Shown: positions 1-60,247 of the stretch, in pieces
Position numbering within the stretch: position 1 is the first letter of the stretch
How the letters are laid out: every line of letters begins with the position of its first letter
Source of the DNA: a virus
Taxonomy: Duplodnaviria; Caudoviricetes
Length of the DNA: 60,247 bases
IMG/VR virus record: IMGVR_UViG_3300030380_004437
Span: 1-60,247 of that record
Direction: 5' to 3' (one strand)
Notes under the pieces: generated by a model
The model's input: the letters and a program-made list of their open reading frames with translations, nothing else
What the model was told of the DNA's origin: nothing
Databases searched by the model: none
Position numbers and translations under genes: made by a program

Positions 1-1041
1 TTTAAGTGCCATATCAGAATATGCACCAACATTTCCTGTAGCTGTAAAATTACCACTAGTGTCAATAGTGGCTGTATTACCGTCTGAAGAATTTCTAAAA
101 ATATGACTACCGTCTGCTTTAAAATAAGTTTCGCCACTATTAGCATAGTAAATTCTGTTATCACCTTCGGCAGAATTAATGTAAGCATCATTAGGTATAG
201 CTAAATTTAGTTTAGCACCTAATTGTGTTTGTATAGCAGAAGTCACACCATCTAAATATCCTATTTCTGTAGAAGTGACAGCACTCGCCGATACATCACC
301 GTTAGAGTCAGAAACTAAAGCTCTAGATGCAGTTAGGTCAGCCATTTTACTAAAAGCTATCGCTGCACCAGATGCAACACTTGCGTTTACAACTGCATCA
401 CTAGCTAATTGGTCTGCACCCACTGCGTCATCTGCAACCATAGCTTGTTCTACGGCATCATTCGCTATAGTAATTGCACCACTACTGGCTATAGTCACAT
501 CTCCACTTACAGCCACAGGATTATAACTTGTGCCGTCGGCTACTAATATATGACCACTGGTATTAGTAGCCATTTTTAAATCATCACCACCTATAGTTAG
601 GTCACCACTTATACTTAAATTTTCTAACCCATCGATTACTGCAGCACCAGAACCAGCACCATCTAAAACACAAATTTTAGTAGTACCGTTAGGAACAGTG
701 ACTGTTGCCCCTGACCCTTGTTTAATTATTATTGATTGAGAGCCAGAAGTAGCATTTTCAATAATTTGTACTCTTTTCATAGTGTTTGGAGCTATGGTGA
801 TTGTACAAGTAGAATCTAAAGTACCTGTATATTTTACATACATAGCTCTAGCTGCATCTGTTGAGCCGTCTGCTACTGTTGATACATGGGTATCTGCGTT
901 AGTGACTATGGCTTCTGTACCATAACCTAATGCTTCTCCTATCAGCTCTAAATTAGTGTTAGTGACTGTTCCCCATGTACCAGATTGGTCTCCAGTACCC
1001 ATCTCATTTAATCTAAGATTATTAACGTATGTACTTGCCAT
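1..1041 (-). CDS. Tail fibre 2, N-terminal part (runs off the left end; continues at 60247-59707 on circularisation, about 437 aa in total)
   Basis: Not in the ORF track. Translated by hand from ATG 1041: MASTYVNNLRLNEMGTGDQSGTWGTVTNTNLELIGEALGYG...EIGYLDGVTSAIQTQLG...GNVGAYSDMALK, open to base 1. Its last ~89 codons are homologous to 60247-59980. Confidence 0.85.
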   Translation of the reverse strand, partial: MASTYVNNLRLNEMGTGDQSGTWGTVTNTNLELIGEALGYGTEAIVTNADTHVSTVADGSTDAARAMYVKYTGTLDSTCTITIAPNTMKRVQIIENATSGSQSIIIKQGSGATVTVPNGTTKICVLDGAGSGAAVIDGLENLSISGDLTIGGDDLKMATNTSGHILVADGTSYNPVAVSGDVTIASSGAITIANDAVEQAMVADDAVGADQLASDAVVNASVASGAAIAFSKMADLTASRALVSDSNGDVSASAVTSTEIGYLDGVTSAIQTQLGAKLNLAIPNDAYINSAEGDNRIYYANSGETYFKADGSHIFRNSSDGNTATIDTSGNFTATGNVGAYSDMALK

Positions 1042-1068
1042 TGTAAAATTATAAGTTAATTAACACAA

Positions 1069-2037
1069 TTAAGCTACTTCTTCCCAATTAGGTGTTTGAC
1101 TATCGTCTACATTACTATAGCTAGGTGTTTGACTATCATTTACATTACTATAATTAGGTGTTTGGCTATCACCCACATTACTATAATTAGGTGTTTGACT
1201 ATCATTTACACCACTATAGTTAGGTGTTTGGCTATCGTCTACCATGCCCCAAATTAGTACTCTTGGCTCACCTGTTGTACCTACTTGTCCTATAGGAGTT
1301 ACATTAGCTTTACCAATAAATGATAAAGAGCCTAGTGATGCTGTGCTAGATACACCAGAAATACTAACTTTATTCTGTGTTGTTGTACTGGGGTTATTTA
1401 AAGTAGCTTGTAAAGTTTGTCCTGCTACAGAAACATTCGCTTTACCTGTTATTGAAGATAGCGTACCTAAAGCAGATGTGCTGGTTTGACCACTTACACT
1501 TACATTAGCTTTTGCTTCTAGTGTTATTGAGCCTACTCCACCTGTACCTACTTGACTAGAAGGAACTGTGCTTGCTTTACCTGTAACAGAAAGTGAGCCA
1601 ACTGCCGATGTACTGGTTTGACCTGCAGGACTAACATTAGCTTCTGCATCTGTAGTTACGCTTACAGAACCAACACTCCCTGATACTCCAGGAAGTATAG
1701 CTACAACACTTCCATTTACACCAACTCCTGCAGTTGCTCCAGTACCAGCTTGTCCAGAAGGCACAACATTAGCTTCTGCATCTGTAGAAATGTTGCCCAA
1801 AGAAGTTGTGCTTGATAATCCAGATAATGTAATATTGGCTTCAGCGTCTGTTGTAATAGTACCTAAAGCTGAAGTTCCTACTTGAGATCCAGGAGTTACA
1901 TTTGCCTTACCAATAAAAGTAAGACTACCTACTGCTCCAGTACTTGATTGACCTGTGACATTTACATTTACACTCGCAGAGTCACCTCCAGCTAATGCTG
2001 AAAATGGAGCTTCTGAAAATGCACTTACACCTAACAT
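1069..2037 (-). CDS. G/S/T/V-rich repetitive virion (tail/fibre-associated) protein
   Basis: Approximately 22-aa repeats (ANVxxxGQxxTxAxGxxT) and C-terminal 11-aa repeats; lies in the tail module. Confidence 0.6.
   Translation of the reverse strand: MLGVSAFSEAPFSALAGGDSASVNVNVTGQSSTGAVGSLTFIGKANVTPGSQVGTSALGTITTDAEANITLSGLSSTTSLGNISTDAEANVVPSGQAGTGATAGVGVNGSVVAILPGVSGSVGSVSVTTDAEANVSPAGQTSTSAVGSLSVTGKASTVPSSQVGTGGVGSITLEAKANVSVSGQTSTSALGTLSSITGKANVSVAGQTLQATLNNPSTTTQNKVSISGVSSTASLGSLSFIGKANVTPIGQVGTTGEPRVLIWGMVDDSQTPNYSGVNDSQTPNYSNVGDSQTPNYSNVNDSQTPSYSNVDDSQTPNWEEVA
1085..1240. repeat. Five tandem 33-bp coding repeats (xDSQTPNYSxV)
   Basis: TAGGTGTTTG(A/G)CTATC recurs at 33-bp intervals. 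Confidence 0.9.
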
Positions 2038-2039
2038 AA

Positions 2040-2144
2040 TTAATTATGAAATTTTTTTCTAAATTCTTTGCGTAATTTCTTTTCTTCTTCTACTTTTTTA
2101 TAGAATTTTTTATCTATTTCTTTTGTTTTTAATTTTACAGCCAT
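2040..2144 (-). CDS. Small charged hypothetical protein (34 aa, MAVKLKTKEIDKKFYKK...)
   Basis: Fills the gap between two genes; overlaps the upstream stop. Confidence 0.4.
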   Translation of the reverse strand: MAVKLKTKEIDKKFYKKVEEEKKLRKEFRKKFHN

Positions 2145-3160
2145 TCACCTTCCTCTGTAGGATAACGAACATACCCCTTAACTTGTTTAATTTCTAAAGT
2201 ATTTTTGTCATATACTAAACCATATATCCAGACAAAATCATCTTCCCTAGTTTCTGGCATAGGAAAATCTAAACCTTTTTCTTTGCAAAACTCTTTCATA
2301 ATATCCTTAGTGGTCACAAAGAAAACGTCATACTGGTCTGCTTCTGTACCATCTTCATTAAAAATTTTAGCAAAAAAGAAAGAACGGTATTTAGCAGAAT
2401 ACAAAGGAACTTCTGGTCTAGGTATAAATGTATCTGGGTGTTTTTGATAATTGCTAGTATATTCATTATCAGCAATAACAAGTTTTAATTGTTTTTTACC
2501 TGTCACTGTATTGTATTTTATTGAGTGCCAAACATGGTACTCATATCCAACATCAGGCACTTTAAATTCATCTAATAGTTCTTGAGAAGGATAGTTATAA
2601 ACATTGTACCAACTATAAGTTTTTTCATGTGTATAAGGCGGTCTTAAAGGTGCATCATCATGCGCAGTATAAGTGCCTATAATGTTAAATCTATTTCCTT
2701 TCCATTCTTGATCTTTGCCAAAAACTTTTTCTATTTCTTCTATAAGTGGTTTGGCTTGATGTAGTCCAATATTGTAATCAGTTCTAACTAATTTTTTATT
2801 TACATAAACTTCATCATAAGTGTTAGTGCTTTTTGGTACTGCGAAATTTTTTACACCATCCCCTAAGTCTCCTTCCTCTGCATGTCTCAATGTGCTATTT
2901 TCTAAAAAGAAACTATATTCTGTTGCTTCCCACGATTGTTTTAAATACTTAACATCATCTTCTTCAACATAAGTACCATCTTCTTTTTCTATTAACATAT
3001 CTTTACTGTCAGATTTATTGTACTCCATATATGATTCTTCTTTTGAAACAGGATGTATTACATTAAGCGTTAATTTATTAAAAGGTACGTCTTCATGGTC
3101 AATATCTCTACTAATGCCCACACTCGCTAAAATTGATTTTTCTAATTTAATTTCACTCAT
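2135..3160 (-). CDS. Hypothetical protein (341 aa) in tail module
   Basis: Long ORF, translationally coupled to its neighbour; no motif recognised. Confidence 0.6.
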   Translation of the reverse strand: MSEIKLEKSILASVGISRDIDHEDVPFNKLTLNVIHPVSKEESYMEYNKSDSKDMLIEKEDGTYVEEDDVKYLKQSWEATEYSFFLENSTLRHAEEGDLGDGVKNFAVPKSTNTYDEVYVNKKLVRTDYNIGLHQAKPLIEEIEKVFGKDQEWKGNRFNIIGTYTAHDDAPLRPPYTHEKTYSWYNVYNYPSQELLDEFKVPDVGYEYHVWHSIKYNTVTGKKQLKLVIADNEYTSNYQKHPDTFIPRPEVPLYSAKYRSFFFAKIFNEDGTEADQYDVFFVTTKDIMKEFCKEKGLDFPMPETREDDFVWIYGLVYDKNTLEIKQVKGYVRYPTEEGEWL

Positions 3161-3780
3161 CTTGACCTACGAAAAGTTACTGAAGTAGTGCTACCTGAAG
3201 CAGAAAAAGGGGTCCAAGTACTTGTATTATCAAAAGGAGGGGTGGTAGTAGTTGACCAATACCATTGGCTTCTCCCATTACTTGTTTCATAAGTGGCATC
3301 ACTTCTATTAAAAGTTGTAGAACTTATTAACACACTTTTAAAAGAGGTATCATTATTAGGTATATTTTGTTTTGAGGCTCTAACTCTTACAACACTTGTA
3401 GCAGTGGCTCCTTGGTTTACACTAGTGATACTTAAATCAGAAAAACCCGATGCATTATCTAAATAATCTGCGTCATTTGATACATTTAAACTCCCTATGT
3501 CACCTGCTCCACTAGGCGAACTATTTAAATATCCTCTGTAATAAGTTGTTGTTGTTACATAACCATCAGACGTACTCCTACTTGTTCCACCTGTAGTCAT
3601 TGAAATGGCATAATCTGCAGCCTTGGCATAATAGTCATTCCAAGAAGCTGTCGCACCTGAACTTTTATTAGCGATTAATCGTATATCAGAATCATTTATA
3701 CTACACTCTGTGCCAGAACTACCTCCTGCTTCAACGTGCATTTCATTTAAACTTATAGTACCTGAACTTGGAGTAGCCAT
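3157..3780 (-). CDS. Putative fibre-tip adhesin 1
   Basis: N-terminus SGTISLNEMHVEAGGSSGTECSINDSDIR shared with 59091-59726; follows a chaperone-bearing fibre; S/T/G/aromatic-rich variable C-terminus. Confidence 0.6.
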   Translation of the reverse strand: MATPSSGTISLNEMHVEAGGSSGTECSINDSDIRLIANKSSGATASWNDYYAKAADYAISMTTGGTSRSTSDGYVTTTTYYRGYLNSSPSGAGDIGSLNVSNDADYLDNASGFSDLSITSVNQGATATSVVRVRASKQNIPNNDTSFKSVLISSTTFNRSDATYETSNGRSQWYWSTTTTPPFDNTSTWTPFSASGSTTSVTFRRSR

Positions 3781-5054
3781 TATTTACTCTCTAGTTCTTT
3801 TACTCTGGCTTCTAATTCTTTGATAGCTTCTACTAACAATCCTACTGTGTTGCCATAACGAACTGCTAAGTGTTTATCCTCATCATCTACATCAGAAGTT
3901 TCGTAAACTGCTTCTGGTAATACTTTTTCTAAATCTTGTGCTATTAAACCTGTGCTTTTCTTTCCATCTTTTTTGTAATTAAAAGTAATTCCTTTTAATT
4001 GTTTTACTTTATTAATAGCATCAGGGATAACTTCAACATTTTCTTTCAATCTTATGTCTGATGTATCTCCAAAAGCTGTAATATTGCCCTTACAAATAAA
4101 TGCACCAGCATCTGACATATCTATTCTTGCAGCAACAATACCTGAGCCACCATCATTTCCTAAAAATACAAAATCTTTGTCCTGCTGTGAAACTGTTAAA
4201 TTAAAGTTTGAAGAGCCACTTTCAATGTTTCCCCATTCAGTTCCATCATCTTTAAATCTTATGTGTTCTCCACCAGCATCTAAAATAATGTCTGCAGATA
4301 CATCTAAAGTTAAATCTCCTGTTCTCGTAATGGTTCCACCGCCAATATCCACACCTTTAAATATAATATCTTTATCAGAAACTTTAGACTCAATATTAAA
4401 ATTGCTACTTCCTAAATTTATTACACCTGTCTCTGTCCCAGAACCTAAAAATTGAAACTCTGGTGTACCTGTATTTGAATTAAATTTTATAGCATCATCT
4501 GCTTGAATTTTTCCACCGAAGATTGCTGTAGCTCCATCAGAGTAATCAATAGTTAAACCTGTTTTTAATCCACCACCATCAGAGTCATAACCTTTTAAGA
4601 TGAAATCTTTATCATTTAAATTATTTTGAATAGTGAAATCATTATTGGTGGTTTTAATAAATGCAATCGTATTGGAAGAATTTTTAAAACTAAAATCATC
4701 TCCAGGAGCATTAAATTCTAAGTCTCCTGAGCCATCTATAAATACAGTTTTACTTGCAGGTAATGTACAAAATACATCTTTAGTTCCTGCAGAAAAATTA
4801 ACTCCAGAATCAGAATTAGAACTACTAATAATCGTAGTTCTTGATAATGTGTCTGGTGAAGAATCTGATACTGTGCCTAAACCTACTTCAAACTCATCTG
4901 CTGTTTGATGAACTATCGCATAATAAGTCGTATTAGTATTACCTATGCCTGCTACAAAAGTTTCAAAACCAGTTTCGGCTCCAGCTAGATTAACTGTGCC
5001 TGTACCAGTAGTGGTAGTGGTTTCTTTTACCCTATCGTTAAGGACAAGAGCCAT
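3780..5054 (-). CDS. Tail fibre 1 with C-terminal peptidase S74 intramolecular chaperone
   Basis: MALVLNDRVKETTTTTGTG N-terminus; C-terminal SDIRLKENV...GLIAQDLEKVLPEAV...YGNTVGLLVEAIKEL. Confidence 0.85.
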   Translation of the reverse strand: MALVLNDRVKETTTTTGTGTVNLAGAETGFETFVAGIGNTNTTYYAIVHQTADEFEVGLGTVSDSSPDTLSRTTIISSSNSDSGVNFSAGTKDVFCTLPASKTVFIDGSGDLEFNAPGDDFSFKNSSNTIAFIKTTNNDFTIQNNLNDKDFILKGYDSDGGGLKTGLTIDYSDGATAIFGGKIQADDAIKFNSNTGTPEFQFLGSGTETGVINLGSSNFNIESKVSDKDIIFKGVDIGGGTITRTGDLTLDVSADIILDAGGEHIRFKDDGTEWGNIESGSSNFNLTVSQQDKDFVFLGNDGGSGIVAARIDMSDAGAFICKGNITAFGDTSDIRLKENVEVIPDAINKVKQLKGITFNYKKDGKKSTGLIAQDLEKVLPEAVYETSDVDDEDKHLAVRYGNTVGLLVEAIKELEARVKELESK

Positions 5055-5063
5055 GCTCTCCTC

Positions 5064-5492
5064 CTATGCTATTCTTATAATAGCTGTACTTGCTGCTGCT
5101 GCTGGGAAAACTATTGTAAAATCACCAGCTGTAGAAGTTTTATCTCCACCAAAATCTATAGTAGCTACAGATTTATTTGAATCAGAACTATTATAAATCA
5201 TACAACCTCTAGCTGTAACAGTGGCAGTTCCAAAAGTTAAATCAGCAAAATCAGTGATAGCAGTTGTGCCGTCTAAGGAAGGATCTACTCTTGTTAAGCT
5301 ATTCCCTCCAGAAGTATAGTTAGTTCCACTAGCTTGATTAGTTGTAGTAAAAGCAGTTGTAGTTGCTCCTAAAGTAGCTGAGCTAGTGTATAAAGCTAGT
5401 TTAAAAGTGTCTCCACCTGAGTTTTTAAAATTATGAACTGCCTCTAGCAATTCTTTTTTAAAACTGCTTGTTAATGTAGATGTGATTGCCAT
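5064..5492 (-). CDS. Virion structural protein
   Basis: MAITSTLTSSFKKELL...FKLALYTS pattern typical of tail-module proteins. Confidence 0.6.
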   Translation of the reverse strand: MAITSTLTSSFKKELLEAVHNFKNSGGDTFKLALYTSSATLGATTTAFTTTNQASGTNYTSGGNSLTRVDPSLDGTTAITDFADLTFGTATVTARGCMIYNSSDSNKSVATIDFGGDKTSTAGDFTIVFPAAAASTAIIRIA

Positions 5493-5785
5493 TATTTTAA
5501 CTCCGTTAGTATTTTAGCTAAATCTTTATGTCCTTGCTGTTCAAGTAAATTACGCATAGTGCATCTTTCACTATTGATCCCAGCTTTTATATAATAAAGT
5601 ATTGTGTTGTAAATAGCTACCTTAAATGCCTCTGCCTGTTGTTTAACATGACCTTCTGCGTTTTCAGAAATACCACATATTCTTTCAGTTGCTCTTTCTG
5701 CCCAATATTCAGGTGGATGACCTCTATGTTGTTGTGTTTCTACGGTAATACCACCTAGACCACTTACTGTTTCTATTTCTATCAT
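5492..5785 (-). CDS. Hypothetical protein
   Basis: Coupled ORF (TAATG overlaps). Confidence 0.6.
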   Translation of the reverse strand: MIEIETVSGLGGITVETQQHRGHPPEYWAERATERICGISENAEGHVKQQAEAFKVAIYNTILYYIKAGINSERCTMRNLLEQQGHKDLAKILTELK

Positions 5786-6519
5786 TAATACCTCTTAGCT
5801 TCTGGAACTTCAAGTATTGTTCCTATTTCTTTTACTTTTTGTAGTTGTAACTCTTTCTGTAAAGCTTCATACTCACTTACTTTCATAGTTTTAAACCCTT
5901 GACCCTGTGAATGACCAACTACTATAGGATCATCAAGTCTGTGATAACCATACAGTTTTTCACTCAAAGGTTTATCTGTATCTAATAAACTAGATCTTGG
6001 TGCTATTTTTACATCTATACCAGCACTAATACATTTTGAAAGCCAAAACTCAACACATGCCTTACCTTCTTCTGCAAAATGTAGATTACCTTTATAAGTG
6101 AAATCAATACCAAATAAATTAATTGCTTTCACTTTTTGGTACATTGCGTAAGCTATTGCGTAAGGGATAGTATTATTAAAATACGCACAATCTGTAGCTT
6201 CTACTACTTCTGTTAAAGGATAAAGGACTGCTCCAGGAACTCTTTCATCTAATTCACAGGTGTAAATAGGTCCAGGATGGGTAGGTAGCATCTTTCTCAT
6301 TATGCCTGTCTGTGTCCCTGCATCGTCCGTATCGAAGAATCTTGATGCTGGATCAAGCATAAATACTCTATCCACTTCTTTAATTATGCCTGCCATAGCA
6401 TTTATTGCCCATACTTCATCGTATTTATTGCTGTGTATGAGTGATAAATGGAAGTCTAATTGACTTTCACCCATGGCAACTATTGCTATTTCTTTCCCCT
6501 CTAACTCTGTGGTTTGCAT
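5785..6519 (-). CDS. Maf/DUF115/GT42-like nucleotide-sugar transferase-fold protein
   Basis: IAIVAMGES...VWAIN...NNTIPYAIAYA...INLFGIDF resembles the GxGxS / iylxGxD pattern of this fold. Confidence 0.45.
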   Translation of the reverse strand: MQTTELEGKEIAIVAMGESQLDFHLSLIHSNKYDEVWAINAMAGIIKEVDRVFMLDPASRFFDTDDAGTQTGIMRKMLPTHPGPIYTCELDERVPGAVLYPLTEVVEATDCAYFNNTIPYAIAYAMYQKVKAINLFGIDFTYKGNLHFAEEGKACVEFWLSKCISAGIDVKIAPRSSLLDTDKPLSEKLYGYHRLDDPIVVGHSQGQGFKTMKVSEYEALQKELQLQKVKEIGTILEVPEAKRY

Positions 6520-6520
6520 T

Positions 6521-7168
6521 TTATATTCTTTGTTTTGCTACCTTCCCTGATCTAAATTCGTCAGTGACTGCTTCTGCTTCACCTAAGTTTTTCAAAAGAG
6601 TTATGGCTTCTGCAAACTTGGCTTGATATAAAGCTGTTTCTGCTTCATTTTTTAAATACGTTGCTGCTTCTACTAAACTGCCAAAAAGTAATGCATTAGG
6701 TGCATTTTCAGACAACCAAGTTGTGCCACTATCACCACCTGCTGTTAATGAAGTCGGTCTATAAAAATAATGTACTTCTGCTGTGTAGTTAGAATTAGGT
6801 GTTGGAGCCAACATAAATGTGTTTTGATCAAAGTCTGCATAATACTTAGGTGTTCCTGTAGTTGCTGCAGCTGGTGTATAGTCTCTTATAAAAGAAACAT
6901 CTTTTAATTTTAAGAAAATATAATTGTTGCTACCATCTATTACAGCTACGCTAAATGGTGCTAAAAAATCTGTTGGCTTAGTTAAATAAGTATTAGAGGC
7001 TGTGAGCGTACCTGTGACATTTTTTCTAAAAACATCTAGTTGAACAGCTTTTAGTATTCTTTCTTCTGCTGTTTTAATAAAATCAGGTAGGTGAGTCACA
7101 AAAGTTGTTTCAGTTGACTCTGAATAATCTTGTATTGCTGTTTTTAAGGTAGCGTAGGTAAAACTCAT
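6521..7168 (-). CDS. Head-tail adaptor-like virion protein (start revised to MSFTYATLKTAIQDY)
   Basis: TYATLKTAIQDY...AEERI...GTPKYY...LAPTP...LLFGSLVEA; the upstream extension in the ORF track overlaps the previous gene. Confidence 0.65.
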   Translation of the reverse strand: MSFTYATLKTAIQDYSESTETTFVTHLPDFIKTAEERILKAVQLDVFRKNVTGTLTASNTYLTKPTDFLAPFSVAVIDGSNNYIFLKLKDVSFIRDYTPAAATTGTPKYYADFDQNTFMLAPTPNSNYTAEVHYFYRPTSLTAGGDSGTTWLSENAPNALLFGSLVEAATYLKNEAETALYQAKFAEAITLLKNLGEAEAVTDEFRSGKVAKQRI

Positions 7169-7175
7169 AATTGAA

Positions 7176-8000
7176 TTATATAGTATTTGCCGTCCAACCC
7201 ATACCGCTATGGTTTGAACAATAATAATAAAGTGTTGGTGCTCCTGAGGCAACAGTAATTTGAGTGTATGCCCCAGAACTACCTGGAGTCCCGTTAGTAG
7301 TAACTCCTGTTGTATATTCAGAACCTCCTCCATGTGTGCCATTGGCAGTTGTTGAAAACCTCAACGGATGTCCACTATTACTCGAATCCGATTGGTCAAA
7401 CTTATATGTTTCTCCTTCATTTAAACTCAAAGTTACATCTGCTGTAGCAGTAGAGCCATTGATCGCAAATTTATTTGAAGAACCAAAATTATAATAAGGG
7501 TGATTAGAAGGATTGCCACCCACTACTGTTACTGTAAAAGTTTGCAAAGCATTAGTAACATAAGGACTACCTAGTGCAGATGTACCAGCTTGACCAGTAA
7601 CTGAAACACTTTCCGTTATATTTCCAGATACAGTTATTGTTCCTAAATACGCTGTGATTAGTTGTGAGTCTAAAGTTTGAGAGACGGTATTATCATTTTC
7701 AAGAACACTTAAAGTTCCCACAGAAGAAGCTATCTGAAAACTACTTAATATCCTACCTATAGGATCAGAAGTCGTGACTACTTTACCTAGTCCAACTTCT
7801 TTATCGTTATCTGGTCTTGGTTCTCTTAATGCTTCTGGGTCTATAACATGCCTGATTGGGTCAAGTTGTGGGTGTTTTATTTCATAACAAGTGGGACATG
7901 TTTTTAACCCATTCCACTCAGTTTTTAACTCTGGGTAGTCGTATACAAAACCACATCTATCACATTGTGCTTTTGAAAACTTACCACTTGCGTAAGCCAT
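7176..8000 (-). CDS. Virion protein: N-terminal CxxC...CxxC module plus C-terminal cupredoxin-like domain
   Basis: CDRCG...CPTC; YKFDQSDSSNSGHPLRFS...LYYYCSNHSGMG. Confidence 0.6.
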   Translation of the reverse strand: MAYASGKFSKAQCDRCGFVYDYPELKTEWNGLKTCPTCYEIKHPQLDPIRHVIDPEALREPRPDNDKEVGLGKVVTTSDPIGRILSSFQIASSVGTLSVLENDNTVSQTLDSQLITAYLGTITVSGNITESVSVTGQAGTSALGSPYVTNALQTFTVTVVGGNPSNHPYYNFGSSNKFAINGSTATADVTLSLNEGETYKFDQSDSSNSGHPLRFSTTANGTHGGGSEYTTGVTTNGTPGSSGAYTQITVASGAPTLYYYCSNHSGMGWTANTI

Positions 8001-8677
8001 TAGAAATTACTCCTAGTAGGAGTAAGCATCACAGAAGCTCTGTTCCTATCCTCCTCTGATGCTAATTTAAAATCTTGTTCGTATTGTGCTTTTAACAAAG
8101 TTGCTTTTTCGGGGTTTTTCTTTAACGCTATGTAATAAGCTAACCCACTTGCCATGCACGGCATAAACCTTGATGGTACTTCTGGGTCTTGTGCTGATGC
8201 TGAAACATCATCTATTCTTTGTATTCTGTAAGAAACAAATTTATATGTTGTTGCACTGTCTGGTGTTGGCCAAACACTTAGTACTGGTGTTGTTTGTCTA
8301 TCAATAAAATACTGAGTAGGTCTTCCTGTACTTGCTTTATTAGGTATGTTGAGATATTCTGACCTACCTATATTAGTTATTTGTAGGTCTGTTTGTGTGC
8401 CGTTTGAGGCTACTTGACGTATGACAGCAGAAACTATATCTAAATCATAAGAATTTAGAGTATAACTTGAAGTTCCTGCAACTAAATCTAAACTGACTTG
8501 TTCAATAGTCCAAAGGTTTACACCTCTGTTTGACCAATCAGCAAACATAATGTTGAGAGATCTTCTCGCAGTTTCTGCGTCATAACCTGTTTTGACTTCT
8601 AGTCCTGCTAACTCATATGCCTCTTCTATAGCGTCTGCTATACTGAGGGAAAAAGTTTTAGTTCCAGATGTTGCCAT
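8000..8677 (-). CDS. Head-tail adaptor / tail tubular protein A-like
   Basis: MATSGT..F...IEEAYE...ARRSLN...W.NRG.NLW...GRPTQY...WPTPD. Confidence 0.65.
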   Translation of the reverse strand: MATSGTKTFSLSIADAIEEAYELAGLEVKTGYDAETARRSLNIMFADWSNRGVNLWTIEQVSLDLVAGTSSYTLNSYDLDIVSAVIRQVASNGTQTDLQITNIGRSEYLNIPNKASTGRPTQYFIDRQTTPVLSVWPTPDSATTYKFVSYRIQRIDDVSASAQDPEVPSRFMPCMASGLAYYIALKKNPEKATLLKAQYEQDFKLASEEDRNRASVMLTPTRSNF

Positions 8678-8679
8678 AC

Positions 8680-9090
8680 TTAGCTATATGATTTTATACA
8701 ATGTAAAACAATCATATATGAATCACCACTACTTGCTCCAGTTGTGGTTAGGTTTAAATCACCTGTTTTACCACTACCAGAAGTATTTTGTAATCCACCA
8801 AAAGGGCTAAAGTCTAAAACACCATCAGAACTTGGATTAAGCTCAACACAGAGAGTATCAGTAGAAGCGTCCCACAGTAATCCTATTTTAGTAAAACCTA
8901 AAATACTGTAATACACTCTAAATAATTTTACTCCTGTACATGCAGCTCCATCACTTTTCCTAGCTGTAAGTCCACTTACATCTACTTTAGTCACAGCACT
9001 TTCACCAGTGCTATCACTAACATTGGTAAGTTGTACTATAAAGTCTTTATCGCCGTCTAAGACGGTTTTCGATGTTACGGTATCAGCCAT
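8680..9090 (-). CDS. Virion structural protein
   Basis: Position downstream of MCP; beta-rich composition. Confidence 0.5.
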   Translation of the reverse strand: MADTVTSKTVLDGDKDFIVQLTNVSDSTGESAVTKVDVSGLTARKSDGAACTGVKLFRVYYSILGFTKIGLLWDASTDTLCVELNPSSDGVLDFSPFGGLQNTSGSGKTGDLNLTTTGASSGDSYMIVLHCIKSYS

Positions 9091-9102
9091 AGTTTACTCC
9101 TA

Positions 9103-9609
9103 TTATGCGTCAGCGAATGGAGTGACTAAAGTTCCTGAACCTAAAGTAATACCTTCAACGGCATACTTGGCAGAAGCTAAAGCTGTCACTGTTATTATAC
9201 TTCCTGCAAGACCACCTTTAGTGGAACCGTTTAAAGTAATAACATCATTAGATGCTCCAGATATAAAAGTTTTACCTGTAGCATTATTTACACCTGTGTA
9301 TAAACCACCTACAAACTTATCTGTACCATCTGTTAAGACGTCCATATCAGTTGCAGCAGTGACTACGACAAAAGTAAATGTAGCCCCTAAATTATTTAAT
9401 TGATTAGGGTCGTCATCCGCTCCTGGAGCAGTAGCTACGATACTTGGTAAAGTAAATTTACCGTCAGCATCATTACAAAGTAGAACTTTGCCTGCGTGTG
9501 AATCTACAGTTAAAGTAGTGTCAGCTGTTAAACTAACAACATTAGCATTACCTGCAGATATAAAACCAGCAAGAGATCTTACTGGACCTGAGAATGTTGA
9601 TTTTGCCAT
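9103..9609 (-). CDS. Virion structural protein (possible head decoration)
   Basis: MAKSTFSGPVRS N-terminus, strong RBS, follows MCP. Confidence 0.5.
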   Translation of the reverse strand: MAKSTFSGPVRSLAGFISAGNANVVSLTADTTLTVDSHAGKVLLCNDADGKFTLPSIVATAPGADDDPNQLNNLGATFTFVVVTAATDMDVLTDGTDKFVGGLYTGVNNATGKTFISGASNDVITLNGSTKGGLAGSIITVTALASAKYAVEGITLGSGTLVTPFADA

Positions 9610-9717
9610 AATTTCCCTCCTTAGGAAATATGTTCTATAGTCTCGGCTTGTCTGCTAGGTCAGTCTATAGAACAAGTTAATAACCTAGATACAAGAATTC
9701 TATACTGTTTTTAGACC

Positions 9718-9744
9718 AAAAGAAAGGGAAGCCGAAGCTTCCCT
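9718..9744 (-). terminator. Intrinsic terminator after MCP
   Basis: Minus strand AGGGAAGC-TTCG-GCTTCCCT followed by TTCTTTT. Confidence 0.85.
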
Positions 9745-9774
9745 AACTTTTATCATGGAGATATGATATTAGGA

Positions 9775-10683
9775 TTATGCTCCTGGGGAACCGTACATTC
9801 CTCTCCAGTCACTAAATCCGAAAGAATATCTTTCTCTAGCTTTGTATCGAACATTACCAGTTTCAAAATCACCTTCCATTCCAGTAGTCATTGCAGCTCT
9901 TTCGAAGTGCTTCATACCGTTAGGAGAGTCAGTTTTGATAAAGAATGCGTCAGCATCTGTTAAGTAATGGTTCACTACATAACCTTCAGGTAACATACCC
10001 ATATTTCTCAATGAGTTTATGTCATTGTCAGAAGTACCTACTCTACCAGGAGAGTTTAGTATTCTGTCAGCAACAAACTGTAACTGAGGAGGTATGATTA
10101 ACTTTCTAGCTTGAACGTTGACTTTAATGCCTCTTTCATCTTTAAAAGCAGCAATATCAATCATCGCATTTTCTAGCGAAGTTTCATTCAGGTCAGCAGC
10201 TGTGCTTGGTTCATTAGACTGATCACCTGCACTTAGTGTAGGGTGGTCAGTAGTTAATAATGGTTTTCCGTCGCCTCCTGGGAAGGAAGTTGAGAAAGCA
10301 TTATTAAGAACATTCGCAGCTTTGACTTGTTTAGTAGTCGCCATTGAACGTGCTAAAGCTTTAGTGTATCTTGAAGAAAGAGAATCGTAGAGATTATCTT
10401 CGATTGCTTCTTCTGTCAACGCAAAAGCTAACGCAACAGTTTCGTGAGAGTATCTAGAAGTGAAAGTTTCTTGTGCTGTGTCGTATGTCACTGCTGCACC
10501 TTCTCCTTTAGTCGGAGCTTGTGCGAAACCAGATAACATTACTTCTTCTTCGAAAGCTCTTTCCGAAGTTTCAGTATCGAAAATTTCAGCATGTTCATTT
10601 TCAAATCTGTTATACTCTAAACCAAAAAGTGCATTCAGTCCAGGTTCGAGTTCTTTAACTAATTGAGCTCTGTTTATAGCCAT
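9775..10683 (-). CDS. Major capsid protein (HK97 fold, Mu gpT-like)
   Basis: MAINRAQLVKELEPGLNALFGLEY...LIIPPQL...KARERYSFGFSDWRGMYGSPG; position after scaffold; strong terminator. Confidence 0.9.
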   Translation of the reverse strand: MAINRAQLVKELEPGLNALFGLEYNRFENEHAEIFDTETSERAFEEEVMLSGFAQAPTKGEGAAVTYDTAQETFTSRYSHETVALAFALTEEAIEDNLYDSLSSRYTKALARSMATTKQVKAANVLNNAFSTSFPGGDGKPLLTTDHPTLSAGDQSNEPSTAADLNETSLENAMIDIAAFKDERGIKVNVQARKLIIPPQLQFVADRILNSPGRVGTSDNDINSLRNMGMLPEGYVVNHYLTDADAFFIKTDSPNGMKHFERAAMTTGMEGDFETGNVRYKARERYSFGFSDWRGMYGSPGA

Positions 10684-10695
10684 CTATATCACCTT

Positions 10696-11235
10696 TTAGT
10701 CGTTACCGAACGTTGAAGCAGGGAATACAAAATAACCTCTAGCGTATTGACCAATTGAGTTGTCAGGTCTTTCGACGAAACCAACTTGTTTAGCAATACC
10801 ACTATTAGTAGTAGTAGTCACACCTTCTTTCGAACGGTTGTTGTTAGTATCACCTGCAGTCGTAGAGATTGTATGTACTTTCCCTATATCAGCTTGAGTT
10901 GGAGTACCTGTGTACTGTGCCTCATATGCGATATCAGGGTCTGTATATACAAATGCTTTAGCGTCTGCAGAACCTTGTGTAGCTGTAGTCGATGGCCATT
11001 TTCTTGAGAAAACGATTTCACCGTTTGTAGCTGTATACTCTACACCATAAAATACACCTAGAGGAGCATCAGTAGCCCCACCTTGAAGAACGTATCCAGA
11101 AGCAAGTTTAACAACGTCACCAGCGAAGATGTCGCCAGTTGCACCACTTTGGATAGCAAACTCAGATGGTCTGATAGTCCCCCCAGACATGTGATATGCT
11201 GGAGTAAATCCGTTAGGATCGTTTACATTTGCCAT
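10696..11235 (-). CDS. Capsid cement/decoration protein
   Basis: MANVNDPNGFTP...IFAGDVV...GVFYGVEY; immediately upstream of MCP. Confidence 0.6.
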   Translation of the reverse strand: MANVNDPNGFTPAYHMSGGTIRPSEFAIQSGATGDIFAGDVVKLASGYVLQGGATDAPLGVFYGVEYTATNGEIVFSRKWPSTTATQGSADAKAFVYTDPDIAYEAQYTGTPTQADIGKVHTISTTAGDTNNNRSKEGVTTTTNSGIAKQVGFVERPDNSIGQYARGYFVFPASTFGND

Positions 11236-11281
11236 TTTTTACCTTTATATATGTAAAAATTAAAATTACGGCAATAAAAAA

Positions 11282-11755
11282 TTAACTTTCTTTATTACCA
11301 CTTCCAAAGGTAACTCTGGTTTGTCTATTGGGTTTTTCAATAGGCATTACAGGGTTACTTTCTCGCATTAAATTATGATCAACAGCATTCATTTGATCAG
11401 CAGACATATTTTCATAATACTGCCTTCTTTGATTTACTGTTTCCTCAGGTATTTTAGCGAGGATAAGCCCACCAACACCGATAACACCAGCATGTCTACC
11501 GTCTTCTACAGTTGGAGCTTCAAACTCAGGGTGATCTTCTGCTCTCACAGGTTCAAACCCTTCACGAATACGTTTAGACATATTCGCTTTGTCTTCTTGC
11601 CCTACCATAGATTCACGTATCCATCTGTATACATATCCATCAGGTGGCTCAGGTGCGTCTAATAAAGACGGAGGTCGCCATGGTTTCGCACGAACTGTTT
11701 TTTCTCGTGACTCTGCAGCTCTTGGAGTTCTAGCTGATTTGGTATTTTCTTCCAT
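11282..11755 (-). CDS. Conserved head-module hypothetical protein
   Basis: WRPPSLLDAPEPPDGYVYRWIR...GGLILAKIP. Confidence 0.6.
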   Translation of the reverse strand: MEENTKSARTPRAAESREKTVRAKPWRPPSLLDAPEPPDGYVYRWIRESMVGQEDKANMSKRIREGFEPVRAEDHPEFEAPTVEDGRHAGVIGVGGLILAKIPEETVNQRRQYYENMSADQMNAVDHNLMRESNPVMPIEKPNRQTRVTFGSGNKES

Positions 11756-11763
11756 TTTTACTC

Positions 11764-12651
11764 CTACGTTTTCACGTGTTTAGCGTATTCTTCAGGTGAC
11801 ACACCAAGTCTCTTCGCTATTGAGAGTTGGCTCGGTGTCAACCGAACGGTGCGTGCTTTTTTGGTTGACCTTGCCCCCTTGGAAGACACGGCTACTACAT
11901 CTTGCACGTTCTTTTGTGACGCATTACCATCAAATTTATGAGGGAATGTATCAGCAATTCTTTTATCTAACTCTGAGTAATAATCGTCAGAGTTTGGGTC
12001 AAAACCTTCTTCTCTTATAAGTTGGTTATGAAAAGCGAAAGCAACACTTGTCATAGCGACGTCTTCACCAAACCACTTATTTTTAGAAGCCCAATTAACA
12101 GCTTTAGGATCTGGTTCAGGAATCGGTTCCTGAGAAGGTTGAACAACTTCTTGAGTATTTCCAACAACTGTTTCAGTTTTAGTTTCATCTACTTCTGGTT
12201 TTACCCTATTTAAACTTTCTTGCTCTACTGCCAAAGTGGCTAATGCTTTTTGAGCTTCAACGATTTCTTTTGAATCGTTCATCTCGTAAGCCTGTTTTAA
12301 CCTGTTTTCAGCAGAAGCTAGTTCAGAACCAACTCGAGCATTGTACTCATCATAAAGGTTTTTATCCTTAAGTGAAAGTTTTTCTTTAGTAGTGGATAGC
12401 TCACCTTGAACATTTTGTGCATATTCAATGGCAGCTTTTTCTCTCCTTTCTGCTTCCCTGACCTTATAAGTAAGTTTATTGATACGTTTTTGTACCGATT
12501 CACTATACTCTTCGATCTCATCAGCATCGGATGATGCTTCTTGTGTTTCAGTAGTTTCTACTGATATTTGTTGTTCCTCTTGAACAACATCATTATTTTC
12601 GTCAAGAGTCACTTCCAGTGATTCTTCTTCTGTTTGCACGGTTTCTACCAT
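11764..12651 (-). CDS. Capsid scaffolding protein
   Basis: Acidic coiled coil; C-terminal VRLTPSQLSIAKRLGVSPEEYAK; between portal and MCP. Confidence 0.7.
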   Translation of the reverse strand: MVETVQTEEESLEVTLDENNDVVQEEQQISVETTETQEASSDADEIEEYSESVQKRINKLTYKVREAERREKAAIEYAQNVQGELSTTKEKLSLKDKNLYDEYNARVGSELASAENRLKQAYEMNDSKEIVEAQKALATLAVEQESLNRVKPEVDETKTETVVGNTQEVVQPSQEPIPEPDPKAVNWASKNKWFGEDVAMTSVAFAFHNQLIREEGFDPNSDDYYSELDKRIADTFPHKFDGNASQKNVQDVVAVSSKGARSTKKARTVRLTPSQLSIAKRLGVSPEEYAKHVKT

Positions 12652-12679
12652 GTTATACCTCTTTTGGTTGCGTGATTAT

Positions 12680-13153
12680 TTACGAGCTAGAAAGAATATC
12701 CTCAGGATTTTCTATTCTTGCCAATATTTCATCATCGTTTAATAAACGCAAGTCTCCGCCATCAATTTTGATACGAGCACCTGCGTACCTGCCAAAAATA
12801 ACCCAATCTCTTTCTTGACACCATGGTCCTTCTGGAAATTTATTGCTATCTTTGTATGCATCTGGTCCCAATGATACTACGAAACCAACATTAGTAGCTA
12901 GTCTTTCTTTCTCTAAAGTTTGGTTTGCCAGAATAATGCCACCCTTACTTGTAGTTTTAGGGGTGAACGGTAGTATTAATATCCTATACCCTGTGGGTTT
13001 AGGTAATTTCTCTGTAAGAGATTCATCCTCAGTAATTTTTTCTGCGGTGTACTTCTCTTCTTCAGGTTGTTTCATTTTACCTAAATTATCTACCACATCA
13101 GGTAATACTTTAGGTGTGCCTTCGCCAAATGATTTAGTTTGATCAACTTCCAT
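12680..13153 (-). CDS. groES: GroES-like co-chaperonin
   Basis: PTGYRILI...TSKGGIIL...GFVVSLGP...VIFGRYAG.RIKIDG..LRLLNDDEILA. Confidence 0.85.
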   Translation of the reverse strand: MEVDQTKSFGEGTPKVLPDVVDNLGKMKQPEEEKYTAEKITEDESLTEKLPKPTGYRILILPFTPKTTSKGGIILANQTLEKERLATNVGFVVSLGPDAYKDSNKFPEGPWCQERDWVIFGRYAGARIKIDGGDLRLLNDDEILARIENPEDILSSS

Positions 13154-13343
13154 CTTTTTGCTCCTCTCTGCCTTGCAGGTCTATTATTAAAGATTCAGCG
13201 AAATTAAGACCTGATATTTCGCCTACTATTTTTTTGTAATCTTCCATATTCTTGATTCCACCAGCGATAAGAGTATTTTCTAATTGTTCTCTCCTATCCC
13301 TGAGGTTTCTAAGAAACCTTTCTATGAGTACTATAGCGTCCAA
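13143..13343 (-). CDS. Hypothetical protein
   Basis: Coupled ORF between portal and GroES. Confidence 0.6.
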   Translation of the reverse strand: MDAIVLIERFLRNLRDRREQLENTLIAGGIKNMEDYKKIVGEISGLNFAESLIIDLQGREEQKDGS

Positions 13344-13538
13344 CTATGTACCAACTTTTTTCTGAGCTTTCTTATGTGCTTCTGTAAAAGTAGATCCACG
13401 TTTCATCATATTTGTCATACTGACCATGTGTTTTTTAGTATGATGTTTAGCGTGTTTTTTCATAACATCTTGTTGCCTTTTATTAAGACTCGAGATGTCA
13501 ACTCCCTTTACCGTAACCTTTTTCTTTTTATCTGTCAT
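13344..13538 (-). CDS. Small K/H-rich basic protein (start likely MTDKKK at 13538)
   Basis: TAATG coupling with the upstream stop. Confidence 0.6.
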   Translation of the reverse strand: MTDKKKKVTVKGVDISSLNKRQQDVMKKHAKHHTKKHMVSMTNMMKRGSTFTEAHKKAQKKVGT

Positions 13539-13801
13539 TAACACTTCCACTGTCTTCTAGACCAATAATTTGCCTTAGTTTTATCACTCCCCATACTTTT
13601 GCTCCTGGCACAATAAGATTTTTTTCTTTTCTTATTTCCTGGATGAGCACCTAAGTTTGGATCCCCAAAAGTCACTCTTACTACCCTTCCGTTTGAGTTT
13701 TTCACAAAAACTTCCCTCGTCTTTTTTCCATATCCAGGTTTCCCTTTAGATATTCTTCTGGGTTTATTAAGAGTGACCTTTTTGCCTTTATATTCAGCCA
13801 T
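13538..13801 (-). CDS. Small basic protein
   Basis: VTFGDPNL...RKKSYCARS...ANYWS; coupled. Confidence 0.65.
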   Translation of the reverse strand: MAEYKGKKVTLNKPRRISKGKPGYGKKTREVFVKNSNGRVVRVTFGDPNLGAHPGNKKRKKSYCARSKSMGSDKTKANYWSRRQWKC

Positions 13802-13998
13802 TATTTCTTTTTCTTTTTAGAAGTTTTCTTTTTAGGTTTTTTAGCAGTTTTTGCTGCAGCTTTAAAATCAGAAGCTTTAGGTGCACCTTTAGCCCCTTTC
13901 TTACGCATTTTTTTACCTTCTGCACGTTTTTTATTAATGTTGTAGTAAAGCCCTTTTTTAGCTGTTCTACCATCTTTGGTTTTATGCGTTTTCTTCAT
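13801..13998 (-). CDS. Lysine-rich protamine-like protein
   Basis: GLYYNINKKR...KGAP; very high K content; coupled. Confidence 0.65.
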   Translation of the reverse strand: MKKTHKTKDGRTAKKGLYYNINKKRAEGKKMRKKGAKGAPKASDFKAAAKTAKKPKKKTSKKKKK

Positions 13999-14066
13999 TA
14001 CTTCTTCTTCTTTTTGTTCTTTTTCTTCATTACTGGTTTAGGTTTTCTTCTCATTGAACCTGGCAT
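13998..14066 (-). CDS. 22-aa lysine-rich peptide MPGSMRRKPKPVMKKKNKKKKK
   Basis: TAATG overlaps at both ends (portal stop and next start). Confidence 0.6.
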   Translation of the reverse strand: MPGSMRRKPKPVMKKKNKKKKK

Positions 14067-16417
14067 TATACACCTCTGCTGTCTGTGTCACTTTTTCTAG
14101 TCTCTTCGAGAACTTTTGAAAAAGTTTCGTTTGTTTCTTTTTCTCGATCCCTGGCAATTTTCATTTCAGCGATCGCCTCATTAGACTCTATTTTAGCTAA
14201 ATCTACCTGACTTCGTAAAGCTTCAGATTGTTGTTTCGCTTCTATCTCACGTCCTTTTAACTCGAGAAGAGGATCCATACCTGCATTAGCTTGAGCTTGC
14301 GCCATAGCTTGTGCTTGACCTGTTACTTGTTGAGTAGCTTGAGCTGCCACTAGAGCTAATTCGTTCATCATTTCTGGAGTCATTTGATCCATAGGTGGTA
14401 GTTGTTGACCCATAGCTTGTTCTATTTGTTGTTTATATAGCATAGCTTGATGTTCTTGTATATTTGCACCTATAGCTGACACTGCTGTATTATTGTTAGC
14501 TACCATAGGGTTTTGTAAAAATGCACTGTGTGCTGCGATGTATGCTTCATGGTTTTGAAAATCAAACGCTTTTATAGGTGACCCTGTCATTGCTGCTTGT
14601 TGATCACTAATAGGGTCTCTTGGCGGAACTTCTACAGGTGGTGGTAATATAGCGTCAATGTTTTTTACTTCTAGAGCTTCATACATTCTTTTATATGCTT
14701 CTCTTAAATTATGTATTTGTGGTGCTGCTTGTGCCATTTGTAATTCTTGTTGTGCTAACATAACACGTTGTGACATACTAAATATATTAGGATCACTTAC
14801 AGGAATAATATCAACACGATCATCAAAGTCCATAGCTTTTATTTCTTGTTGACCGCCTTTTACTGCATACGGATATGCTGGTGGTAGAGTTTTAGCGAAT
14901 ATTTCTGCTAATAATCTAAATTCTTTACGCTGTGCATAGTGTAATCTTTTATGTATAGCTGACATTACCTTAGTACCACGCTCTAACATGGCTACAGTTG
15001 TACCTACTGGTAGTTGTTGACTACCTATATCACCAACTTGCATGTCTGCTATACTGGCAAACCTTCTACCAGAGTCAATAAGTACTGTTAGTAACTGACC
15101 TAACACGTTAGATGGCTCTTTATAAGGTAAAGGCATCAATGCGTCACGTATTGCTCCTCCTGGAACGTCAACATCTCTAAATTCTCCTGGACTTAGTGGC
15201 TCATCTTCACCTTGTATCCTCATACCTCTGGCTTTAAACCCAGCTGGTAGGTTTGAGAGAGTTCCAGCGTCAATTAATTGCCTTAAAATAGCTGTGGCGG
15301 ACTTAGTTAGCCCTCCAATCATGTGAATTAGCCCAAAACCGTAAAATCCTAGCCCTGGAAGGAACTTATAGTGTATAAAATACTCTTTTTTCTTAAAATT
15401 AGTGTCTTCAGGGTTCCAATTACGTCTAATAGCGAGCACATCACCTGTATCTTCTAAAATTGTGACGATATATGGTACTGCTATCTCATATTCATCTATA
15501 CCTTCAAGCTCTAAATCTACATGAAACTCTAAAATTGTGTAATTATTGTAGTCAGAAGCAGGTTTTGACAAACCTTGTAACTCATCTATCTTTTCTTGAG
15601 CTTCATTATACTCACTTGGTAAAGCTCCACCGAGTTCAATATCCCTATATACACCTGAAAGTTGCATTTTACGGACATCATTACCTGTCATATTTACGCA
15701 ATGGGTGATTCTAGGGCTGGTTTCTAGGTTAGTTGTATCATAACTTACTACTAAATCCTCTGCTTTTACAAAAACAGCTGAAGGTCTTTCTAAAATTGAG
15801 TCATAATACACTTTTTTGAATGCTGATCCAGATAATGGTAGGTGAAATAACAGCTGATCCATCTCTGGGTCATAGTCTTCCATAACTTCTGTTATCTGGT
15901 AGTTCATAAATTCTTTTACTCTGTTCGCTTGGGCTACGCTCTCTGGCGTCTCTTCCCCCACAACTTTGGTACTCACTGGTCCATTAGGAGGTAATAATTC
16001 CTTATATGCTTGCGCTTGGAACTGTGTTGTCGCTTCGGACAGCAATGGATGAGTGACACCAGAGGCTCCAGCGAACGGCTGATCACGGTCTTCGGCTTTT
16101 ATGCCGAGTAAATCTAAACCTTTAGAAAATCCATCAAGCCACTCCTCTCTGGAAGATTTATCTTCTTCATACGAAGACATTAACTCAGAGGTGAGTTCCC
16201 CTAAGTATCTTTCATCCAAGACTTCGGTTAAATTAACTTCAAAATTAGTTTGAATACTTTCTTGTTCTGTGACCGCGATCATTTGACCGTCTGGTCCCAT
16301 TTGAAAATCTGTGGTAGGTTCTGCTTCCTCCTCCACTATTACATTTATGTCTTCTTCTTCTATCCCTGGTTCCTGTAATTTTGGTGGGTTAGGATATCTT
16401 TGTCTTTCTATTGCCAT
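14066..16417 (-). CDS. Portal protein
   Basis: 783 aa directly after TerL; HPLLSEATTQFQAQAYKEL, LPLSGSAFKKVY, GFYGFGLIH; Q/A-rich C-terminal barrel. Confidence 0.9.
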   Translation of the reverse strand: MAIERQRYPNPPKLQEPGIEEEDINVIVEEEAEPTTDFQMGPDGQMIAVTEQESIQTNFEVNLTEVLDERYLGELTSELMSSYEEDKSSREEWLDGFSKGLDLLGIKAEDRDQPFAGASGVTHPLLSEATTQFQAQAYKELLPPNGPVSTKVVGEETPESVAQANRVKEFMNYQITEVMEDYDPEMDQLLFHLPLSGSAFKKVYYDSILERPSAVFVKAEDLVVSYDTTNLETSPRITHCVNMTGNDVRKMQLSGVYRDIELGGALPSEYNEAQEKIDELQGLSKPASDYNNYTILEFHVDLELEGIDEYEIAVPYIVTILEDTGDVLAIRRNWNPEDTNFKKKEYFIHYKFLPGLGFYGFGLIHMIGGLTKSATAILRQLIDAGTLSNLPAGFKARGMRIQGEDEPLSPGEFRDVDVPGGAIRDALMPLPYKEPSNVLGQLLTVLIDSGRRFASIADMQVGDIGSQQLPVGTTVAMLERGTKVMSAIHKRLHYAQRKEFRLLAEIFAKTLPPAYPYAVKGGQQEIKAMDFDDRVDIIPVSDPNIFSMSQRVMLAQQELQMAQAAPQIHNLREAYKRMYEALEVKNIDAILPPPVEVPPRDPISDQQAAMTGSPIKAFDFQNHEAYIAAHSAFLQNPMVANNNTAVSAIGANIQEHQAMLYKQQIEQAMGQQLPPMDQMTPEMMNELALVAAQATQQVTGQAQAMAQAQANAGMDPLLELKGREIEAKQQSEALRSQVDLAKIESNEAIAEMKIARDREKETNETFSKVLEETRKSDTDSRGV

Positions 16418-16435
16418 GTTTGTAATTTAGAAGCG

Positions 16436-17953
16436 TTAATAATAACTTATTTTCTTACGATATAGTACTTCTTCTTCATAATCTGATGGAAGTTGTACAA
16501 AACCACCTTGCCTAAATCTCATCAATGCTTGTGTTGTTGAGTCTACTAAATCGTCATGGTCACCTGCAGGAAAAGCTGCACATTCTTCTATTACATCAGT
16601 TGCCCATTTAGTATCAGGATGCCACACCATACCACTTTCAAATAATGGGGCACATGCATTTACCCTCGCAACTTTATCATTTCCTTTTGACGGAGTGAAG
16701 TTTTGTACAGGTATACCTATGTTTCTTAATTCTTGGGTAAGAGGTAGTCCACTTGCTTTTGCTTCTATTATGGTTACGTCAGGTTCCCAATGTTTGTATT
16801 GATCAAGTGCTATTGATTTTAATTCAGGGAAAGTATATTTACCTTTCACAACATCTAATAAAATTATGTGTGGGCTATTACCACTATAAACTTCATCACC
16901 ACCTAATCTACCTTCTGGGTAAAATACTCCCCATGTCGTAATAGCTGAGTAGTCACTGAGTTCTCTTTTTAAAAAAGCTGTATCATAACTTTGTATGAGG
17001 TAGTCACATTTAGGTGGTTTAGGGTTTGGCCACTCTTTCCACCATTCTCTTTTTATAAGTGCACCTTCTTCACTTGAAGGATTCTGCATATATTGTGCAT
17101 GCCACTTAGGTCCACCTCGCAAAGATGCTTTTACGCTTTCTAATTCTTCTAGTTGCCAATACTCTGGCCAAAGTGGTTTACCACTCGGTAGAATAGCAGG
17201 TAGCTCAATAACTTCCCATTGATCTGCTTTAGGATCACGAGCTGAGTCTTTTAATAACCTACCTGTTAAATCATTGACGTTCCATCTTGTCATTACTATA
17301 ACGATGGCTCCTCCAGGTTGTAGACGTTGCCTTGGTCCAGAGGTGTACCATTCATAAGTATCTTCTAACGCAACTTTTGATAATGCGTCTTGCTCTGAGT
17401 GAGGGTCATCAATAATAAATAGATCCGCACCACGACCAGCTAACGCACCACCAGTTCCCACTGCATAATATTCTCCACGTTTTTTAGCATCACGAGTATC
17501 TTGAGTTTCCCATTTACCTGCAGCTTTTGAATCTGGGTTTAAGTTCACGTTGGGGAAAACAGTTTTAAAATCATCTGTGTCAATTAAGTCACGAATCTTT
17601 CTACCAAACTTTACTGCTAAGTCTGCCGTGTGGGTTGCTTGTAGTATTTTTAAACTTGGATTACGACCTACTAAGTAAGCAGGAAAAAAATGAGAAGCAA
17701 ACTCTGACTTCGTATGACGAGGTGGCATGTTTATAATTAATCTTTTTATTTTGCCTTTAGCTATACGGTCAAATGCTTCTGCCATTTTTACATGATGAGC
17801 ACCTTCTATAAATCCTGGCCATTGTGATTTTACAAACTCAAGAAAATTATTTTGACAGGAATCTACTCGTTCTATTTCTTTGAGTCTTTCGGTGAGTTGT
17901 AAATGTTCCTTCAGTACATCTTCAGGAAGATCATTTAAATCGTAGTTGCTCAT
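16436..17953 (-). CDS. terL: Terminase large subunit
   Basis: Walker A-like MPPRHTKSE, Walker B FIIDDPH, nuclease SYDTA...HDDLVDS. Confidence 0.95.
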   Translation of the reverse strand: MSNYDLNDLPEDVLKEHLQLTERLKEIERVDSCQNNFLEFVKSQWPGFIEGAHHVKMAEAFDRIAKGKIKRLIINMPPRHTKSEFASHFFPAYLVGRNPSLKILQATHTADLAVKFGRKIRDLIDTDDFKTVFPNVNLNPDSKAAGKWETQDTRDAKKRGEYYAVGTGGALAGRGADLFIIDDPHSEQDALSKVALEDTYEWYTSGPRQRLQPGGAIVIVMTRWNVNDLTGRLLKDSARDPKADQWEVIELPAILPSGKPLWPEYWQLEELESVKASLRGGPKWHAQYMQNPSSEEGALIKREWWKEWPNPKPPKCDYLIQSYDTAFLKRELSDYSAITTWGVFYPEGRLGGDEVYSGNSPHIILLDVVKGKYTFPELKSIALDQYKHWEPDVTIIEAKASGLPLTQELRNIGIPVQNFTPSKGNDKVARVNACAPLFESGMVWHPDTKWATDVIEECAAFPAGDHDDLVDSTTQALMRFRQGGFVQLPSDYEEEVLYRKKISYY

Positions 17954-18330
17954 TTTTCTTTATTGAGTATCTTACGTATCTTTTCTGCTTTTTCATCAGC
18001 TGTGTCTGCGTGTAGTTCGCTATCTACAACTTTCTCTAATTTTAAGTATGGTATTCTCTCATTCGGTACGTACCTCCATGTGTAGCCTTCTTCACCATAT
18101 ACACCAAAGACAGTTTGATTTAAACCTATTTTTATTATCATTGCAGTTTGGTCTTCTAGCAATACTTTATCACCTTCATCAAACGGTGAAAATAATCTAA
18201 AGAATAGACCTTTCATAAAACTTACTGCGTAATCTTTTACAGCTAGACCAAGAAGCATGGTCAGTAAGAAACCGATAAACTGTATATAGAAGTCGTTTAA
18301 CTCTATTTCAAACATGGTCATGTCGTACAT
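17950..18330 (-). CDS. Small membrane protein resembling MscS TM3/beta domain
   Basis: TM helix followed by PFDEGDKVLL...IIKIGLNQTVF...YVPN. Confidence 0.5.
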   Translation of the reverse strand: MYDMTMFEIELNDFYIQFIGFLLTMLLGLAVKDYAVSFMKGLFFRLFSPFDEGDKVLLEDQTAMIIKIGLNQTVFGVYGEEGYTWRYVPNERIPYLKLEKVVDSELHADTADEKAEKIRKILNKEK

Positions 18331-19193
18331 TAGTCATCAGAAAAATACTTTCTCAATCTTTTCAAGTTTTGTTCTAATTTGTACGGATCCATTCTTTCTG
18401 CTACCTCATCAATAATTTTGTCGTCTATTTTTCCCGTAGATTTTCTTATTTTCATGAGATCATCATTTAATACAATCATCCTTTGGATAGGTTGGTCTAC
18501 ACCTGTGCCTTTCGTCATATTGAATATTAAAGAACCTACTCCTTGTTTCTGTAGGGCAGCACTTATTTGAGGATCAAAGTTTTTAGGGAAATACATCATA
18601 TTTGGATTTTCCATAAAATTCGTTATGTCTCTAGCTTGAAACTGTGACGGTGTGACTGATTCTATACGAGCATTTTTCCCAGGTTTCATATTTTTAAGCA
18701 TGGTTGCTATACCAAAGGGTAAGTTTTCTACATCATACATACCTTTAGTGTTGACGTCTACAGTGTACACTTTACCAAATTTTTTGCCTCTGTTTGCATA
18801 TGCAGCTGCATCTGTAAAATCGTCGGTGAGATATACTCCGCCTCTTTGCATTGATGGGTTAAGTACGTTTGGCATGCCTTCTACTTGTTTGGTAAGTTTT
18901 GTTATACCTTGGTTGAGTGAACCATGGAGCATGGGCTTTGCTTCATTCAATATAAATTTACCTGCTCCTTTAATGGGTGCTGCTGCAGGAATAACTTCAA
19001 AACCTGCAAGAACCTGATCGCCTAGCGACGCATCAGGTGATAACGTCATGTATGAATAACCAGGAATGAGAGAAGCCAGACCTTCTAGTTTATTTAATCC
19101 TCTGTATGATTTCCTTGGGTCAATGCCTAAGTATTCTTCAAGTGCTAATGCTACCCTGTCTTTTCTGGTTGGTTTGGTTCCCACTACTGCCAT
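18330..19193 (-). CDS. Hypothetical protein with possible ADP-ribosyltransferase-like (ART-PolyVal-like) domain
   Basis: LHGS...GGVYLTDD...AAAYA...GKVYTVDV pattern. Confidence 0.4.
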   Translation of the reverse strand: MAVVGTKPTRKDRVALALEEYLGIDPRKSYRGLNKLEGLASLIPGYSYMTLSPDASLGDQVLAGFEVIPAAAPIKGAGKFILNEAKPMLHGSLNQGITKLTKQVEGMPNVLNPSMQRGGVYLTDDFTDAAAYANRGKKFGKVYTVDVNTKGMYDVENLPFGIATMLKNMKPGKNARIESVTPSQFQARDITNFMENPNMMYFPKNFDPQISAALQKQGVGSLIFNMTKGTGVDQPIQRMIVLNDDLMKIRKSTGKIDDKIIDEVAERMDPYKLEQNLKRLRKYFSDD

Positions 19194-19251
19194 AATTCAA
19201 AAGTAGAAAAATTTTGCAAAAAAATTTTTACAACATCTTCTATAACGTCGA

Positions 19252-19280
19252 ATGATATAGGGTATATGGGGAAAAGTAAA
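19252..19280 (-). promoter_or_regulatory. Class I promoter for the morphogenesis operon
   Basis: TTTACT-N17-TATCAT upstream of ATG 19193. Confidence 0.5.
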
Positions 19281-19312
19281 TCTGTACTTAAATGTGACTT
19301 AAAATCCTACAT

Positions 19313-19327
19313 GGGTGGGTGGGAGGG
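19313..19327 (+). other. Potential G-quadruplex GGGTGGGTGGGAGGG
   Basis: Four G3 tracts with 1-nt loops in an AT-rich genome; related copy at 19943-19962. Confidence 0.6.
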
Positions 19328-19449
19328 TGCAGGCACGCTATAAGGGGGGTAGCCCCCTAGTATAAGTTAAGTAAAAAGTAAAGGCATTTTTTCCTATATA
19401 ACTATAAGTTATTTACTTATATACTTTTAAATATACTTATTATTTACTA

Positions 19450-19477
19450 TTTACTTTTAAGTTAATAAGCGTATTAT
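19450..19477 (+). promoter_or_regulatory. Class I promoter (TTTACT-N16-TATTAT)
   Basis: Same architecture as 20064-20091; precedes paralogous gene. Confidence 0.7.
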
Positions 19478-19541
19478 AAACGTATTAGCTTAATTATTAA
19501 CCCTTTAAATTTAGCTAATTTAATTAACTAAAGGGCTTACT

Positions 19542-19745
19542 AAGGTACTTAAAATAGCTACTAAGTATAACTTAAACGCTAAAATAGTACTAGGTAATAC
19601 GGCTAAACTAGGCGAGAAAAACTCGGCTAAGTACAAAAGCTGGGTAGGTAAAACGGTTAAAGAAGTTTTTACTACTGGGCAAGGTACGGTTGATATAACC
19701 TATGCTATTAAAGTGGGCGGTATAAAACCTGTCCCTACCGAATAA
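19542..19745 (+). CDS. Small-domain family paralogue 1, no ATG (AAG at the homologous start position, or ATA 19554)
   Basis: KVLKIATKYNLNAKIVLGNTAKLGEKNSAKYKSWVGKTVKEVFTTGQGTVDITYAIKVGGIKPVPTE*; clearly homologous to 20155-20364; in-frame TAA at 19521; AAAGGG RBS, promoter and hairpin retained. Confidence 0.7.
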   Translation, partial: KVLKIATKYNLNAKIVLGNTAKLGEKNSAKYKSWVGKTVKEVFTTGQGTVDITYAIKVGGIKPVPTE

Positions 19746-19760
19746 AACGGTTTTAGTAAC

Positions 19761-19784
19761 GGCTAGGGGGTAAAACCCCTAGCC
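19761..19784 (+). terminator. Hairpin after paralogue 1
   Basis: GGCTAGGGG-GTAAAA-CCCCTAGCC; weak U-tract. Confidence 0.6.
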
Positions 19785-19810
19785 CTATTACTATATAAAG
19801 AACATACGAG

Positions 19811-19929
19811 CATCCGAACAACCATCTTTCTAAGATCTGCTAGCAGATCTGAATTGCGTGGCACATGCTTCATGTATTGGGGGCAGACGTTTTGATCTTT
19901 GTGTGTGTGTCATGCGATCTGATCTGATG
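19811..19929. repeat. SATS-dense block 1
   Basis: 11 GATC/CATG/CATC/GATG tetramers counted, plus (GT)5. Confidence 0.8.
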
Positions 19930-20063
19930 TGTTATCTACTTTGGGTGGGTGGGTGGTGAGGGAGCCGTATTATACCTTACATTTACTTTGGGGTAAAGCT
20001 TTTGATTTACTTATAACTTTTTATTATACCGTATAGCTAGAACTTATATACTTAACTTTCCGC

Positions 20064-20091
20064 TTTACTTTCATATTTATTAGCGTATTAT
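20064..20091 (+). promoter_or_regulatory. Class I promoter (TTTACT-N16-TATTAT)
   Basis: GCTTTACTTTCATATT is identical to the upstream part of the minus-strand promoter at 20915-20943. Confidence 0.75.
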
Positions 20092-20154
20092 ATACCTAAT
20101 GTTTAGTTATTAACCCTTTAAATTAAACATTTCCGACTAATAAAGGGTACTATA

Positions 20155-20364
20155 ATGGTGATTAAAATTAGTACTAAATACGATCTTAACGCTAAAATAG
20201 TTTTAGGTAGTAATATAGGACGCCTTGGTGAAAAAAACTCAGCTAAATACAAAAGCTGGGCTAATAAAACCGTAGCGGAAATATTCAAAACGGGTCAAGG
20301 ATCTGTTGACATTACCTACGCTATTAAGGTAAAAGGTATTCAAGAAGTACCTTCAGCTAAGTAA
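20155..20364 (+). CDS. Small-domain family paralogue 2
   Basis: RBS AAAGGG, own promoter and terminator; homologous to 19542-19745. Confidence 0.8.
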   Translation: MVIKISTKYDLNAKIVLGSNIGRLGEKNSAKYKSWANKTVAEIFKTGQGSVDITYAIKVKGIQEVPSAK

Positions 20365-20375
20365 GGCTGGGAACT

Positions 20376-20407
20376 GAGGGGGTGTAAAGCCCCCTCTCTT
20401 CTTTTTT
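20376..20407 (+). terminator. Intrinsic terminator
   Basis: GAGGGGG-TGTAAAG-CCCCCTC followed by TCTTCTTTTTT. Confidence 0.8.
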
Positions 20408-20419
20408 ACTACCCACGTC

Positions 20420-20576
20420 GATCCGATCGTGGTACGTGGTATTCTCTCTCTCAATGCGATCTGATCTGAAATGGTTATTGTAGTTGTAGTTGTGGTTGTT
20501 GTAATTATATAGGGGGAAGATGTTTTGATCTTGGGGGCACGGATTTTGATTTGACAATCCTTATGCCGATCCGATC
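20420..20576. repeat. SATS-dense block 2 with (TC)n and (TTGTAG)n-like tracts
   Basis: GATC pairs 5 bp apart at 20420/20425, 20458/20463, 20568/20573; lies between two convergent terminators. Confidence 0.75.
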
Positions 20577-20590
20577 TGAAGCAGGTATAT

Positions 20591-20618
20591 AAGAAGAGGG
20601 GCACTCTTCAGCACCCCT
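20591..20618 (-). terminator. Terminator of paralogue 3
   Basis: Minus strand AGGGGTGCT-GAAG-AGTGCCCCT followed by CTTCTT. Confidence 0.6.
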
Positions 20619-20632
20619 AATCTCATTCCCAG

Positions 20633-20866
20633 TTATTTAAAAGTCAGGAATCCACACTTTAGATCATAGACCAAGTCCGCCATTACTACAAGTCTTGGTT
20701 TAAGATCAAGAGCCTCTTGAGGCGTCTTCCCATTAAGTATAGGTTGACGCTCTGCGTTGTGCACAGCTCTTGGCGTTTTACTAGTTGCCACTAGTTCACG
20801 ATCCATATTTTCACGAACATAAGCGTTATTTATAACGATCGGTTTAGTTAAGTTTTTAGTAGTCAC
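20633..20866 (-). CDS. Small-domain family paralogue 3
   Basis: GTG start with AAGGAGG RBS; HNAER...GKTPQEAL...DLVYDLKCGFL. Confidence 0.75.
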   Translation of the reverse strand: MTTKNLTKPIVINNAYVRENMDRELVATSKTPRAVHNAERQPILNGKTPQEALDLKPRLVVMADLVYDLKCGFLTFK

Positions 20867-20914
20867 AATGACCCTCCTTAATTAATAGCTAAAACCATTT
20901 TTAACTATTTATAT

Positions 20915-20943
20915 AGTATAGCTAAGAACAATATGAAAGTAAA
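20915..20943 (-). promoter_or_regulatory. Class I promoter (TTTACT-N17-TATACT)
   Basis: Read directly; upstream of paralogue 3. Confidence 0.8.
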
Positions 20944-20968
20944 GCTAGATGTAAAGTTATTTAACGAA

Positions 20969-21177
20969 GATCACATCGTGTACTACACGTAGATCACAGT
21001 GCCATGGCACATGGTTCATGGGTATGTGTGTGTGTAACCCAGTTCGGATTGTGATGGGGGAAGATGTTTTGACGATGAACTCTGGACCATGGACCTAGAT
21101 CTGATCTGATTTCCGATCGCATGTGGTTCCTGGACCATGGGATTGTGATCGGGTGCCATGATTTGATGATTGTGATC
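20969..21177. repeat. SATS-dense block 3
   Basis: About 19 SATS tetramers, several at 10-11-bp spacing; GATCTGATCTGAT and (TG)n. Confidence 0.8.
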
Positions 21178-21371
21178 CTATTGCCCTATTGACGATTGTC
21201 CATAATTCATGGTTCTTTGTCCTTTCCTCAAGTATTTTGTGCCTTGTGTCAGAGTCCGTGGTTTCCTGGTTTCTTATATAGGGTCTAGAATACCTGTAAA
21301 TCATACTGCAATTATCTTTCCCATGCTTTATCTGCACCATGCACCACGACCCAAACACCACCCATTCTCAC

Positions 21372-21476
21372 CCTATTACCAAGAAACAGCCAATAGGTCG
21401 CTAATAGGGTAGCCAATAGGTCAAGAAAAGCGATGTACATCAGTGCTTCTAGACTCATGCCTATTAGCGTATTAGC
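21372..21476. repeat. GCYAATAGG iteron-like cluster A
   Basis: Direct copies at 21389, 21400, 21412; inverted copies at 21460 and 21469. Confidence 0.65.
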
Positions 21477-21528
21477 AAATCAGAGATATTTTAAGAAAAA
21501 TGTTTTATAAAATTGGTGAGATAATAAT

Positions 21529-21601
21529 AAGAAAGTGGTGTGAGAGAGTATTAACCCTAACTCCCTCACACCGTCACAGACAATTTGGGAGGGTCTGTGA
21601 C
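21529..21601 (-). terminator. Tandem hairpins ending the early minus-strand cluster
   Basis: GTCACAGAC...GTCTGTGAC (21573-21601) and GGTGTGAG...CTCACACC, followed on the minus strand by CTTTCTT. Confidence 0.6.
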
Positions 21602-21614
21602 TAGCTACTAAAAC

Positions 21615-21815
21615 CTATTCATCTTCCCATATTGGCGTGTTGCCACATAATTTAAATACTTCAACAATGGACTTTTGTTCACCAGTCTCACCGTTAGTAA
21701 GTTTCTCAGTCTCGCCACATGGTCGACAGAACTCAATCCAGTCACCACCCAGCACTAACATATTAGTACCTGACGCAGGACGCCTAGTTTCACAAATGCT
21801 ACAATAATTCGCCAT
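21615..21815 (-). CDS. Small CxxC-CxxC protein
   Basis: CSIC...CRPC; GAGGAGG RBS; class II promoter. Confidence 0.7.
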   Translation of the reverse strand: MANYCSICETRRPASGTNMLVLGGDWIEFCRPCGETEKLTNGETGEQKSIVEVFKLCGNTPIWEDE

Positions 21816-21851
21816 AATTTTTTCCTCCTCTTATAACTAATTTATAAATAT

Positions 21852-21880
21852 AGTATAGGTAAGATCCTAAAAGATGCCTA
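21852..21880 (-). promoter_or_regulatory. Class II promoter TAGG-CATC-N6-GATC-N5-TATACT
   Basis: One of 11 copies of a 29-bp motif, each upstream of an RBS and ATG. Confidence 0.85.
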
Positions 21881-21887
21881 TACTTCT

Positions 21888-22157
21888 CTAAGATTCTTGG
21901 CTATCTTCCGCTATAACATCATCCATGATTTCTTCTAGTTCTCCTGGTCCCACTAAACTATAATAATTAGTTTTCGCAATTACCCAAAAACCACCGAAAA
22001 TATCTGACCACTCTTCAGGATAACCCACTTCTTCAGCTTTAGCTTTATTACCAACGAACACAGCACCATATTTATTTTCAAGATGATTAATTAACCATTT
22101 TATAGGTTTAACCTCTTCATCTGTTTTAAAACTATTTAGTACATCAACAATCACCAT
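21888..22157 (-). CDS. Early hypothetical protein
   Basis: AAGGAGG RBS and own promoter. Confidence 0.7.
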   Translation of the reverse strand: MVIVDVLNSFKTDEEVKPIKWLINHLENKYGAVFVGNKAKAEEVGYPEEWSDIFGGFWVIAKTNYYSLVGPGELEEIMDDVIAEDSQES

Positions 22158-22190
22158 AAGTTCCTCCTTCTATAATTAACTTATTAATAA

Positions 22191-22219
22191 AGTATAGGTA
22201 AGATCTTATAAGATCCCTA
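22191..22219 (-). promoter_or_regulatory. Class II promoter (GATC/GATC)
   Basis: TAGGGATCTTATAAGATCTTACCTATACT. Confidence 0.85.
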
Positions 22220-22226
22220 TAGTTCT

Positions 22227-22526
22227 CTAATGATTTTCGTTATTCTCAAGGTAATGAATTTCCGCATCAAATGAGTAAGTCATTAGCTTATAAAGATCTA
22301 AATCCGTAAACTTACCGTTGATCTTAAACATTATATCATTAGCAAAATCACCAGTAGTAGCACCTTCTGCTTGAACGTAAGTATTATGATCACAAACATA
22401 GAAGTAGATGAAATTACCATTACCATTTACCCTAAGTTCATGAGGGATTTGAAATTTAATTTGAAGAGCTTTAGCTAAATGATATTCATTCGGCTGAAGT
22501 TCTATAAATTTAACATCTTCAGTCAT
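22227..22526 (-). CDS. Early hypothetical protein
   Basis: GGAGG RBS and own promoter. Confidence 0.7.
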   Translation of the reverse strand: MTEDVKFIELQPNEYHLAKALQIKFQIPHELRVNGNGNFIYFYVCDHNTYVQAEGATTGDFANDIMFKINGKFTDLDLYKLMTYSFDAEIHYLENNENH

Positions 22527-22561
22527 AAGTTGATCCTCCGTATTAATTAACTTATTAATAA

Positions 22562-22590
22562 AGTATAGCTAGGATCCTAAAGGATGCCTA
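22562..22590 (-). promoter_or_regulatory. Class II promoter (CATC/GATC)
   Basis: TAGGCATCCTTTAGGATCCTAGCTATACT. Confidence 0.85.
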
Positions 22591-22607
22591 TCTTGATGGC
22601 TATATTC

Positions 22608-23006
22608 TTAAGCACCCCATGCCCACTTACTACCCTCAAGAGGAACCTTGAAGTATTCTGTGAGTGCAGACGCACCTAGCGAACCACCGAGGGATAACGC
22701 TAAGTAAAAATGCATGCCACATTTACTATAAGATACCTGTATGATGCTGTATGAGCCACCGTCAGAGACAGGGAAGTAACAACTATCATAGACAGTATGC
22801 CAAGGGGCTAATTGGTCTTTCATGACAAACTTATAATGTTCATCATCATGACCGTCACACTCACCAAAATGGTAGAGTATTTTTTGATCATCATTGAGAT
22901 GATCCAGTATTACATCAAGAATACTTTGAACTCTTGCCTGTTCGGGGTCTGAGTTATCAAAGACGTCTGGATCTAATACGTCTGATTTACTAATAAGATC
23001 TAACAT
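22608..23006 (-). CDS. Early acidic hypothetical protein
   Basis: GGAGG RBS and own promoter. Confidence 0.7.
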   Translation of the reverse strand: MLDLISKSDVLDPDVFDNSDPEQARVQSILDVILDHLNDDQKILYHFGECDGHDDEHYKFVMKDQLAPWHTVYDSCYFPVSDGGSYSIIQVSYSKCGMHFYLALSLGGSLGASALTEYFKVPLEGSKWAWGA

Positions 23007-23035
23007 ATAATCCTCCGTTTTACTTATTAACTACT

Positions 23036-23064
23036 AGTATATAAAGCATCATAAAGGATGCCTA
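23036..23064 (-). promoter_or_regulatory. Class II promoter (CATC/GATG)
   Basis: TAGGCATCCTTTATGATGCTTTATATACT. Confidence 0.85.
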
Positions 23065-23082
23065 TCTTCCCTCGCTATATTC

Positions 23083-23637
23083 TTACTCAGAAGCCCAGTG
23101 AATCAAGTGGTGTTGATCAATATGATCCACTAAGTAATCAAGACCAAACCCATGAGACAAAAAGCTAAACGGACGCACTGTATCAGTGGTGACTATTCCC
23201 CAGCTGTCAGACGCTATAAAACCTGAGTCTTGTTGATAATACTGATGTTCCAGTAATACATAAACAGTATCATCACGAGTTATCTTCCACTCATGTAGAC
23301 ATTCACTAGCCTCTCGATGATACATTCCACTGAATACATCAACGACTTCTTCTGACAACTTTTTACGGTTCTCAGGAGACAGTTCCAGAACTACACGAGC
23401 ACCTGTTTCCTCACCAAAGCTGGCATACGCTAAAGGTATATCACCAGTAAACTCTTCGGGAGTAAACTTGCCACCGAATGGATCCATAAAGTTCACAAGA
23501 TCTTTTGAATCTTGAGCAAACAAATCCTCGGGACTGATCTCATAATAAGTAAGATCATAAAATTGATTATGATTTTCTCTGATAGCTCGCACCACAGGCT
23601 TCACATAATCAACATAGTTTTTTAAATTATTAGTCAT
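23083..23637 (-). CDS. Early hypothetical protein
   Basis: GGAGG RBS and own promoter. Confidence 0.7.
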   Translation of the reverse strand: MTNNLKNYVDYVKPVVRAIRENHNQFYDLTYYEISPEDLFAQDSKDLVNFMDPFGGKFTPEEFTGDIPLAYASFGEETGARVVLELSPENRKKLSEEVVDVFSGMYHREASECLHEWKITRDDTVYVLLEHQYYQQDSGFIASDSWGIVTTDTVRPFSFLSHGFGLDYLVDHIDQHHLIHWASE

Positions 23638-23666
23638 GTTTCCTCCATTAACTAACTTATAACTAA

Positions 23667-23695
23667 AGTATAAGTAAGATGCTAAGCGATCCCTA
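23667..23695 (-). promoter_or_regulatory. Class II promoter (GATC/CATC)
   Basis: TAGGGATCGCTTAGCATCTTACTTATACT. Confidence 0.85.
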
Positions 23696-23713
23696 GCATC
23701 TTCCTTATAATCA

Positions 23714-23941
23714 TTAACCTATTTCGACTTGGTCAAGAGTAAATCTAGGACCGAGTGACTCTTTGATATGTTGTACTAGTGTAGACCAGTTTTTTACGTC
23801 TTCGCTGGTGATAGTAAAGAAGTCTTCTAAACCATTACCTGCTTCATCTTGATAACCGATGCTGACTACATCATCGAGAGCAAATCTCCCGTAACATTCA
23901 ACACCATCGATTTCTTTATAAAAATTATAATTTACATTCAT
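23714..23941 (-). CDS. Early acidic hypothetical protein
   Basis: GGAGG RBS and own promoter. Confidence 0.7.
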   Translation of the reverse strand: MNVNYNFYKEIDGVECYGRFALDDVVSIGYQDEAGNGLEDFFTITSEDVKNWSTLVQHIKESLGPRFTLDQVEIG

Positions 23942-23975
23942 AATTCCTCCGTTGGTAAGTAAATTAATATAATTA

Positions 23976-24004
23976 AGTATAGGTAAGATGCTAAGCGATG
24001 CCTA
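23976..24004 (-). promoter_or_regulatory. Class II promoter (CATC/CATC)
   Basis: TAGGCATCGCTTAGCATCTTACCTATACT. Confidence 0.85.
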
Positions 24005-24031
24005 ACATCTTCCCTATAATGGTTAGTTAAT

Positions 24032-24244
24032 TTATGTTGCTACAAAGTCTTTATCGATGAGATCATCCGTACCTACTCTTCCCCACAGCTCTAGACCTAA
24101 CCTGATGTAAACAGATTCGAGCTTTGCATCGCCGAGAACTTTAGTATAGACTTGCTCTTCAGGTGTTCCTTCTTTGTAGACCAGGAACCTAGTAGCAGGG
24201 TCGATTGACCAACCCTGCTGTTTAAATCGTTCAACCTCTAGCAT
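24032..24244 (-). CDS. Early hypothetical protein
   Basis: Overlaps the upstream gene end. Confidence 0.6.
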   Translation of the reverse strand: MLEVERFKQQGWSIDPATRFLVYKEGTPEEQVYTKVLGDAKLESVYIRLGLELWGRVGTDDLIDKDFVAT

Positions 24245-24455
24245 CTTTCACCTTATTTTCTATGATGTCAATATCATCTAATAGGTCAGACACTCTGTTA
24301 ATACTACTAAGGTCAGACACTGGTAAGTCCCAGCGTTGTACAATAGTCCTAAAATTATCACGAGCATGTAATATGTCGGATATTATTTCTTTTAAATCAG
24401 TACACACTTGTTGCTGTGCATCTTGATTTAAACCTTCTTTAAACTCTTCGTTCAT
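24231..24455 (-). CDS. Early hypothetical protein
   Basis: GGAGG RBS and own promoter. Confidence 0.7.
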   Translation of the reverse strand: MNEEFKEGLNQDAQQQVCTDLKEIISDILHARDNFRTIVQRWDLPVSDLSSINRVSDLLDDIDIIENKVKDARG

Positions 24456-24488
24456 ACTTCCTCCGTTGTACGTTAAGTTAATAATTAA

Positions 24489-24517
24489 AGTATAGTAAAC
24501 ATCATTTTAGATGCCTA
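24489..24517 (-). promoter_or_regulatory. Class II promoter (CATC/GATG)
   Basis: TAGGCATCTAAAATGATGTTTACTATACT; its TAG is the stop codon of the upstream gene. Confidence 0.85.
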
Positions 24518-24859
24518 TACTTCGTCGCTATCTTCTTTTAGGTAAAATTCTACAGTACCGAAGGCACACGTGCCACCGTCATAGACTACTTCCTCACGAG
24601 ACTCAACACATAAGAATTTATACTTATTAGTCTCAAAGATAAGTAGAGTCTTGTTGTCGACACCACCGTGCGGACCGTTATATTCAAACTTACCTAGTTC
24701 ATGAGACATAGTGAGAGTGGCGAGTTCTCGGAGTGCTTCAATGAAACACCCACCGTCCTCGCCATCATAAGCATAAGTTCCGTTATAGCTTAAAGCCGTA
24801 TCACGAGCGAAACATACATCGACATGTTCCTCTAACTGTTCTACATTATCAAACCACAT
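24515..24859 (-). CDS. Early acidic hypothetical protein
   Basis: ORF track; follows the RHH-like gene. Confidence 0.65.
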   Translation of the reverse strand: MWFDNVEQLEEHVDVCFARDTALSYNGTYAYDGEDGGCFIEALRELATLTMSHELGKFEYNGPHGGVDNKTLLIFETNKYKFLCVESREEVVYDGGTCAFGTVEFYLKEDSDEV

Positions 24860-24862
24860 GAC

Positions 24863-25030
24863 TTACCCGTTATTCTCAGTATCAAACCATGCTTTAGTTG
24901 CTGCTCTAATAGCATTCGTTCTACCTATCTTAGCACCTGTTCGTTGGCTAAGCATTTCTGCGATATAGTCTACGTCCTCAGCTAAATCTTCGGGTAGTGC
25001 TACATTTATTCGCTTATCTTGATTATTCAT
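24863..25030 (-). CDS. Ribbon-helix-helix-like DNA-binding protein (55 aa)
   Basis: Not in track. MNNQDKRINVALPEDLAEDVDYIAEMLSQRTGAKIGRTNAIRAATKAWF...; AAGGAG RBS and own promoter. Confidence 0.6.
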   Translation of the reverse strand: MNNQDKRINVALPEDLAEDVDYIAEMLSQRTGAKIGRTNAIRAATKAWFDTENNG

Positions 25031-25056
25031 GATAACTCCTTTATTTAATATAATTA

Positions 25057-25085
25057 AGTATAGTAAGGATCATATACAATCCCTA
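25057..25085 (-). promoter_or_regulatory. Class II promoter (GATT/GATC)
   Basis: TAGGGATTGTATATGATCCTTACTATACT. Confidence 0.8.
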
Positions 25086-25165
25086 TCTTCTTCCTAAATT
25101 TTTTTAAGCTAAATCCAGCCCTTTCGAGCGTAGCAATTTAAAAGGTATAGTTAGGTATTATAAAT

Positions 25166-25199
25166 AAAGAAAGGGCTTAATCGAGCGTTGATTAAGCCC
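25166..25199 (-). terminator. Intrinsic terminator
   Basis: GGGCTTAATC...GATTAAGCCC with minus-strand TTTCTTT tail. Confidence 0.75.
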
Positions 25200-25225
25200 C
25201 ATTCGTACTTGAAGAGTTTAGCTAC

Positions 25226-25627
25226 CTAGTAGCCGTTTAAGAGTCTTTCTAAAGCCATGTCGAATTTAGTAGACATTTTGACTTTATCACCTGTATCTTT
25301 TTCTAACTCACGCACTTCAAAGAGATGTTCGCTTCTTTGACCATCAGTAAGTTTAAGTAGAACAGATTGATATTGCCTATTATTTTCTTCTGACACTTCA
25401 GTGAGTGGGTATAAGTTTACAAGACCATAAGTAAGTTTAGCTAAATCATAACCACTATCTATATAACCCCTTTTGATAAGATGTTCCCGTAAGTTCCTCA
25501 ACTCACTGGCTCTTTCTAAATCTACCTCTGAGTCACGGTGCCAATAATAACTATTAACTTCTTCCGCTACTTTCTGCAAGATACCGTGTACAGCGTTTAT
25601 GTCTGATTGATTATCAAATACTATCAT
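25226..25627 (-). CDS. Early hypothetical protein
   Basis: ATGA coupling to upstream small ORF. Confidence 0.65.
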   Translation of the reverse strand: MIVFDNQSDINAVHGILQKVAEEVNSYYWHRDSEVDLERASELRNLREHLIKRGYIDSGYDLAKLTYGLVNLYPLTEVSEENNRQYQSVLLKLTDGQRSEHLFEVRELEKDTGDKVKMSTKFDMALERLLNGY

Positions 25628-25755
25628 AGCACTTGCCCCAGTTCATGTAGCTCGTTAAGGAGTTTCTTTTGAGCAGTCACTGCTTTTTGTATTTTCTTGA
25701 GGTTTTTACGATTACCTACATGCTCTATATGTTTGATTATAGTTTCTGTTTTCAT
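25624..25755 (-). CDS. Small hypothetical protein (43 aa, MKTETIIKHIEHVG...)
   Basis: GGAG RBS, class II promoter, coupled to next gene. Confidence 0.6.
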   Translation of the reverse strand: MKTETIIKHIEHVGNRKNLKKIQKAVTAQKKLLNELHELGQVL

Positions 25756-25784
25756 ATTATCTCCATAATAAAATTAATATATAA

Positions 25785-25813
25785 AGTATAGTAGGGATCA
25801 CTAACGATCCCTA
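25785..25813 (-). promoter_or_regulatory. Class II promoter (GATC/GATC)
   Basis: TAGGGATCGTTAGTGATCCCTACTATACT. Confidence 0.85.
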
Positions 25814-25822
25814 CCATGATCA

Positions 25823-26026
25823 CTACTTAGTATCTTTCCACGCTATGAATATTTTAAGAGCTTCGCCTTTTGACAAGTCAAAACATTCTCTTAACATCAT
25901 AGGAGCTTGAAACATATTAGAACCACCTGAGTCCATCATGTCGTCCAAAAAGTCGTAGTACTCTTGATTTTGATCAAAGTGATCTTTATCATCAGCTTTG
26001 ATACTTTCATATTTATCTTTACTCAT
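25823..26026 (-). CDS. Small acidic hypothetical protein
   Basis: FLDDMMDSGGSNMFQAP..LRECFDLSKGEA. Confidence 0.65.
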   Translation of the reverse strand: MSKDKYESIKADDKDHFDQNQEYYDFLDDMMDSGGSNMFQAPMMLRECFDLSKGEALKIFIAWKDTK

Positions 26027-26027
26027 A

Positions 26028-26438
26028 TTACCACCATGCCTCCATTACGCAATTATGTTCTGCTGCCACCTCGAACAAAGTTGCTAGGTCTTTGATTTCT
26101 TTAACCCTAAAATCATAAGTGCCTCTACTACTAGGTAAAGACCACTCAAACCTATGGTCATCAGGTAAATCATTTAACCCGTTATCTTCTATATACTCTC
26201 GCAAGAGTAACCCATACACTCGTAACTCATCAGTTTGTATAACTTCGTCTTGATCTAAATGCCAGAAAGCTGGACTTGACGCAGTTAAATGAGCTACGAA
26301 CTCCTCATAGCAACCACCTCTAAACGAGCCATTACCATGACCACTAAACAAACCTCCTACGAGGGTAAGATTATCGAGACGGTCGTCTTTAAATACTTCG
26401 TCACGATTACCTTTCATTACATAACAATCTAAACCCAT
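26028..26438 (-). CDS. MGLD-start hypothetical protein
   Basis: MGLDCY...FRG...WW C-terminus; GGAGG RBS. Confidence 0.7.
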   Translation of the reverse strand: MGLDCYVMKGNRDEVFKDDRLDNLTLVGGLFSGHGNGSFRGGCYEEFVAHLTASSPAFWHLDQDEVIQTDELRVYGLLLREYIEDNGLNDLPDDHRFEWSLPSSRGTYDFRVKEIKDLATLFEVAAEHNCVMEAWW

Positions 26439-26447
26439 GGGTACCTC

Positions 26448-26708
26448 CTACCATTGTTGGCGAACAATCATTGAATGTTCTTTGTTATCTACTATTTTAT
26501 AAGCAAAGATGTCAGTACACTTTTTATCATTGTACACAGCATCCTTTGCACCTTGGTGAGTAAGTGACGACATGTATAAACTCCAAGGTTCATCATCTCT
26601 TGCGTCAATACCCTTATATTGCCTGAAGACCCTAAACCTGAGTACAGTTTCTACATACTCAGTCTCTGGGTCATGTTCAGGGACTTCTATATCATCTATA
26701 TTGATCAT
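26448..26708 (-). CDS. Early hypothetical protein
   Basis: ORF track, tightly packed. Confidence 0.6.
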   Translation of the reverse strand: MINIDDIEVPEHDPETEYVETVLRFRVFRQYKGIDARDDEPWSLYMSSLTHQGAKDAVYNDKKCTDIFAYKIVDNKEHSMIVRQQW

Positions 26709-26709
26709 A

Positions 26710-26838
26710 TTACTTACCTATATATTTGATATCTTTTTTAGGGATCACCTGATAAGCTCCCTTATTATACGCAGGGGCAATAGTGTATTGACTACTGATG
26801 CGCCTACGCTCCTCAGGTGTTAAAGTTTTATTTTTCAT
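26710..26838 (-). CDS. Small protein with TIAPAYNKGAYQVI motif (42 aa)
   Basis: Not in track; GGAG RBS and class II promoter. Confidence 0.6.
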   Translation of the reverse strand: MKNKTLTPEERRRISSQYTIAPAYNKGAYQVIPKKDIKYIGK

Positions 26839-26870
26839 ATATTCTCCGTGTATAAAAAATTAATATATAA

Positions 26871-26899
26871 AGTATATTAATGATCAAGTTTGATGCCTA
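26871..26899 (-). promoter_or_regulatory. Class II promoter (CATC/GATC), inside the 3' end of the upstream gene
   Basis: TAGGCATCAAACTTGATCATTAATATACT. Confidence 0.85.
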
Positions 26900-27140
26900 G
26901 GATATTTCCCTTTGATCTTTTACAACCTTTACAAGTATGCACCACTGATTCTTTATTCCTATCTATAACTGTATAACCACCAACATATTTTATTTTAATT
27001 ACATGAGTCGAGTGATCCATGCTTTCAAGAAAACCGTGTTGGTATTTTGTGCCCATGCGTTTATGACCCTGATACTCACCAAAGTTCACTTCCTGTTTAC
27101 ACAGGTCACACCATTTAAAATTATGTTTTTCTGCTGACAT
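26877..27140 (-). CDS. CxxC-CxxC hypothetical protein
   Basis: CDLC...CKGC; AGGAG RBS. Confidence 0.65.
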   Translation of the reverse strand: MSAEKHNFKWCDLCKQEVNFGEYQGHKRMGTKYQHGFLESMDHSTHVIKIKYVGGYTVIDRNKESVVHTCKGCKRSKGNILGIKLDH

Positions 27141-27251
27141 TTAATTCTCCTATAAGTAGAGTGCTGGACGAGGGAGGAGAATCATCTTTTTAGGGAGAGA
27201 TCGCCCAGCACCTACAAGTAATATAACTCAACGAGTCATATACGACTAGAT

Positions 27252-27569
27252 TTATTTTGAAAGTTTTTCTACTATCTCGATAAATCCACGGTCGACATCG
27301 TATTTGATGTCTTGGTAAGCGTACCTTCGTGACTCAAGTGCTTCACGTACAGTCTTCTTATTGAAGTCTAGTACACGCTCTTGATTATGTGTCACTCTAG
27401 GTATTTTACCAGTTGTGACTATAAAGTGGTCAGGATTATACTTTCCTGGCTTTATAACCTTTTCACCAGACTTAGCAATCTCTGCTAGGTTGGTTGCGAC
27501 AGCTAACTTTATGTTAGCTACCTTTTTAGTTGTGGCAGGTTTAACTACCTTCTTAACACTTTTTTTCAT
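27252..27569 (-). CDS. Small-domain family paralogue 4 with basic N-terminal tail
   Basis: KYNPD...HNQER...KKTVREAL...DIKYDVDRGFIEI; AGGAG RBS. Confidence 0.75.
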   Translation of the reverse strand: MKKSVKKVVKPATTKKVANIKLAVATNLAEIAKSGEKVIKPGKYNPDHFIVTTGKIPRVTHNQERVLDFNKKTVREALESRRYAYQDIKYDVDRGFIEIVEKLSK

Positions 27570-27611
27570 ATCTGCTCCTAAGTTTTGAGTTATTAATTAA
27601 AAAGTTAAGTA

Positions 27612-27640
27612 AGCATAACTTACTAGATATAGAAAGTAAA
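27612..27640 (-). promoter_or_regulatory. Class I promoter (TTTACT-N17-TATGCT)
   Basis: Upstream of paralogue 4; preceded by a class II-like AAGG-CATC-N7-GATC element at 27645-27663. Confidence 0.75.
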
Positions 27641-27751
27641 GCTCGATCATATTATGATGCCTTTCTTGTTAAATTAAATATATCTCTAGATTATATACCA
27701 AGACAATAAGACACATTCCCATGATAAGTATAATAAGATCTCTTATATCTA

Positions 27752-27901
27752 TCATCTTCCTTGTCCTCTATATGCTTTATAAGACCTTCTCTTATTTTTA
27801 TTCATAGTCGAGAAACCTACATTGCCTCGACCTTGAGAAGTTTTCTTACCACGTGATCCGCACTTCGGCACATGGGCAGTAGTTCCTAATCTTATTTTCA
27901 T
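27752..27901 (-). CDS. Small basic protein (49 aa, ...KKTSQGRG...MNKNKRRSYKAYRGQGR)
   Basis: ATGA coupling; not in track. Confidence 0.6.
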   Translation of the reverse strand: MKIRLGTTAHVPKCGSRGKKTSQGRGNVGFSTMNKNKRRSYKAYRGQGR

Positions 27902-28407
27902 AAGTATTTACTCCTTATGGTATCAGTAGCTGTACATTTTTCACATAGAAACAAGCCGTGCTCTTTGACTACGGCTGGTGCGTCACAATTATCACAGTAC
28001 ATTTGGGTATTGTTTATATAGTCCTCAATACGTTTTACAAGTATTTTAGCACGTTTATTACGACCCCACGCTCCAGTTTTAACAGGTAAATCTAAAGCTT
28101 TACATATCTCAGCGAGAAATTCCATATTATTTACGGCTATAACTTCGTCCATAGGTTTATCATCTTTACCATATATTTGACCGTTAAACAACGCAAACAT
28201 ATCGAGAGGATTACTTTTATGAATTTTAGTGACATATTCGACAAACCTATCAGGGACACCTACCTTCCTAAAAAAGCTAGGGTGGAAAAAGCCGTAGCCA
28301 TCAGCTACGACACACTCCTGTGCCCAGTCATAGATAGATCGTTTTACATCACGAGCCATAAAATAATATTCAACATCATCACTAGTATTTAAGTTTTTAT
28401 ATTTCAT
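27898..28407 (-). CDS. Hypothetical protein with C-terminal CxxC-CxxC
   Basis: AAGGAG RBS; CDNC...CEKC. Confidence 0.65.
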   Translation of the reverse strand: MKYKNLNTSDDVEYYFMARDVKRSIYDWAQECVVADGYGFFHPSFFRKVGVPDRFVEYVTKIHKSNPLDMFALFNGQIYGKDDKPMDEVIAVNNMEFLAEICKALDLPVKTGAWGRNKRAKILVKRIEDYINNTQMYCDNCDAPAVVKEHGLFLCEKCTATDTIRSKYL

Positions 28408-28463
28408 ATTACTCCTTATTTATAAACCTTTATTTTAGTAAACATCAAAGTGAGATAAAAGCA

Positions 28464-28652
28464 TCAATCCTTTTTCTTCATTTTTCTTTTATATTCATCA
28501 CGCATTATCATTGTTATTTCTTTCATGTTTTCAGTAGTATAGGGTGCATCGCCTAAGAATTCATAAGACATATCAGGTAGTTCATTAGAGCCTTTGTATT
28601 TGTTGTTCCAGTTTTCCTTTTTATTTTTGTTCCAGTTCTTCCTTTTACTCAT
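28464..28652 (-). CDS. Small basic hypothetical protein
   Basis: ORF track. Confidence 0.5.
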   Translation of the reverse strand: MSKRKNWNKNKKENWNNKYKGSNELPDMSYEFLGDAPYTTENMKEITMIMRDEYKRKMKKKD

Positions 28653-28790
28653 TGGTTGACCTGCTGTGTAAGATTAACTGCCTTATAAAAACCCTTAAAA
28701 ATATAAAGGGTGCGTCTACGCAGTGTCACACACATCTTACTTTGGTTCTCACTCCAGCAGGCAAAAGCAGAGGAGGATTGCAGACGCTTC

Positions 28791-29342
28791 TTAAAAAACA
28801 TTCTTATACCTCTCGTATAGTTCTTCTCTTTCGTTTACCAATTGTTTGTAATCTTTTACTTTGAAATTATCATAGTATTTTGTTTTTTGTAGCTTTCTGC
28901 TTTCATGTACTAAATCACTAAGCTTCTGGACAAAGATCATAGGATACGGTCCAACTTCCTCGTCATTGTATGCATTAGTACCGAACAGCTCAATACCTTC
29001 TTCGGTATCATCAGGGTGGCTACCCATTATAAATATGTCTTTTTTCCATAAGATACATTGATTTTGTTTAGTTATGAAATTATTAAACTCAGTAAATGAC
29101 CTTTCGTTAAAGGTACTGACGAGTATAAGAATATCCTCTTTATGATGATCAAAAGTAGGAATAAATTTTTCGTAGAAAGACTCAGAAAATAAACTTGTAT
29201 TTATTTCTATTCTAGCCCTGTCCTCATGTAATGCTTTAGCAGCATATGGGCACACAGGCAACCAATCTAATAACTCGTTCGGTTTAGCTAAAAATTCGTA
29301 AACCCAACAATGTATATCTTTTTCAATCTTCGATGATAACAT
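28791..29342 (-). CDS. DUF1415-like hypothetical protein
   Basis: WV.EFL.KPN...LPVCPYA.KA...SHPD...PYPMIFVQ. Confidence 0.5.
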   Translation of the reverse strand: MLSSKIEKDIHCWVYEFLAKPNELLDWLPVCPYAAKALHEDRARIEINTSLFSESFYEKFIPTFDHHKEDILILVSTFNERSFTEFNNFITKQNQCILWKKDIFIMGSHPDDTEEGIELFGTNAYNDEEVGPYPMIFVQKLSDLVHESRKLQKTKYYDNFKVKDYKQLVNEREELYERYKNVF

Positions 29343-29604
29343 CCTCGAGTACTCCTTCCTTATTTACTCGTACACTGTGTGAGAAACCTTTTTCTTCAGG
29401 TTTATGCTCTGTCATAGCTTTAGAAAACTCGGGACTTATATAGCCCCTATTTTCTAATTTTTGGTTATTTTGTATTACTTGTGCTATGCGTTTAGCATAA
29501 CTATTGGGGTCAGCTATAAATTGGTAAGACTCTTGATTACCTTGAGAGTCCCAACCTGTTTCAGTATAACCTTCCTCTGTGACTTTAAATTTAAAATATG
29601 TCAT
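29323..29604 (-). CDS. Early hypothetical protein
   Basis: GGAGG RBS and own promoter. Confidence 0.65.
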   Translation of the reverse strand: MTYFKFKVTEEGYTETGWDSQGNQESYQFIADPNSYAKRIAQVIQNNQKLENRGYISPEFSKAMTEHKPEEKGFSHSVRVNKEGVLEDVIIED

Positions 29605-29633
29605 AAGTTCCTCCGTTTAATTATATTTAATTA

Positions 29634-29662
29634 AGTATAGCTAGGATGTATTATCATCACTA
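29634..29662 (-). promoter_or_regulatory. Class II promoter variant (TAGT-GATG/CATC) inside the terS 3' end
   Basis: TAGTGATGATAATACATCCTAGCTATACT. Confidence 0.75.
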
Positions 29663-30159
29663 GCATTTTTCGTTATTATCCTTTGCTCCTCTTCTTCTAG
29701 TTCTTCAGGCTCCACTTCTATTATCTTGCCAGCAGGTAATACACCACCTGTATCATAATATAGTTGCTTCATACGTTCAAGCACTTCTTCTTTTGACATG
29801 GTATCTACTCTGTTTACAGTAAGTTCACTTCTGTTTACATATAGACCTGCAGCTTTACCACGAGCCACCTCTGCTGTTACTGCTGCAGAGAAAGCGTTAT
29901 TACGCATAGCACCGTCACGAATATCTTTTAAATCCTTTAAATGAGTTCCTAAACTAAGTTCTGCCTTATCTGCAGCTTTTTCTTGTAACTCACCTATTCT
30001 CTTTTGAACTAATGGATTATCTTTACTCGTTAGCACTGTACCAGCTTTCCCTGCATTCTTCTCGCTATACCCAGCGTGTTTTGCAGCATCTTTTTTACTC
30101 ATGCCTTTAGCGACATTTTGAGCAAACTTTTCTTGTTTTGGTGTTAGCTTATCCGCCAT
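29641..30159 (-). CDS. terS: Terminase small subunit
   Basis: LTPKQEKFAQNVAKGMSKKDAAKHAGYSEK...ARGKAAGLY pattern. Confidence 0.75.
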   Translation of the reverse strand: MADKLTPKQEKFAQNVAKGMSKKDAAKHAGYSEKNAGKAGTVLTSKDNPLVQKRIGELQEKAADKAELSLGTHLKDLKDIRDGAMRNNAFSAAVTAEVARGKAAGLYVNRSELTVNRVDTMSKEEVLERMKQLYYDTGGVLPAGKIIEVEPEELEEEEQRIITKNASDDNTS

Positions 30160-30380
30160 ACTCTAAACTGTGTCATACCATCTTCAAATACTTTTCTGGT
30201 GGTAAACTTTTTATCGTTTCTTCTACAGTATTGACTTAAAGCCACTCTCATTTTTTGAACTAGTGTTGGCTCAAAAACAACTGCATAACTGTCACCAATG
30301 TCCATCTTATGGTAATTATACTTGTTATTTCTCGGACCATCATAATTTTCAGGTATGGGTACATTCTTTTCAAAGTCCAT
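30144..30380 (-). CDS. Small putative DNA-binding protein (start likely MDFEKNVPIP)
   Basis: EKNVPIP...KY....MDIGDS...FTTR...RVWR motif common in phages. Confidence 0.55.
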   Translation of the reverse strand: MDFEKNVPIPENYDGPRNNKYNYHKMDIGDSYAVVFEPTLVQKMRVALSQYCRRNDKKFTTRKVFEDGMTQFRVWRIS

Positions 30381-30381
30381 A

Positions 30382-30711
30382 CTATGCCTCAACTATGTCA
30401 AGTTTTTCCCAGCTGTTCCAGTCAACATCAATAATAGTTCTTTCCTGACCTGTTCCAGGAATATATATTGACGCTCTAATATGTGGAGCAACTTTTTCAC
30501 CTTGAGCATGCTCATGTATCATAAGGGCAGTCATAGGAAACTTAACCTCATTAATATCCATGTGCATTTTTTCTAGCTCTTTAATTAAGAAAGGTTTGAG
30601 TTTAGTTTCATCGAGTTGTCGATTATACTCGTTCTCTCTACCCTTTTTAATTATATTTTGCAGCTGTTTAAAGGTTGCTACTTTACCTTTTAGAGACATC
30701 GCTCTAGCCAT
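30382..30711 (-). CDS. Hypothetical protein
   Basis: Tightly packed ORF. Confidence 0.6.
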   Translation of the reverse strand: MARAMSLKGKVATFKQLQNIIKKGRENEYNRQLDETKLKPFLIKELEKMHMDINEVKFPMTALMIHEHAQGEKVAPHIRASIYIPGTGQERTIIDVDWNSWEKLDIVEA

Positions 30712-30712
30712 A

Positions 30713-31273
30713 TTACACCTCTTCTGCGTATTTGGATTTTACGTCATACTTTATATCACCTAGTTTTAGATCACTGTGTTTTTCTAACAACTCAGCAACG
30801 GTTAGTTCACCAGTGTAATAAAGTTGTCTGGTTTTATTTTTATCAGATGAAGGAACTTTATCAGTAGCTTTCACCTTACTCTCCATGTTAATGCTTGACA
30901 CACGAACCACTTTCTTCTGCACAGGTTTCCTAAACGTAGGTTTCTTTACTACGTTTGAGTGAAACGCTACAGAGTGTGGGTCAAAGTCAGAGTCATTAGG
31001 CTCTTTAGCCAGTGGTAGAAGTAATTTATAGAGTTTTCTGCATGCGTCTTGTTTATCTTTGTACTTAAACTTTTTCAAGTTATGGCACTCAATAATTTTA
31101 TCTAGATGTTCCACAGTAAACCATGAAGGATAGGCAAATTTATTAGGGTCACCTAATATAAGTGAGCCACCTCTAATTCTACCTGACTTTACACTGTTCA
31201 CACGTACTACTCTTTTGTAAGTATTACTTATTGGTGTATCTAGAACAAATACTATAGCTTCTTCGTCTAACAT
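30713..31273 (-). CDS. Two-domain protein; C-terminus is small-domain family paralogue 5
   Basis: KNKTR...ELTVAELL...GDIKYDVKSKY. Confidence 0.7.
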   Translation of the reverse strand: MLDEEAIVFVLDTPISNTYKRVVRVNSVKSGRIRGGSLILGDPNKFAYPSWFTVEHLDKIIECHNLKKFKYKDKQDACRKLYKLLLPLAKEPNDSDFDPHSVAFHSNVVKKPTFRKPVQKKVVRVSSINMESKVKATDKVPSSDKNKTRQLYYTGELTVAELLEKHSDLKLGDIKYDVKSKYAEEV

Positions 31274-31294
31274 AATTACTTAAAATAAAAGCTA

Positions 31295-31323
31295 AGCATA
31301 TATAACAATAAGTTAAAAGTAAA
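31295..31323 (-). promoter_or_regulatory. Class I promoter (TTTACT-N17-TATGCT)
   Basis: Upstream of paralogue 5. Confidence 0.75.
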
Positions 31324-31353
31324 GGATAATGTAAAATTCTTGTTAAAAAAATT

Positions 31354-31644
31354 TTAGTGAAGACTGTCTTCTTCGTCTCTAAAATCAGTTCCGAAATGAT
31401 AACTCAAAGCAAGATCCATTGCGGAATGCATCACCTCTCTTAAATTATCTTCTTCAAATACATGACCACTTGGTACAGTGGTTTCAAAAAAATCTATAGC
31501 TGATTGAACAGCAGCAAATAAAAATGCTGCAGGCACCACGCTATCTGGTGCTTCTATATTTTCTGATATGTGTTTTGACTCTTCGACAAGAAGCCGAGCT
31601 AACTCTTCAGTTAGCTCAGACATCTCGTCGAAAGTCATAGCCAT
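31354..31644 (-). CDS. Acidic hypothetical protein
   Basis: TAATG coupled. Confidence 0.6.
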   Translation of the reverse strand: MAMTFDEMSELTEELARLLVEESKHISENIEAPDSVVPAAFLFAAVQSAIDFFETTVPSGHVFEEDNLREVMHSAMDLALSYHFGTDFRDEEDSLH

Positions 31645-32672
31645 TATGCAGCTTTGGCATACTCCAGAGCTTTTGATATAGCTTTCTGCTTAAGTGATGC
31701 ACGACTACCAAACCACGCATTATGTAATGCTGCGTCTCTGTCATGACCCCACTTATGATCAACTATAAAAGTGACAGCATTAGCAGCACCCCACCAAGTA
31801 CCCTTAGAGGACTTGAGGTTAGCTCCTGGCTGTTCTTCTAAAGCTTGATGTACCATTGCTGGTACACGCTTAAACTCATCAACCATTGATTGACGTGTTG
31901 CTATAGCTTTTATATCACTCATTTGCTCCATATTCTTTTGCTGTTCCAATAATTCTGGTTGAAATAGCTCAGATATATATGATACTACATTTTGTGACGT
32001 ATAGTTCTTAGAACTTAAGAACTCGGCAGACTCTTTAAAGTCTTTCATACGATCACCAGCGATACCTAGTGCTTCCTCTGCAGACTTAAATACATCCGCA
32101 TCAAGAGCCGTTAAATGAGGCATCTTAAATGAAGGTCTAGTCTTATCTGCTAAAGCATAGGTAAGAGTGTTGTTACAAACTACCCTAATAGGTGTAAACC
32201 TAATCTCGTTAGCTTTGCCCCACTTATGAGATACAGAAACTAGTAAATAACCTAGTACTCTGTCATCTCCAGGAAGCGTAAAACCATCATTGATTTTAGC
32301 TAAGCCCCAGACTTGTTCACCACCTTTTAAGGCACCAGCTGTATCCATCGACATATCGCCTACGCTAGTAAATTTCTCAAAAAATTTAAAAGCGTCAGCA
32401 TTTTGTGACGGTACAAACTTTGGACCACAAGGACCAAAGGTTTTGTTATCACTATCTCTTACTAGAACGTAATAATCATTAACAGGTATAACCTCTTTAC
32501 TATTATCTACGCTTGGCTCAGAGTGTGTGAATAAATGCCTTTTACTTACTGTCCAATCAAGTCCAGCAGCAACAAGCATTTCATCAGGGGTAAGGTTATC
32601 TTCAACCTTAACACCTAATCCGTGCCAGGGAACTTCCCCAGCATAAGCCATTGTTTCTACGGCATGTGCCAT
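31644..32672 (-). CDS. DUF932/DUF945 family protein
   Basis: MAHAVETMAYAGEVPWHGLG...AGLDWTV...TAGALKGG...FTPIRVVCNNTL. Confidence 0.85.
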   Translation of the reverse strand: MAHAVETMAYAGEVPWHGLGVKVEDNLTPDEMLVAAGLDWTVSKRHLFTHSEPSVDNSKEVIPVNDYYVLVRDSDNKTFGPCGPKFVPSQNADAFKFFEKFTSVGDMSMDTAGALKGGEQVWGLAKINDGFTLPGDDRVLGYLLVSVSHKWGKANEIRFTPIRVVCNNTLTYALADKTRPSFKMPHLTALDADVFKSAEEALGIAGDRMKDFKESAEFLSSKNYTSQNVVSYISELFQPELLEQQKNMEQMSDIKAIATRQSMVDEFKRVPAMVHQALEEQPGANLKSSKGTWWGAANAVTFIVDHKWGHDRDAALHNAWFGSRASLKQKAISKALEYAKAA

Positions 32673-32724
32673 AATTACCTCCTTTTAATAAAAGTTAAAA
32701 GTTAGGGGTACTATAAGCTAATGA

Positions 32725-33132
32725 CTACGAGATAATAGCATGTTCTTTAAGAACATTAACAAGTAGATCAAGCCAATGATCAAAAGTCATCACACATTTT
32801 ATGTCAGAATTTTTATACTTATTATTAATATAATTAATAGGTACAACGACTCTTATAGGTTGTCTATCAAACTTATATATAAGTATAGGTATTTGATCGT
32901 CAGCAGATTTTAAAACTTGATTCCACCATGCATCTTTATACCAACTACCTTCTCTATATCTTTTACATTCAATAACGTGTAGAGGAATAGTTAAATCGCC
33001 TTTGTCTTTTTCTTGATACTGTTCAAGGTTTCTTTTACAAACATAATCAATGTTATGCTCACTAAGGAAAGCGTTAAGTTTCTTAGCAATATCACGTTCA
33101 AATGATGCCCCTTTATTCCTTACATTGATCAT
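32725..33132 (-). CDS. PD-(D/E)XK nuclease, Hjc-like Holliday junction resolvase
   Basis: RNKGASFER...GDL...IECKRY...WWNQ. Confidence 0.7.
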   Translation of the reverse strand: MINVRNKGASFERDIAKKLNAFLSEHNIDYVCKRNLEQYQEKDKGDLTIPLHVIECKRYREGSWYKDAWWNQVLKSADDQIPILIYKFDRQPIRVVVPINYINNKYKNSDIKCVMTFDHWLDLLVNVLKEHAIIS

Positions 33133-33355
33133 CTATCACCTCTATATCTGCTGTAGTTTCTATCACAACTCTAGCACCACAGGGCAGGATGGGTTTATCA
33201 TTACCCCCATACCTGACTGTGCTTTCCCCTAAAATTTTAACTGCGTGACAGTAAGTATTGTTCTTTCCTTCTTTTATAGTAATGACTGGCTCGTCAGTGC
33301 CGTGTTTCAAATTAGCTTTTATTTTGTGTTGATTCACGTGAATGTATTTCTTCAT
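33113..33355 (-). CDS. Conserved phage hypothetical protein
   Basis: IHVNQHKIKAN...PVITIK...CGARVVIET. Confidence 0.65.
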   Translation of the reverse strand: MKKYIHVNQHKIKANLKHGTDEPVITIKEGKNNTYCHAVKILGESTVRYGGNDKPILPCGARVVIETTADIEVIDDQCKE

Positions 33356-33578
33356 CTTGTATCATATCTCTCTTTTGTCTGGGCGTGTAACCTAAAGCCC
33401 AGCAATTTATTACTATAAGTTTTTTCTTTGTGTCTGAATAACTGTTCCAATCTCTTATTTCTTCTTCCGTACGACCACAACCTTTACATATACGAGTACC
33501 AAATTGAGTCACTGAACAAGTACCCACACATGGAGAACTAGACAAGCTTGTTGTTCGATGTAGAGATCTCTGAACCAT
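33312..33578 (-). CDS. DUF1289 family cysteine-rich protein
   Basis: SPCVGTCS...CKGCGRTEEEIRDW. Confidence 0.7.
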   Translation of the reverse strand: MVQRSLHRTTSLSSSPCVGTCSVTQFGTRICKGCGRTEEEIRDWNSYSDTKKKLIVINCWALGYTPRQKRDMIQDEEIHSRESTQNKS

Positions 33579-33858
33579 TTTTACTTTTTATGAGTCGTAT
33601 ACCATTTTCCCTGAGCCATCCTCTCAATACATCATTATGTATATCTGGATATCTTTCTTTGACTTTTTTGCAGACCTCATTATATACTCTTAAACCCTTG
33701 TAGTAATCACTATGTCCTAACCTGCACATACGAATTATTTGCCATACCCTCTGTTTTGTAATTTTATATTTCATACCTATCTCCTCTAAAGTAGCATCAG
33801 AATTTTTGTATATCATATAGATATTGAAGTACATTCTTTTTTTATCTTGCCGTTTCAT
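33538..33858 (-). CDS. Stand-alone sigma70 region 4-like HTH protein
   Basis: TLEEIGMKYKITKQRVWQI vs sigma70 r4.2 TLEEVGKQFDVTRERIRQI. Confidence 0.65.
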   Translation of the reverse strand: MKRQDKKRMYFNIYMIYKNSDATLEEIGMKYKITKQRVWQIIRMCRLGHSDYYKGLRVYNEVCKKVKERYPDIHNDVLRGWLRENGIRLIKSKNGSEISTSNNKLV

Positions 33859-34264
33859 TTGTTATGTTCTCCCTCAAAGAAGTGCTAGAAAATTCATGTT
33901 GTCTAGAGTTATAATAAATTTCTTTATTAGAGCATGAGTTATTAAACTCTGTCCAACCAGTAAATGCTTTTCCTTTATATTCCTCCCCTATTATTCTTAT
34001 ATCCCACCTTACCATATTCAGTAGGTTCAATAAATCTTGCTCTGTTTCATAACAAATTATTTCGTCCACATATCTACAACCTTTTAATTGTATTTGTCTT
34101 TCTATCAAACTTTGCACAGGTTTATTTTTATTTGATCTTTCTACGCTAGGGTCAGTGTGTAGTCCTACAATTAAATAGTCACAGACACCTTTAGCTTCTT
34201 CTAACATAGCAACATGTCCTGCGTGCAATAAATCAAAAGCACTAAATGTTATACCTATCTTCAT
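33842..34264 (-). CDS. HIGH-motif cytidylyltransferase (TagD-like glycerol-3-phosphate cytidylyltransferase family)
   Basis: FSAFDLLHAGH...LIVGL...KPVQSLIER...VDEI...SSTSLR. Confidence 0.85.
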   Translation of the reverse strand: MKIGITFSAFDLLHAGHVAMLEEAKGVCDYLIVGLHTDPSVERSNKNKPVQSLIERQIQLKGCRYVDEIICYETEQDLLNLLNMVRWDIRIIGEEYKGKAFTGWTEFNNSCSNKEIYYNSRQHEFSSTSLRENITNETAR

Positions 34265-36132
34265 TTAAAATAATCTTTATAATTTTCTATCTCTCCCCAG
34301 CTCTTACCTATCTCAGCATCTACTTTATTAGGTACATTGATTTTTACACAGTCTCTCATAACCTCTATGACTTTTTCACATTCCTGTTTATCTTTAACAG
34401 ATATATTTAACTCGTCATGCACTTGAGTATGTGCGAGTATGCCTTCTTTGTGTAAATCTAACATAGCTTTTTTAGTCATGTCTGCTGCTGACCCTTGTAT
34501 AAGTCGATTCATAGCTTTATATGTAAAAGCCCTTTTAAGCCCTTTTCCATACGTTTCGAGGGCTTTTTCGTAGGGGTAAGGGGTATCCCTATACGACATA
34601 GGTTCGTAAAGGTTAAAGCGACACTTACGTCCTAGGATAGTCTTTATATAACCCCTATTTGACCCTAACCTAGCACAAGTATCTCGTAGACCACGGATAA
34701 AAGGTACTCGTTCATGATACTGATCAAATAGTATTTGACCCTCTTCTTCACTAATACCTAATTGACGTATGAGTTTATCTTTACCCATACCATAACTCAA
34801 ACCTAGATTTATATTCTTAGCTTCCTTACGACTTATATTAGCCATGTCTGCTACTATCTGATGAAAGTCTGCATCATCTGTGTAAGCATCTGCTGCCTCT
34901 TGTGCACCCTCTTGTTTAGTAAGTAGCGAGTAATGTACTGTAAGTCTAGGCTCTTGTTGAGAGTAATCAAAACAACCCCAGTGACAGTCTTCTTCTGGTA
35001 TAAATAAACTTCTTATCAAACTACCTATTTCTGGATCACGAGCTGGTACTTGTTGTAGGTTAGGATTGCTACAACTAAACCTTCCTGTGACTGTACCTCC
35101 ATCATCTGACCTTAAGGGGTGTAGTTCTCCATGTATTCTACCGTCTACCTCATGGTCTAAAATCATTTTATCTATAAAAGTAGTTCTAGCTTTATTGAAT
35201 TTTCTAGCCCTAGCTATCGCTAATGGTAATTTATGGTCATGTGCCTCTAGCCAAGCAGAAGTAAAACTCGGTGCATTTAGTTTTGGTGATCTAGGATAAT
35301 CTAAACCAGCTCTATCAAATACTTGTGCGACTGATGCTGCTGCCCATAAGTCAGGGGTAATACCATACCAATTTTTTATTTGACTTAATATCTTTTGTTC
35401 TTTACTCTTTAACTCCTGACTAACTCTATCAGCTTTATCTAAATCGACTCTTACACCACGTCTCCTCATCTCTATAAGTACCCTTATTAAAGATGATTCT
35501 AGTTTATATATTTCACTAACCTCTTCTTCTTTTATTTTTTCTTTTAAATTTTGCCATAACCTGTAGGTAAGGTCAGCGTCTTGCTCACCATACATGCCAA
35601 CATATTTAGGCTCTAATTTATACATCTCTGATTTAGGGTTTAGCCCAAATGCTTCTGCTGCCTCTGTTAAAAGTTTTTCATCTTTTAATTCACCCATAAA
35701 CCTTTCGCCTAAACTATTGAGAGAGTATCTCCTTTCATTTTCATTTAATAAAGGTGCAGCAATCATAGTGTCTTGTACAGTACCATTAACAGTAAAGCCC
35801 TCATAAGTAAGCCACCCTAAATCATACTGTGCGTTATGAAATACTTTATCGTTGTCATGCTCTAACTGTTTAGCTAACCATTTATAAACTACTCCTCTAT
35901 CTAGATTAGCCCCATAATGATGAGCCACAGGGAAATAACCTTTCCAACCTTCTGTAGCTATACCTACTCCAATTATTTCTCCTTGCTTACAAGCCCAGCT
36001 CGGACCATGAGTCATGAGTAATGGGTCTCTAGTTTCTAAATCAATAGCTATCTCTTTAGCTTGTGTTAAATCAGGGAAACTATCTGGGGGTGTCCAGTCG
36101 GACTCAGGTGGAAAGAAACTTTTTTGATCCAT
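34261..36132 (-). CDS. polA: Family A DNA polymerase with 3'-5' exonuclease
   Basis: IAIDLET, HNAQYD; TGRFSCSNPNLQQ, DYSQQEPR, KNINLGLSYG, IQGSAAD, VHDE. Confidence 0.95.
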   Translation of the reverse strand: MDQKSFFPPESDWTPPDSFPDLTQAKEIAIDLETRDPLLMTHGPSWACKQGEIIGVGIATEGWKGYFPVAHHYGANLDRGVVYKWLAKQLEHDNDKVFHNAQYDLGWLTYEGFTVNGTVQDTMIAAPLLNENERRYSLNSLGERFMGELKDEKLLTEAAEAFGLNPKSEMYKLEPKYVGMYGEQDADLTYRLWQNLKEKIKEEEVSEIYKLESSLIRVLIEMRRRGVRVDLDKADRVSQELKSKEQKILSQIKNWYGITPDLWAAASVAQVFDRAGLDYPRSPKLNAPSFTSAWLEAHDHKLPLAIARARKFNKARTTFIDKMILDHEVDGRIHGELHPLRSDDGGTVTGRFSCSNPNLQQVPARDPEIGSLIRSLFIPEEDCHWGCFDYSQQEPRLTVHYSLLTKQEGAQEAADAYTDDADFHQIVADMANISRKEAKNINLGLSYGMGKDKLIRQLGISEEEGQILFDQYHERVPFIRGLRDTCARLGSNRGYIKTILGRKCRFNLYEPMSYRDTPYPYEKALETYGKGLKRAFTYKAMNRLIQGSAADMTKKAMLDLHKEGILAHTQVHDELNISVKDKQECEKVIEVMRDCVKINVPNKVDAEIGKSWGEIENYKDYFK

Positions 36133-36437
36133 TACTTACCGATATACTCTTTTCGGTTAGTCATGTGACCTTCTACTAATAACAAGTATCTCCTTAAATC
36201 CTGTATATCATCTAATATACCTGTAGAACTAGGGTCATCTGCTATAGTTTTAAATATGTCGTAGCCGTTCTTTTTACATTGATTTTCTATCCTATCAAAT
36301 TTTCTAGCTAACATCATAAATGCACCAACACCACCACGAGAACGCCAACTATCACCATAACTTATTTGGGCTTCCTCTAGCTTTTCTACATCAGTGTGTG
36401 CTAGTAGTTTTATTAAATTAAAATTAGATCCACTCAT
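36132..36437 (-). CDS. Nmad1/DUF1599-like all-alpha protein (possible nucleotide pyrophosphatase fold)
   Basis: YGDSW...ARKFDRIEN...DDIQDLRRY; located in the modification cluster. Confidence 0.6.
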   Translation of the reverse strand: MSGSNFNLIKLLAHTDVEKLEEAQISYGDSWRSRGGVGAFMMLARKFDRIENQCKKNGYDIFKTIADDPSSTGILDDIQDLRRYLLLVEGHMTNRKEYIGK

Positions 36438-36439
36438 AA

Positions 36440-37126
36440 TTAATACTCCTCATATTTTTCTCTGCACATATTCTGCTTACCGAAATAACACCACTTACAC
36501 TTCCACTTAGAAGGTTTAGCAGGAAACTCTGTAGCTTCTGTCATTTCTACAGCTCTTATGTGTATTTTATCTCTTTTGATATTTATACTCTCTTGAGTAT
36601 AAATGTATCTATCTATCTTACCATGATCTAAATACCACATTTCCGTGATAATTTTTTCTAACTCAGGGTATCTCTTTAAAGCTATTCCTCCATATAATTC
36701 ACATTGTTCTTTATGTGCATCTTGATTACCTTCATATCTACCTGTTTTAAAATCAATGACTCTAGCTTCTGTTGAGTTTCCTTCGTCATAGACGAAAGCA
36801 TCTACTTTAGCCCTGCCCCAAGTATCATTATCAAACCAACCTGTTTGATCCCAATCTTTAGTTATAGCCCAGTCACTCTCACATGTTACCTGACCATATT
36901 CATGTAGTTCTTTTAATTTTACAAACGCTTCTTCAAACTCTTTGAGTTCTTTAGGTAGTTCATCAAACCTACCACGAATATATTCCTCGCATAATTTATG
37001 CATATCTTTACCACGATCCATGGCAGGACTTCCAGGCTCTTTCATTTTCTTTATAAATTTAAACTCAGCTTGTTTAGGACACTTCTCGTAACAACTAAGA
37101 CGACTATACGACCATTGACCAATCAT
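36440..37126 (-). CDS. Cas4/RecB-like PD-(D/E)XK exonuclease
   Basis: WSYSRL..YEKCP...RG..MH...KVD...IDFKTG...Q.ELY...CKWC...C. Confidence 0.85.
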   Translation of the reverse strand: MIGQWSYSRLSCYEKCPKQAEFKFIKKMKEPGSPAMDRGKDMHKLCEEYIRGRFDELPKELKEFEEAFVKLKELHEYGQVTCESDWAITKDWDQTGWFDNDTWGRAKVDAFVYDEGNSTEARVIDFKTGRYEGNQDAHKEQCELYGGIALKRYPELEKIITEMWYLDHGKIDRYIYTQESINIKRDKIHIRAVEMTEATEFPAKPSKWKCKWCYFGKQNMCREKYEEY

Positions 37127-37138
37127 AGATTCTCCTAT

Positions 37139-38188
37139 TTATTTTATTCTTCTAGATAGCCATCTAAAGCAAGCTTCCATCCAATCATCAGCTTTACAAT
37201 GTTGTATTTCTATAAGTGCTTCTTCCTTACTCTCCTCTTTAGAGAGATACCAAGCATCTTGTATAGGTACTGCGACGTCAGTGAAAAATGGATCTTTGAA
37301 TTCCATTTGCTGAAAAGGTTTTCTAGTAAAAAACATAATTAAGTCTGCTTCCCAATCACGAAAGTCTACACTTACCATTGGATAGGGATTTACTTCATCT
37401 AGTTTATACGGATTGTGATTAATTAATAGCTTTATTGTGTAATAATCAAAAGAGTCTATTTGTAGTAATTTTTCTCTCATAGGCTCATATACATTTAAGT
37501 ACGCATGATAATTATTACTCACTTGATAATACTTACCCATTCTTATACCTGTTGCTGCAGCTACGAACTCATGTAACATTGACATGTGTACCACGTTTGC
37601 TCCATATGCACCCCAGATAATATCATTTGACCTATTTGATACTGTCATATCGAGACGAGGACTGTAGCCGTCTATGTGTACAGTTTTAAAGTATATAGTC
37701 GTATTACAGGGTACGTCAGCTCCATCTCGCCCTAAATCGCCCACAGCGTCCCACATTTGTAGGACACAGCGTCTATCGTAAGGGTCGTGTTTAAGTCTAT
37801 CAATAATAATTCTTACTTGGTCTTTACCAGCAAAATCTTTAAATATAGGGTCTTTGAAATAACTTCTCCATCTCCAGCCATACGCTCCCCACAATGTTTC
37901 ACCATCATCACTATATCTACTCATACCTTTATTGTAGTACTCCATGGTAGCTAAGTCATTAAAACCAGCCAGCATCCATAAACCTTCCATAAAATGGAAA
38001 AAGGGGTTAGCGTCTCTATCTGGGTCAAATAAAACTCTCTCGCTAGGGTTAGCATAAACTGTAGTAACTGGTTCTTCTACAGTGATGACTTTACCGTTTC
38101 TAGTATTTTCTATATGACCATTCGAGTCAAGTAAATCCATACCTCTTAAAAAGGCATCGTTTACATTTCTACAGTTTAATGTGTGCAT
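37139..38188 (-). CDS. Thymidylate synthase-fold dUMP hydroxymethylase (5-hmdU synthesis)
   Basis: Catalytic DVPCN; RSNDIIWGAYGAN (Asn implies dUMP specificity); NPFFHFMEGLWMLAG and GAYGWRWR as in YuA/M6-type enzymes; clustered with a 5-hmdU DNA kinase. Confidence 0.8.
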   Translation of the reverse strand: MHTLNCRNVNDAFLRGMDLLDSNGHIENTRNGKVITVEEPVTTVYANPSERVLFDPDRDANPFFHFMEGLWMLAGFNDLATMEYYNKGMSRYSDDGETLWGAYGWRWRSYFKDPIFKDFAGKDQVRIIIDRLKHDPYDRRCVLQMWDAVGDLGRDGADVPCNTTIYFKTVHIDGYSPRLDMTVSNRSNDIIWGAYGANVVHMSMLHEFVAAATGIRMGKYYQVSNNYHAYLNVYEPMREKLLQIDSFDYYTIKLLINHNPYKLDEVNPYPMVSVDFRDWEADLIMFFTRKPFQQMEFKDPFFTDVAVPIQDAWYLSKEESKEEALIEIQHCKADDWMEACFRWLSRRIK

Positions 38189-38964
38189 TATTCTCCTATT
38201 CCTTCTTTATATGCTTTTTTCCAACCTATGATTACATCCTTACGAGGTAATCCGTTCCAAGCAGTTTTAGTTTGTTTCTCTACTACCTTAACGCATGTAG
38301 GGTGTAAAGAGTGTAATCTTTCAGCACCTTCATTATGAACATCAATAGTTCTCCACTCACTACAACCACCGTCAGCGTTAGATGATTTTTGACCTTGTGC
38401 ATAATAAAAACTTACCTTACATGCTTTACCTTTTCTCAATAGTTGTAAAGCTATATCAAAATCTTCCATTACCCTAGTCCTGCCCCACTCTATGTCATCA
38501 GGAAACTCGTTTAAGTTATAAGCGAGTACTCTCATGTATCGAGTATTTTCTACAGATAAATCTTCTACCCTATTATTACCTTCCCTAGCACTTACACCCA
38601 CGTGGGCATAACCTTGACTAAGCCACTCGTCTAATAAACCAAACATAGCAGGATACTCATCTGACTCTAAGTATCGTAAGTGCCAGTCGGTAGGGCTTTT
38701 ACGAATGTAAAAACGTAAATCATCATCTAGCATAACTATATGGGGGTCATCACTATGCTCTATAATATATTTTCGTTTAGCCCCTATGCCTATACAGTCC
38801 TCTGGGACTACCATTTTAGGTGTGTTTTGATATTTAGTGTACAGGTGTTGCTCATCATGATCAATAACTAATGTTACATCACCATTAGCTTGCATCCATT
38901 GGGGAAACCATTTTAAAGTTTCTTGATTAGTGGGTCTACCACGAGTAGGAATATATATTTTCAT
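38188..38964 (-). CDS. GT-A glycosyltransferase, TET-associated (TAGT)/JGT-like
   Basis: IYIPTRGR, MLDDD (DxD), EDFDIALQLL, GGCS motifs. Confidence 0.75.
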   Translation of the reverse strand: MKIYIPTRGRPTNQETLKWFPQWMQANGDVTLVIDHDEQHLYTKYQNTPKMVVPEDCIGIGAKRKYIIEHSDDPHIVMLDDDLRFYIRKSPTDWHLRYLESDEYPAMFGLLDEWLSQGYAHVGVSAREGNNRVEDLSVENTRYMRVLAYNLNEFPDDIEWGRTRVMEDFDIALQLLRKGKACKVSFYYAQGQKSSNADGGCSEWRTIDVHNEGAERLHSLHPTCVKVVEKQTKTAWNGLPRKDVIIGWKKAYKEGIGE

Positions 38965-39821
38965 AGGTATTGTGCCTCATTAAATTTTGGGTATTTATCG
39001 TATTTATATTTTGCTCTAGGTCTACCCTCACCTAACCTAGTTCTCTCATATTTATCAAACTCACATAAACTGTGCTCTATCTCTCTCATCTCTAGCTTTG
39101 GTACATGTGGCTCTAAGTATTTATCTGCTACTTGTAAAAGTTTATACATCTCTGCGTTCCAGTCATGTTTGTGCGAGTCCCAAGTAAGCGTTCTTAAATT
39201 CATTCTATTTAATCCACGCTTTGCTCCTGGACCTGGATTTGCCCAAGTATAAAGATCACGAGCGTTCCTTAATAAATGAGTGTGTCTTAAATCTGTAACA
39301 ACTTCGTATGACATAAATCCACTAAATCCTGCGTAAGGAAGATAATTTTTCCAAGTATCTTCTAAACTACTAGAGACTATCTCTGGGTGGTTATTATATA
39401 AAGGTGTAAGTATTTTGTCTACTGTTTGTTCTATTTTAGTACCACCTAAAGTACCTGTCAACATATAAGCACCTGTGTAAACTTTTTTCCCACTATCCAT
39501 TCTATCCTGCATTATAGCTTTTACCTTTTCTGGTTGCCAATCCTCAGGGAAACCTATCTCTTCTAGGGTGGATGGCCAATTTATTTGACGAGCCACGGAC
39601 ATTGAGAAAGCTAAGTTAGGGTGGTCAAAGTAAGGCTCTCTCCAGTTTGTTCTTACCCATTCTGTGACTGTGTCTAGTTCTCTAAACACATTACAAAAAC
39701 TATAAGTTTTTAATATCTTATCTTCTGTCCACGGTGGATGAAGACCGTTTTTTCTCCTTAAATATATTTGGTGTCTTTCATTTATGTAGTTAAAAAACCC
39801 TTCTACTTTATCTTGTACCAT
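38961..39821 (-). CDS. 5-hmdU DNA kinase (aGPT-Pplase1 family)
   Basis: ERHQIY.RR..G..PPWTEDKIL..YSFCNVFRELD; FMSYEVVTD; GPGAKRGL; IEHSLCEFDKY. Confidence 0.85.
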   Translation of the reverse strand: MVQDKVEGFFNYINERHQIYLRRKNGLHPPWTEDKILKTYSFCNVFRELDTVTEWVRTNWREPYFDHPNLAFSMSVARQINWPSTLEEIGFPEDWQPEKVKAIMQDRMDSGKKVYTGAYMLTGTLGGTKIEQTVDKILTPLYNNHPEIVSSSLEDTWKNYLPYAGFSGFMSYEVVTDLRHTHLLRNARDLYTWANPGPGAKRGLNRMNLRTLTWDSHKHDWNAEMYKLLQVADKYLEPHVPKLEMREIEHSLCEFDKYERTRLGEGRPRAKYKYDKYPKFNEAQYL

Positions 39822-40270
39822 GATGGTTTACCTCGTTTAGTCCATTTCGCAAATACTTTTTCGCCTATATAATAATTTCTATATGCCTCGACTGCATTCC
39901 CCTGAACCTTATATTGATCAGGCATGCATTGTGGATGTTCTTGTAGCCCTTTACTTTTTATCAAAGGGTTAGGCAGTGACATAATAACATCGTATGATTT
40001 ATGACATACGTTTTTATTATATCGCCACATAAATTCTTCATTGAGACAAATTAACAAGTCTTTCAGCCATAGCCAATTATCTAAACTGGCTGCAGACCAT
40101 ATAGTACAAGGGTGTTTCATATGTACAGGTCTGTAAGGTGCTGTTTGATCATGAAGCCAGAAACTTGTACAAAGCATTTGAGCTGACTCTAGAATCATTT
40201 TAGACACATGTTTATCACAGTGCATTTCTGCTGCAGTCTGTATATTATCGTCTAATTTAAATATATTCAC
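39803..40270 (-). CDS. Pyrimidine-dimer DNA glycosylase / DenV-like family protein
   Basis: MNIF.LD...HCDKHV.KMILESAQML...HPCTIW...AYRNYY. Confidence 0.7.
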   Translation of the reverse strand: MNIFKLDDNIQTAAEMHCDKHVSKMILESAQMLCTSFWLHDQTAPYRPVHMKHPCTIWSAASLDNWLWLKDLLICLNEEFMWRYNKNVCHKSYDVIMSLPNPLIKSKGLQEHPQCMPDQYKVQGNAVEAYRNYYIGEKVFAKWTKRGKPSWYKIK

Positions 40271-40315
40271 GTCAATATTTTACTTTACTTGTAAAGTTTA
40301 AGTATAGGGATCTTC

Positions 40316-41809
40316 CTAAAAAATAAACTGTTTTCTAGTTTTAGACCTCACTATGTGTAAGTTTTCTTTAGTTCTAGTCACACCTACATAAAAATTTCTA
40401 CACTCGTTGTCAGGGTTTCTATATAATTCATCGTAAGACTTAGTAGCCATATCAGATAATAAAACTACGTTGTCACACTCACCACCTTTAGAAGCATGTA
40501 TGGTGCTTAGTTTTATTCTTGATGTGTTTAAGTTTTCTTTTCTCCTTAAACAAGATATTAAATACTCTCTTTGAGTTATACCTATAAGGTCAAATGATTC
40601 ATGCCATATGCTATCTACTAATAGACCATAGTCTCTTTTTAAATCACCTATACTTAAAACTGTATCACCTAATAAACTTTTTAATGTTTTATACCCCTTC
40701 TTGACTCCTTTACCAGCCCTCATGTACGAGTAGATTTTTCTTATATTGTCAGCTTCTATTTTCTGACCTTTCCTTAACCTTTCCCAATCTTTTATAGCAT
40801 TAATTAAAGTATCAGACACAGGAGATTTACCAGACCTCTGATAAAATCTACCAGACTTTTTAAGGTAGTCCTCTACTTGATTAAGTAGATAATTATTTCT
40901 AGCTAAAAATAACCACTCACCTTCTGACACATCAATATGTTCAAAATCCATATGTATATTTATTTGACCCTCTTCTTCTCTAGGCTCCCATACCTTTTCC
41001 TTTCTATTACCTATTCTTTTTACTATTCTTAATGCTACATCATGTACTTTTCTTGGTACTCTGTAAGATTGGTTTAAATAAATGTTGTTACCTTTTAAAT
41101 TTATAAAATGATTTACATCTGCACCTGCCCATTTATAGATAGCTTGATCATCATCACCAGCTATATACACATGCTTTACCCCTTCTGCTAATTTTTCTAC
41201 ACACTTCCACTGTAAAGCTGATAAGTCTTGTGCCTCATCTATAATTAATACATCTAGGTTAGGTTTGGTATCGTGATTAATAAACATCTCTAACATATCT
41301 GTAAAATCAATTAAAAAGTTTTGGCTTTTATATTTAGAATAGTTTTTACAAAACCAATTAAAATGCATCCAAGTTATATCTAAATCATTAGCTTTGTTCC
41401 ATATTTCTTTATAGCCCATAGATTGATTACGTGCCATATTTTCTAAGAATAACATTCTATCACCTTTACTAGATAGTGTCATTATATTTTCACCATCCCA
41501 CGCAGAGTTTATTCTCTCACCTATAGTCCTACTAAACTCTCTAAGATTACTCCTAGCTAATACATCGTTCTTAGTAAAACCTAACCAATGATAACAGAGA
41601 GAGTGGAGCGTTCTAAAATAACACAACTCTTGACTTGTGTAAGAAAACTTGCCCATAGCTCTAGCCAGAGCTTCGTTTGCAGCTTTCTTAGTAAACGCAA
41701 GATAACCTAGTTTTTCTGGTGGCGTACCTTTTTCAAAGAAGTCTTCTACCTTATTTAAAAGGTACGTTGTTTTTCCAGTTCCAGGTGGACCAAGAACCAC
41801 GTTATACAT
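40316..41809 (-). CDS. SF1 UvrD/Rep-like helicase
   Basis: GPPGTGKT, FTKKAA, DEAQD, GDDDQAIY, QSYR, TIHASKGGE, YVGVTR. Confidence 0.9.
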   Translation of the reverse strand: MYNVVLGPPGTGKTTYLLNKVEDFFEKGTPPEKLGYLAFTKKAANEALARAMGKFSYTSQELCYFRTLHSLCYHWLGFTKNDVLARSNLREFSRTIGERINSAWDGENIMTLSSKGDRMLFLENMARNQSMGYKEIWNKANDLDITWMHFNWFCKNYSKYKSQNFLIDFTDMLEMFINHDTKPNLDVLIIDEAQDLSALQWKCVEKLAEGVKHVYIAGDDDQAIYKWAGADVNHFINLKGNNIYLNQSYRVPRKVHDVALRIVKRIGNRKEKVWEPREEEGQINIHMDFEHIDVSEGEWLFLARNNYLLNQVEDYLKKSGRFYQRSGKSPVSDTLINAIKDWERLRKGQKIEADNIRKIYSYMRAGKGVKKGYKTLKSLLGDTVLSIGDLKRDYGLLVDSIWHESFDLIGITQREYLISCLRRKENLNTSRIKLSTIHASKGGECDNVVLLSDMATKSYDELYRNPDNECRNFYVGVTRTKENLHIVRSKTRKQFIF

Positions 41810-43323
41810 TATATGTCTGACCCCTCAAAGTTAGTTGGCTCGAGCTCTAAATCATCTGCTCCATATTCAAACTCAGCTATAGACCAAACATTTACTCCCC
41901 TACCTTTTAGGTTTAAAAACTTATGTTCAGCTTTCATATCTCTCAGCTTAGATGCTATTCTGTTAGTATCCATTTCTGTAAACCTGTGTTTTAAAAGATA
42001 CTCTTTTAAATCTTTAATTCTAAAAAAGGTACGGTTATCTTCTGTAAAGGGCTTACCTAAAAGTATCTCATCTCTTGTGTTAGCTTGTGCCATATCTGTG
42101 CAAAAAGATTCGAGTAAATCCATAAACTGCCCCTCTACAGAAATATCATCGCTTACCTCTATAATCTCCATACCATTGTCCATTAAATTTTGTATAAGAG
42201 TTTGCCAACCCCTATCATTCATACGTTGTGGCATTATATTTAAAATCTCCATACACACTCTTTGAAACTTTATTTGATTTTGAAGTTGTTCAGTGCTTAA
42301 CTCTAATCTTTTATCATCAATAGATAAAAACCAGAGAGGTGGGTTACTATCTAACTTAGCTAAACTAGAGAATGTAGGAGCCGTGTTCCCGTTGCCGATG
42401 CCGTACTTACAGCCCCTACATTTACTTACATTACAGTAAGACTTGATTGGTTCATCAGAGCATTTATAGTTATACTCCTTTTTCCTTAATGTACTTATTA
42501 AGGTTAAAACTTCTTGGGCTGGTAAAGGTGGTGTTACATACTTTCTGTTATATTCTTCTATCTCAGTTTCCCAAGTTTCTGGTATAGCTTTCTTTAAATA
42601 TACACCTACATTAAATAAACCATTATTTCTTGTGCCTTCTGGAAAACCTTGTTTAAGTAATACCTGTAAACAAGGTGGTCCATCTTTCATGTCATCTAAT
42701 AAAGGTACTTCTAACTCTAATAATTCTTCTAAACTTAACGACCTCTTTTCTATATGCTCTATAAAACCGTCTATACTTAATGCCTCGCCCTTAGTATCGA
42801 AAGCGTACCTAAGAGAGTTTTCGCCCTCGAAATAAGGCATATTTAACCATGAGCCTAAGTCTCCCCTATCTACTAATACCTCCCTTTGCTTAGGAAATAT
42901 CTCTACTCCACCATACCCTAATCCTGCAGATATCTCTCTTAATTTATCTTGCATATCTCCTGCACTTACTCGCTCTCGAGTAAAACAGTATATGTGAGCT
43001 CCACCACTTTTACTTCTACATACTATAAGTGGTAAGCCAAATTCTTCTACCTTTAATACTAATTTTTTTAAATCTAGTGAGTATTGGTCAACGTCAATGG
43101 CTCCCCACCGTACCATATTTTCTTCGTCTATAGGTATAATACCTAGCCCAGATTTACCACTAAGGTGGTCGTCCCAATGATTTGTAGTAGCCCCTACAGT
43201 TTTTATAGTTTTTGCTTTACCTGATTTTTTCTGACCTGTCGTAGCTATGTCGACAGTAAAAGTACCATGAGCTCTGTTAGAGCCTCTGAATATTTCATTT
43301 AATTTATTTGAATAATTCTCCAA
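41809..43323 (-). CDS. AEP-family primase(-polymerase) with PriCT-like domain
   Basis: WGAIDVD, RSKSGGAHIY, NMPYF; GPPCL...EGTRNNGLF...PPLP..EV. Confidence 0.8.
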   Translation of the reverse strand: MENYSNKLNEIFRGSNRAHGTFTVDIATTGQKKSGKAKTIKTVGATTNHWDDHLSGKSGLGIIPIDEENMVRWGAIDVDQYSLDLKKLVLKVEEFGLPLIVCRSKSGGAHIYCFTRERVSAGDMQDKLREISAGLGYGGVEIFPKQREVLVDRGDLGSWLNMPYFEGENSLRYAFDTKGEALSIDGFIEHIEKRSLSLEELLELEVPLLDDMKDGPPCLQVLLKQGFPEGTRNNGLFNVGVYLKKAIPETWETEIEEYNRKYVTPPLPAQEVLTLISTLRKKEYNYKCSDEPIKSYCNVSKCRGCKYGIGNGNTAPTFSSLAKLDSNPPLWFLSIDDKRLELSTEQLQNQIKFQRVCMEILNIMPQRMNDRGWQTLIQNLMDNGMEIIEVSDDISVEGQFMDLLESFCTDMAQANTRDEILLGKPFTEDNRTFFRIKDLKEYLLKHRFTEMDTNRIASKLRDMKAEHKFLNLKGRGVNVWSIAEFEYGADDLELEPTNFEGSDI

Positions 43324-43341
43324 TCTGTCCTCAAGTCTTAG

Positions 43342-43372
43342 TCTAGGGTAAGTAAATATAACTTACCCTAGA
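43342..43372. terminator. Hairpin between ssb and primase
   Basis: TCTAGGGTAAGT-AAATATA-ACTTACCCTAGA. Confidence 0.55.
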
Positions 43373-43391
43373 ACTGTAATTTAAAAAAGGA

Positions 43392-44207
43392 TTAGAAAGG
43401 AGCTTCGTCGTTAGAAGTAGCCATCACAACATTTTCACTACCTACGGTCTGTGAAAACTGTTTAGCTGCAAGATACATATCTGTTTCTTCTTCTGTGACT
43501 GGACCCACCATGTCTACATTCCAACCGAACCATGTACCACGATCATTTGACTCCTGTACAGTAGTCAATTTATATTTGTGGCTATAGGTAGGAGGAGTAA
43601 AAACACCACCGTCCGCTTTTTTCACTTTTAGACTAGCCATAACTGCATTCCAAGTTCTTGATTTCTTTAACTGTGTTCCAGCCATAGGAATCATAACTTG
43701 TTGAAACGAGTCACCGTCTAGTACTAGGCAATAGTGAGTTGCAGATGTCTGGATATAGTTTCCATTATCTAGGACATCTCTACCATCCCTATCCTTTTTA
43801 GTTTGACGTAGTATTTCAGGGTCAAAGTGTTGCGTCACCAACCCTCCACCTGTCTCGCGTGGCTGCCACTCGAGAAACATACGTCTATACGACACTGGTA
43901 ATACAAAACATCCAACATCTTCCCTAAAGACTTCTTTAGTGACTGTGTTAGTTATATCACCAGCTACTGCACCCTCAATATATTTACCATCCTTCTTATT
44001 TACTTCTGGGCTCATAGCTTGAAGTATTTTAAGACGAGGAATAGTAATATCGTCAGAGGTTACATTTTCCAAACCAGACCCAGCATCTTCCTCAAATAAT
44101 GAGGCAGTGGCTAAAGCCGTGTTTGATTTAGTTGCTACTTCTTTTGATGGCTTAGATTCAGTAGGAGTAGCCTCTACGTCTTCTTTAACAGCTTCGTTAG
44201 TTGTCAT
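43392..44207 (-). CDS. Single-stranded DNA-binding protein (putative)
   Basis: IPRLKILQAMSPE...EW.PR..GGG...TQLKKSR.WN...GTWFGW; acidic tail ending PF. Confidence 0.7.
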   Translation of the reverse strand: MTTNEAVKEDVEATPTESKPSKEVATKSNTALATASLFEEDAGSGLENVTSDDITIPRLKILQAMSPEVNKKDGKYIEGAVAGDITNTVTKEVFREDVGCFVLPVSYRRMFLEWQPRETGGGLVTQHFDPEILRQTKKDRDGRDVLDNGNYIQTSATHYCLVLDGDSFQQVMIPMAGTQLKKSRTWNAVMASLKVKKADGGVFTPPTYSHKYKLTTVQESNDRGTWFGWNVDMVGPVTEEETDMYLAAKQFSQTVGSENVVMATSNDEAPF

Positions 44208-44758
44208 TTTTTCACCTTTATTTTACGACCTACATATACATTAAAGGTGTCTAAAGGGAGGTCGCTACCTTTTTCTACCTGCTCTTTAATGACAGCTTTG
44301 AGAGTCATAGGCTCTACCCATTTTTTCTGCATGAGCGAGTACCCTTCTTTCTCTAAGTTAGTCATAAGAGTTTTTGCACTCTCGTCTTCACCTCTACCGA
44401 AGTTAGCCGAGACAGTGTTCTTTATAATATCACCAAGACCATTTTCTTCAAGCCAATGAAAACATTGATCTCTATTTTCCTCAGTGATACGACCAGAGTA
44501 AAACCTATTTACTGAAATAGAAGTACCGTCGCTAAGTTTAAATTCAGACATACCTACTTCTTCTAATTTAGAAGGTAAGTCCTCTTCACTTATTTGACGG
44601 TATTTATTTTTAAGATTGTTAAGAACATCTTGCTGTTCTTCCATTTGAGCTTCTAGGTCTTTCAGGTCTTTAGCTAAAGCAGAAATACTTTTTAAATCTT
44701 CAGACTTAATTTCTTTCTCCTCTGCATCTTTTTCCATTTGATCTAATATATTTGTCAT
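44204..44758 (-). CDS. Conserved replication-module protein
   Basis: Coiled coil plus WLEENGLGDIIK...VEPMTLKA. Confidence 0.6.
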   Translation of the reverse strand: MTNILDQMEKDAEEKEIKSEDLKSISALAKDLKDLEAQMEEQQDVLNNLKNKYRQISEEDLPSKLEEVGMSEFKLSDGTSISVNRFYSGRITEENRDQCFHWLEENGLGDIIKNTVSANFGRGEDESAKTLMTNLEKEGYSLMQKKWVEPMTLKAVIKEQVEKGSDLPLDTFNVYVGRKIKVKK

Positions 44759-44799
44759 AATTTTTCCTTTGTTATCACTACTTTTGGTAGTGCGTCTCT

Positions 44800-44828
44800 A
44801 TTAAACTATTTTTGGTAATAAAAGTAAA
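44800..44828 (-). promoter_or_regulatory. Class I promoter for the replication operon
   Basis: TTTACT-N17-TTTAAT. Confidence 0.6.
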
Positions 44829-44843
44829 TAGGTTGTTGCGTAT

Positions 44844-45425
44844 TTATACGCCACTTCTGAAGGTAAGGTTGATTCTCTCTCCACAACCTTCCATATCTAA
44901 TACTGCGTGTGTACTTCTCATTTGAGATTTACCATCAAATATAAAAACGTCGCCATCTTCCATTAAATAATGTGTTAAACTTTTTTTAGGAACATACTTA
45001 GTATTTATTTCACTAGTGTCTACTTTTTCTTTTATATCTTTTTCATACTCAAGCCATTCGAAAACTCTAGGTGCACCAAGAGACACGGACAAAACTATAT
45101 CGTTTTTAGTGGGTACTGTATCAGAATGGTGCGGTATGCCTTTACCTTCTGGTCCATAATATCCACACAAACAAAAATTAAACTTCACTTCTTTTTTTAA
45201 TTTATAACTTACCAAATGTTCAGCGTTTGATTTTATTACATACATAGGAGTAGACCACGGCTCAGGCTCATATAGTTTACCAGCATATTCGAAAGGGCTA
45301 TCGCCAAAGCCACGAGTTGGTCTGCCTACTACTTTTTTGCCTTTATACATGCGAACTCTTGGCTCGTCCCAAGTAGTAATACCACAATCAAAACCTGTAA
45401 ATTCTCCTTTTATAAATTCTATCAT
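44844..45425 (-). CDS. alkB: AlkB-family 2OG-Fe(II) dioxygenase
   Basis: FNFCL..YY...HHSD (HxD)...SVSLGAPRVF...THAV...RINLTFR. Confidence 0.85.
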   Translation of the reverse strand: MIEFIKGEFTGFDCGITTWDEPRVRMYKGKKVVGRPTRGFGDSPFEYAGKLYEPEPWSTPMYVIKSNAEHLVSYKLKKEVKFNFCLCGYYGPEGKGIPHHSDTVPTKNDIVLSVSLGAPRVFEWLEYEKDIKEKVDTSEINTKYVPKKSLTHYLMEDGDVFIFDGKSQMRSTHAVLDMEGCGERINLTFRSGV

Positions 45426-45510
45426 AATAAGTGATGGTGTGTCTTGTCAAGTTTTTAGTCTTAGGAGGATCATGGAAAATGACAAAACTTATACGGCACC
45501 ACCATCAGTG

Positions 45511-45686
45511 CCTATTAGTACTATTTACTATTAGTAGTATAGGGAGATTTTATTTTTAGTAAAGGATAAATGTTAATTTCAGCTAATAGGTCAATATGTT
45601 CTTAGGTATATCCTTAAATAAATCAATCACTTAAGCTACCTATTAGCTGATATATTATCACCCTATTAGCTCAATAGTGCTAATAA
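45511..45686. other. Candidate replication origin: CCTATTAGC iterons flanking an IHF consensus
   Basis: Copies at 45511, 45582 (inverted), 45639, 45662; AATCAATCACTTA at 45621-45633 matches WATCAANNNNTTR. Confidence 0.55.
45536..45563 (-). promoter_or_regulatory. Class I promoter (TTTACT-N16-TATACT)
   Basis: Upstream of the alkB leader. Confidence 0.65.
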
Positions 45687-45700
45687 ATCACGAGCAATCA

Positions 45701-45729
45701 TTTACTTTCTGGTTAAGTATAAATATGCT
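45701..45729 (+). promoter_or_regulatory. Class I promoter (TTTACT-N17-TATGCT)
   Basis: Directly upstream of the SNF2 helicase. Confidence 0.7.
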
Positions 45730-45738
45730 ATGCCTTAT

Positions 45739-47181
45739 ATGAGTCAGTATACATATAAAACTACACCCTATACACATCAGGTGGATGCACTTGATATGTC
45801 GTGTGAAAAAGAATCGTTTGCTCTATTTATGGAGATGGGCTGTGGTAAGTCAAAAGTAGTGATTGACAACTTTGTTAAATTGTACATGGATAAAAAACTA
45901 AACGGTGTACTTATAGTTGCACCCAAAGGTGTATATGATAATTGGTTTACATACGAAATACCAACACACTTACCTGACGAAATACCAAAATCAATAGTCA
46001 AATGGTCAAACGCTAACACTAAAAAGAATAAAGAAAACCTAGAAACTCTTTTTGATAAATCAGATGAGCTGAAGATATTTATCATGAACATAGAAGCATT
46101 CAGTACAAAGAGAGGTACTGAGATAGCTTCTAAGTTTTTAATGGAACGTCAATGTATGTTTATCATAGACGAAAGTACAACTATCAAAAATTACAAAGCT
46201 AAGAGAACTGTCAATACTGTAAGACTCGGTAAGTATGCATACTATAAAAGAATACTGACAGGCTCTCCTGTGACAAAAAGTCCATTAGACTTATTTAGTC
46301 AATGTTATTTTCTAGACCCATCACTATTAGGTTTCAGTAGTTATTTTTCATTCAGAGCAAGGTTTGCTGACTTAATAGAACGTTCCATGAACGGTAGAAA
46401 TTTTAAATTAGTTACTGGTTATAAAAACTTGAACGAATTAAATGAATTATTAAAGTCATTCAGCTTCCGTATCTTGAAAAAAGATTGCCTTGACCTTCCT
46501 CCAAAGGTCTATATTAAGCGAAAAATAGAGATGACAGACGACCAAAAACGCGTCTACAAGGATATTCAACGCAATGCTTTAGCGGTATTGTCAGGCGAAA
46601 AGGTCACAATTAACTCAGTAATTACACAAATAGTGAGATTACATCAAATATCTTGTGGTTTTATAAATACTGATAAGGGTACTACGAAAGAGTTAGATTC
46701 AAATAGGTTAGAAGAATTATTACAGATAATAGAAGAAGTTCAAGGCAAAGTTATTATCTGGGCAAACTACAGGCATGATATTAGAAAGATAAATAAAGCC
46801 CTGAGTGAGAAATATGGCTCTGACTCAGTAGGTATGTATTTTGGTGACGTACAACAATCAGAGCGTGAAGGTATAATAAAAGATTTTCAAGACCCTGACA
46901 GTAAGATGAGATTCTTTGTGGGTAATACACAAACAGGTGGTTATGGTATTACTTTGACTGCTGCCAATACAGTTATATATTATTCTAATAACTATGATTT
47001 AGAGAAAAGGTTACAGTCAGAAGATAGAGCTCATCGTATCGGTCAAGACGATAAGGTCACATATATTGATATAGTGTGTGAAAAAACTGTTGATGAAAAA
47101 ATAGTGAAAGCCCTGCGTCAAAAACAAAACATTGCTCAAACTGTGCTTGGTGAAGAAAAATGGAAAGACTGGTTAGTTTAG
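45739..47181 (+). CDS. SNF2/SF2 helicase (start probably ATG 45739 rather than 45730)
   Basis: EMGCGKS, IIDEST, LTGSP, GYGITLT, QSEDRAHRIGQ. Confidence 0.9.
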   Translation: MSQYTYKTTPYTHQVDALDMSCEKESFALFMEMGCGKSKVVIDNFVKLYMDKKLNGVLIVAPKGVYDNWFTYEIPTHLPDEIPKSIVKWSNANTKKNKENLETLFDKSDELKIFIMNIEAFSTKRGTEIASKFLMERQCMFIIDESTTIKNYKAKRTVNTVRLGKYAYYKRILTGSPVTKSPLDLFSQCYFLDPSLLGFSSYFSFRARFADLIERSMNGRNFKLVTGYKNLNELNELLKSFSFRILKKDCLDLPPKVYIKRKIEMTDDQKRVYKDIQRNALAVLSGEKVTINSVITQIVRLHQISCGFINTDKGTTKELDSNRLEELLQIIEEVQGKVIIWANYRHDIRKINKALSEKYGSDSVGMYFGDVQQSEREGIIKDFQDPDSKMRFFVGNTQTGGYGITLTAANTVIYYSNNYDLEKRLQSEDRAHRIGQDDKVTYIDIVCEKTVDEKIVKALRQKQNIAQTVLGEEKWKDWLV

Positions 47182-50100
47182 AAATCGTATTTAAGTTTCA
47201 TTCCTGATTCAATGCCTTCTAACTGATTAATGAGTGCTTGATTTCTCTTACTTTCAATATCTTTTCTCAGTAGATCACTTTGATCAACAGCACCTTCTGG
47301 TCCACCTGTAATTCCAACGTCTGGTTGAAACATAACTTCTCCCATCATATAACCTAAGACTCTCCTTACATAATTAGCTTCTTCAGATTTAACTTTTTTA
47401 CCACTCATCAATATATCGTACATTTTAGTAGGGTTTTTCATGAGTTCAACAGTTCTTTTATTTCTTTTAGCGATATTGAAATAATTTATAGCAGTCAGCA
47501 TTCTTCCAGGTCTAGTAAATAAACCTACATATGCTCTAAGTATTTGGTTTATAGCTTTAAAGAATCCTTGATCTGGTTGGAGAGCAGACGATGCATCAGA
47601 TGGTCTTATCAATTTTAAATCATTATTTAATTTAGTTAAGTTACCTACGAAATCATCCCCTAAGTATATTCCCATAGCATAACCATGATCGTTAATATAA
47701 TCATCAATCAATTTAGAATCAAATACAGGAACACCGTCCACAGTTTTGGATGTTTTACTCATAAAATCATTATACATAGTAAGTTTTACTCTGTCCATCA
47801 ATACAGTATCACCAGCTATGTTATCTGCTCTTGTAATTATGTTATATAATTTTTCTGGTTTCTTTACATTTTTAGATGTAAATATATCCATAAACCATTT
47901 TTCTGGCTCATTGATGTTAGATTTTGTAAGCTCTGGTAAGTCTTGTTCTTTCCTCGCTAAGTCTAGTAAGAAATTTTCTGATTCTAGTTGTCTATTATAG
48001 GAGTTTACCAGTTGGTCGATATTATCGAATTTAGCTAATTCATTAGTACTGAATATTCCATTAGCTGGATCTAAAACACTTTTATTATCACTTTTCCAAG
48101 TATCTAATAATTGTGCACCATTTTCTTTAGGCACTACTCTACCATTTTTAAGTTCAAAAATATTCTCATATAGATTATTTTTTGTAGCTAACCTTATTTT
48201 TTCTCCTAAACTTGAGTTTTTAGGATCTATTAAAATATCCCTTAAAAATGCAGGAGAACTTATTACACCATCCTCAGTTATAGTAGACCCTGAATTGATA
48301 AATCTTAACAACCTATTAGAAGCTGTGATACTATCAGAAGACATAGTCCTAGTGACACTATTACTTAAAGCTGTAATGTCATTTATAACCCCTGATTTAT
48401 ATTGATTTTTAAACACTTTGTATTTTTCTACTGCGTCATCGTATAGTTTAGTGCTTTGTTCTCCACCTTCCCTTAATAAAGTATCGTACCTAGTTTTTTC
48501 GAATGCGTCAACAACTAATTCTAGTCTTTCAATCATATCTTGATCGCCAACTCTGTATGCTTCGTTTAGTCTACCCCTTACTTGAGAATAACTTCTATCA
48601 AAAGCTTCTCTTGACATAAATTTTTTGCCAGTTATTTTATCTGTACCTTCAATCCTAGCCACTGCTGCTTTTGACATACCGTATAGTTCAGCAGGAAATA
48701 AACTTTCACCTTCACTTTTTTCTATAGACTTAAATACATCAAGTACTTCTGACATGTCAAAAGGTTTTTTTCTTTTATCACTAACTACTTTAAATGCTTC
48801 GTTAAATGCTTCATCTACTTCTATATCTTTAGCAACTTTTAAATTGTAAAAACCTTCTTGTATGCCTCTACCTATTTCGGCAGGACTCATGTCAGGTGTG
48901 CCTTCTAAAAACTTTCTAAAATTATCTGAATTAGTGGCTATAAAATCATCTACGTTGCCTCTAGCTATGATTACTTCTGGAGTATTTTCTACAAATTCTT
49001 GTCCCGCAACCCTTAATTCCTCCCCAGTTCTTGTAAGTGCTACGTCTGAACTTTCTTCTAGAGCATCTTTTAAGTTTAAATCTGCTGACTCTTCAAACAG
49101 AGTATCCATTTGTTCTGCTGCTGCTTCTTCTTGTCTTATTTTTTGTTCACGTAATGGTGCACCTACTGTCTCAGATCCTTCAGCTAAGTCGTCTAAACTT
49201 TTTTGTGCACTTTCAATAGGAGAAACTAACCTTGGTCCACCTTGTTGCTCTACGTATTCTGAATATTTCCTCATAATTTGTGGACTTGTTAAAGTGCCCA
49301 CATTAACAAAATTATTATCTTTTAATTCTTTTTGTACAAATTCGTATGCTTCAATAAATTCATCTTCGTCTAATCCTCCAGGCAAAAGTCCTGTTCTCCC
49401 TAATCCAGGAATGACTTTACCTATATTTTGTATGCCACCTATTACAGCATTGGCACCAAAACCAAAACCCATAACCAGACCCATCTCTTTCATAGCTTCT
49501 CTGGTTATATTTACGTCTGCACCTAAAACCCCTCTTTCTTTTAAATCTTCTAATCTTTGGTATTTAATATAAAAACCTGCTAAACCTTCGGCGACTACTG
49601 CCAAGTTTCCAGCTGAAAGTAATCCTTTAGGTACTGCTCTTGGTCCACCTTTACCTCCCTCGGCAATAGCTTTCGCTAAAAACGTACCTCCTCCACCCAA
49701 TATCTCATACGTAAGTTGCTCCATAAAAGCCCCTGCTTCTTGCATCTGTAATCCTGGAGGATTTATTGGTGTGCGTTTGCCGTTATCAAAAGGGTTTTGA
49801 AATGTGTATGCTACTGTACCAGAAGGATCTGGCTTAATATCAAAGTCGTAATCCTCAGGGATTTCAGTCTCGTTTTCTCTAAATTTAACTCTAAGTAATC
49901 TATCAAGCGTAGGTATAGCTTGTTTAGGATCGTTTAACACAGAGTTAGGTATATTTGCATAATCAAATGTTGTTCCGTAAGGCACATTGTTTTCATAATC
50001 AATTCCGTATAACTTACCTAAATTTTCCCCAGATAATCTTTTAGTGTACTTTTGATTCATAAAATATGGATCACCAGATTCTAGCCCACTTAATACTGCA

Positions 50101-50414
50101 TCTTGATATCTTTGTTTATCTGTTCCTGAAAATTGGTCAAAATTTATTCTAGCATCACTATAACTTGGAGGGTTGTATCCTACACCACCCATTACTCCCA
50201 AAGGTGGTTTTCGATTTAATGTAGGATCAAAACCATATTGTTTTAACTTACTTACTTCAAAATCTCTATCTTCTTGAGTATCGGTAAGGGGAATATAAGC
50301 TGGGGATCTTTGAAATTCATAAAATAAGTTTGGGTTATTTACAAAATCAAGAGTTTTTTGAGAAGCTTTTTCAGCAATTAACTTGTCTATATCTATTATA
50401 TCGTTTTGTGCCAT
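47178..50414 (-). CDS. Large internal virion/ejection protein (putative)
   Basis: 1078 aa helical protein, last of four coupled genes after the tail and lysis genes. Confidence 0.55.
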   Translation of the reverse strand: MAQNDIIDIDKLIAEKASQKTLDFVNNPNLFYEFQRSPAYIPLTDTQEDRDFEVSKLKQYGFDPTLNRKPPLGVMGGVGYNPPSYSDARINFDQFSGTDKQRYQDAVLSGLESGDPYFMNQKYTKRLSGENLGKLYGIDYENNVPYGTTFDYANIPNSVLNDPKQAIPTLDRLLRVKFRENETEIPEDYDFDIKPDPSGTVAYTFQNPFDNGKRTPINPPGLQMQEAGAFMEQLTYEILGGGGTFLAKAIAEGGKGGPRAVPKGLLSAGNLAVVAEGLAGFYIKYQRLEDLKERGVLGADVNITREAMKEMGLVMGFGFGANAVIGGIQNIGKVIPGLGRTGLLPGGLDEDEFIEAYEFVQKELKDNNFVNVGTLTSPQIMRKYSEYVEQQGGPRLVSPIESAQKSLDDLAEGSETVGAPLREQKIRQEEAAAEQMDTLFEESADLNLKDALEESSDVALTRTGEELRVAGQEFVENTPEVIIARGNVDDFIATNSDNFRKFLEGTPDMSPAEIGRGIQEGFYNLKVAKDIEVDEAFNEAFKVVSDKRKKPFDMSEVLDVFKSIEKSEGESLFPAELYGMSKAAVARIEGTDKITGKKFMSREAFDRSYSQVRGRLNEAYRVGDQDMIERLELVVDAFEKTRYDTLLREGGEQSTKLYDDAVEKYKVFKNQYKSGVINDITALSNSVTRTMSSDSITASNRLLRFINSGSTITEDGVISSPAFLRDILIDPKNSSLGEKIRLATKNNLYENIFELKNGRVVPKENGAQLLDTWKSDNKSVLDPANGIFSTNELAKFDNIDQLVNSYNRQLESENFLLDLARKEQDLPELTKSNINEPEKWFMDIFTSKNVKKPEKLYNIITRADNIAGDTVLMDRVKLTMYNDFMSKTSKTVDGVPVFDSKLIDDYINDHGYAMGIYLGDDFVGNLTKLNNDLKLIRPSDASSALQPDQGFFKAINQILRAYVGLFTRPGRMLTAINYFNIAKRNKRTVELMKNPTKMYDILMSGKKVKSEEANYVRRVLGYMMGEVMFQPDVGITGGPEGAVDQSDLLRKDIESKRNQALINQLEGIESGMKLKYDF

Positions 50415-52918
50415 CAGTCTGGTGGTGTTGTGCTAGGACTAAATTGTTTAAGTAGTATATCGTAAAGCTCTGAATTACTTTCTTGTAAATCAGTTAAATA
50501 AATAGCCATAGCTTGTTCCATCTCCTTCTGTTTAGATTTGCTCTCACCCCTCATTTCTTTATATTTATTCTGTATTGTACTTATTAGTTTTGATGTGTCA
50601 TCTATACCCCTCAGACTTTTTATAAAACCTTGATAAGAATTGTTTTGTAAAACATTTGGTGCGTCGTCTTGATCTGGCGAAGGTTGATTATTATTGCCAC
50701 TCAGCATATTAACAAAGTCTTGGTGTGTAATTTCGCCACCTAATGCGTCTATAGGTAAATTATATTGATCACTTATTGTTTTTAACGTCTCTTCAGTTAA
50801 ACCCCCGTCTTTCCCATATCTAGCAAAATCAGATGCTACTGGTGCATAAGTCTGTCTTCTCAACCTGTTATGTGCAGCTTCTAGTTGTGTAAGATTACTC
50901 GAGCCATAGCCCACCATCTCTAAAGCAAAAACTAAGTCTTTGTCTGATAAAGCTCTTCCGTCACCTAAACCGAAAGCACTCGCTACAGCTAGAGCTAAGT
51001 TAAACGTCAATGCATTATACTCTCTGTTTGCTGTTGAGACACCTGTTAGGTCTTGAATTTTTCTACTATTTACAAATCTGCCATACATAGCTTCATAAGT
51101 ATCGCCATCAGAGAATTCAATTTTACCTGTTCGAGAAAGACTACCATCTGCAGTATCTGCAAAAGAAAGGTCTGCTGTATTGCCAGTTAATGTACCTATA
51201 AGATTAAAAATTTCTTTTCCTTCATCAAGAAATGTTCTTAACCCAGTCACAGTTCCTCTAACAATACTCGGTAATACAGCATTATTATTTTTTACTTCAT
51301 TTTGTATTTGCTCAGTAATGTTATAAACTTTTGCAGCAGAGCTTAAACTTGCCTGCCATTCTTTTTTAATTTTATTATTGTACCTTTTCTGTTGGGTACC
51401 ACCAGAATTTCCAGTTGAGAATACTACGCCATCTGATTCAAAATAAACTCCACTTTCGTAAGGTTTATCACTAGGTAATACTTGACTTTCTGGTATGTAC
51501 ATAAGTCTATCAACACCGTCTACATCTGTCCTGATCACTTTTTTCAGATTTCTAGGTTTGTTAGTTATTTCTATGCCTGTACCTGAGAGTTGGTTTTCCA
51601 TTTCAGTTATTTCTGCGTCGGATAACTGTAGGTAGTGTCGTCTACCACCTGCTCCATTACTTAAAATAGCTGGTAGATTATCGTTAGTAAAACCCTCTGG
51701 GTAAATTATTGAATACTGTTCTTTATTTTTTAACAGATTACCCTCTGATAATTGTATGTTAGGGTATTTTGTTAATTCGCTTACTTGAAAATCACTAAGA
51801 TGTTCAAGACCTAAATACCCAGTGTCTGGATTTGAAACTGTGTATTCACTTACATCAGAATGAAAGTCAGAGTTATAAGGAACTACTGATGCCCCATTTG
51901 TTTCATACTCTTGTATCTGTCTAGGGCTGATGTGTATGAGTTTTCCGTTTACTACGTGTGGGCTTTTGTCTTTACCTAAAGTAGCATCGTATGAAGCAGA
52001 TAAATCCTGTAAAGCAAGTTTAGAAGCAAAATCATCTATCGTTGCTTGTCTTTGCATTTTGTATTGTAGATATTTATCTTGAAACTCCGTCTCACCTTGC
52101 TTTTTCGTAATTGCGTATTTACTAAAAGCATTACTTAAAGCAGTTACCCAGTCTTCACCTTCTGTACCTGCTTGAGTTAAAGCCATACCTGCTGCCATAT
52201 AAGGTAATGCTTTATCAGGTCTACGAATAAATTTATCTAAGTCATCTCCACCTAACATAGTTTCTGCAGCTTCTCTATAGATGTTCATAGCTTCTTCTCG
52301 AGCTTCTGGAGTTTTTCCTAGATAGTCTAGTATTGAAGCATTTAACAAAGTTAAATTTGTAGCGTCGCTTGTAGCTGCGACTACCGCATTAGGATCGCCA
52401 CTTGCTTGAGCAGACTGTACTTTTTGTGCACTTGCATTTATTTGTGCAGCCACCACACCGTCTACATTGTCAGCTGTGTCTTCATCTTTAGTAAGACCTA
52501 AAAAGTCCATAGTATCAATTAACCCTTCTGTCATTTGATTTGAAAATGCTTCGTCATTGACTATATCTTGTTGAGGCATCATGTTATTTGGCATCTGCAT
52601 CATGTTTGGATCTAAAGTGCTTGCTATTCCACTCGACATGTCAATGTTTTGGGTACTAGAACTATTAGAAAAATCAGGTTGTGGGGACATACTGTAGATG
52701 CCTGTCATATCGTCTATGTTTCTTTTAGTTTGTAGTCTGTTATCTATTTGACCCATCATTAAATCATCTACACCTACACCTGTTTGAAGAGCAACGTCTT
52801 CTACAGGCATACCTTGAGCCAGTAATTCTCTTGCTAAACGCATAGGGTCAGGTTGTGTTAATGCTTCAAGACCACCTAGTTGAAATGGTTGACTGTATGG
52901 GTCATATTGTTCTGCCAT
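50414..52918 (-). CDS. Internal virion/ejection protein (putative)
   Basis: 834 aa; M/Q-rich N-terminus; GRALSDKD motif. Confidence 0.55.
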   Translation of the reverse strand: MAEQYDPYSQPFQLGGLEALTQPDPMRLARELLAQGMPVEDVALQTGVGVDDLMMGQIDNRLQTKRNIDDMTGIYSMSPQPDFSNSSSTQNIDMSSGIASTLDPNMMQMPNNMMPQQDIVNDEAFSNQMTEGLIDTMDFLGLTKDEDTADNVDGVVAAQINASAQKVQSAQASGDPNAVVAATSDATNLTLLNASILDYLGKTPEAREEAMNIYREAAETMLGGDDLDKFIRRPDKALPYMAAGMALTQAGTEGEDWVTALSNAFSKYAITKKQGETEFQDKYLQYKMQRQATIDDFASKLALQDLSASYDATLGKDKSPHVVNGKLIHISPRQIQEYETNGASVVPYNSDFHSDVSEYTVSNPDTGYLGLEHLSDFQVSELTKYPNIQLSEGNLLKNKEQYSIIYPEGFTNDNLPAILSNGAGGRRHYLQLSDAEITEMENQLSGTGIEITNKPRNLKKVIRTDVDGVDRLMYIPESQVLPSDKPYESGVYFESDGVVFSTGNSGGTQQKRYNNKIKKEWQASLSSAAKVYNITEQIQNEVKNNNAVLPSIVRGTVTGLRTFLDEGKEIFNLIGTLTGNTADLSFADTADGSLSRTGKIEFSDGDTYEAMYGRFVNSRKIQDLTGVSTANREYNALTFNLALAVASAFGLGDGRALSDKDLVFALEMVGYGSSNLTQLEAAHNRLRRQTYAPVASDFARYGKDGGLTEETLKTISDQYNLPIDALGGEITHQDFVNMLSGNNNQPSPDQDDAPNVLQNNSYQGFIKSLRGIDDTSKLISTIQNKYKEMRGESKSKQKEMEQAMAIYLTDLQESNSELYDILLKQFSPSTTPPD

Positions 52919-52923
52919 CTTTA

Positions 52924-54003
52924 TTACTTACTAAATAAACTTTCGAGCGAAGAAGTATCTTTATCGTTCATCAATCCATATAATTGTAAACCTGTGCCTG
53001 CTAACTGCATAAATTTATTTGGTGCTGGTTCTGGGTCACTGATGTCTTCTGATTGTTGATATAAATTTCTGCCTAATGTCGGAGCTATACCAGATGCTAT
53101 GCCACCTACATCTCTAATCACATTCATCGGATAATTTAAAGAACCAGCATAGTTAGCATAGTTCATATCTAATCCACGTTGTTGTAGTCCTTGTTGTTGT
53201 GCACCGAGTGAGCTTAATCTGTTTATATCACCACCCATTAAATTATATATGCCTGTGTTTATATTTCCGAGAGCACTTGCTCCTCTGCCCATGGTGTTAA
53301 TTAAATCACCACCACCAGCTATACCTATGTTTGCTAAATTACCTGATAATGAACCTAACCCTCCAGCTACAGTTCCTCTACCTTTAAATGCTGCCTGTGC
53401 ATTAGCCATAGCATCACTAAAACCTTGTCTCCTTATACCACCCACAGCTTCTGCTGCACCTCTGCCAAAACTTTTTGCTAATTCGTCTCCCATTATCCTG
53501 CCCCTTGAACCACCAAAAGCACCAGATTGTATGGCTTGATTATTCAATTGATTTTGAGTCACATCAAATTGATCCTGTAAGTCTGATAGAGTTCGATTAA
53601 CTACAGCATCTTCATAAGGATTGTAAAACCTAGCCGTATCTGTAGGATTAAAACCACCAGACATGTCTCTTAAAATGTTTTGAGCTTCTTGTGTACCACT
53701 TACACCTTGTTGAACACCAGTTTGTATTAAATTACTTCCTTGGTTTAATGAACCACCTAATAAATTTTGAGCTGCAGTCATACCAGGAAGATAACTTCCT
53801 ACCCCACCTCTAGCAAGTTCCATTGCTTGTAGTTGGTCGGGAGTAAAACTTGCTATTCTAGGTTGGTCAAAATTATATGGTGTTTGATCACTAGTTAATA
53901 AATTTTGAAATTCTTGATTAAGAGCAGGAAATACTCCCTTGCTCATTAACTCTCCATAAAATATAGGTGGGGAAACCGTTTGTTGTGTGGTTTGTAAAGC
54001 CAT
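52924..54003 (-). CDS. Internal virion/DNA transfer protein (putative)
   Basis: RIASFTPDQ, NPYEDAVV, GAFGGSR; G/Q/A-rich. Confidence 0.6.
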   Translation of the reverse strand: MALQTTQQTVSPPIFYGELMSKGVFPALNQEFQNLLTSDQTPYNFDQPRIASFTPDQLQAMELARGGVGSYLPGMTAAQNLLGGSLNQGSNLIQTGVQQGVSGTQEAQNILRDMSGGFNPTDTARFYNPYEDAVVNRTLSDLQDQFDVTQNQLNNQAIQSGAFGGSRGRIMGDELAKSFGRGAAEAVGGIRRQGFSDAMANAQAAFKGRGTVAGGLGSLSGNLANIGIAGGGDLINTMGRGASALGNINTGIYNLMGGDINRLSSLGAQQQGLQQRGLDMNYANYAGSLNYPMNVIRDVGGIASGIAPTLGRNLYQQSEDISDPEPAPNKFMQLAGTGLQLYGLMNDKDTSSLESLFSK

Positions 54004-55169
54004 TAAATTGCCTCAAAACTAGGATACATTACAGGAGCTACAGGTCTTTTTCTCATAGATTCTAAATAATTCAATAACGCTGAATTTTCTATTCCTGTGT
54101 CGGTAGGTACTAATCCTGCTGTTTGATTATATGTTGCCCGTGCTCTTTCTGGACCAGAAATGTATCCTTCTAATGATCCAGCTTGACCTGTGCCCATGCC
54201 TTGATTCATGTAATCCATTATTTGTGGGTTTTGTCTTAAAGTTGACTCTTCACGCTCAGGTGTTACTGGGTCTTCAAATGCCCCTAATGAGCTTGCTCCC
54301 ATAAGACCTACAGCACCTTTTCCAAGCATACCTAAATCTTTAAAAGATTCTTTTATAGGTGTACCAGCACTGCCACCTGTAAACAGGTCGCTTGCATTAG
54401 CCCCTATGTTTTGATAAAAATCTCCTATACCACCCATATCACCTGCGTACATATTACCAGCACCAGCATCTCCAAATCCTAAATTAGCACCACCTATACC
54501 ACCACTACCAAATGTACCACCTTGTAGCCCTGCACCTGCTGCCATATTACTTAATTGAAAACCTGTTGCTGCCTGTTTTGCAGCATATCCTATATCACCT
54601 TCTTTTACCATACCACCCACAGCTCCACCGATGGTAGCACCTATAGGTCCACCAAAAGCAAAGCCCACTATATGTCCTATAGTCGGAGCATTTTTCTTAA
54701 TGTCTCCCCATAAATCACTTAAAAATCCATACTCCATAATTCCTGTATTAGGATTTATTGAGTTTGCTGGATTTCCTACAGTAAATTGGTCTATACTTAT
54801 ATCATATCTGCCATAAATATCTTCTAATTTTTTTCTAAACTCTGGGTCACCTGCTATTTTTTTAGGTATTACTACTTCTCCAGGAGCTAAGTGTCCTAAC
54901 ACTTGATCACCATACCTACCTTTATTAGCCAATATTTTTTCTAAATCTGGCTGACCCATTTCCATGTCTAATCCTGGTGCCACACCCATAATACTGTCAG
55001 GTAATACAGCAGACAACTGTCCTGTCACATCATCTCCCATGAGTGGCGAAATAGGTATATCTTTCAATAATCCTAATTGACCTTTATTTAAAAGATTTGA
55101 TATTCCACCAAGTTGCATTATGCCACCTTGCACTTGTCCCATAATTGGTAATTTTTCTAAAAAACTCAT
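54003..55169 (-). CDS. Internal virion/ejection protein (putative)
   Basis: GRYGD..LGHLAPGEVVIP...SINPNTG..EY; glycine-rich hydrophobic hairpin. Confidence 0.6.
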   Translation of the reverse strand: MSFLEKLPIMGQVQGGIMQLGGISNLLNKGQLGLLKDIPISPLMGDDVTGQLSAVLPDSIMGVAPGLDMEMGQPDLEKILANKGRYGDQVLGHLAPGEVVIPKKIAGDPEFRKKLEDIYGRYDISIDQFTVGNPANSINPNTGIMEYGFLSDLWGDIKKNAPTIGHIVGFAFGGPIGATIGGAVGGMVKEGDIGYAAKQAATGFQLSNMAAGAGLQGGTFGSGGIGGANLGFGDAGAGNMYAGDMGGIGDFYQNIGANASDLFTGGSAGTPIKESFKDLGMLGKGAVGLMGASSLGAFEDPVTPEREESTLRQNPQIMDYMNQGMGTGQAGSLEGYISGPERARATYNQTAGLVPTDTGIENSALLNYLESMRKRPVAPVMYPSFEAI

Positions 55170-55552
55170 TTTTCTCTTGAAACTCCTTTCATTTTTTCAT
55201 AAGTTCTAAGACCACCTAATCCGAGCATACCCATAAGTATACTAGATAATTGTGAAAACTCAAAGCTAGGAAGGTCAATTTTTAACCCAGAAACTATAAG
55301 TATAGTCTCTATTATTGGCGATAAAATAAAATGATACGCTAAAGCTACCCCACAAATCCATCCTACGAATGGACGCCAACCAGCTACAAATATATTTTTA
55401 TGTGCAGCTTCTTGTTTGTTTAATTGTATTTGTGCAAGATTAGCGTCATGAAACGCCATAGTCATCTCTTTTTGTAGCTTCATTTTTAGATTTTTATCAG
55501 GTATAAATTTACCTAATACTTTATCTGCTACTTCTATTACTTGACCTATCAT
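55166..55552 (-). CDS. 3TM holin (GTA holin-like)
   Basis: FVAGWRPFVGW...LMGMLGLGGLRTYEKMKG. Confidence 0.8.
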   Translation of the reverse strand: MIGQVIEVADKVLGKFIPDKNLKMKLQKEMTMAFHDANLAQIQLNKQEAAHKNIFVAGWRPFVGWICGVALAYHFILSPIIETILIVSGLKIDLPSFEFSQLSSILMGMLGLGGLRTYEKMKGVSREK

Positions 55553-55553
55553 A

Positions 55554-56009
55554 TTATTTATTTAATATCTTATGACCATAAATCTTATCCACCCAGTCGA
55601 TTAATTCATTTTCTTCTAGGGTATGCTTGAGTAAGTTTACCTTTTTTGCAACTAGTTGTATATTCTTTCTTACATATAAACCTCTGGGTTTTATCCTATC
55701 TATAGAGACGTTTGTGTCCTCTCCACCGTCACTTTTATTAAAAGTCATAGGTATACCAGATAAAGCACATCTACCCTCCTGCTCGTCCCAGAGCTCGTAT
55801 AAGTCCTCTGGTATAAGCGTAAATGTATGCCCTTGTTTTTCCCTCGAATATCTTAGTTGTATAAGTAAATTTTTCATAAACCTATACCTAGAACTAGATA
55901 TATGTAATTTTTTAGCTTTTTGTAAACAAGCACCACATGCTTGAGGTTTATTGTTGTGCCACCTATCAGTAAATTTATTACAGTAAGGGCATCTTTTCTG
56001 TTTTATCAC
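55554..56009 (-). CDS. HNH/His-Me-finger-like endonuclease (GTG start)
   Basis: QEGRCALSG...NVSIDRI...Y...NIQLV...VN..K. Confidence 0.6.
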   Translation of the reverse strand: MIKQKRCPYCNKFTDRWHNNKPQACGACLQKAKKLHISSSRYRFMKNLLIQLRYSREKQGHTFTLIPEDLYELWDEQEGRCALSGIPMTFNKSDGGEDTNVSIDRIKPRGLYVRKNIQLVAKKVNLLKHTLEENELIDWVDKIYGHKILNK

Positions 56010-56356
56010 AAGTGAATACTAGTTGCTCCCTTCGTCAATACTGATACTATACCTAAACTTGCTTGAGCCGATAAGCCATTTTCTGGCGGACCACTAAAGG
56101 AAGAAGTGTCGGTTGTATTGACATTTAACCAATTATCACCATCATAAACTTGTAGTTTATTTAAAGTTGTGTCAAATACTATTGCCCCTTGATTAAATTT
56201 ATTTTCTAATTTTTCTTGAGTTGTTATTTGACGAGTGTTATCTGGGTCAAATTGACCTAAATTAATTTCAAGAATACGAACTAATCTGTTGTATAGATTA
56301 CCGTCTATACTACCATCTACACTTATAGGTAGTTGTGATTGTAGAAGTTTACTCAT
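56006..56356 (-). CDS. Tail-associated structural protein
   Basis: YNRLVRILEINL...GAIVFDTT..KLQVYDG..W. Confidence 0.55.
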   Translation of the reverse strand: MSKLLQSQLPISVDGSIDGNLYNRLVRILEINLGQFDPDNTRQITTQEKLENKFNQGAIVFDTTLNKLQVYDGDNWLNVNTTDTSSFSGPPENGLSAQASLGIVSVLTKGATSIHL

Positions 56357-58257
56357 CTTCTTCCGTTAGGTTTTATCTCTATTCTATTATTACCTAATCG
56401 CCAACCTGTGTCTGTGTTTCCTGGATATGAAGCGTCATCATCAGATTCAAAACGCACAGCTATCTGTCTTGATCTTGACCTTAAATCTACTTTAGCTGTA
56501 TCTCCAGCTACTACATTTGTACTATTTGTAGTTAAAGTTTCTCCTGGAGCATTACGAGTTTTTAACACAAAATTTATTTGACCATCACTAGAGTTGTTTA
56601 AAAACCTAACGTCTGGTATAAGTTTGCTAACAAAACTAAATTGATCACCATCTTCTATGTCCATATCAGAACTTTCTATAAACACATTAGTCATAGGGCT
56701 ACCGTCATTATCGTAACCAAACTCATGTTGATATAAGTAATTACTGCCAGTAGCTCTAGGGTATGGTTCTGTGCCTGCGTCTAACCAAGCTGTTCTACTT
56801 AATTGACCATAAGCCCATGCATTGTTAGCGTAGTTGTAAGAAACATATCTATCTATTTCAGTACCACCACTTGATGTATAAAACCAACCTACTTCATCAA
56901 ACTCTTCGTTTAAAAAAGCATGGAATTTATATGCTTCAGAAATATTCAAATCATTAAACACATAGCTTAAAACAGAACAAGGTATTTTTTGTACTGTTCC
57001 TGTGTATACATAAAAGTTATCAATCGCCATCCAAAAAACACCTTTAGAGGTAACTATTGCTGCATTAGGTCCAATTAATCCTGTTTCTTTATTAATTAAA
57101 TTTACACCAAAAGTAAAAGGTGGTCCAACAAACTGCATACTATATAAAGCAGTATCTGTCCAAACTAGTATTTCTTGCCTAGATTTTTGGGCACCAATAA
57201 TTATACTTCCTTCCGATAGAGTCAAAGAACCAGCAGTGTTGGTACTTTTAGGTTCCCACTCTGTTATATTTTCTTGGTCACAAAATGCTATAAAAAGTGG
57301 ATCTTGTGTGCCTGTTCTTGCTGTTCCTGCAGCATTTAAAGGGTCAGCACCCATAACAATAGCGTGTCTATCTACTTGAGAAACTAAAGTCACCAAACCA
57401 ACAGTTGGAGCTAAGTTAGATCCTGCTAAATCTGTTAAGTTTTTAGCTCTATTATTTGCTGGGTTAGTTGCCCAAGATACTCCTGCGGAACTATCCCAAT
57501 AAAAAACTCCCCCATTTCTTGGATTAATAATTAAATCTTCACCAAAATTATCATGAGACCATAATCTTAATTGATTACCAAAAGCTAGTGGACTAGTGGA
57601 ACCGAAAGTACTTTCTCCCCAAGTACCTGCTCCCCAACCTGTGCCTGACACATAAGCATCAAGACCTATTTGTAATTGATAATAACCTATCACACTACTT
57701 CCGCCATTACCACTGTCAGAAGCATTCGCTGTCACTGGGACAGTAAATGTATAAGTATTGACAGTTGGTACAGAAACTACTTCAAAACCTGATTGATTAA
57801 GTGAAGCACTTTCTTGGTTTAAAACATCGGCAGTCACAAGACCACCTAAACTTGCTGCACCACTAAAACTTACATAATCTCCCACAGATAACCCATGATT
57901 ACTGTCCGTGGCAGTTATTGTACTTGAGCCATTACTTGCAGCAAAAGTGACATCTCCTGCAGAAGTTATTGACCGAAGAGGAGTTATATCATAAAAGCCC
58001 CCACCTTCTTCTACATAGTATTTTACAGTTGTACCTAAACCTAAAAATTTAGTTCCTACTAAATTTGTCCACCCATGTAAAGCTCTACAGTTGCCTTCAA
58101 AAGTATTACTGTTATCTTTTCTCCAGCCACCTATTTTTTCAGGGAGACCTTTAGCAAACCTGATAAGATTTCCGTCAAACCAACCATTCTCATTAGAGTA
58201 ATTTGTATTTTCTCTATTGATTCCTGGTCTGAACTGTATAGTAGTGAGTTTTGTCAT
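56353..58257 (-). CDS. Tail nozzle / DNA stabilisation protein (P22 gp10-like beta-propeller)
   Basis: FRPGINRE...PEKIGGW; ILVWTD; RTAWLD; C-terminal WRLG..R...PNGRR. Confidence 0.65.
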   Translation of the reverse strand: MTKLTTIQFRPGINRENTNYSNENGWFDGNLIRFAKGLPEKIGGWRKDNSNTFEGNCRALHGWTNLVGTKFLGLGTTVKYYVEEGGGFYDITPLRSITSAGDVTFAASNGSSTITATDSNHGLSVGDYVSFSGAASLGGLVTADVLNQESASLNQSGFEVVSVPTVNTYTFTVPVTANASDSGNGGSSVIGYYQLQIGLDAYVSGTGWGAGTWGESTFGSTSPLAFGNQLRLWSHDNFGEDLIINPRNGGVFYWDSSAGVSWATNPANNRAKNLTDLAGSNLAPTVGLVTLVSQVDRHAIVMGADPLNAAGTARTGTQDPLFIAFCDQENITEWEPKSTNTAGSLTLSEGSIIIGAQKSRQEILVWTDTALYSMQFVGPPFTFGVNLINKETGLIGPNAAIVTSKGVFWMAIDNFYVYTGTVQKIPCSVLSYVFNDLNISEAYKFHAFLNEEFDEVGWFYTSSGGTEIDRYVSYNYANNAWAYGQLSRTAWLDAGTEPYPRATGSNYLYQHEFGYDNDGSPMTNVFIESSDMDIEDGDQFSFVSKLIPDVRFLNNSSDGQINFVLKTRNAPGETLTTNSTNVVAGDTAKVDLRSRSRQIAVRFESDDDASYPGNTDTGWRLGNNRIEIKPNGRR

Positions 58258-58724
58258 TCTATTACTCTATATGTTTTACCATCGTAAGAAAAACTATTTT
58301 TTCTATTTTCTTCTGGAGATACATAACTTACGTGTACCCATCCACTATGTGGGTCTACATTATCATAAAATTCTAATATAATTTGATCGTAGTCAAGTTT
58401 TTCTTTAATGTAGTATAAGAGCTCCTCGTTATCTATTCCAGGAAGTTCTATATCTACGGCTTGACCTAGAGTGTGTTGACTAGTGTCACGAGAGCCAAGT
58501 TTTCTATTGAGCTCCAAACAGCGATAGCCAGAATTAGGACTAAAAGGTTTGCCGAAATTATTTCGTATGGGTTCAAGTATTTCCTCACAAAGAGATTTTA
58601 AGTTATTAAATATAGTTTCGTCTTGAACTGTATTATCAATATCATTACGTAGAGCAACTTGAGATTTTTCAAGTTCTCTTAACCTAAAGTGTTCTGATAA
58701 TCTAGTTTCTGAGGAGAACTCCAT
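58254..58724 (-). CDS. Peptidase M15 endolysin (start revised to MEFSSETRLSEHF)
   Basis: SGYR...SQH..GQAVD...WVHVS. Confidence 0.85.
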   Translation of the reverse strand: MEFSSETRLSEHFRLRELEKSQVALRNDIDNTVQDETIFNNLKSLCEEILEPIRNNFGKPFSPNSGYRCLELNRKLGSRDTSQHTLGQAVDIELPGIDNEELLYYIKEKLDYDQIILEFYDNVDPHSGWVHVSYVSPEENRKNSFSYDGKTYRVIE

Positions 58725-58734
58725 TTTCGTTCCC

Positions 58735-58947
58735 CTAAAACAACGCAAATTTTACTAAAAATCCAATAACAGTTAAAGAAATAGTAACAATAAATATCAA
58801 GCTATTCCTTATAGTTCTATTGATTGAAGAAATACCATTTTCTATTGAGTCAAGTCTGCGATAATTTTCTTTCCATCGCTGGTCACATGCTGCTTCATGA
58901 GCACTTAACCTTTTATCTAATTCAGTGACTGTTGCTCTTTTTGCCAT
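58735..58947 (-). CDS. XhlA-like coiled-coil plus TM lysis accessory protein
   Basis: HEAACDQRW coiled coil, C-terminal TM helix. Confidence 0.55.
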   Translation of the reverse strand: MAKRATVTELDKRLSAHEAACDQRWKENYRRLDSIENGISSINRTIRNSLIFIVTISLTVIGFLVKFALF

Positions 58948-58948
58948 T

Positions 58949-59083
58949 TTAAAAATGATTTTTTAAATTTTCCCAGTATTCAACAGCTTTTTTATTTACA
59001 AACCTGTTGATGTCTGGTCTTACTGCTTTAAGTAAAACTTTTCCTAGAATTAAAGCTAAAGCTATCCATATTATAATTTCCAT
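58949..59083 (-). CDS. Small membrane protein (start revised to MEIIIWIAL)
   Basis: GAGG RBS, N-terminal TM helix. Confidence 0.55.
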   Translation of the reverse strand: MEIIIWIALALILGKVLLKAVRPDINRFVNKKAVEYWENLKNHF

Positions 59084-59090
59084 ATTTACC

Positions 59091-59726
59091 TCATGAGAAA
59101 ATGATACCATTATTTGGACCTGCCCCACTATAAGCAAGGTTGTAGAATCCAAGAGTTTGGTAAGTTGTATAACCTGGAGATGTCCATGACCAATTGGTTG
59201 TCCATCCAGAAGGAGCATTAGCGTTTTGTGACTGATAAAAGGTGGCAGCAGTCCTACTAAAACTATTGGTTGAACTATTCCAAGCTGGACCAGAACAGTT
59301 CGTTATTGTTAGAGTGCTCCAATTAGAATTACTCATTTTACCATCAACAACTAAATGGGCTGCTGTATTGCCAAAAAATCCTCCACTGGTGATTCCCAGT
59401 AAAGTTTTACCAGAAATGCCTGTTATAGTAGTTGCGTTGGTTGTGCCCATGACAGTCCCAAAATTAAATGCTTGTTGCCTATACCCCCATGTGACGTACT
59501 GTTGATAATATGAATTTATCGTAATTGTTTGTGCTACTGTTCCTGTTGAAGCTTCTTCTGCCATTGCACCGTAAAAATCTGCAAAATCTGATTGTGCTTC
59601 TGAGGACTTGCCTATTAAACTCCTTATATCTGAATCATTTATGGTACAAGCTGAGGTTGAGGAACCTCCAGCTTCTACGTGGATCTCATTTAAATTTATT
59701 GCTCCACTAGTTGGAAGTTGGGACAT
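59091..59726 (-). CDS. Putative fibre-tip adhesin 2
   Basis: LPTSGAINLNEIHVEAGGSS...INDSDIR shared with 3157-3780. Confidence 0.6.
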   Translation of the reverse strand: MSQLPTSGAINLNEIHVEAGGSSTSACTINDSDIRSLIGKSSEAQSDFADFYGAMAEEASTGTVAQTITINSYYQQYVTWGYRQQAFNFGTVMGTTNATTITGISGKTLLGITSGGFFGNTAAHLVVDGKMSNSNWSTLTITNCSGPAWNSSTNSFSRTAATFYQSQNANAPSGWTTNWSWTSPGYTTYQTLGFYNLAYSGAGPNNGIIFS

Positions 59727-60247
59727 TTTTTAGTTCCTCTACTTGTTTACTTAAATCTTTTACTGCTTCTATAAGTAGCCCAACAGTATTTGCATACTTC
59801 ATGGTTTTTACTGTTCCTAGTTCTTTGTCTTCATGTTCATCTACTAGCTCTGGCACTATTTTCTCCACTTCGTTCGCTACTACTCCTATTTCTTTTGAGT
59901 TGTTTGATTTACGAGTAAAATGTACACCTCTCAATTTATTTACTTTTTCTAAAGCGTTTTCTATTTGATAAATATCTTCTTTGAGTGCTAAGTCAGAATA
60001 TGCACCTACATTACCTGTAGCTGTAAAATTACCACTAGTGTCAGTAGTAAGCATGGTAGTGCCTGAATTATTATCGACACGAAAAACTCCATCAAATTTA
60101 AGTATAGTGTTGCTGTTTGTGGCTAGGTAAATTCTGTTCCTGCCATCAGCAGAACTAATCCAAGCATCATTAGGTAATGCTGCATTTAATTTAGTACCTA
60201 ATTGCGTTTGTATGGCAGAAGTCACACCATCTAAATATCCTATTTCT
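59707..60247 (-). CDS. Tail fibre 2, C-terminal part with S74 chaperone (allele B of the tip)
   Basis: SDLALKEDI...NALEKVNKLRGV...YANTVGLLIEAVKDL; continues the frame of 1-1041. Confidence 0.85.
   Translation of the reverse strand, partial: EIGYLDGVTSAIQTQLGTKLNAALPNDAWISSADGRNRIYLATNSNTILKFDGVFRVDNNSGTTMLTTDTSGNFTATGNVGAYSDLALKEDIYQIENALEKVNKLRGVHFTRKSNNSKEIGVVANEVEKIVPELVDEHEDKELGTVKTMKYANTVGLLIEAVKDLSKQVEELKNVPTSN
59980..60247. repeat. Diverged terminal duplicate of 1-268
   Basis: Collinear at offset 59979; final 33 nt identical to 236-268; centre diverged. Confidence 0.9.

What the first reader, a model, noticed from the sequence alone, without database searches (positions are those of the whole stretch)
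19252..45729. Integrated model: a DNA-modification-reading ('epigenetic') transcription cascade
Seen in sequence: (a) thymidine-hypermodification genes; (b) a promoter and gene start devoid of TpG/TpC on both strands; (c) non-coding blocks saturated with SATS; (d) 11 promoters with two SATS boxes 10 bp apart; (e) TpS-free TTTACT -35 boxes in front of all five paralogues of a small domain. SATS is exactly the tetramer in which both strands carry a TpS thymine. Established: 5-hmdU DNA kinases modify only a context-dependent subset of hmdU. Inference: the modified context here is T followed by G or C. Host RNAP first transcribes the unmodifiable 'bootstrap' gene. Its product, or a paralogue, then reads modified SATS pairs and controls class II promoters. 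Newly replicated, not yet hypermodified DNA could switch them, giving a built-in timer.
Basis: partly seen in the sequence, partly recalled or inferred. Interest (0 to 1): 0.95.

Follow-up and report, generated by a model that had tools for sequence, protein, structure and literature searches.

The report
Modification-site-free gene island in pelagiphage
A marine phage that carries genes for chemically decorating its thymines keeps one small gene, from promoter to terminator, almost free of the two-letter sites where related phages place that decoration, which suggests the phage's own DNA chemistry shapes which genes can be read and when.

Summary
The sequence observations hold. The window is a complete 60-kb HTVC023P-type pelagiphage. 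It carries a thymidylate-synthase homologue, a TAGT-like transferase and an M6-gp55-like protein (PF18723).

- **Island:** 19393-19614 holds no TG, TC, CA or GA for 222 bp (about 37 expected; shuffle maximum 59). The whole unit 19335-19800 has 17 such steps against about 107 expected.
- **Selection:** the purge is selected. Synonymous codons avoid the sites, and the ATG start seen in relatives is ATA here while the frame stays under purifying selection. Diverged relatives hold 0.5-kb units with 3-6 sites in a 103-codon gene.
- **Controls:** four relatives lacking PF18723 have no island, but neither do three or four of seven PF18723-bearing relatives, nor M6, YuA, Sonora, ViI, phiW-14 or SP10.
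- **Published context:** TG/TC is the inferred modification context in four hmdU-derived systems.
- **Class II promoters:** ten (plus one variant) are real but lineage-specific. They look sigma-70-like, and the SATS boxes are arms of a roughly 29-bp palindrome.

A modification-exempt transcription unit is well supported. The protein-reads-modified-SATS cascade and the timer remain untested.

The parts
19252..19280 (-). TTTACT-17-TATCAT promoter-like site heading the packaging/structural operon (287-aa gene, TerL 16436-17953 and onward). It is divergent from P1 and is not TpS-free.
   Evidence: TerL by Pfam and tblastn
19313..19327 (+). G-run GGGTGGGTGGGAGGG upstream of the P1 unit. A second copy lies at 19943-19957 upstream of P2.
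   Evidence: repeat family D13
19335..19800 (+). Low-TpS transcription unit 1: hairpin, promoter, 5'UTR, P1 gene and terminator. It has 17 TpS/SpA steps against about 107 expected.
19393..19614 (.). Core island: 222 bp with no TG, TC, CA or GA on either strand.
19450..19477 (+). P1 promoter, TTTACT-16-TATTAT.
   Evidence: (D5)
19554..19745 (+). P1, a 63-codon paralogue with an ATA start (ATG in relatives L009 and L012). It is the most TpS-depleted gene in the genome (z = -4.8).
19761..19785 (+). GC-rich hairpin after the P1 stop codon; a putative terminator.
   Evidence: I5
19800..19945 (.). Non-coding block A, dense in TpS/SpA and SATS (11 against 2.0 expected). It holds GATC repeats and GCGATC.
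20064..20091 (+). P2 promoter, TTTACT-16-TATTAT.
20155..20364 (+). P2, a 69-aa paralogue with an ATG start, 74% identical to P1 and mildly TpS-depleted. Its terminator lies at 20376-20396.
20400..20630 (.). Non-coding block B (SATS 8 against 3.2 expected; weak).
20633..20866 (-). Paralogue 3 (77 aa, GTG start). Its TTTACT-17-TATACT promoter lies at 20943-20915.
20960..21200 (.). Non-coding block C. SATS count is 19 against 3.3 expected, and it holds the densest 100-bp TpS/SpA window of the genome (21074-21173, 42 steps).
21852..21880 (-). Class II promoter/palindrome: TAGG-CATC-N6-GATC-N5-TATACT.
22191..22219 (-). Class II promoter/palindrome (GATC/GATC).
22562..22590 (-). Class II promoter/palindrome (CATC/GATC).
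23036..23064 (-). Class II promoter/palindrome (CATC/GATG).
23667..23695 (-). Class II promoter/palindrome (GATC/CATC); strong hairpin, z = -6.4.
23976..24004 (-). Class II promoter/palindrome (CATC/CATC); strong hairpin, z = -7.6.
24489..24517 (-). Class II promoter/palindrome (CATC/GATG).
25057..25085 (-). Class II variant: box 1 is GATT, not SATS. In the fold its T pairs with G of box 2 as a wobble.
25785..25813 (-). Class II promoter/palindrome (GATC/GATC).
26871..26899 (-). Class II promoter (CATC/GATC); its fold is no better than shuffles.
29634..29662 (-). Class II promoter/palindrome (GATG/CATC).
27252..27569 (-). Paralogue 4 (105 aa), with TTTACT at 27640-27635. This is the protein that was modelled.
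30713..31273 (-). Paralogue 5 (186 aa; the shared domain is at the C-terminus), with TTTACT at 31323-31318.
33538..33858 (-). Small YlxM / sigma-70 region-4-like HTH protein. It is an alternative candidate for reading -35-zone elements.
37139..38188 (-). Thymidylate-synthase homologue, a candidate dUMP hydroxymethylase. The activity cannot be told from the sequence.
38188..38964 (-). TAGT-like (TET/JBP-associated) glycosyltransferase.
38961..39821 (-). PF18723 HMUDK_hel protein, homologue of M6 gp55 (about 41% identity). It is not the P-loop kinase.
44844..45425 (-). 2OG-Fe(II) oxygenase, first gene of the replication/modification operon. A TTTACT-16-TATACT site lies at 45563.

Best explanation
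The window is a complete HTVC023P-type pelagiphage genome with a thymine-modification gene set related to that of M6-like phages.

Directly upstream of the packaging/structural operon, and divergent from it, lies a small transcription unit (19335-19800). It comprises a promoter, 5'UTR, the 63-codon gene P1 and a terminator. Selection has purged from it every T followed by G or C on either strand. That dinucleotide is where hmdU-derived hypermodifications are placed in the phages studied so far. The unit therefore stays ordinary, unmodified T-DNA inside an otherwise modified chromosome.

The most likely purpose is to let unaided host sigma-70 RNA polymerase recognise the TTTACT/TATTAT promoter and transcribe the unit on the fully modified incoming genome. 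The product is a small, basic, probably DNA-binding protein. It is one of five paralogues, each with its own TTTACT promoter.

The flanking non-coding blocks are the densest in the same dinucleotides. The eleven class II promoters place four such thymines on the two arms of a palindrome in their -35/spacer zone, while everything from -10 to the ribosome-binding site is free of them. Both are therefore plausible modification-sensitive elements.

Shown: the purge, its selection, its extent over a whole transcription unit, its recurrence in relatives, and the gene set. Inferred: that TpS is the modified context in this phage, that modification hinders host polymerase, that P1 is early, and any link between P1 and the class II promoters.
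For: Statistics of the island.
- A 222-bp run free of TG, TC, CA and GA, the unique outlier among 45 dinucleotide-class pairs. The shuffle maximum is 59.
- Both genome-wide extremes of TpS density lie within 19.3-21.2 kb.

Selection at synonymous sites.
- P1 has 15 sites against 32.3 +/- 3.6 expected; 0 of 20,000 resamples reach 15.
- The G006 paralogues have 5-6 sites against 47-50 expected.
- Neighbouring normal paralogue copies: the G006 copy is not depleted; the G009 copy is depleted too (36 against 48.4 expected, P about 0.0008), though far less than its neighbour (19 against 49.1).

Protein and start codon.
- 52 of the 120 listed family proteins are 102-104 aa and have only 3-6 D/E/Q/H/C/W/M residues. 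The median share for the rest is 13%.
- The start codon is ATG in L009 and L012 but ATA in the window, L002, L005 and L006. Within the ATA lineage, synonymous to nonsynonymous codon differences are 5:1, 6:1, 6:2, 5:0, 3:1 and 6:1.

Extent. In 8 loci from 6 contigs the low zone is 506-559 bp. It runs about 170-250 bp upstream of the start codon to about 30 bp past the stop, which I read as promoter to terminator (sequence).

Recurrence. 13 of 34 TerL loci with at least 3 kb of upstream sequence have a run of 100 bp or more, placed 1.6-3.5 kb upstream of TerL.

Controls. 0 of 4 PF18723-lacking relatives have an island.

Literature.
- TS context: PMC6449724 and PMC13458397.
- hmdU converted 'in sequence-specific contexts': PMC8989533 and PMC5889632 (passages).
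- Bulky major-groove groups block bacterial RNA polymerase at promoters: PMC11550810 introduction.

Other.
- No phage RNA polymerase was found by Pfam or NCBIfam among the proteins scanned.
- The -10-to-SD segments of all 11 class II promoters account for 11 of the 25 longest TpS-free runs.
Against: - No P-loop 5-hmdU kinase was detected in the window or in 5 relatives. The chemistry and the context in this phage are therefore unknown.
- Only 3 of the 7 PF18723-bearing clade genomes have a strong island (G000, G006, G009). G002 is weak, and G003, G004 and G005 lack one.
- M6, YuA, Sonora, phiW-14, ViI and SP10 have none (ratios 0.80-1.17).
- An ATA start should lower translation, which sits oddly with a gene that must act first.
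- A purge on both strands and through the coding region is more than promoter recognition requires.
- Other TTTACT promoters carry TpS in their spacers.
- Intergenic TpS depletion does not separate PF18723-bearing genomes (0.70-0.90) from PF18723-lacking ones (0.81-0.94).
- The paralogue fold has no significant structural match, so DNA binding is a guess.
Confidence: 0.5

Rival explanations
1. P1 or a paralogue binds the hypermodified SATS pairs and switches the class II promoters, and newly replicated DNA that is not yet hypermodified resets them, giving a timer.
For: - Every S position flanking the central AT is G or C in 43 of 44 cells across the 11 promoters, and G and C interchange, also between orthologues in L003. 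A requirement for TpS on both strands would produce exactly this.
- The boxes lie 10 bp apart, on one face of the helix.
- The P1/P2 subfamily and the class II promoters co-occur in the same lineage.
- The segment from -10 to the SD is TpS-free in all 11 promoters.
Against: - Class II promoters are absent from 6 of 6 related PF18723-bearing genomes that do carry paralogues.
- G002 has a P1-like gene but no class II family.
- The boxes are palindrome arms with some compensatory change, and the single non-SATS box keeps pairing through a wobble.
- Six of the 11 already fit a sigma-70 pattern.
- No evidence ties the protein to the site.
- A sigma-70 region-4-like HTH protein at 33538-33858 is an equally good candidate reader.
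Confidence: 0.15
2. The island is a cis-acting DNA element that must stay unmodified: a replication origin unwinding element or R-loop origin, or a terminase recognition (pac) region next to the packaging genes. The gene inside it is incidental.
For: - The core is 77% A+T with reiterated TTACT and TACTT words.
- It is flanked by GATC- and GCGATC-rich repeat blocks and by G-runs, which are conserved as an architecture in G002, G004 and G006.
- It sits 1.6-3.5 kb upstream of TerL in all relatives that have it.
- The purge on both strands fits a duplex-level property.
- The weak ATA start suggests that the state of the DNA matters more than protein yield.
Against: - The zone matches transcription-unit boundaries, from promoter to terminator, in two gene subfamilies.
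- It spans about 0.5 kb and is duplicated in G006, which is longer than known unwinding elements.
- The protein stays under purifying selection.
- The terminase small-subunit-like gene lies 10 kb away at 29641-30159.
- No ends or GC-skew switch could be seen.
Confidence: 0.15
3. The class II SATS pairs are ordinary. They are the inner arms of a roughly 29-bp palindrome that serves as an operator for a dimeric regulator and/or as the terminator hairpin of the upstream gene, overlapping a sigma-70-like promoter. Modification plays no part. This reading is compatible with the best explanation for the island.
For: - The sigma-70 scan lists 6 of 11 as TAGGCA-17-TATACT with 9 of 12 matches.
- In most of the 11 minimum-energy folds (my reading of the dot-bracket lines; in 23981 and 23672 box 2 pairs with the upstream AAGATG stretch instead) the two boxes pair with each other, with z <= -3.7 in 5 of 11.
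- 75% of cells are paired, against 33-52% when the partner is slid. The pair S1-S4 is GC in 7, CG in 3 and other in 7. The pair S2-S3 is CG in 11, GC in 1, UG in 1 and other in 4.
- Two elements are flagged as terminator-like.
- The family is lineage-specific.
Against: - In 7 of 17 distinct rows S1-S4 is a C-C mismatch yet still S, so pairing alone does not explain the restriction to G or C.
- Covariation is weak (8 of 500 shuffles reach it) and the rows are related.
- Four of the 11 folds are no better than shuffles.
Confidence: 0.4
4. The constraint acts on the RNA. The transcript avoids UG, UC, CA and GA to escape an endoribonuclease, such as a host or phage mRNA interferase.
For: Nuclease-site-free mRNAs are a known idea (recalled, not tested here). 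The purge does cover the whole transcript.
Against: - The avoidance is strand-symmetric.
- It extends about 60-115 bp upstream of the -35 box in the window and about 170-250 bp upstream of the start codon in the G006-type units, which is DNA that is not transcribed.
Confidence: 0.04
5. The pattern is chance, a local composition effect, a recent foreign insertion or an assembly artefact.
For: The region is A+T-rich and repeat-rich, and the G006 contig breaks inside its duplicated unit.
Against: - log10 P is about -19 even with the island's own base composition.
- The property, rather than the sequence, is conserved across contigs from many samples.
- The same sequence is held by runs of 11 studies.
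- The genes belong to a family with normal-composition paralogues in the same genomes.
Confidence: 0.01

Closest known systems
Thymidine hypermodification of M6-, ViI-, phiW-14- and SP10-type phages (Lee 2018 and 2021; Flodman 2019; the 2026 dapT paper)
   Same: - A TS homologue and a PF18723 (M6 gp55-like) gene lie next to the DNA polymerase module.
- HTVC023P-type clades with these genes are already described (PMC9599517, passages).
- The published modification context is TG/TC.
   Different: - No P-loop kinase (PF18748) and no aGPT-Pplase2 were detected here. A TAGT-like transferase is present instead.
- None of the six classical phages tested has a TpS-free island.
- No paper found in four searches describes target-free islands. 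The word 'promoter' does not occur in the main text of PMC9599517.
Bacillus phage SPO1: hmU DNA, TF1 and hmU-dependent transcription (recalled, not from a call)
   Same: It is a phage with modified thymine in which a small DNA-binding protein prefers the modified DNA and shapes the temporal transcription programme.
   Different: - In SPO1 all T is hmU, so there is no sequence context and no exempt region.
- TF1 belongs to the HU family, whereas the paralogues here match no family.
Dam-methylation-sensitive promoters: Mu mom, IS10 transposase and P1 functions (recalled)
   Same: Symmetric sites in the -35/-10 zone have a modification state (full, hemi or none) that changes promoter use. Replication creates a transient state, which acts as a timer.
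   Different: - Those cases use host adenine methylation at GATC.
- Here the mark would be a phage-made thymine adduct at TpS, and it is unproven.
Restriction- or modification-site avoidance, and unmethylated CpG islands (recalled)
   Same: Local or global depletion of a short word because of what an enzyme does at that word. Promoter-linked regions escape a genome-wide mark.
   Different: - Here the word is the target of the phage's own presumed modification.
- The depletion is total and confined to one transcription unit.
- It goes as far as changing amino acids and the start codon.
Base J (glucosyl-hmU) flanking transcription units in kinetoplastids (PMC7055916 seen in a search listing only; the rest recalled)
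   Same: A hypermodified thymine concentrated at the borders of transcription units affects polymerase passage. A TAGT-family transferase is involved.
   Different: - That is a eukaryotic Pol II system using a JBP hydroxylase.
- Here the dense blocks beside the unit are only a sequence observation.

Membership tests
5-hmdU-derived thymidine hypermodification pathway (M6/ViI/SP10/phiW-14 type) | A thymidylate-synthase homologue acting as dUMP hydroxymethylase | tested here: inconclusive
   37139-38188 matches Thymidylat_synt (E = 1e-22) but falls below every NCBIfam equivalog cut-off. Hydroxymethylase and methylase activity cannot be told apart by these tools.
5-hmdU-derived thymidine hypermodification pathway (M6/ViI/SP10/phiW-14 type) | P-loop 5-hmdU DNA kinase (PF18748; M6 gp54) | tested here: not met
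   - No PF18748 match at E <= 1 in the window or in 5 of 5 complete relatives.
- The M6 gp54 protein finds nothing in the window.
- The syntenic 155-aa ORF has no Walker A motif by my reading of its translation, and no similarity to gp54.
- The positive control finds the family in 4 of 5 known phages and misses phiW-14, so a divergent kinase is not excluded.
5-hmdU-derived thymidine hypermodification pathway (M6/ViI/SP10/phiW-14 type) | PF18723 (HMUDK_hel; annotated aGPT-Pplase1 in GenBank records) protein encoded beside the TS homologue | tested here: met
   38961-39821 matches with E = 6.5e-46. It is 41-43% identical to YuA/M6-type proteins and corresponds to M6 gp55.
5-hmdU-derived thymidine hypermodification pathway (M6/ViI/SP10/phiW-14 type) | Modified T present in virion DNA at TG/TC | not testable with these tools
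   All public runs found are held as contigs only. The context is known only for other phages.
Bacterial sigma-70 promoters | A -35-like and a -10-like hexamer 16-18 bp apart, upstream of a gene with an SD | tested here: met
   The consensus scan lists the TTTACT promoters and 6 of the 11 class II sites. Consensus matches are not proof of function.
Winged-helix / HTH DNA-binding proteins (for the five paralogues) | A significant sequence or structural match to a known DNA-binding fold | tested here: not met
   - Pfam, PHROGs and PDB profile searches find nothing.
- The AF2 domain model has pLDDT > 90 with beta-alpha-alpha-alpha-beta order.
- Foldseek gives 0 of 22 matches at E <= 0.001 against PDB.
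- Against BFVD, 0 of 22 reach E <= 0.001; the best is E = 0.023, to an unnamed phage protein.
Modification-state-sensitive promoters (Dam/mom type) | Promoter activity or regulator binding changes with the modification state of sites in the promoter | not testable with these tools
   Only the placement of the sites is shown.

The most novel reading that the evidence does not exclude
The phage uses its own thymine hypermodification as a cis-regulatory code written in the dinucleotide TpS.
- Units purged of TpS are readable by naive host polymerase on incoming DNA.
- Palindromic promoters carrying four positioned TpS thymines, and TpS-saturated blocks, act as modification-dependent switches or insulators.
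- The hemi-modified state after replication provides a built-in clock.

The purge would then also be a sequence-only readout of a modifying enzyme's specificity, usable across metagenomes.
Probability: 0.2. Interest if true: 0.95.

Novelty: new variant of a known kind. Interest (0 to 1): 0.8.

Why it matters
DNA hypermodification in phages is discussed almost only as armour against restriction. Here a phage has rewritten a whole gene to keep it clear of the dinucleotide where such marks are placed. The rewriting reaches synonymous codons, amino-acid content and even the start codon. The most site-dense DNA of the genome lies right beside that gene.

This gives three testable things:
- an in-silico prediction of the modification context for an uncultured, abundant marine phage group;
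- a natural pair of modified and unmodified promoters with which to measure how hypermodified thymine affects bacterial RNA polymerase;
- a candidate case of a virus using its own DNA chemistry for gene timing.

It also corrects the annotation: the gene taken for the kinase is the gp55-type partner, and no canonical kinase was detected in this clade.

Tried and rejected
- **Megablast:** 8 kb against GenBank phages gave no match.
- **Rfam:** over 18.5-30 kb there were only two sub-threshold hits.
- **Paralogue family:** Pfam, PHROGs, PDB profile search and Foldseek against PDB and BFVD gave nothing significant. The Atlas look-alike search gave only unnamed viral clusters. One had an automatic 'ETX/MTX2' label with no common Pfam at score 0.90, which I treat as noise.
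- **-35 hexamers:** a comparison of PF18723-bearing and PF18723-lacking relatives did not discriminate, because TTTAC-type boxes occur in both.
- **AGGCAT-type -35 elements in relatives:** only scattered isolated matches turned up, not the promoter family.
- **Intergenic TpS observed/expected:** this did not discriminate.
- **'Highly expressed genes purge TpS':** rejected, because the major capsid gene is on the enriched side (z = +2.4).
- **Public reads:** all 24 runs listed are held as contigs, so there is no depth, no ends and no strand information. One RNA run's listed contigs leave 19319-19820 uncovered while another covers 19456-19654. DNA carry-over cannot be excluded, so I draw nothing from either.
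- **General palindrome or restriction-site avoidance:** rejected as a cause, because the island keeps AGCT, GTAC, CTAG and ACGT (read directly).
- **Supplements:** supplementary files of the papers were not opened. Supplementary restriction tables of PMC6449724 and PMC13458397 may refine the context.

Full report
**What the window is.** The window is a whole IMG/VR virus record of 60,247 bp, rated 100% complete. It has 36% G+C, and nearly all its genes lie on the - strand. Its large terminase is 61.5% identical to that of Pelagibacter phage HTVC027P and 56% identical to that of HTVC023P, so it is an HTVC023P-type pelagiphage.
- The segment from 45.4 kb down to 30 kb holds replication and DNA-modification genes. 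These include an AEP primase, a UvrD-like helicase, a family A polymerase and PD-(D/E)XK nucleases.
- The segment 29.7-21.6 kb holds small genes of unknown function.
- The segment from 19.2 kb downward holds the packaging and structural genes.
- The finding concerns the 2.4-kb junction at 19.2-21.6 kb and the promoters of the small-gene region.

**The modification genes, with a correction.** Pfam finds a thymidylate-synthase homologue (37139-38188), a TAGT-like glycosyltransferase (38188-38964), a PF18723 'HMUDK_hel' protein (38961-39821) and a 2OG-Fe(II) oxygenase (44844-45425). These genes in HTVC023P-type clades are already in print under the names TS and aG/PT-PPlase1 (PMC9599517, passages).

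It is in fact the homologue of M6 gp55. The experimentally shown 5-hmdU DNA kinase is M6 gp54, a P-loop protein of family PF18748, and gp55 was not needed for the in vitro reaction (PMC8989533, Table 1 and passages).

PF18748 is not detectable in the window or in 5 of 5 complete relatives. The M6 gp54 protein finds nothing in the window. The same search recovers PF18748 in YuA, M6, ViI and SP10 but misses phiW-14 (4 of 5), so a very divergent kinase cannot be excluded. Where my notes say 'kinase-bearing', read 'PF18723-bearing'.

**The TpS-free island is real and far beyond chance.** TG, TC, CA and GA together make up 22.9% of dinucleotide steps in the window. Positions 19393-19614 contain none for 222 bp, and the next-longest runs (60 and 51 bp) flank that stretch.
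- Of the 45 possible pairs of strand-symmetric dinucleotide classes, only this pair stands out, at 6.1 times the expected longest run. The runner-up reaches 2.4 times and comes from the same region.
- Shuffling the bases of 19335-19800 gave a longest free run of 21.5 on average and 59 at most in 20,000 trials. The unit holds 17 such steps where about 107 are expected.
- In 100-bp windows the genome mean is 22.9 (sd 4.5). The two lowest windows (0 steps) lie in the unit. The two highest (42 and 39 steps) lie in the non-coding blocks next to it.

**What the island contains.** The region is a tandem duplication of about 615 bp. Each copy has the same order of parts:
- a G-run;
- a TTTACT-16-TATTAT promoter;
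- a conserved 5'UTR;
- a small gene on the + strand (P1 at 19554-19745, P2 at 20155-20364, 74% identical);
- a GC hairpin;
- a non-coding block.

P1 has no ATG, GTG or TTG start, because each of those codons contains TG. Two relatives about 87% identical (L009, L012) have ATG exactly where the window, L002, L005 and L006 have ATA. Within the ATA lineage, codon differences are mostly synonymous (5:1, 6:1, 6:2, 5:0, 3:1, 6:1). The frame is therefore still under purifying selection and is most simply read as ATA-initiated.

Resampling synonymous codons with the genome's own usage gives 32.3 +/- 3.6 TpS/SpA steps for P1, against 15 observed (0 of 20,000 resamples reach 15). For its first 21 codons the figures are 9.2 expected and 1 observed. 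P1 is the most depleted of 78 genes tested (z = -4.8). The major capsid gene is on the enriched side (z = +2.4). A simple expression-level effect is therefore unlikely.

**Relatives show that the property, not the sequence, is conserved.** I fetched 80 terminase-linked loci from IMG/VR.
- Of the 34 loci with at least 3 kb upstream of TerL, 13 have a free run of 100 bp or more, always 1.6-3.5 kb upstream of TerL. Three have runs of 60-99 bp and 18 have shorter ones. Some of these contigs are near-duplicates.
- In whole genomes the longest runs are 222 (window), 287 (G006), 134 (G009), 66 (G002), 57 (G005), 51 (G004) and 37 (G003).
- In G006 and G009 the island is a different subfamily of the same gene family. 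In G006 it is a complete unit of about 0.5 kb, from promoter through a 103-codon gene to the terminator, and it is duplicated.
- In 8 loci from 6 contigs that gene has 3-6 TpS/SpA steps in about 305 positions, and the low zone measures 506-559 bp. Synonymous resampling expects 47-50 steps.
- The few steps that remain in the G006 copy are the ATG and a handful of Asp/Glu codons (my reading of the sequence).
- The protein itself has been reshaped. 52 of the 120 listed database relatives are 102-104 aa and have only 3-6 D/E/Q/H/C/W/M residues, whose codons cannot avoid these dinucleotides. The median for the other 68 is 13%.
- A paralogue with normal composition lies next to the purged copy in G006; in G009 the neighbouring copy is itself mildly depleted.

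The purge has therefore happened in at least two subfamilies at the same genomic position.

**Controls.** All 6 relatives that are at least 90% complete carry PF18723.
- The four closest GenBank relatives lack it (0 of 4). These are HTVC027P, HTVC023P, 023Pt_psg01 and DSL-LC04. Their longest free runs are 29-45 bp, or 0.87-1.29 times expectation.
Three or four of the seven PF18723-bearing clade genomes lack a strong island.
- The classical hypermodifying phages YuA, M6, Sonora, phiW-14, ViI and SP10 have none (0.80-1.17 times expectation).
- The island is thus a speciality of part of this pelagiphage clade, not a general trait of T-hypermodifying phages.

**Why TpS.** Flodman et al. 2019 found that restriction sites resistant in M6, ViI and phiW-14 DNA share TG or TC. 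[quoted passage not shown] A 2026 paper shows that dapT in Acinetobacter phage 15599 sits mainly at TG, less at TC and rarely at TT or TA (PMC13458397, abstract and passages). Lee et al. state that hmdU is converted in sequence-specific contexts (passages).

It remains an inference for this phage, all the more so because no kinase was detected.

**The paralogue family.** Iterated profile search over the related genomes gives one family. It has a basic N-terminal tail and a conserved C-terminal domain of about 55 aa.
- The window has five members: P1, P2, 20633-20866, 27252-27569 and 30713-31273.
- Each is preceded by TTTACT 16-17 bp from a -10-like hexamer. As a rough figure, five of five among 8 such promoters for 78 genes has a probability of about 3e-6.
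- The same box also heads the replication/modification operon (45563) and the structural operon (19280). The site at 45701 abuts the start codon and is doubtful.
- The AlphaFold model of 27252-27569 is confident in the domain (pLDDT > 90) and has beta-alpha-alpha-alpha-beta order. Foldseek finds nothing at E <= 0.001 in PDB or BFVD.
- All 142 database relatives are unnamed. DNA binding is therefore a guess based on basic charge and helix order.

**The class II promoters.** Ten sites on the - strand between 21.8 and 29.7 kb fit TAGG-SATS-N6-SATS-N5-TATACT. An eleventh has GATT in box 1.
- All eleven precede small genes with a GGAGG ribosome-binding site.
- In all eleven, the 28 columns from just before TATACT to the ribosome-binding site hold no TpS/SpA step. 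These segments make up 11 of the 25 longest free runs in the window.
- The flanking S positions are G or C in 43 of 44 cells, with both letters used, and they swap between orthologues in L003. That is suggestive of a requirement for TpS on both strands.

Three results favour an ordinary reading.
- The consensus scan already lists six of them as sigma-70-like TAGGCA-17-TATACT.
- The two boxes are the inner arms of an imperfect palindrome of about 29 bp whose outer arm includes the -10 box. They pair in most of the 11 folds by my reading of the dot-bracket lines, with z <= -3.7 in five. 75% of cells are paired against 33-52% for slid partners, with modest compensatory change. The one non-SATS box keeps pairing through a wobble.
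- The family, and the gap-6 peak of SATS pairs (26 against 11.5 expected), exist only in the window's close lineage. None of six related PF18723-bearing genomes has them, although all six have paralogues.

**The dense blocks.** SATS is not enriched genome-wide, and GATC and CATG occur at their Markov expectation. Locally, however, 19800-19945 has 11 SATS against 2.0 expected and 20960-21200 has 19 against 3.3, while 20400-20630 is weak. In relatives the equivalent blocks are rich in GATC, GACA repeats, GCGATC and short GC hairpins rather than in SATS as such. 'Saturated with TpS/SpA' is therefore the better description. The function of the blocks is unknown.

**Verdict.** The observations are confirmed, with small corrections. 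The most secure conclusion is new as far as four literature searches show: part of this phage clade keeps one small transcription unit free of the dinucleotide that hmdU-derived modification targets in other phages.

I favour exemption from the phage's own modification, so that naive host polymerase can use the unit. This rests on three points. The zone follows transcription-unit boundaries. No phage polymerase was found among the proteins scanned. Bulky major-groove groups are reported to block bacterial polymerase at promoters (PMC11550810, introduction). A modification-free origin or packaging element is a fair rival.

Those steps are a paralogue reading modified SATS pairs and a replication-coupled timer.

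Noticed in passing
window 19554-19556: P1 begins with ATA where two relatives (L009, L012) have ATG. The upstream sequence also differs: the window reads TAAGGT about 8 nt before the start. This looks like a natural non-canonical start fixed by pressure at the DNA level.
   Followed up: yes
window 38961-39821 and 39803-40270: The gene read as the 5-hmdU kinase is M6 gp55-like (PF18723). No P-loop kinase (PF18748) was detected in the window or in 5 relatives. The 155-aa ORF in the position syntenic with M6 gp54 has no Walker A motif and matches no family.
   Followed up: yes
window 19313-19327 and 19943-19957; also G002 about 38555-38520, and G006/G009 beside their units: G-runs of the GGGTGGGTGGG type (potential G-quadruplex formers) lie on the sense strand upstream of each small-gene unit. 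Similar runs flank the units in relatives.
   Followed up: partly
window 19914, 20456, 21115; G002 37884-38055; G004 19474-20491; G006 61143-61153: GCGATC words cluster in the non-coding blocks next to the paralogue units in several related genomes. They may be iterons or a protein-binding repeat.
   Followed up: partly
window 33538-33858 (-): A 106-aa protein matches YlxM/UPF0122 and, weakly, sigma-70 region 4. It is a candidate -35-zone reader encoded in the replication operon.
   Followed up: no
window 33842-34264 (-): A cytidylyltransferase-like protein (like RfaE domain II and glycerol-3-phosphate cytidylyltransferase) lies next to the polymerase gene. It might activate a sugar or polyol for the TAGT-like transferase.
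   Followed up: no
window 45701-45732 (+): The TTTACT-17-TATGCT site in front of the only large + strand gene (SNF2-type helicase, 45730-47181) ends directly at the ATG. Either the transcript is leaderless or starts inside the annotated gene, or the site is not the promoter.
   Followed up: no
window 20471-20637: This bin draws very high summed contig depth in RNA and DNA runs (for example 14,705 in X19). The cause appears to be short matches to the ACAACTACAAC-type low-complexity repeat from other organisms, not the phage.
   Followed up: no
window 1069-2037 (-): The C-terminus of a 322-aa structural-region protein matches the Spt5 C-terminal repeat family (E = 7e-9). This is probably a repeat-composition match.
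   Followed up: no
G006 (L094-L097), both contig ends: The 62-kb relative's contig begins and ends inside two roughly 90%-alike copies of the TpS-free unit. The assembly probably broke at this tandem duplication of a circular or permuted genome.
   Followed up: partly

What the first reader, a model, noticed from the sequence alone, without database searches (positions are those of the whole stretch)
19393..19614. 222-bp stretch with zero TG, TC, CA or GA dinucleotides
Reading base by base I find none of these four steps between the TC at 19392-19393 and the GA at 19614-19615, while AC, GT, AG and CT steps are frequent. At roughly 20% GC about 30-35 would be expected (rough estimate). The zone covers the promoter, the leader and the first 24 codons. 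19742-19800 is also free, and 19965-20150 is depleted. The four steps are the two strand-symmetric pairs of T followed by S, the pattern expected from selection against a bulky modification of such thymines.
Basis: seen in the sequence. Interest (0 to 1): 0.85.

Follow-up and report, generated by a model that had tools for sequence, protein, structure and literature searches.

The report
Modification-motif-free promoter island in marine phage
A marine phage that carries genes for chemically decorating its thymines keeps one 222-base promoter-and-gene-start region completely free of the two-letter contexts (T followed by G or C, on either strand) where such decoration is reported to occur, apparently so that this stretch stays undecorated and readable.

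Summary
No TG, TC, CA or GA occurs between 19392 and 19614, where about 40 are expected (P~1e-19). No other run in the 60,247-bp phage genome exceeds 60.

Selection acts on the property itself:
- 28 of 30 G/C runs are flanked 5'-A and 3'-T.
- Of 62 substitution states seen in 7 relatives, only 4 touch such a step, although 53% of random substitutions would.
- A ~40-nt segment is replaced in some relatives yet stays free.
- The start codon is ATA where single-copy relatives have ATG, with dN/dS ~0.1.

The zone holds a conserved TTTACT-16-TATTAT promoter, a leader, and 20 codons of a small gene of unknown function.

The phage encodes a dUMP-hydroxymethylase-like enzyme, a TAGT glycosyltransferase and a PF18723 protein. 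I detected neither the P-loop 5-hmdU kinase nor the amino-acid:DNA transferase.

Published work infers thymidine hypermodification at T-G/T-C. It also shows that bulky or phosphorylated hmU shuts off bacterial RNA polymerase, while plain hmU enhances it.

Best reading, at about 0.5 confidence: a cis-encoded hypermodification-free island. More distant PF18723 phages have weaker islands. ViI, SP10 and M6 have none. No modification data exist for this phage.

The parts
19393..19614 (.). Core zone: 222 nt with no TG, TC, CA or GA on either strand
   Evidence: 28 of 30 G/C runs are flanked 5'-A and 3'-T; the other two are the zone's edges.
19334..19385 (.). Upstream extension of the zone: a 51-nt free run separated from the core only by CA at 19385 and TC at 19392. 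Includes the hairpin AAGGGGGGTAGCCCCCT.
19313..19329 (+). G-tract GGGTGGGTGGGAGGGTG (G-quadruplex-like) at the upstream border. Identical in 8 of 8 sequences that hold it; L008 has a different G-run at this position.
19450..19477 (+). Sigma-70-like promoter TTTACT-16-TATTAT of gene copy 1. Both hexamers are consensus variants written without T-S steps.
   Evidence: In relatives the -35 is invariant, and the -10 varies only at positions 4-5 (TATTAT, TATAGT, TATCAT, TATAAT). The same promoter type sits before copy 2. The transcription start was not mapped.
19501..19535 (+). Conserved inverted repeat CCCTTTA ... TAAAGGG in the leader. Also present before copy 2. Possible operator.
   Evidence: As an RNA hairpin it is not better than shuffles (z +0.96), so a DNA-level protein site is inferred, not shown.
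19541..19545 (+). Shine-Dalgarno-like TAAGG, 8 nt before ATA
   Evidence: Read from the sequence. Inference.
19554..19745 (+). Small gene copy 1 (63 codons), apparently starting at ATA. The first 20 codons lie in the zone.
   Evidence: The ATA aligns with the ATG of the single-copy relatives L003, L011 and L012. dN/dS is about 0.1 among the 6 ATA-type copies. It is the most depleted gene against synonymous resampling: 15 observed vs 31.7 expected, z -4.7. The 19 codons after ATA hold 0 steps vs a mean of 7.05, and 0 of 20,000 resamples reached 0.
19754..19793 (+). Terminator-like hairpin after copy 1, inside the second free run (19740-19800)
   Evidence: -24.3 kcal/mol, z -3.79.
19801..19964 (.). 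Spacer rich in T-S steps (56 observed vs 40.6 expected). It holds GATCTG repeats, a (TG)n run and a second G-tract. Its length varies between relatives.
20064..20091 (+). Promoter TTTACT-16-TATTAT of gene copy 2. The surrounding 19965-20150 is depleted (12 vs 36.4) but not free.
20155..20364 (+). Small gene copy 2 (69 aa, ATG start), 75% identical to copy 1
   Evidence: 28 vs 37.2 steps expected.
20633..20866 (-). 77-aa ORF, possibly a distant paralogue of the small genes. Its homologues in G001 and G002 sit behind free runs of 55-65 nt.
   Evidence: The profile comparison is only suggestive (E 6.8e-4, probability 27%).
22167..22196 (-). Early promoter: -10 TATACT through the 5'UTR up to the SD. 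One of eight such segments, which are nearly free of T-S steps.
22539..22567 (-). Early promoter -10 to SD segment
23646..23672 (-). Early promoter -10 to SD segment
23950..23981 (-). Early promoter -10 to SD segment
24464..24494 (-). Early promoter -10 to SD segment
25039..25062 (-). Early promoter -10 to SD segment
25764..25790 (-). Early promoter -10 to SD segment
29614..29639 (-). Early promoter -10 to SD segment
37139..38188 (-). Thymidylate-synthase homologue, likely a dUMP hydroxymethylase (the source of 5-hmdU)
   Evidence: Pfam PF00303; phrog_5131 at 8e-113; 44% identity over the full length to M6 gp58. The activity is inferred.
38188..38964 (-). TAGT-family glycosyltransferase
   Evidence: PF20691 at 3.8e-23, 82.9 bits vs cut-off 27.5; phrog_842.
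38961..39821 (-). PF18723 ('HMUDK_hel') protein, the M6 gp55 type. It overlaps the glycosyltransferase gene by 4 nt and has no Walker A motif.
33842..34264 (-). Cytidylyltransferase-like nucleotidyltransferase. It might make an activated donor.
   Evidence: Its role is inferred.

Best explanation
The zone is a 'T-S desert' held by selection. It is a stretch of about 220-280 bp that avoids, on both strands, every thymine followed by G or C.

In phages whose thymidine is made as 5-hydroxymethyl-dU and then further modified on the DNA, T-S is the context in which the bulky hypermodification has been inferred. This marine phage carries such a module: a dUMP-hydroxymethylase-like enzyme, a TAGT glycosyltransferase and a PF18723 protein.

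I propose that the zone escapes the phage's own post-replicative hypermodification and stays as plain hmU DNA. That would keep a strong sigma-70-type promoter, its upstream AT-rich region, a conserved inverted repeat, the leader and the first 20 codons of a small conserved gene accessible to RNA polymerase and regulators.

Shown: the absence of the steps, selection for that absence, its conservation in relatives, the promoter-like anatomy, and the gene content.

Inferred: that T is replaced by hmU, that the further modification is T-S-specific in this phage, that it hampers transcription initiation, and that the small gene is strongly or early expressed.
For: 1. Statistics. There are 0 steps against about 40 expected, P~1e-19. 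Only this dinucleotide set is a strong outlier among 15.

2. Selection on the property itself.
- 28 of 30 G/C runs are flanked A_T (P 3e-15 at p=0.25).
- Of 62 unique substitution states in 7 relatives, only 4 lie in a T-S/S-A step. By contrast, 356 of 666 possible single substitutions (53%) would create one (P 3e-15).
- The segment 19413-19450 is replaced by unrelated sequence in L002, L006, L009 and L010 yet stays free.
- The free run is 222-258 nt in 6 of 6 ATA-type sequences. In L011 the only break is the ATG start codon itself (166+61).

3. Cost paid in coding sequence.
- The start codon is ATA instead of ATG.
- Asp is replaced by Asn relative to copy 2.
- The 19 codons after ATA hold 0 steps against 7.05 expected from synonymous resampling.
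- dN/dS is nevertheless about 0.1.

4. The same bias appears in eight early promoters. From the -10 to the SD (226 nt) there are 5 T-S/S-A steps against 41 A-S/S-T steps, with 26.7 expected of each. The 40 nt upstream of each are normal.

5. Gene content: thymidylate-synthase homologue, TAGT glycosyltransferase and PF18723 protein.

6. More distant PF18723-bearing complete genomes G001-G004 have non-homologous free runs of 55-97 nt next to small genes, including one of 97 nt at 48% GC. The T-S set ranks first of 15 in 3 of the 4 and second in G004. HTVC027P has a related terminase but no PF18723 hit, and it has no such runs (longest 33).

7. Palindromes made only of G and C are purged: CCGG 0/63, GGCC 6/63, GCGC 4/63, CGCG 3/63. 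T-containing palindromes are not purged, and HTVC027P shows no purge. This fits a protection that sits on T.

8. Literature.
- T-S is inferred as the hypermodified context in M6, ViI and phiW-14 (PMC6449724).
- Bulky major-groove groups block the interaction between RNA polymerase and the promoter (PMC11550810 introduction).
Against: - No chemical or sequencing evidence exists that this phage's DNA is modified, or where.
- The published T-S preference rests on restriction-resistance patterns. Its authors ascribe it to the P-loop 5-hmdU kinase. That kinase (PF18748) and the amino-acid:DNA transferase (PF18724) were not detected here or in the relatives searched (PF18748 in G001-G004; PF18724 in G001 and G003). 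The same searches found PF18748 in 3 of 4 known phages and PF18724 in 2 of 2. The pathway here is therefore different, probably glycosylation, and its context preference is unknown.
- ViI, SP10 and M6, the phages with measured hypermodification, show no island (longest runs 38, 31 and 37). A T-S-directed modification does not by itself force such islands.
- The eight early promoters keep conserved GATC motifs (T-S steps) in their -35/spacer part. Promoter recognition as such therefore tolerates, or even uses, those thymines.
- The zone spans about -92 to +130 around the predicted start site, much more than an RNA polymerase footprint.
- The start site, timing and level of expression are unknown.
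- The small protein has no known fold or family.
Confidence: 0.5

Rival explanations
1. This is the same modification-avoidance principle serving a different purpose. The zone would be a replication origin, R-loop or DNA-unwinding element, or a packaging or other protein-assembly site. Such a site must stay free of bulky, duplex-stabilising thymine adducts, and the promoter would serve to activate it.
For: The zone is far larger than a promoter footprint. It is AT-rich (23% GC) with repeated TTTACT/ATACTT words, and it is flanked by G-tracts and by arrays dense in GATC (25 GATC in 19800-21400). It lies in the only large non-coding island of the genome, between the two gene blocks. Metagenome contigs of relatives end in this island (L005/L007).
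Against: The downstream half of the zone is coding sequence under purifying selection. In G003 and G004 the depletion follows a whole small gene rather than an intergenic element. No origin or pac signals were identified. The contig ends coincide with variable tandem repeats, which break assemblies anyway.
Confidence: 0.15
2. T-S/S-A steps are avoided because some other factor reads them, not because of the phage's own thymine hypermodification. Candidates are a host or phage nuclease or defence protein with a T-S preference, or a DNA-binding protein (perhaps the small gene product) that coats DNA lacking these steps.
For: The enzyme family to which the literature ties T-S preference is absent. 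ViI, SP10 and M6 lack islands. The conserved inverted repeat and the repeated words in the zone suggest protein binding. Small DNA-binding-like genes accompany the islands in G001-G004.
Against: No candidate factor was identified. Avoidance on both strands over 220-260 bp, through sequence turnover, is more than a binding site needs. The clade-wide purge of G/C-only palindromes and the modification genes point to T-directed chemistry.
Confidence: 0.15
3. The absence is a by-product of a conserved AT-rich regulatory sequence, of a mutational bias, or of assembly or sequencing error.
For: The zone is about 88-91% identical among the relatives compared, more conserved than the neighbouring protein in L003 (64% amino-acid identity). 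AT-rich DNA has fewer such steps anyway.
Against: A composition-matched null still expects about 40 steps. The equally AT-compatible A-S/S-T steps are abundant. Variable positions and a replaced segment keep the property. Non-homologous islands exist in G001-G004, one at 48% GC. No single deamination-type process removes TG, TC, CA and GA while keeping CG, AC, AG, GT and CT. The zone recurs in independent assemblies of the IMG/VR and metagenome collections (L002, L006, L008-L012), and DNA contigs of two further public runs from different studies cover it.
Confidence: 0.03

Closest known systems
Thymidine hypermodification of phages M6, ViI, phiW-14 and SP10 (5-hmdU made before replication, then modified on the DNA; Lee et al. 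2018 seen as a listing only; Lee et al. 2021, PMC8989533; Flodman et al. 2019, PMC6449724)
   Same: A thymidylate-synthase homologue 44% identical to M6 gp58 and a PF18723 protein are present. PF18723 is shared with all four of these phages. The dinucleotides avoided here are exactly the T-G/T-C context inferred for their modified thymines.
   Different: Neither the P-loop 5-hmdU DNA kinase (PF18748) nor the amino-acid:DNA transferase (PF18724) was detected. Instead, a TAGT glycosyltransferase overlaps the PF18723 gene. ViI, SP10 and M6 have no T-S-free island. A motif-free island was not mentioned in the passages and sections I read.
Restriction-site and methylation-motif avoidance in phage genomes (general knowledge, recalled)
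   Same: Selection removes a short sequence word because of what an enzyme would do at that word. The genome also shows the classical form: CCGG, GGCC, GCGC and CGCG are nearly absent.
   Different: Here the avoided word is a degenerate dinucleotide (T-S). The avoidance is local and total rather than genome-wide: the genome-wide observed/expected ratio is about 1.0. The enzyme being evaded would be the phage's own.
In vitro transcription switch on hmU DNA (Vanikova et al. 2019, PMC6457204; Raindlova et al. 2016 as summarised in PMC11550810)
   Same: It supplies the mechanism I invoke: plain hmU boosts E. coli RNA polymerase output to 250-350%, whereas phosphorylated or bulky 5-substituents shut it down.
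   Different: Those were artificial, fully substituted templates with the Pveg promoter. Nothing there concerns natural phage promoters or sequence-encoded escape.
Base J in kinetoplastids and unmethylated CpG islands in vertebrates (recalled, analogy only)
   Same: A DNA modification state at promoters or terminators governs transcription. CpG islands are regulatory regions defined by their relation to a dinucleotide-targeted modification.
   Different: The organisms and enzymes are different. In CpG islands the dinucleotide is retained because it is unmodified, whereas here the dinucleotide is purged so that no modification can occur.
Phage T-dioxygenases with NTC or NTG preference (O'Toole et al. 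2026, PMC13229309, section 8 read)
   Same: They show that phage enzymes acting on T in DNA can have exactly T-C or T-G context preference.
   Different: Those are TET/JBP-type enzymes. The 2OG oxygenase here is of the AlkB-like PF13532 type, and HTVC027P, which has no island, has one annotated too.

Membership tests
Kinase-dependent thymidine hypermodification pathway (M6/ViI/SP10/phiW-14 type) | Thymidylate-synthase-family dUMP hydroxymethylase supplying 5-hmdU | tested here: met
   ORF 37139-38188: PF00303 1.1e-22, phrog_5131 8e-113, 44% identity over 351 columns to M6 gp58. This is homology only; substrate and product were not tested.
Kinase-dependent thymidine hypermodification pathway (M6/ViI/SP10/phiW-14 type) | P-loop 5-hmdU DNA kinase (Pfam PF18748; M6 gp54, ViI gp67) | tested here: not met
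   No PF18748 match at E<=10 in six frames or at E<=1. The latter search found it in ViI, SP10 and M6 but missed phiW-14 (3 of 4 positives). No tblastn match to M6 gp54. The only Walker A motif in the genome is in the UvrD helicase.
Kinase-dependent thymidine hypermodification pathway (M6/ViI/SP10/phiW-14 type) | Amino acid:DNA transferase (clade 2 aGPT-Pplase, Pfam PF18724) | tested here: not met
   No match at E<=1 in the window, G001 or G003. M6 and ViI were both found by the same search.
Kinase-dependent thymidine hypermodification pathway (M6/ViI/SP10/phiW-14 type) | PF18723 helical-domain protein (M6 gp55 type; fused to the kinase in SP10) | tested here: met
   ORF 38961-39821: PF18723 6.5e-46, covering 4-277 of 281 profile positions. 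41-43% identity to Yuavirus homologues. The family is found in ViI, SP10, phiW-14 and M6 but not in HTVC027P.
Kinase-dependent thymidine hypermodification pathway (M6/ViI/SP10/phiW-14 type) | Hypermodified thymine located at T-G/T-C | not testable with these tools
   This needs LC-MS and native-DNA sequencing. The only indirect sign is the avoidance pattern itself.
Glycosylated 5-hydroxymethylpyrimidine DNA (TAGT-type glycosyltransferase) | TAGT-family glycosyltransferase encoded next to the hydroxymethylpyrimidine source | tested here: met
   ORF 38188-38964: PF20691, 82.9 bits vs cut-off 27.5; phrog_842. It is also present in G001 and G002 but not in G003, G004 or HTVC027P.
Glycosylated 5-hydroxymethylpyrimidine DNA (TAGT-type glycosyltransferase) | Sugar actually attached to hmU in virion DNA | not testable with these tools
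   No chemistry is available.
Sigma-70-type bacterial promoter | -35 and -10 hexamers with a 16-18 nt spacer, conserved in relatives | tested here: met
   TTTACT-16-TATTAT at 19450-19477, 9 of 12 matches. The -35 is invariant in 8 of 8 aligned sequences, and the -10 varies only at positions 4-5.
Sigma-70-type bacterial promoter | Mapped transcription start | tested here: inconclusive
   Only assembled contigs of RNA libraries were available, and these cannot show starts.

The most novel reading that the evidence does not exclude
T-S deserts are a cis-encoded 'blank' in an otherwise hypermodified phage chromosome. In this reading the phage writes, in its own sequence, which promoter regions stay as plain hmU, and so controls which genes fire from modified DNA.

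The pressure would be strong enough to have replaced an ATG start codon by ATA.

The T-S reading would be done not by the kinase but by the PF18723 protein. PF18723 is the one component shared by M6, ViI, SP10, phiW-14 and this kinase-less, glycosyltransferase-bearing marine clade. It would act as a targeting subunit for whichever modifying enzyme sits beside it.
Probability: 0.25. Interest if true: 0.85.

Novelty: new variant of a known kind. Interest (0 to 1): 0.72.

Why it matters
If the reading holds, three things follow.

1. A degenerate dinucleotide target of a DNA hypermodification pathway could be read straight from a genome sequence. That would give a purely computational way to predict modification specificity in uncultured phages.

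2. Hypermodifying phages would be shown to face a conflict between protecting their DNA and transcribing it, and to solve it in cis. The solution would reach as far as giving up a canonical start codon.

3. PF18723, whose role is unsettled, would become a candidate specificity factor. A glycosylation route that uses neither kinase nor transferase would also be implied.

The prediction is sharp: native-DNA sequencing should show a modification gap at 19393-19614, plus small gaps from each early -10 element to its ribosome-binding site.

Tried and rejected
- DNA-level search of the island against 50,697 phage records found no match. Rfam found nothing below E 0.29 on 18500-22500. No tRNAs were found.

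- Identity of the small protein. There were 0 PHROG and 0 Pfam families. The word-indexed search gave 3 near-identical clusters. The search of 1.84 billion representatives gave 5 hits: two are true small relatives and three are repeat proteins matching a short stretch. The AlphaFold model was helical with pLDDT 78.7, but no PDB fold scored E<=0.001. The protein atlas gave nothing usable. The function stays unknown.

- Paralogy of the 77-aa ORF with the small genes is only suggestive (hhalign E 6.8e-4, probability 27%).

- My first assumption that ORF 38961-39821 is the 5-hmdU kinase was wrong. It is the M6 gp55-type PF18723 protein. I then looked for the real kinase and the transferase and found neither. 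The TerS-like ORF 29641-30159 is not the kinase.

- The idea that all promoters are T-S-free was rejected. Early promoters keep conserved GATC in the -35/spacer part, and the structural-operon promoter region is not free either.

- The idea that islands are general to T-S-hypermodified phages was rejected for ViI, SP10 and M6. phiW-14 was not scanned for runs.

- The leader 'hairpin' is not supported as an RNA structure.

- Expression. Contigs of two RNA libraries were laid on 18300-21700. X19 contigs cover 18807-19318 and 19821-21474, and one X20 contig covers 19456-19654. Contigs cannot show starts, strands or levels. The part without X19 cover (19326-19781) proves nothing, and RNA libraries may hold DNA. 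I draw no conclusion from this.

- The more distant genomes G001-G005 gave no match to the small-protein profile. That empty answer had no positive control.

Supplementary files of the papers were not opened. The restriction tables of PMC6449724 and the specificity data sets of PMC13229309 may bear on how firm the T-S rule is.

- The claim that a motif-free island is not in print rests only on searches and on the passages read.
Full report
**Observation**

The window is a whole 60,247-bp virus record. Between the TC at 19392-19393 and the GA at 19614-19615 there is no TG, TC, CA or GA. This 222-step gap is the longest in the genome. The next two gaps, 60 at 19740-19800 and 51 at 19334-19385, flank it, and nothing else exceeds 42.

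The zone is 23.4% G+C (A85 T85 C29 G23).
- 20,000 composition-matched shuffles gave 39.8 +/- 4.7 such steps and never fewer than 23.
- The per-step estimate is P~1e-19.
- 200 genomes shuffled within 200-nt blocks never produced a run above 58.
- Of 15 control sets made of two reverse-complement dinucleotide pairs, only CA/TG+GA/TC stands out (6.06 times the expected longest run). The two sets that share one of its pairs pick up the same place at 108 nt, and the other twelve give 0.74-1.40.

**What the genome is**

This is a tailed phage with nearly all genes on the minus strand. Its terminase is closest to those of Pelagibacter phages HTVC027P and HTVC023P (61% and 56%). The public runs that hold it are marine metagenomes.

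It encodes a family-A DNA polymerase, an AEP primase, UvrD and SNF2 helicases, and Pam3 gp33/gp34-like proteins.

It also encodes a thymidine-modification module:
- a thymidylate-synthase homologue (37139-38188), 44% identical over its full length to M6 gp58;
- a TAGT-family glycosyltransferase (38188-38964);
- a PF18723 protein (38961-39821) whose gene overlaps the glycosyltransferase gene by 4 nt.

**Anatomy of the island**

The zone lies in the only large gene-poor island (19194-21614). This island sits between the start of the structural block and the end of the early block, and it is read on the opposite (+) strand. Two tandem units each contain, in order:
- a G-tract (GGGTGGGTGGG...);
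- an AT-rich stretch with TTTACT words;
- a TTTACT-16-TATTAT promoter (19450-19477 and 20064-20091);
- an inverted repeat CCCTTTA...TAAAGGG;
- a small gene;
- a hairpin terminator.

Both promoter hexamers are consensus variants that can be written without T-S steps, whereas TTGACA cannot.

Copy 2 (20155-20364) starts with ATG. Copy 1 cannot contain ATG, GTG or TTG within the zone. Its ATA at 19554 aligns with the ATG of relatives that have a single gene copy (L003, L011, L012), and a TAAGG lies 8 nt upstream.

Among the six ATA-type sequences dN/dS is about 0.1, so copy 1 is a maintained coding gene.

The zone ends at the first invariant glutamate codon, which cannot be spelled without GA.

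The inverted repeat is not a convincing RNA hairpin (z +0.96), whereas the terminator is (z -3.79).

**Selection acts on the property, not only on the sequence**

- 28 of 30 G/C runs in the zone are flanked 5'-A and 3'-T. The other two are the zone's edges (P 3e-15 at p=0.25).
- In an alignment with seven relatives there are 62 distinct substitution states inside the zone. Only 4 sit in a T-S/S-A step. Two of these are the ATG start and the zone's last base; the other two are a -10 position (TATCAT, in L003 and L012) and position 19404 (in L002). By contrast, 356 of 666 possible single substitutions (53%), and 145 of 222 transitions (65%), would create such a step (P 3e-15).
- A ~40-nt segment (19413-19450) is replaced by unrelated sequence in L002, L006, L009 and L010 and is still free.
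- The free run measures 222 nt (window, L002), 242 (L006), 258 (L008), 233 (L009) and 234 (L010). In L011 it is 166+61, broken only by the ATG. In L003 and L012 it is 82+82+61.
- Given its amino-acid sequence, copy 1 is the most depleted gene of the genome (15 steps against 31.7, z -4.7). Its 19 codons after ATA have 0 against 7.05 expected, and none of 20,000 synonymous resamples reached 0.

**A weaker form of the same bias elsewhere**

Eight early promoters on the minus strand share the form TAGGsATC-N6-GATCyTAsC-TATACT, followed by an AT-rich 5'UTR, GGAGG and ATG.

From the -10 element to the SD (226 nt in all) they hold 5 T-S/S-A steps against 41 A-S/S-T steps, with 26.7 expected of each. 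The 40 nt upstream of each -10 are normal (8-10 steps against 8.2-9.7 expected) and contain the conserved GATC words.

So the avoidance concerns the -10 element and the initially transcribed region, not promoter DNA in general.

**Other genomes**

Four complete, more distant PF18723-bearing IMG/VR genomes (G001-G004; 41-70% identity in that protein) were examined.
- They lack a detectable homologue of the small protein (which had no positive control).
- They nevertheless have clusters of long free runs beside small genes: G003 has 97 nt (at 48% GC), 74 and 67; G004 has 62, 60 and 46; G002 has 65; G001 has 57 and 55.
- In G003 and G004 a whole ~127-aa gene is depleted.
- The T-S set ranks first of 15 in G001-G003 and second in G004.

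HTVC027P has no PF18723 hit, and its longest run is 33.

Against generality, the experimentally studied phages ViI, SP10 and M6 have longest runs of 38, 31 and 37, about what chance gives.

**Modification chemistry and membership**

Flodman et al. (PMC6449724, passages read) found that restriction sites resistant in M6, ViI and phiW-14 DNA share TG/TC. They proposed that the 5-hmdU DNA kinase has this preference.

I first took ORF 38961-39821 for that kinase because of the Pfam name 'HMUDK_hel'. It is not the kinase:
- It has no Walker A motif.
- It corresponds to M6 gp55, not to gp54. The kinase gp54 belongs to PF18748.

No PF18748 member and no amino-acid:DNA transferase (PF18724) was detected in the window or in the relatives searched (PF18748: G001-G004; PF18724: G001 and G003). 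The same searches recovered PF18748 in 3 of 4 known phages and PF18724 in 2 of 2.

The pathway is therefore of a different, undescribed composition: hydroxymethylase homologue, PF18723 protein, TAGT glycosyltransferase, and perhaps the cytidylyltransferase-like enzyme at 33842-34264. Glycosylated hmU is the natural guess. Its context preference is unknown.

One indirect sign points to a T-borne protection. Palindromes without any T are almost absent (CCGG 0 of 63 expected, GGCC 6, GCGC 4, CGCG 3), and similarly so in G003 and G004. T-containing palindromes are not purged. HTVC027P keeps CCGG at 46 of 51 and GGCC at 44 of 51.

**Mechanism proposed**

Thymidine is made as hmdU. A post-replicative enzyme set then adds a bulky group at T-S.

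Where T-S is absent on both strands, the DNA remains plain hmU. In vitro, hmU templates give 250-350% of normal transcription by E. coli RNA polymerase. Phosphorylated hmU cuts this to 10%, and bulky major-groove groups block polymerase-promoter contacts (PMC6457204 and PMC11550810, passages read).

The zone would thus be a permanently 'on-capable' promoter and initial transcribed region for a small gene, and possibly an operator for a regulator.

All steps after 'T-S is absent and selected against' are inference.

**Rivals**

Three rival readings remain:
- the same escape serves an origin, an unwinding element or a packaging site;
- another T-S-reading factor is responsible;
- the absence is a by-product or an artefact.

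The last is contradicted. It is also contradicted by recurrence of the zone in independent assemblies of two collections and in DNA contigs of two further runs from different studies.

**Novelty and limits**

In five literature searches, and in the passages and sections I read, I found no description of a hypermodification-motif-free island or of a start codon changed to avoid one. Supplements were closed.

No modification, start-site or expression data were available. Laid RNA-library contigs cannot decide these points.

Noticed in passing
whole window; also G001-G004 (L032-L045) vs HTVC027P (L001, L067): Four-base palindromes made only of G and C are almost purged: CCGG 0, GGCC 6, GCGC 4 and CGCG 3, each against about 63 expected. 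T-containing palindromes are near expectation or enriched (AGCT 343 vs 195). G003 and G004 show the same purge; G001 and G002 purge only CCGG and GGCC. HTVC027P shows no purge.
   Followed up: partly
window 19554-19556: ATA stands where single-copy relatives have the ATG start codon. It is fixed in 6 of 6 two-copy-type sequences, and the ORF is under purifying selection. A gene caller truncated a relative to 53 aa (P0003), presumably for lack of a canonical start.
   Followed up: partly
window 19313-19329 and 19944-19965: G-quadruplex-like tracts (GGGTGGGTGGGAGGGTG and GGGTGGGTGGGTGGTGAGGGAG) stand at the upstream border of each small-gene unit. The first is identical in all 8 sequences that hold it.
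   Followed up: no
window 19801-19964 and 20400-21400; L006 2640-2750: Arrays very dense in T-S steps lie right beside the desert: GATCTGATCTGA, GGGG-N5-GTTTTGAT words and a (TG)n run. There are 25 GATC in 19800-21400. Relatives carry variable numbers of a TTCCTTGATCT repeat between the two gene copies, and contigs L005 and L007 end here.
   Followed up: no
window 22167-29639, minus strand: A family of eight early promoters has the form TAGGsATC-N6-GATCyTAsC-TATACT. Each has an inverted GATC pair in the spacer, followed by a nearly T-S-free 5'UTR and a strong GGAGG.
   Followed up: partly
window 38188-39821, minus strand: A PF18723 ('5-hmdU DNA kinase helical domain') gene overlaps a TAGT glycosyltransferase gene, in a genome where no kinase (PF18748) and no amino-acid:DNA transferase (PF18724) was detected. 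This gene combination is not among those described in the papers I read.
   Followed up: partly
window 39803-40270, minus strand: A 155-aa ORF directly upstream of the PF18723 gene matches phrog_624 ('DNA binding protein', 1.7e-46) but no Pfam family. It is cysteine- and histidine-rich and may belong to the modification module.
   Followed up: no
window 20466-20579: A simple GTT/GTA-type repeat attracts very large summed contig depth in RNA and DNA runs (21,537 in X19). This is evidently cross-matching of low-complexity sequence from other organisms, not expression.
   Followed up: no
M6 record W04, about 3488-3525 and 29641-29677 (L064, L065): The two longest T-S-free runs of phage M6 (64.5% GC) are near-identical AT-rich elements (GGGGGTT-AAGGTAAGTAAGTTAAGTAAGTTAAG) at two distant sites. 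They could be a small-scale counterpart of the desert.
   Followed up: no
window 33538-33858, minus strand: A 106-aa ORF has weak sigma-70 region 4 / YlxM-like HTH matches (1.1e-5 and 5.8e-4). It is a candidate phage transcription factor.
   Followed up: no

Follow-up and report, generated by a model that had tools for sequence, protein, structure and literature searches.

The phage genome studied here, a 60,247-bp stretch of DNA that we refer to as the window, carries five short ORFs whose products resemble one another, which raises the question of what kind of proteins they are and whether they act on DNA. Our assessment is that the chances are about even that they constitute a new family of small basic, non-enzymatic DNA binders with a divergent winged-helix-like domain.

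Five ORFs of the phage genome belong to one protein family

All five ORFs are present (Table 1), and the kinship proposed for them in the initial annotation was borne out by sequence comparison. BLASTP links 20633 with 27252 (E 2e-11) and 27252 with the C-terminus of 30713 (E 2e-4), whereas matches of the plus-strand pair, 19542 and 20155, to the other three members were not significant. A profile HMM of the three minus-strand members ranked this pair as its best non-self matches among 753 six-frame ORFs, with E-values of 0.0012 and 0.0067, the next best ORF scoring E 0.48, and a metagenomic member (P0036) bridges the two subtypes. A 28-sequence profile, A3, yields exactly five matches in the genome, that is the five members; since A3 contains four of the five window sequences, only the absence of extra matches is informative. 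The motif by which the family had originally been described was not matched in any of 200 shuffled genomes, but taken literally it fits just three of the five members, since the gap spans 12 residues in 20633 and 8 in 30713, in both cases one more than the motif allows.

The proteins are indeed small, basic (pI 9.4-10.0 for all five) and encoded in multiple copies. Their description as expanded holds in that five copies are found here, but the expansion is modest: three copies are present in each of four complete relatives, and a recent 616-bp tandem duplication, with 19542 in one half and 20155 in the second copy, contributes to the number in the window. ORF 19542 has no ATG, GTG or TTG start. 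Its frame is open from 19524, with AAG at the position of its paralog's ATG and ATA at the position of the ATG in a relative (L054), and it is possibly a decaying duplicate or one initiated at ATA 19554. It may not be translated, which counts against a DNA-binding role.

Table 1. Positions of the family members, promoter-like sites and other features in the window.
Feature	Coordinates	Strand	Remarks
Family member 19542	19542..19745	+	67 codons; paralog of 20155 at 73% identity
Family member 20155	20155..20364	+	69 aa, pI 9.9; second copy of 616-bp tandem duplication
Family member 20633	20633..20866	-	77 aa; GTG start, AAGGAGG ribosome-binding site ahead
Family member 27252	27252..27569	-	105 aa; K/A-rich basic N-terminal tail ~1-40, then domain ~40-105
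Long form 30713	30713..31273	-	186 aa; conserved N-terminal domain 1-106, C-terminal family domain 119-186
C-terminal family domain of 30713	30716-30919	-	residues 119-186
Promoter-like site upstream of 19542	19450..19477	+	TTTACT-16-TATTAT
Promoter-like site upstream of 20155	20064..20091	+	TTTACT-16-TATTAT
Promoter-like site upstream of 20633	20915..20943	-	TTTACT-17-TATACT
Promoter-like site upstream of 27252	27612..27640	-	TTTACT-17-TATGCT
Promoter-like site upstream of 30713	31295..31323	-	TTTACT-17-TATGCT
Terminase_2 (small terminase subunit) gene	29641-30159		
Hypermodification cassette	37139..39821	-	TS-like + TAGT + HMUDK_hel; other Pfam scores PF18723 E 6.5e-46, PF20691 E 3.8e-23
Thymidylate-synthase-like (TS-like)	37139-38188	-	PF00303 E 1.1e-22
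TAGT glycosyltransferase	38188-38964	-	Pfam
HMUDK_hel	38961-39821	-	Pfam; homologs named aGPT-Pplase1 by other annotators

The domain is predicted to adopt a winged-helix-like fold

AlphaFold produced confident models of the domain, with pLDDT values of ~95 over residues 40-105 of p27252 and ~90 over residues 131-186 of p30713. The AF2 model of p27252 contains the elements E49-52, H60-69, (E72-73), H74-79, H85-94 and E97-100, and the predicted order within the domain of ~60 residues is thus strand, helix, short strand, helix, helix, strand. Both models align best, if weakly, to winged-helix domains (VIA Z 5.3-6.6, rmsd 2.3-3.9 A over 54-66 residues), e.g. to PriA WH (6dgd_A 114-180; Z 5.7, rmsd 2.3, 57 aligned) and to FAM91A1 (Z 6.6, rmsd 3.9, 66 aligned). 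Further neighbours are GATOR1/SEA, RRE, MarR, MecI, ArsR, ScpB, Z-alpha, ESCRT-II and RPA32C. All Z-scores lie below 8, a range that possibly reflects just a common arrangement of secondary structure elements, and are too low for subfamily assignment; this weakness counts against the reading as DNA binders. Like PriA WH, MarR, MecI, ScpB and Z-alpha, the family domain would place three helices on a small sheet within ~60 residues. In the models it differs by an extra N-terminal strand that pairs with the C-terminal strand and replaces the classic two-strand wing, and it differs from the compared domains by a conserved D-I-[KR]-Y-D motif in helix 3.

Sequence similarity to Pfam winged-helix families was not detected. 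Pfam gave no match above cut-off for the five proteins and none for the domain in the 28 aligned members, where the matches above cut-off were HNH or HNH-type families on the N-terminus of P0034. Foldseek returned no PDB match at E<=0.001 for the domain models, the best E-value of the A3 HMM against PDB sequences was 0.19, and a PHROG scan of the five proteins reached E 0.0078 at best, with a family of no assigned function. For the N-terminal part of 30713 (residues 1-106) no structural match was seen, the match lists being filled by the C-terminal domain.

Winged helices bind proteins and peptides as well as DNA, and several of the best neighbours (RRE, GATOR1/SEA, FAM91A1, ESCRT-II, RPA32C) do so. 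In the putative recognition helix, two aspartates are among the best conserved positions (D-I-K/R-Y-D); they make the motif partly acidic and are unusual in a helix that contacts DNA. Both observations count against DNA binding and would suit a domain that binds proteins or peptides instead of DNA, e.g. an adaptor that contacts the RNA polymerase of the host, a defence protein or some phage enzyme. We hold this to be very unlikely in view of the uniformly basic pI, the basic tails, the fusions to HNH and SAP domains and the tandem arrays with basic linkers described below.

Each gene follows a promoter-like TTTACT site

As stated in the initial annotation, TTTACT, a spacer of 16 or 17 nt and TA(T/A)nnT precede each of the five genes. 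These sites are promoter-like by sequence, showing -35-like and -10-like hexamers 16-18 nt apart as in sigma-70-type promoters. A loose regular expression found such a site at most 150 nt upstream of 5/5 family genes as compared to 5/86 other crudely called genes; the bare hexamer TTTACT is mildly over-represented (116 observed, 90 expected). The second promoter class of the initial annotation is likewise real: TAGGCATC..17..TATACT occurs at six minus-strand sites between 21850 and 26899. In 43 related loci, gathered with a single protein and with sub-alignment A4, the family motif is kept ahead of 50 of 57 small members as compared to 48 of 665 other ORFs, counts that are not independent because many contigs are near-identical. 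On this reading, each family gene would be transcribed separately from a sigma-70-like TTTACT/TAnnnT promoter.

In the relatives, these promoters often contain TTTAC(T) two or three times at intervals of ~11-12 nt, as in TTTACTTTACTTTACTTCTAACTATAAT. Such repeats could be operator-like, and one may ask whether the proteins are sequence-specific winged-helix repressors or activators of temporal gene classes or of their own TTTACT promoters, with paralogs diverged in specificity. A private promoter for each small member, the conservation of several paralogs per genome and a fold typical of regulators such as MarR, MecI and ArsR, all among the structural matches, would agree with this. The repeats may simply be -35 elements, no palindromic operator common to the whole lineage was found (palindromic class II promoters are confined to the window's close relatives), and the lysine-rich tails and highly basic tandem-repeat versions of the dinoflagellate look architectural rather than operator-specific. 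A role as sequence-specific transcription regulators is unlikely in our estimation.

Regarding the 5' leaders of the plus-strand genes, the conserved CCCTTTA...TAAAGGG pairing is no stabler than in shuffled sequences (z 0.96, -0.07 and 0.46); the sole leader standing out against shuffles is that of 20633, with a hairpin at z -2.7. Rfam gave no match over 18000-33000. The suggestion that the family is expressed first found no support: the so-called early genes include that of the small terminase subunit, and metatranscriptome contigs from four runs cover 18000-34000 in a low and patchy manner (depth ~5-10, possible DNA carry-over), such that no transcript start, strand or gene ranking could be derived from them. 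A spike at the low-complexity stretch 20472-20503 is spurious and was produced by 31-mers.

Relatives carry basic tails, fused domains and tandem repeats

The family is rare, with 41 matches among 1.84 billion representatives, and its host phages are HTVC023P-type marine podophages. A search for proteins of near length returned 64 metagenomic proteins, none of them annotated, and one for longer homologous proteins returned none, which is weak evidence. Neither megablast of 19200-31400 nor tblastn with p27252 and P0010 gave a match in 50,697 phage records. Many relatives have N-terminal tails rich in K/A/T/P. P0034 is an HNH endonuclease fused to the family domain (HNH E 8e-7), P0115 combines three domain copies with a SAP domain (SAP E 4e-6), and the N-terminus of P0116 showed no similarity to the window's TAGT and no Pfam match. 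The only named cellular homologs come from one source, the dinoflagellate Durusdinium trenchii, whose proteins contain three to four tandem domain copies separated by very basic linkers and score 66-72 bits against A3 (E ~1e-14 at database scale), a profile of window and metagenomic sequences with no eukaryote-labelled row.

Linker histones H1/H5 combine a winged-helix globular domain with unstructured lysine/alanine-rich tails. By analogy, the winged-helix-like domain and K/A-rich tails of the family may be compared to them, and the dinoflagellate members, with their tandem arrays, very basic linkers and, in one case, a SAP domain, to small basic chromatin proteins. The phage proteins differ from H1/H5 in being much smaller and, in three of five cases, in having no long tail, and H1/H5 did not appear among the sequence matches or the ranked structural matches. 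Family significance, the confident models with their best alignments to winged-helix domains, basic pI, tails, HNH and SAP fusions, the dinoflagellate arrays and the conserved promoter motif count for DNA binding. We infer that the proteins, with a lysine/alanine-rich tail on some members, may act in infected cells as architectural or regulatory factors that attach to double-stranded DNA.

Is the target hypermodified thymine?

A TS-like dUMP hydroxymethylase gene, an HMUDK_hel/aGPT-Pplase1-type gene and a glycosyltransferase gene lie together in the window (Table 1), and the phage DNA probably carries 5-hmdU-derived, possibly glycosylated, thymidines. The family domain might be a dedicated reader or shield of such bases that marks, protects or organises the phage's own DNA. 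The association with the hmdU pathway held within the lineage but not across phages. HMUDK_hel is present in 10/10 family-bearing contigs of at least 26 kb and in 5/14 family-bearing fragments of 13-24 kb, and both family and HMUDK_hel are absent from the five nearest isolates (HTVC023P, HTVC027P, 023Pt_psg01, DSL-LC04 and CRP-902) and from 19 portal-related fragments. TAGT is found in all six family-bearing complete genomes and missing from four of five family-less HMUDK_hel phages. The latter five isolates, M6, FP1, RHph_TM26, phiRSL1 and Simon, are HMUDK_hel-positive and all without the family, including phiRSL1, which does have TAGT; the negative tblastn search of phage records likewise argues against a reader. 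Moreover, PMC9599517 assigns the cassette to clades V, VIII and IX as a whole, and within the podophage lineage the co-occurrence may be plain shared ancestry.

Outside this lineage, the long form has a distant homolog in the uncharacterised gp18 (AAT69494.1) of the unrelated siphovirus PhiJL001 (hhalign prob 92%, E 6.4e-7, 112 columns; Foldseek prob 0.99). Like the window's proteins, gp18 accompanies a hypermodification cassette, related to that of the window (TAGT 44% identical), and it lies inside this cassette: its gene overlaps the start of gp19, an HMUDK_hel (E 5e-47), by 17 nt, which speaks for a reader. It differs in that its gene directly precedes HMUDK_hel, from which the window's copies stand 7-19 kb apart, in that the protein has no counterpart of the N-terminal beta region found in the 186-aa form, and in being the sole member recognised so far in its genome as compared to five here. 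A search of viral contigs with gp18 returned PhiJL001 alone. A reading of the family as TerS analogues was dropped because gp13 of FP1, a 'terminase small subunit' that takes the place of gp18, proved unrelated to the family; a separate Terminase_2 gene is present in the window.

The base-J-binding domain of JBP1 is a small helical module that reads a modified base. Winged helices also provide a precedent for sensing DNA modification, as the DpnI-type domain senses 6mA (PMC11037411), and the family keeps the company of TS-like, HMUDK_hel and TAGT genes. Neither the DpnI-type domain nor that of JBP1 has sequence similarity to the family or is among the best 50 matches listed in four PDB searches, which does not exclude likeness to either. 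That the sole named cellular homologs come from a dinoflagellate would also fit, as dinoflagellate nuclear DNA is rich in 5-hmU (PMC11071213), although a single eukaryotic source is named. On balance we consider a dedicated reader or shield unlikely. The wider scenario, in which a reader of 5-hmU-derived bases moved between HTVC023P-type podophages and PhiJL001 together with the TS, HMUDK_hel and TAGT genes, and in which dinoflagellates, with genomes uniquely rich in 5-hmU, took it into their chromatin in the form of tandem arrays joined by basic linkers and combined with SAP domains, appears less probable still.

Implications

A limited literature search turned up no protein that specifically recognises hypermodified phage thymidine or dinoflagellate 5-hmU, and we know of no such recogniser for the phage base or for 5-hmU in dinoflagellate chromatin. 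The family provides a concrete, small and easily expressed candidate for this activity; if the reader function were true, this would be the first case of a domain that reads 5-hmU-derived bases and is common to phages and a eukaryote. Even as plain DNA binders, the proteins would represent a new domain family for the abundant HTVC023P-type ocean phages, whose genes show a conserved private-promoter architecture. The basic DNA-binding proteins of the dinoflagellate nucleus include two virus- or bacterium-related classes, DVNPs and HU-like proteins, and the present family may be a third.

Five related open reading frames in the phage genome

All five members of the family proposed in the initial annotation, namely ORFs 19542 and 20155 on the plus strand and 20633, 27252 and the C-terminus of 30713 on the minus strand, were found and joined by pairwise and profile comparison. 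ORFs 19542 and 20155 are 73% identical, 20633 matches 27252 with E 2e-11, and 27252 matches the C-terminus of 30713 with E 2e-4. BLASTP did not tie the plus-strand pair to the other members; a profile built from the three minus-strand members placed both plus-strand ORFs at the top of 753 six-frame ORFs (E 0.0012 and 0.0067; next E 0.48), and traits of the two subtypes are united in the metagenomic protein P0036. The 28-sequence family profile A3 has exactly five matches in the genome, which mainly speaks for the absence of additional copies, since four of the five window members are among its rows. Taken literally, the originally suggested consensus pattern matches three of the five members, as the other two need a gap that is one residue longer; it had no match in 200 shuffled genomes.

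Genes 19542 and 20155, together with their promoters and leaders, form a tandem duplication with units 613-616 bp apart and 70-76% identity. ORF 19542 is without a canonical start codon, both candidate ATGs of this first copy being altered (AAG at 19542, ATA at 19554), and the related locus L054 has a single copy of the plus-strand gene, with ATG in place of the ATA at 19554. Thus, one of the five members may be a decaying duplicate. The same region, located between two convergent or divergent gene blocks, carries a cluster of short repeats (see table), with similar motifs in L054; it might act as an origin, in packaging or in regulation.

Coordinates of features in the window
Feature	Position	Strand	Remark
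Terminase large subunit	16436-17953		
287-aa protein	18330-19193	-	weak match below threshold to ART-PolyVal ADP-ribosyltransferase (E 0.009)
TTTACT promoter-like site	19280	-	precedes 287-aa gene
Short-repeat cluster	19300-21200		
TGGGTGGGTGGG, two copies	19312, 19942		
Tandem duplication	19380-20600		
GGGGGnAGAnGTTTTGAT-type 31-mers, four copies	19869, 20502, 21046, 21140		
ATGCGATCTGATCTGA, two copies	19912, 20454		
Low-complexity GTTGT-rich stretch	20472-20503		
Class II promoter-like sites, six	21850-26899	-	
Terminase_2 small subunit	29641-30159	-	E 1.1e-10
Cytidylyltransferase-like gene	33842-34264	-	
Thymidylate-synthase-like protein	37139-38188		
TAGT-family glycosyltransferase	38188-38964		
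HMUDK_hel protein	38961-39821		E 6.5e-46
2OG-Fe(II) oxygenase gene	44844-45425	-	
Divergent TTTACT promoter-like sites	45536-45739		45563 (-) and 45701 (+)

The domain is predicted to be winged-helix-like

The domain had no match in Pfam, PHROG or PDB sequences. AlphaFold2 modelling of p27252 (the product of ORF 27252) with the family alignment gave a confident compact domain (pLDDT ~95 over residues 40-105), composed of a strand (49-52), a helix (60-69), a short strand, two helices (74-79 and 85-94) and a final strand (97-100), and the outcome was the same for the C-terminus of p30713. For both models, winged-helix domains head the structural search against representatives, including the PriA winged helix (Z 5.7, rmsd 2.3, 57 residues) and FAM91A1 (Z 6.6, rmsd 3.9, 66 residues), and also GATOR1, the MetAP2 insert, RRE, MarR, MecI, ScpB and Z-alpha, every Z being below 8; Foldseek returned zero matches at E<=0.001. 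With structural matches this weak, the fold is called winged-helix-like and is not assigned to a subfamily. That the family proteins serve as transcription regulators appears improbable, and that they serve as protein adaptors is a slim chance.

Family genes are preceded by a distinct promoter-like motif

As initially proposed, a TTTACT promoter-like site lies ahead of every family member, in the form TTTACT(TT)-16/17 nt-TATTAT, TATACT or TATGCT. With a loose regular expression, the motif was found within 150 nt of all five family genes as compared to 5 of 86 other crudely called genes, and three of the latter matches (19280-, 45563- and 45701+) look like genuine unit starts. Across 43 related loci, many of which are near-duplicates so that the counts are not independent, it stands ahead of 50 of 57 small members, as compared to 6 of 21 long forms (the two-domain type of ORF 30713) and 48 of 665 other ORFs. 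The second promoter class assigned to neighbouring genes is real (TAGGCATC-N-GAT(G/C)...TATACT, several of the six sites containing the inverted repeat GCATC N6 GATGC across -35 and spacer), yet only the window and its close relatives L001 and L002 have it; more distant family-bearing genomes do not.

The supposedly early block also contains the Terminase_2 small subunit gene, amid small, early-looking genes, three genes downstream of p30713 and ~12 kb from the large subunit gene. Metatranscriptome contigs are sparse. Apparent expression at the GTTGT-rich stretch was rejected, as the thousands-fold depth of the 31-mer contigs drawn there from marine metatranscriptomes is artefactual and stems from sequence of other organisms. 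At the divergent promoter-like sites, the -10-like TATGCT of the plus-strand site ends right before ATG 45730 of an SNF2-family helicase gene, so that translation may begin from the second ATG (45739) or the transcript may lack a leader.

The family accompanies one version of a hypermodification cassette

The window is a complete viral genome of 60,247 bp with 85 of 90 crudely called genes on the minus strand. Pelagiphages HTVC023P and HTVC027P, phage 023Pt_psg01, DSL-LC04 and roseophages CRP-901/902 have portal proteins ~50% identical to the one encoded here; megablast found no near-identical isolate. The genome carries a thymine-hypermodification cassette of thymidylate-synthase-like, TAGT and HMUDK_hel genes, and the phage most likely belongs to one of the clades bearing this cassette. 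Homologs of its HMUDK_hel gene are named aG/PT-PPlase1 by GenBank annotators and in PMC9599517. The cytidylyltransferase-like and 2OG-Fe(II) oxygenase genes lie on either side of the replication/hypermodification module and may be part of a base-modification pathway.

Rare overall, the family yielded 41 matches at E<=0.001 in a profile search of 1.84 billion representatives, including a few artefacts from repeat proteins. A word-indexed search added 64 marine metagenomic proteins, all unnamed, and IMG/VR holds 39 loci with members related to the sub-alignment A4.

Occurrence of the family and of cassette genes
Genomes	Family	HMUDK_hel	TAGT
Complete relatives G001, G002, G003, G005	4/4 (3 copies each)	4/4	4/4
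Family-bearing contigs >=26 kb	10/10	10/10	
Family-bearing fragments 13-24 kb	14/14	5/14	
Five nearest isolates	0/5	0/5	
Portal-related fragments	0/19	0/19	
M6, FP1, RHph_TM26, Simon	0/4	4/4	0/4
phiRSL1	absent	present	present
PhiJL001 (gp18)	present (distant)	present	present

The expected co-occurrence with hmdU pathways holds within the phage's own lineage and in PhiJL001, but fails in M6, FP1, RHph_TM26, Simon and phiRSL1. PhiJL001, a marine alphaproteobacterial siphovirus of the M6/YuA family, is the exception outside the lineage. Its gp18, first indicated by Foldseek against viral models (prob 0.99), aligns with the family domain (hhalign prob 87.6%, E 3.5e-6) and with the long form (prob 92%, E 6.4e-7 over 112 columns). 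The gene for gp18 overlaps the beginning of gp19, identified as HMUDK_hel (E 5e-47), and their cassette further includes a dUMP-hydroxymethylase-like thymidylate synthase and a TAGT 44% identical to that of the window. Thus, two unrelated morphotypes of marine phages have the family alongside one particular, glycosyltransferase-bearing cassette version; it does not accompany hmdU pathways in general.

For gp18 (positions 11832-12287 of the PhiJL001 locus L052), the helical N-terminal region (residues 13-71, '...KKFSDRATAISRVW...') gave tblastn matches to Pseudomonas phages Epa5, Epa43 and Epa19 and Ralstonia phage RsoM2USA (E 2e-4 to 6e-3); one of them, Epa5, is HMUDK_hel-positive. The window long form keeps a resembling helix, 'KFKDK..A....W'.

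Functional clues and eukaryotic homologs

All five window proteins are basic (pI 9.4-10.0), p27252 and many relatives have K/A/T/P-rich tails, and in P0034 the domain is fused to an HNH nuclease. Eukaryote-type proteins contain one to four domain copies. Those from unnamed sources comprise P0115 (three copies and a SAP domain), P0015 (four copies), P0116 (594 aa, one C-terminal copy after ~500 residues without Pfam match) and P0039. The one named species is the dinoflagellate Durusdinium trenchii, with four proteins (P0037, P0101, P0113 and P0114) of three copies each and extremely basic linkers, encoded by several paralogs on 166-179-kb contigs; A3, which consists of phage-window and unnamed metagenomic sequences and has no eukaryote-labelled row, gives them 66-72 bits (E ~1e-14 for a database of 1.84 billion sequences). 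Charge, tails, fusions and tandem copies point to DNA or chromatin binding, although none proves it.

The idea of the initial annotation that the family reads or shields hypermodified thymine draws suggestive, non-independent support from the co-occurrence with the cassette in the lineage, the adjacency of gp18 to HMUDK_hel and the homologs in a dinoflagellate, whose genome is rich in 5-hmU. However, it has lost its generality, and we regard it as unlikely, if still the foremost of the alternatives. Taken together, there is roughly an even chance that the five ORFs represent a new family of small, basic proteins with a winged-helix-like domain, most probably DNA-binding and each provided with its own promoter.
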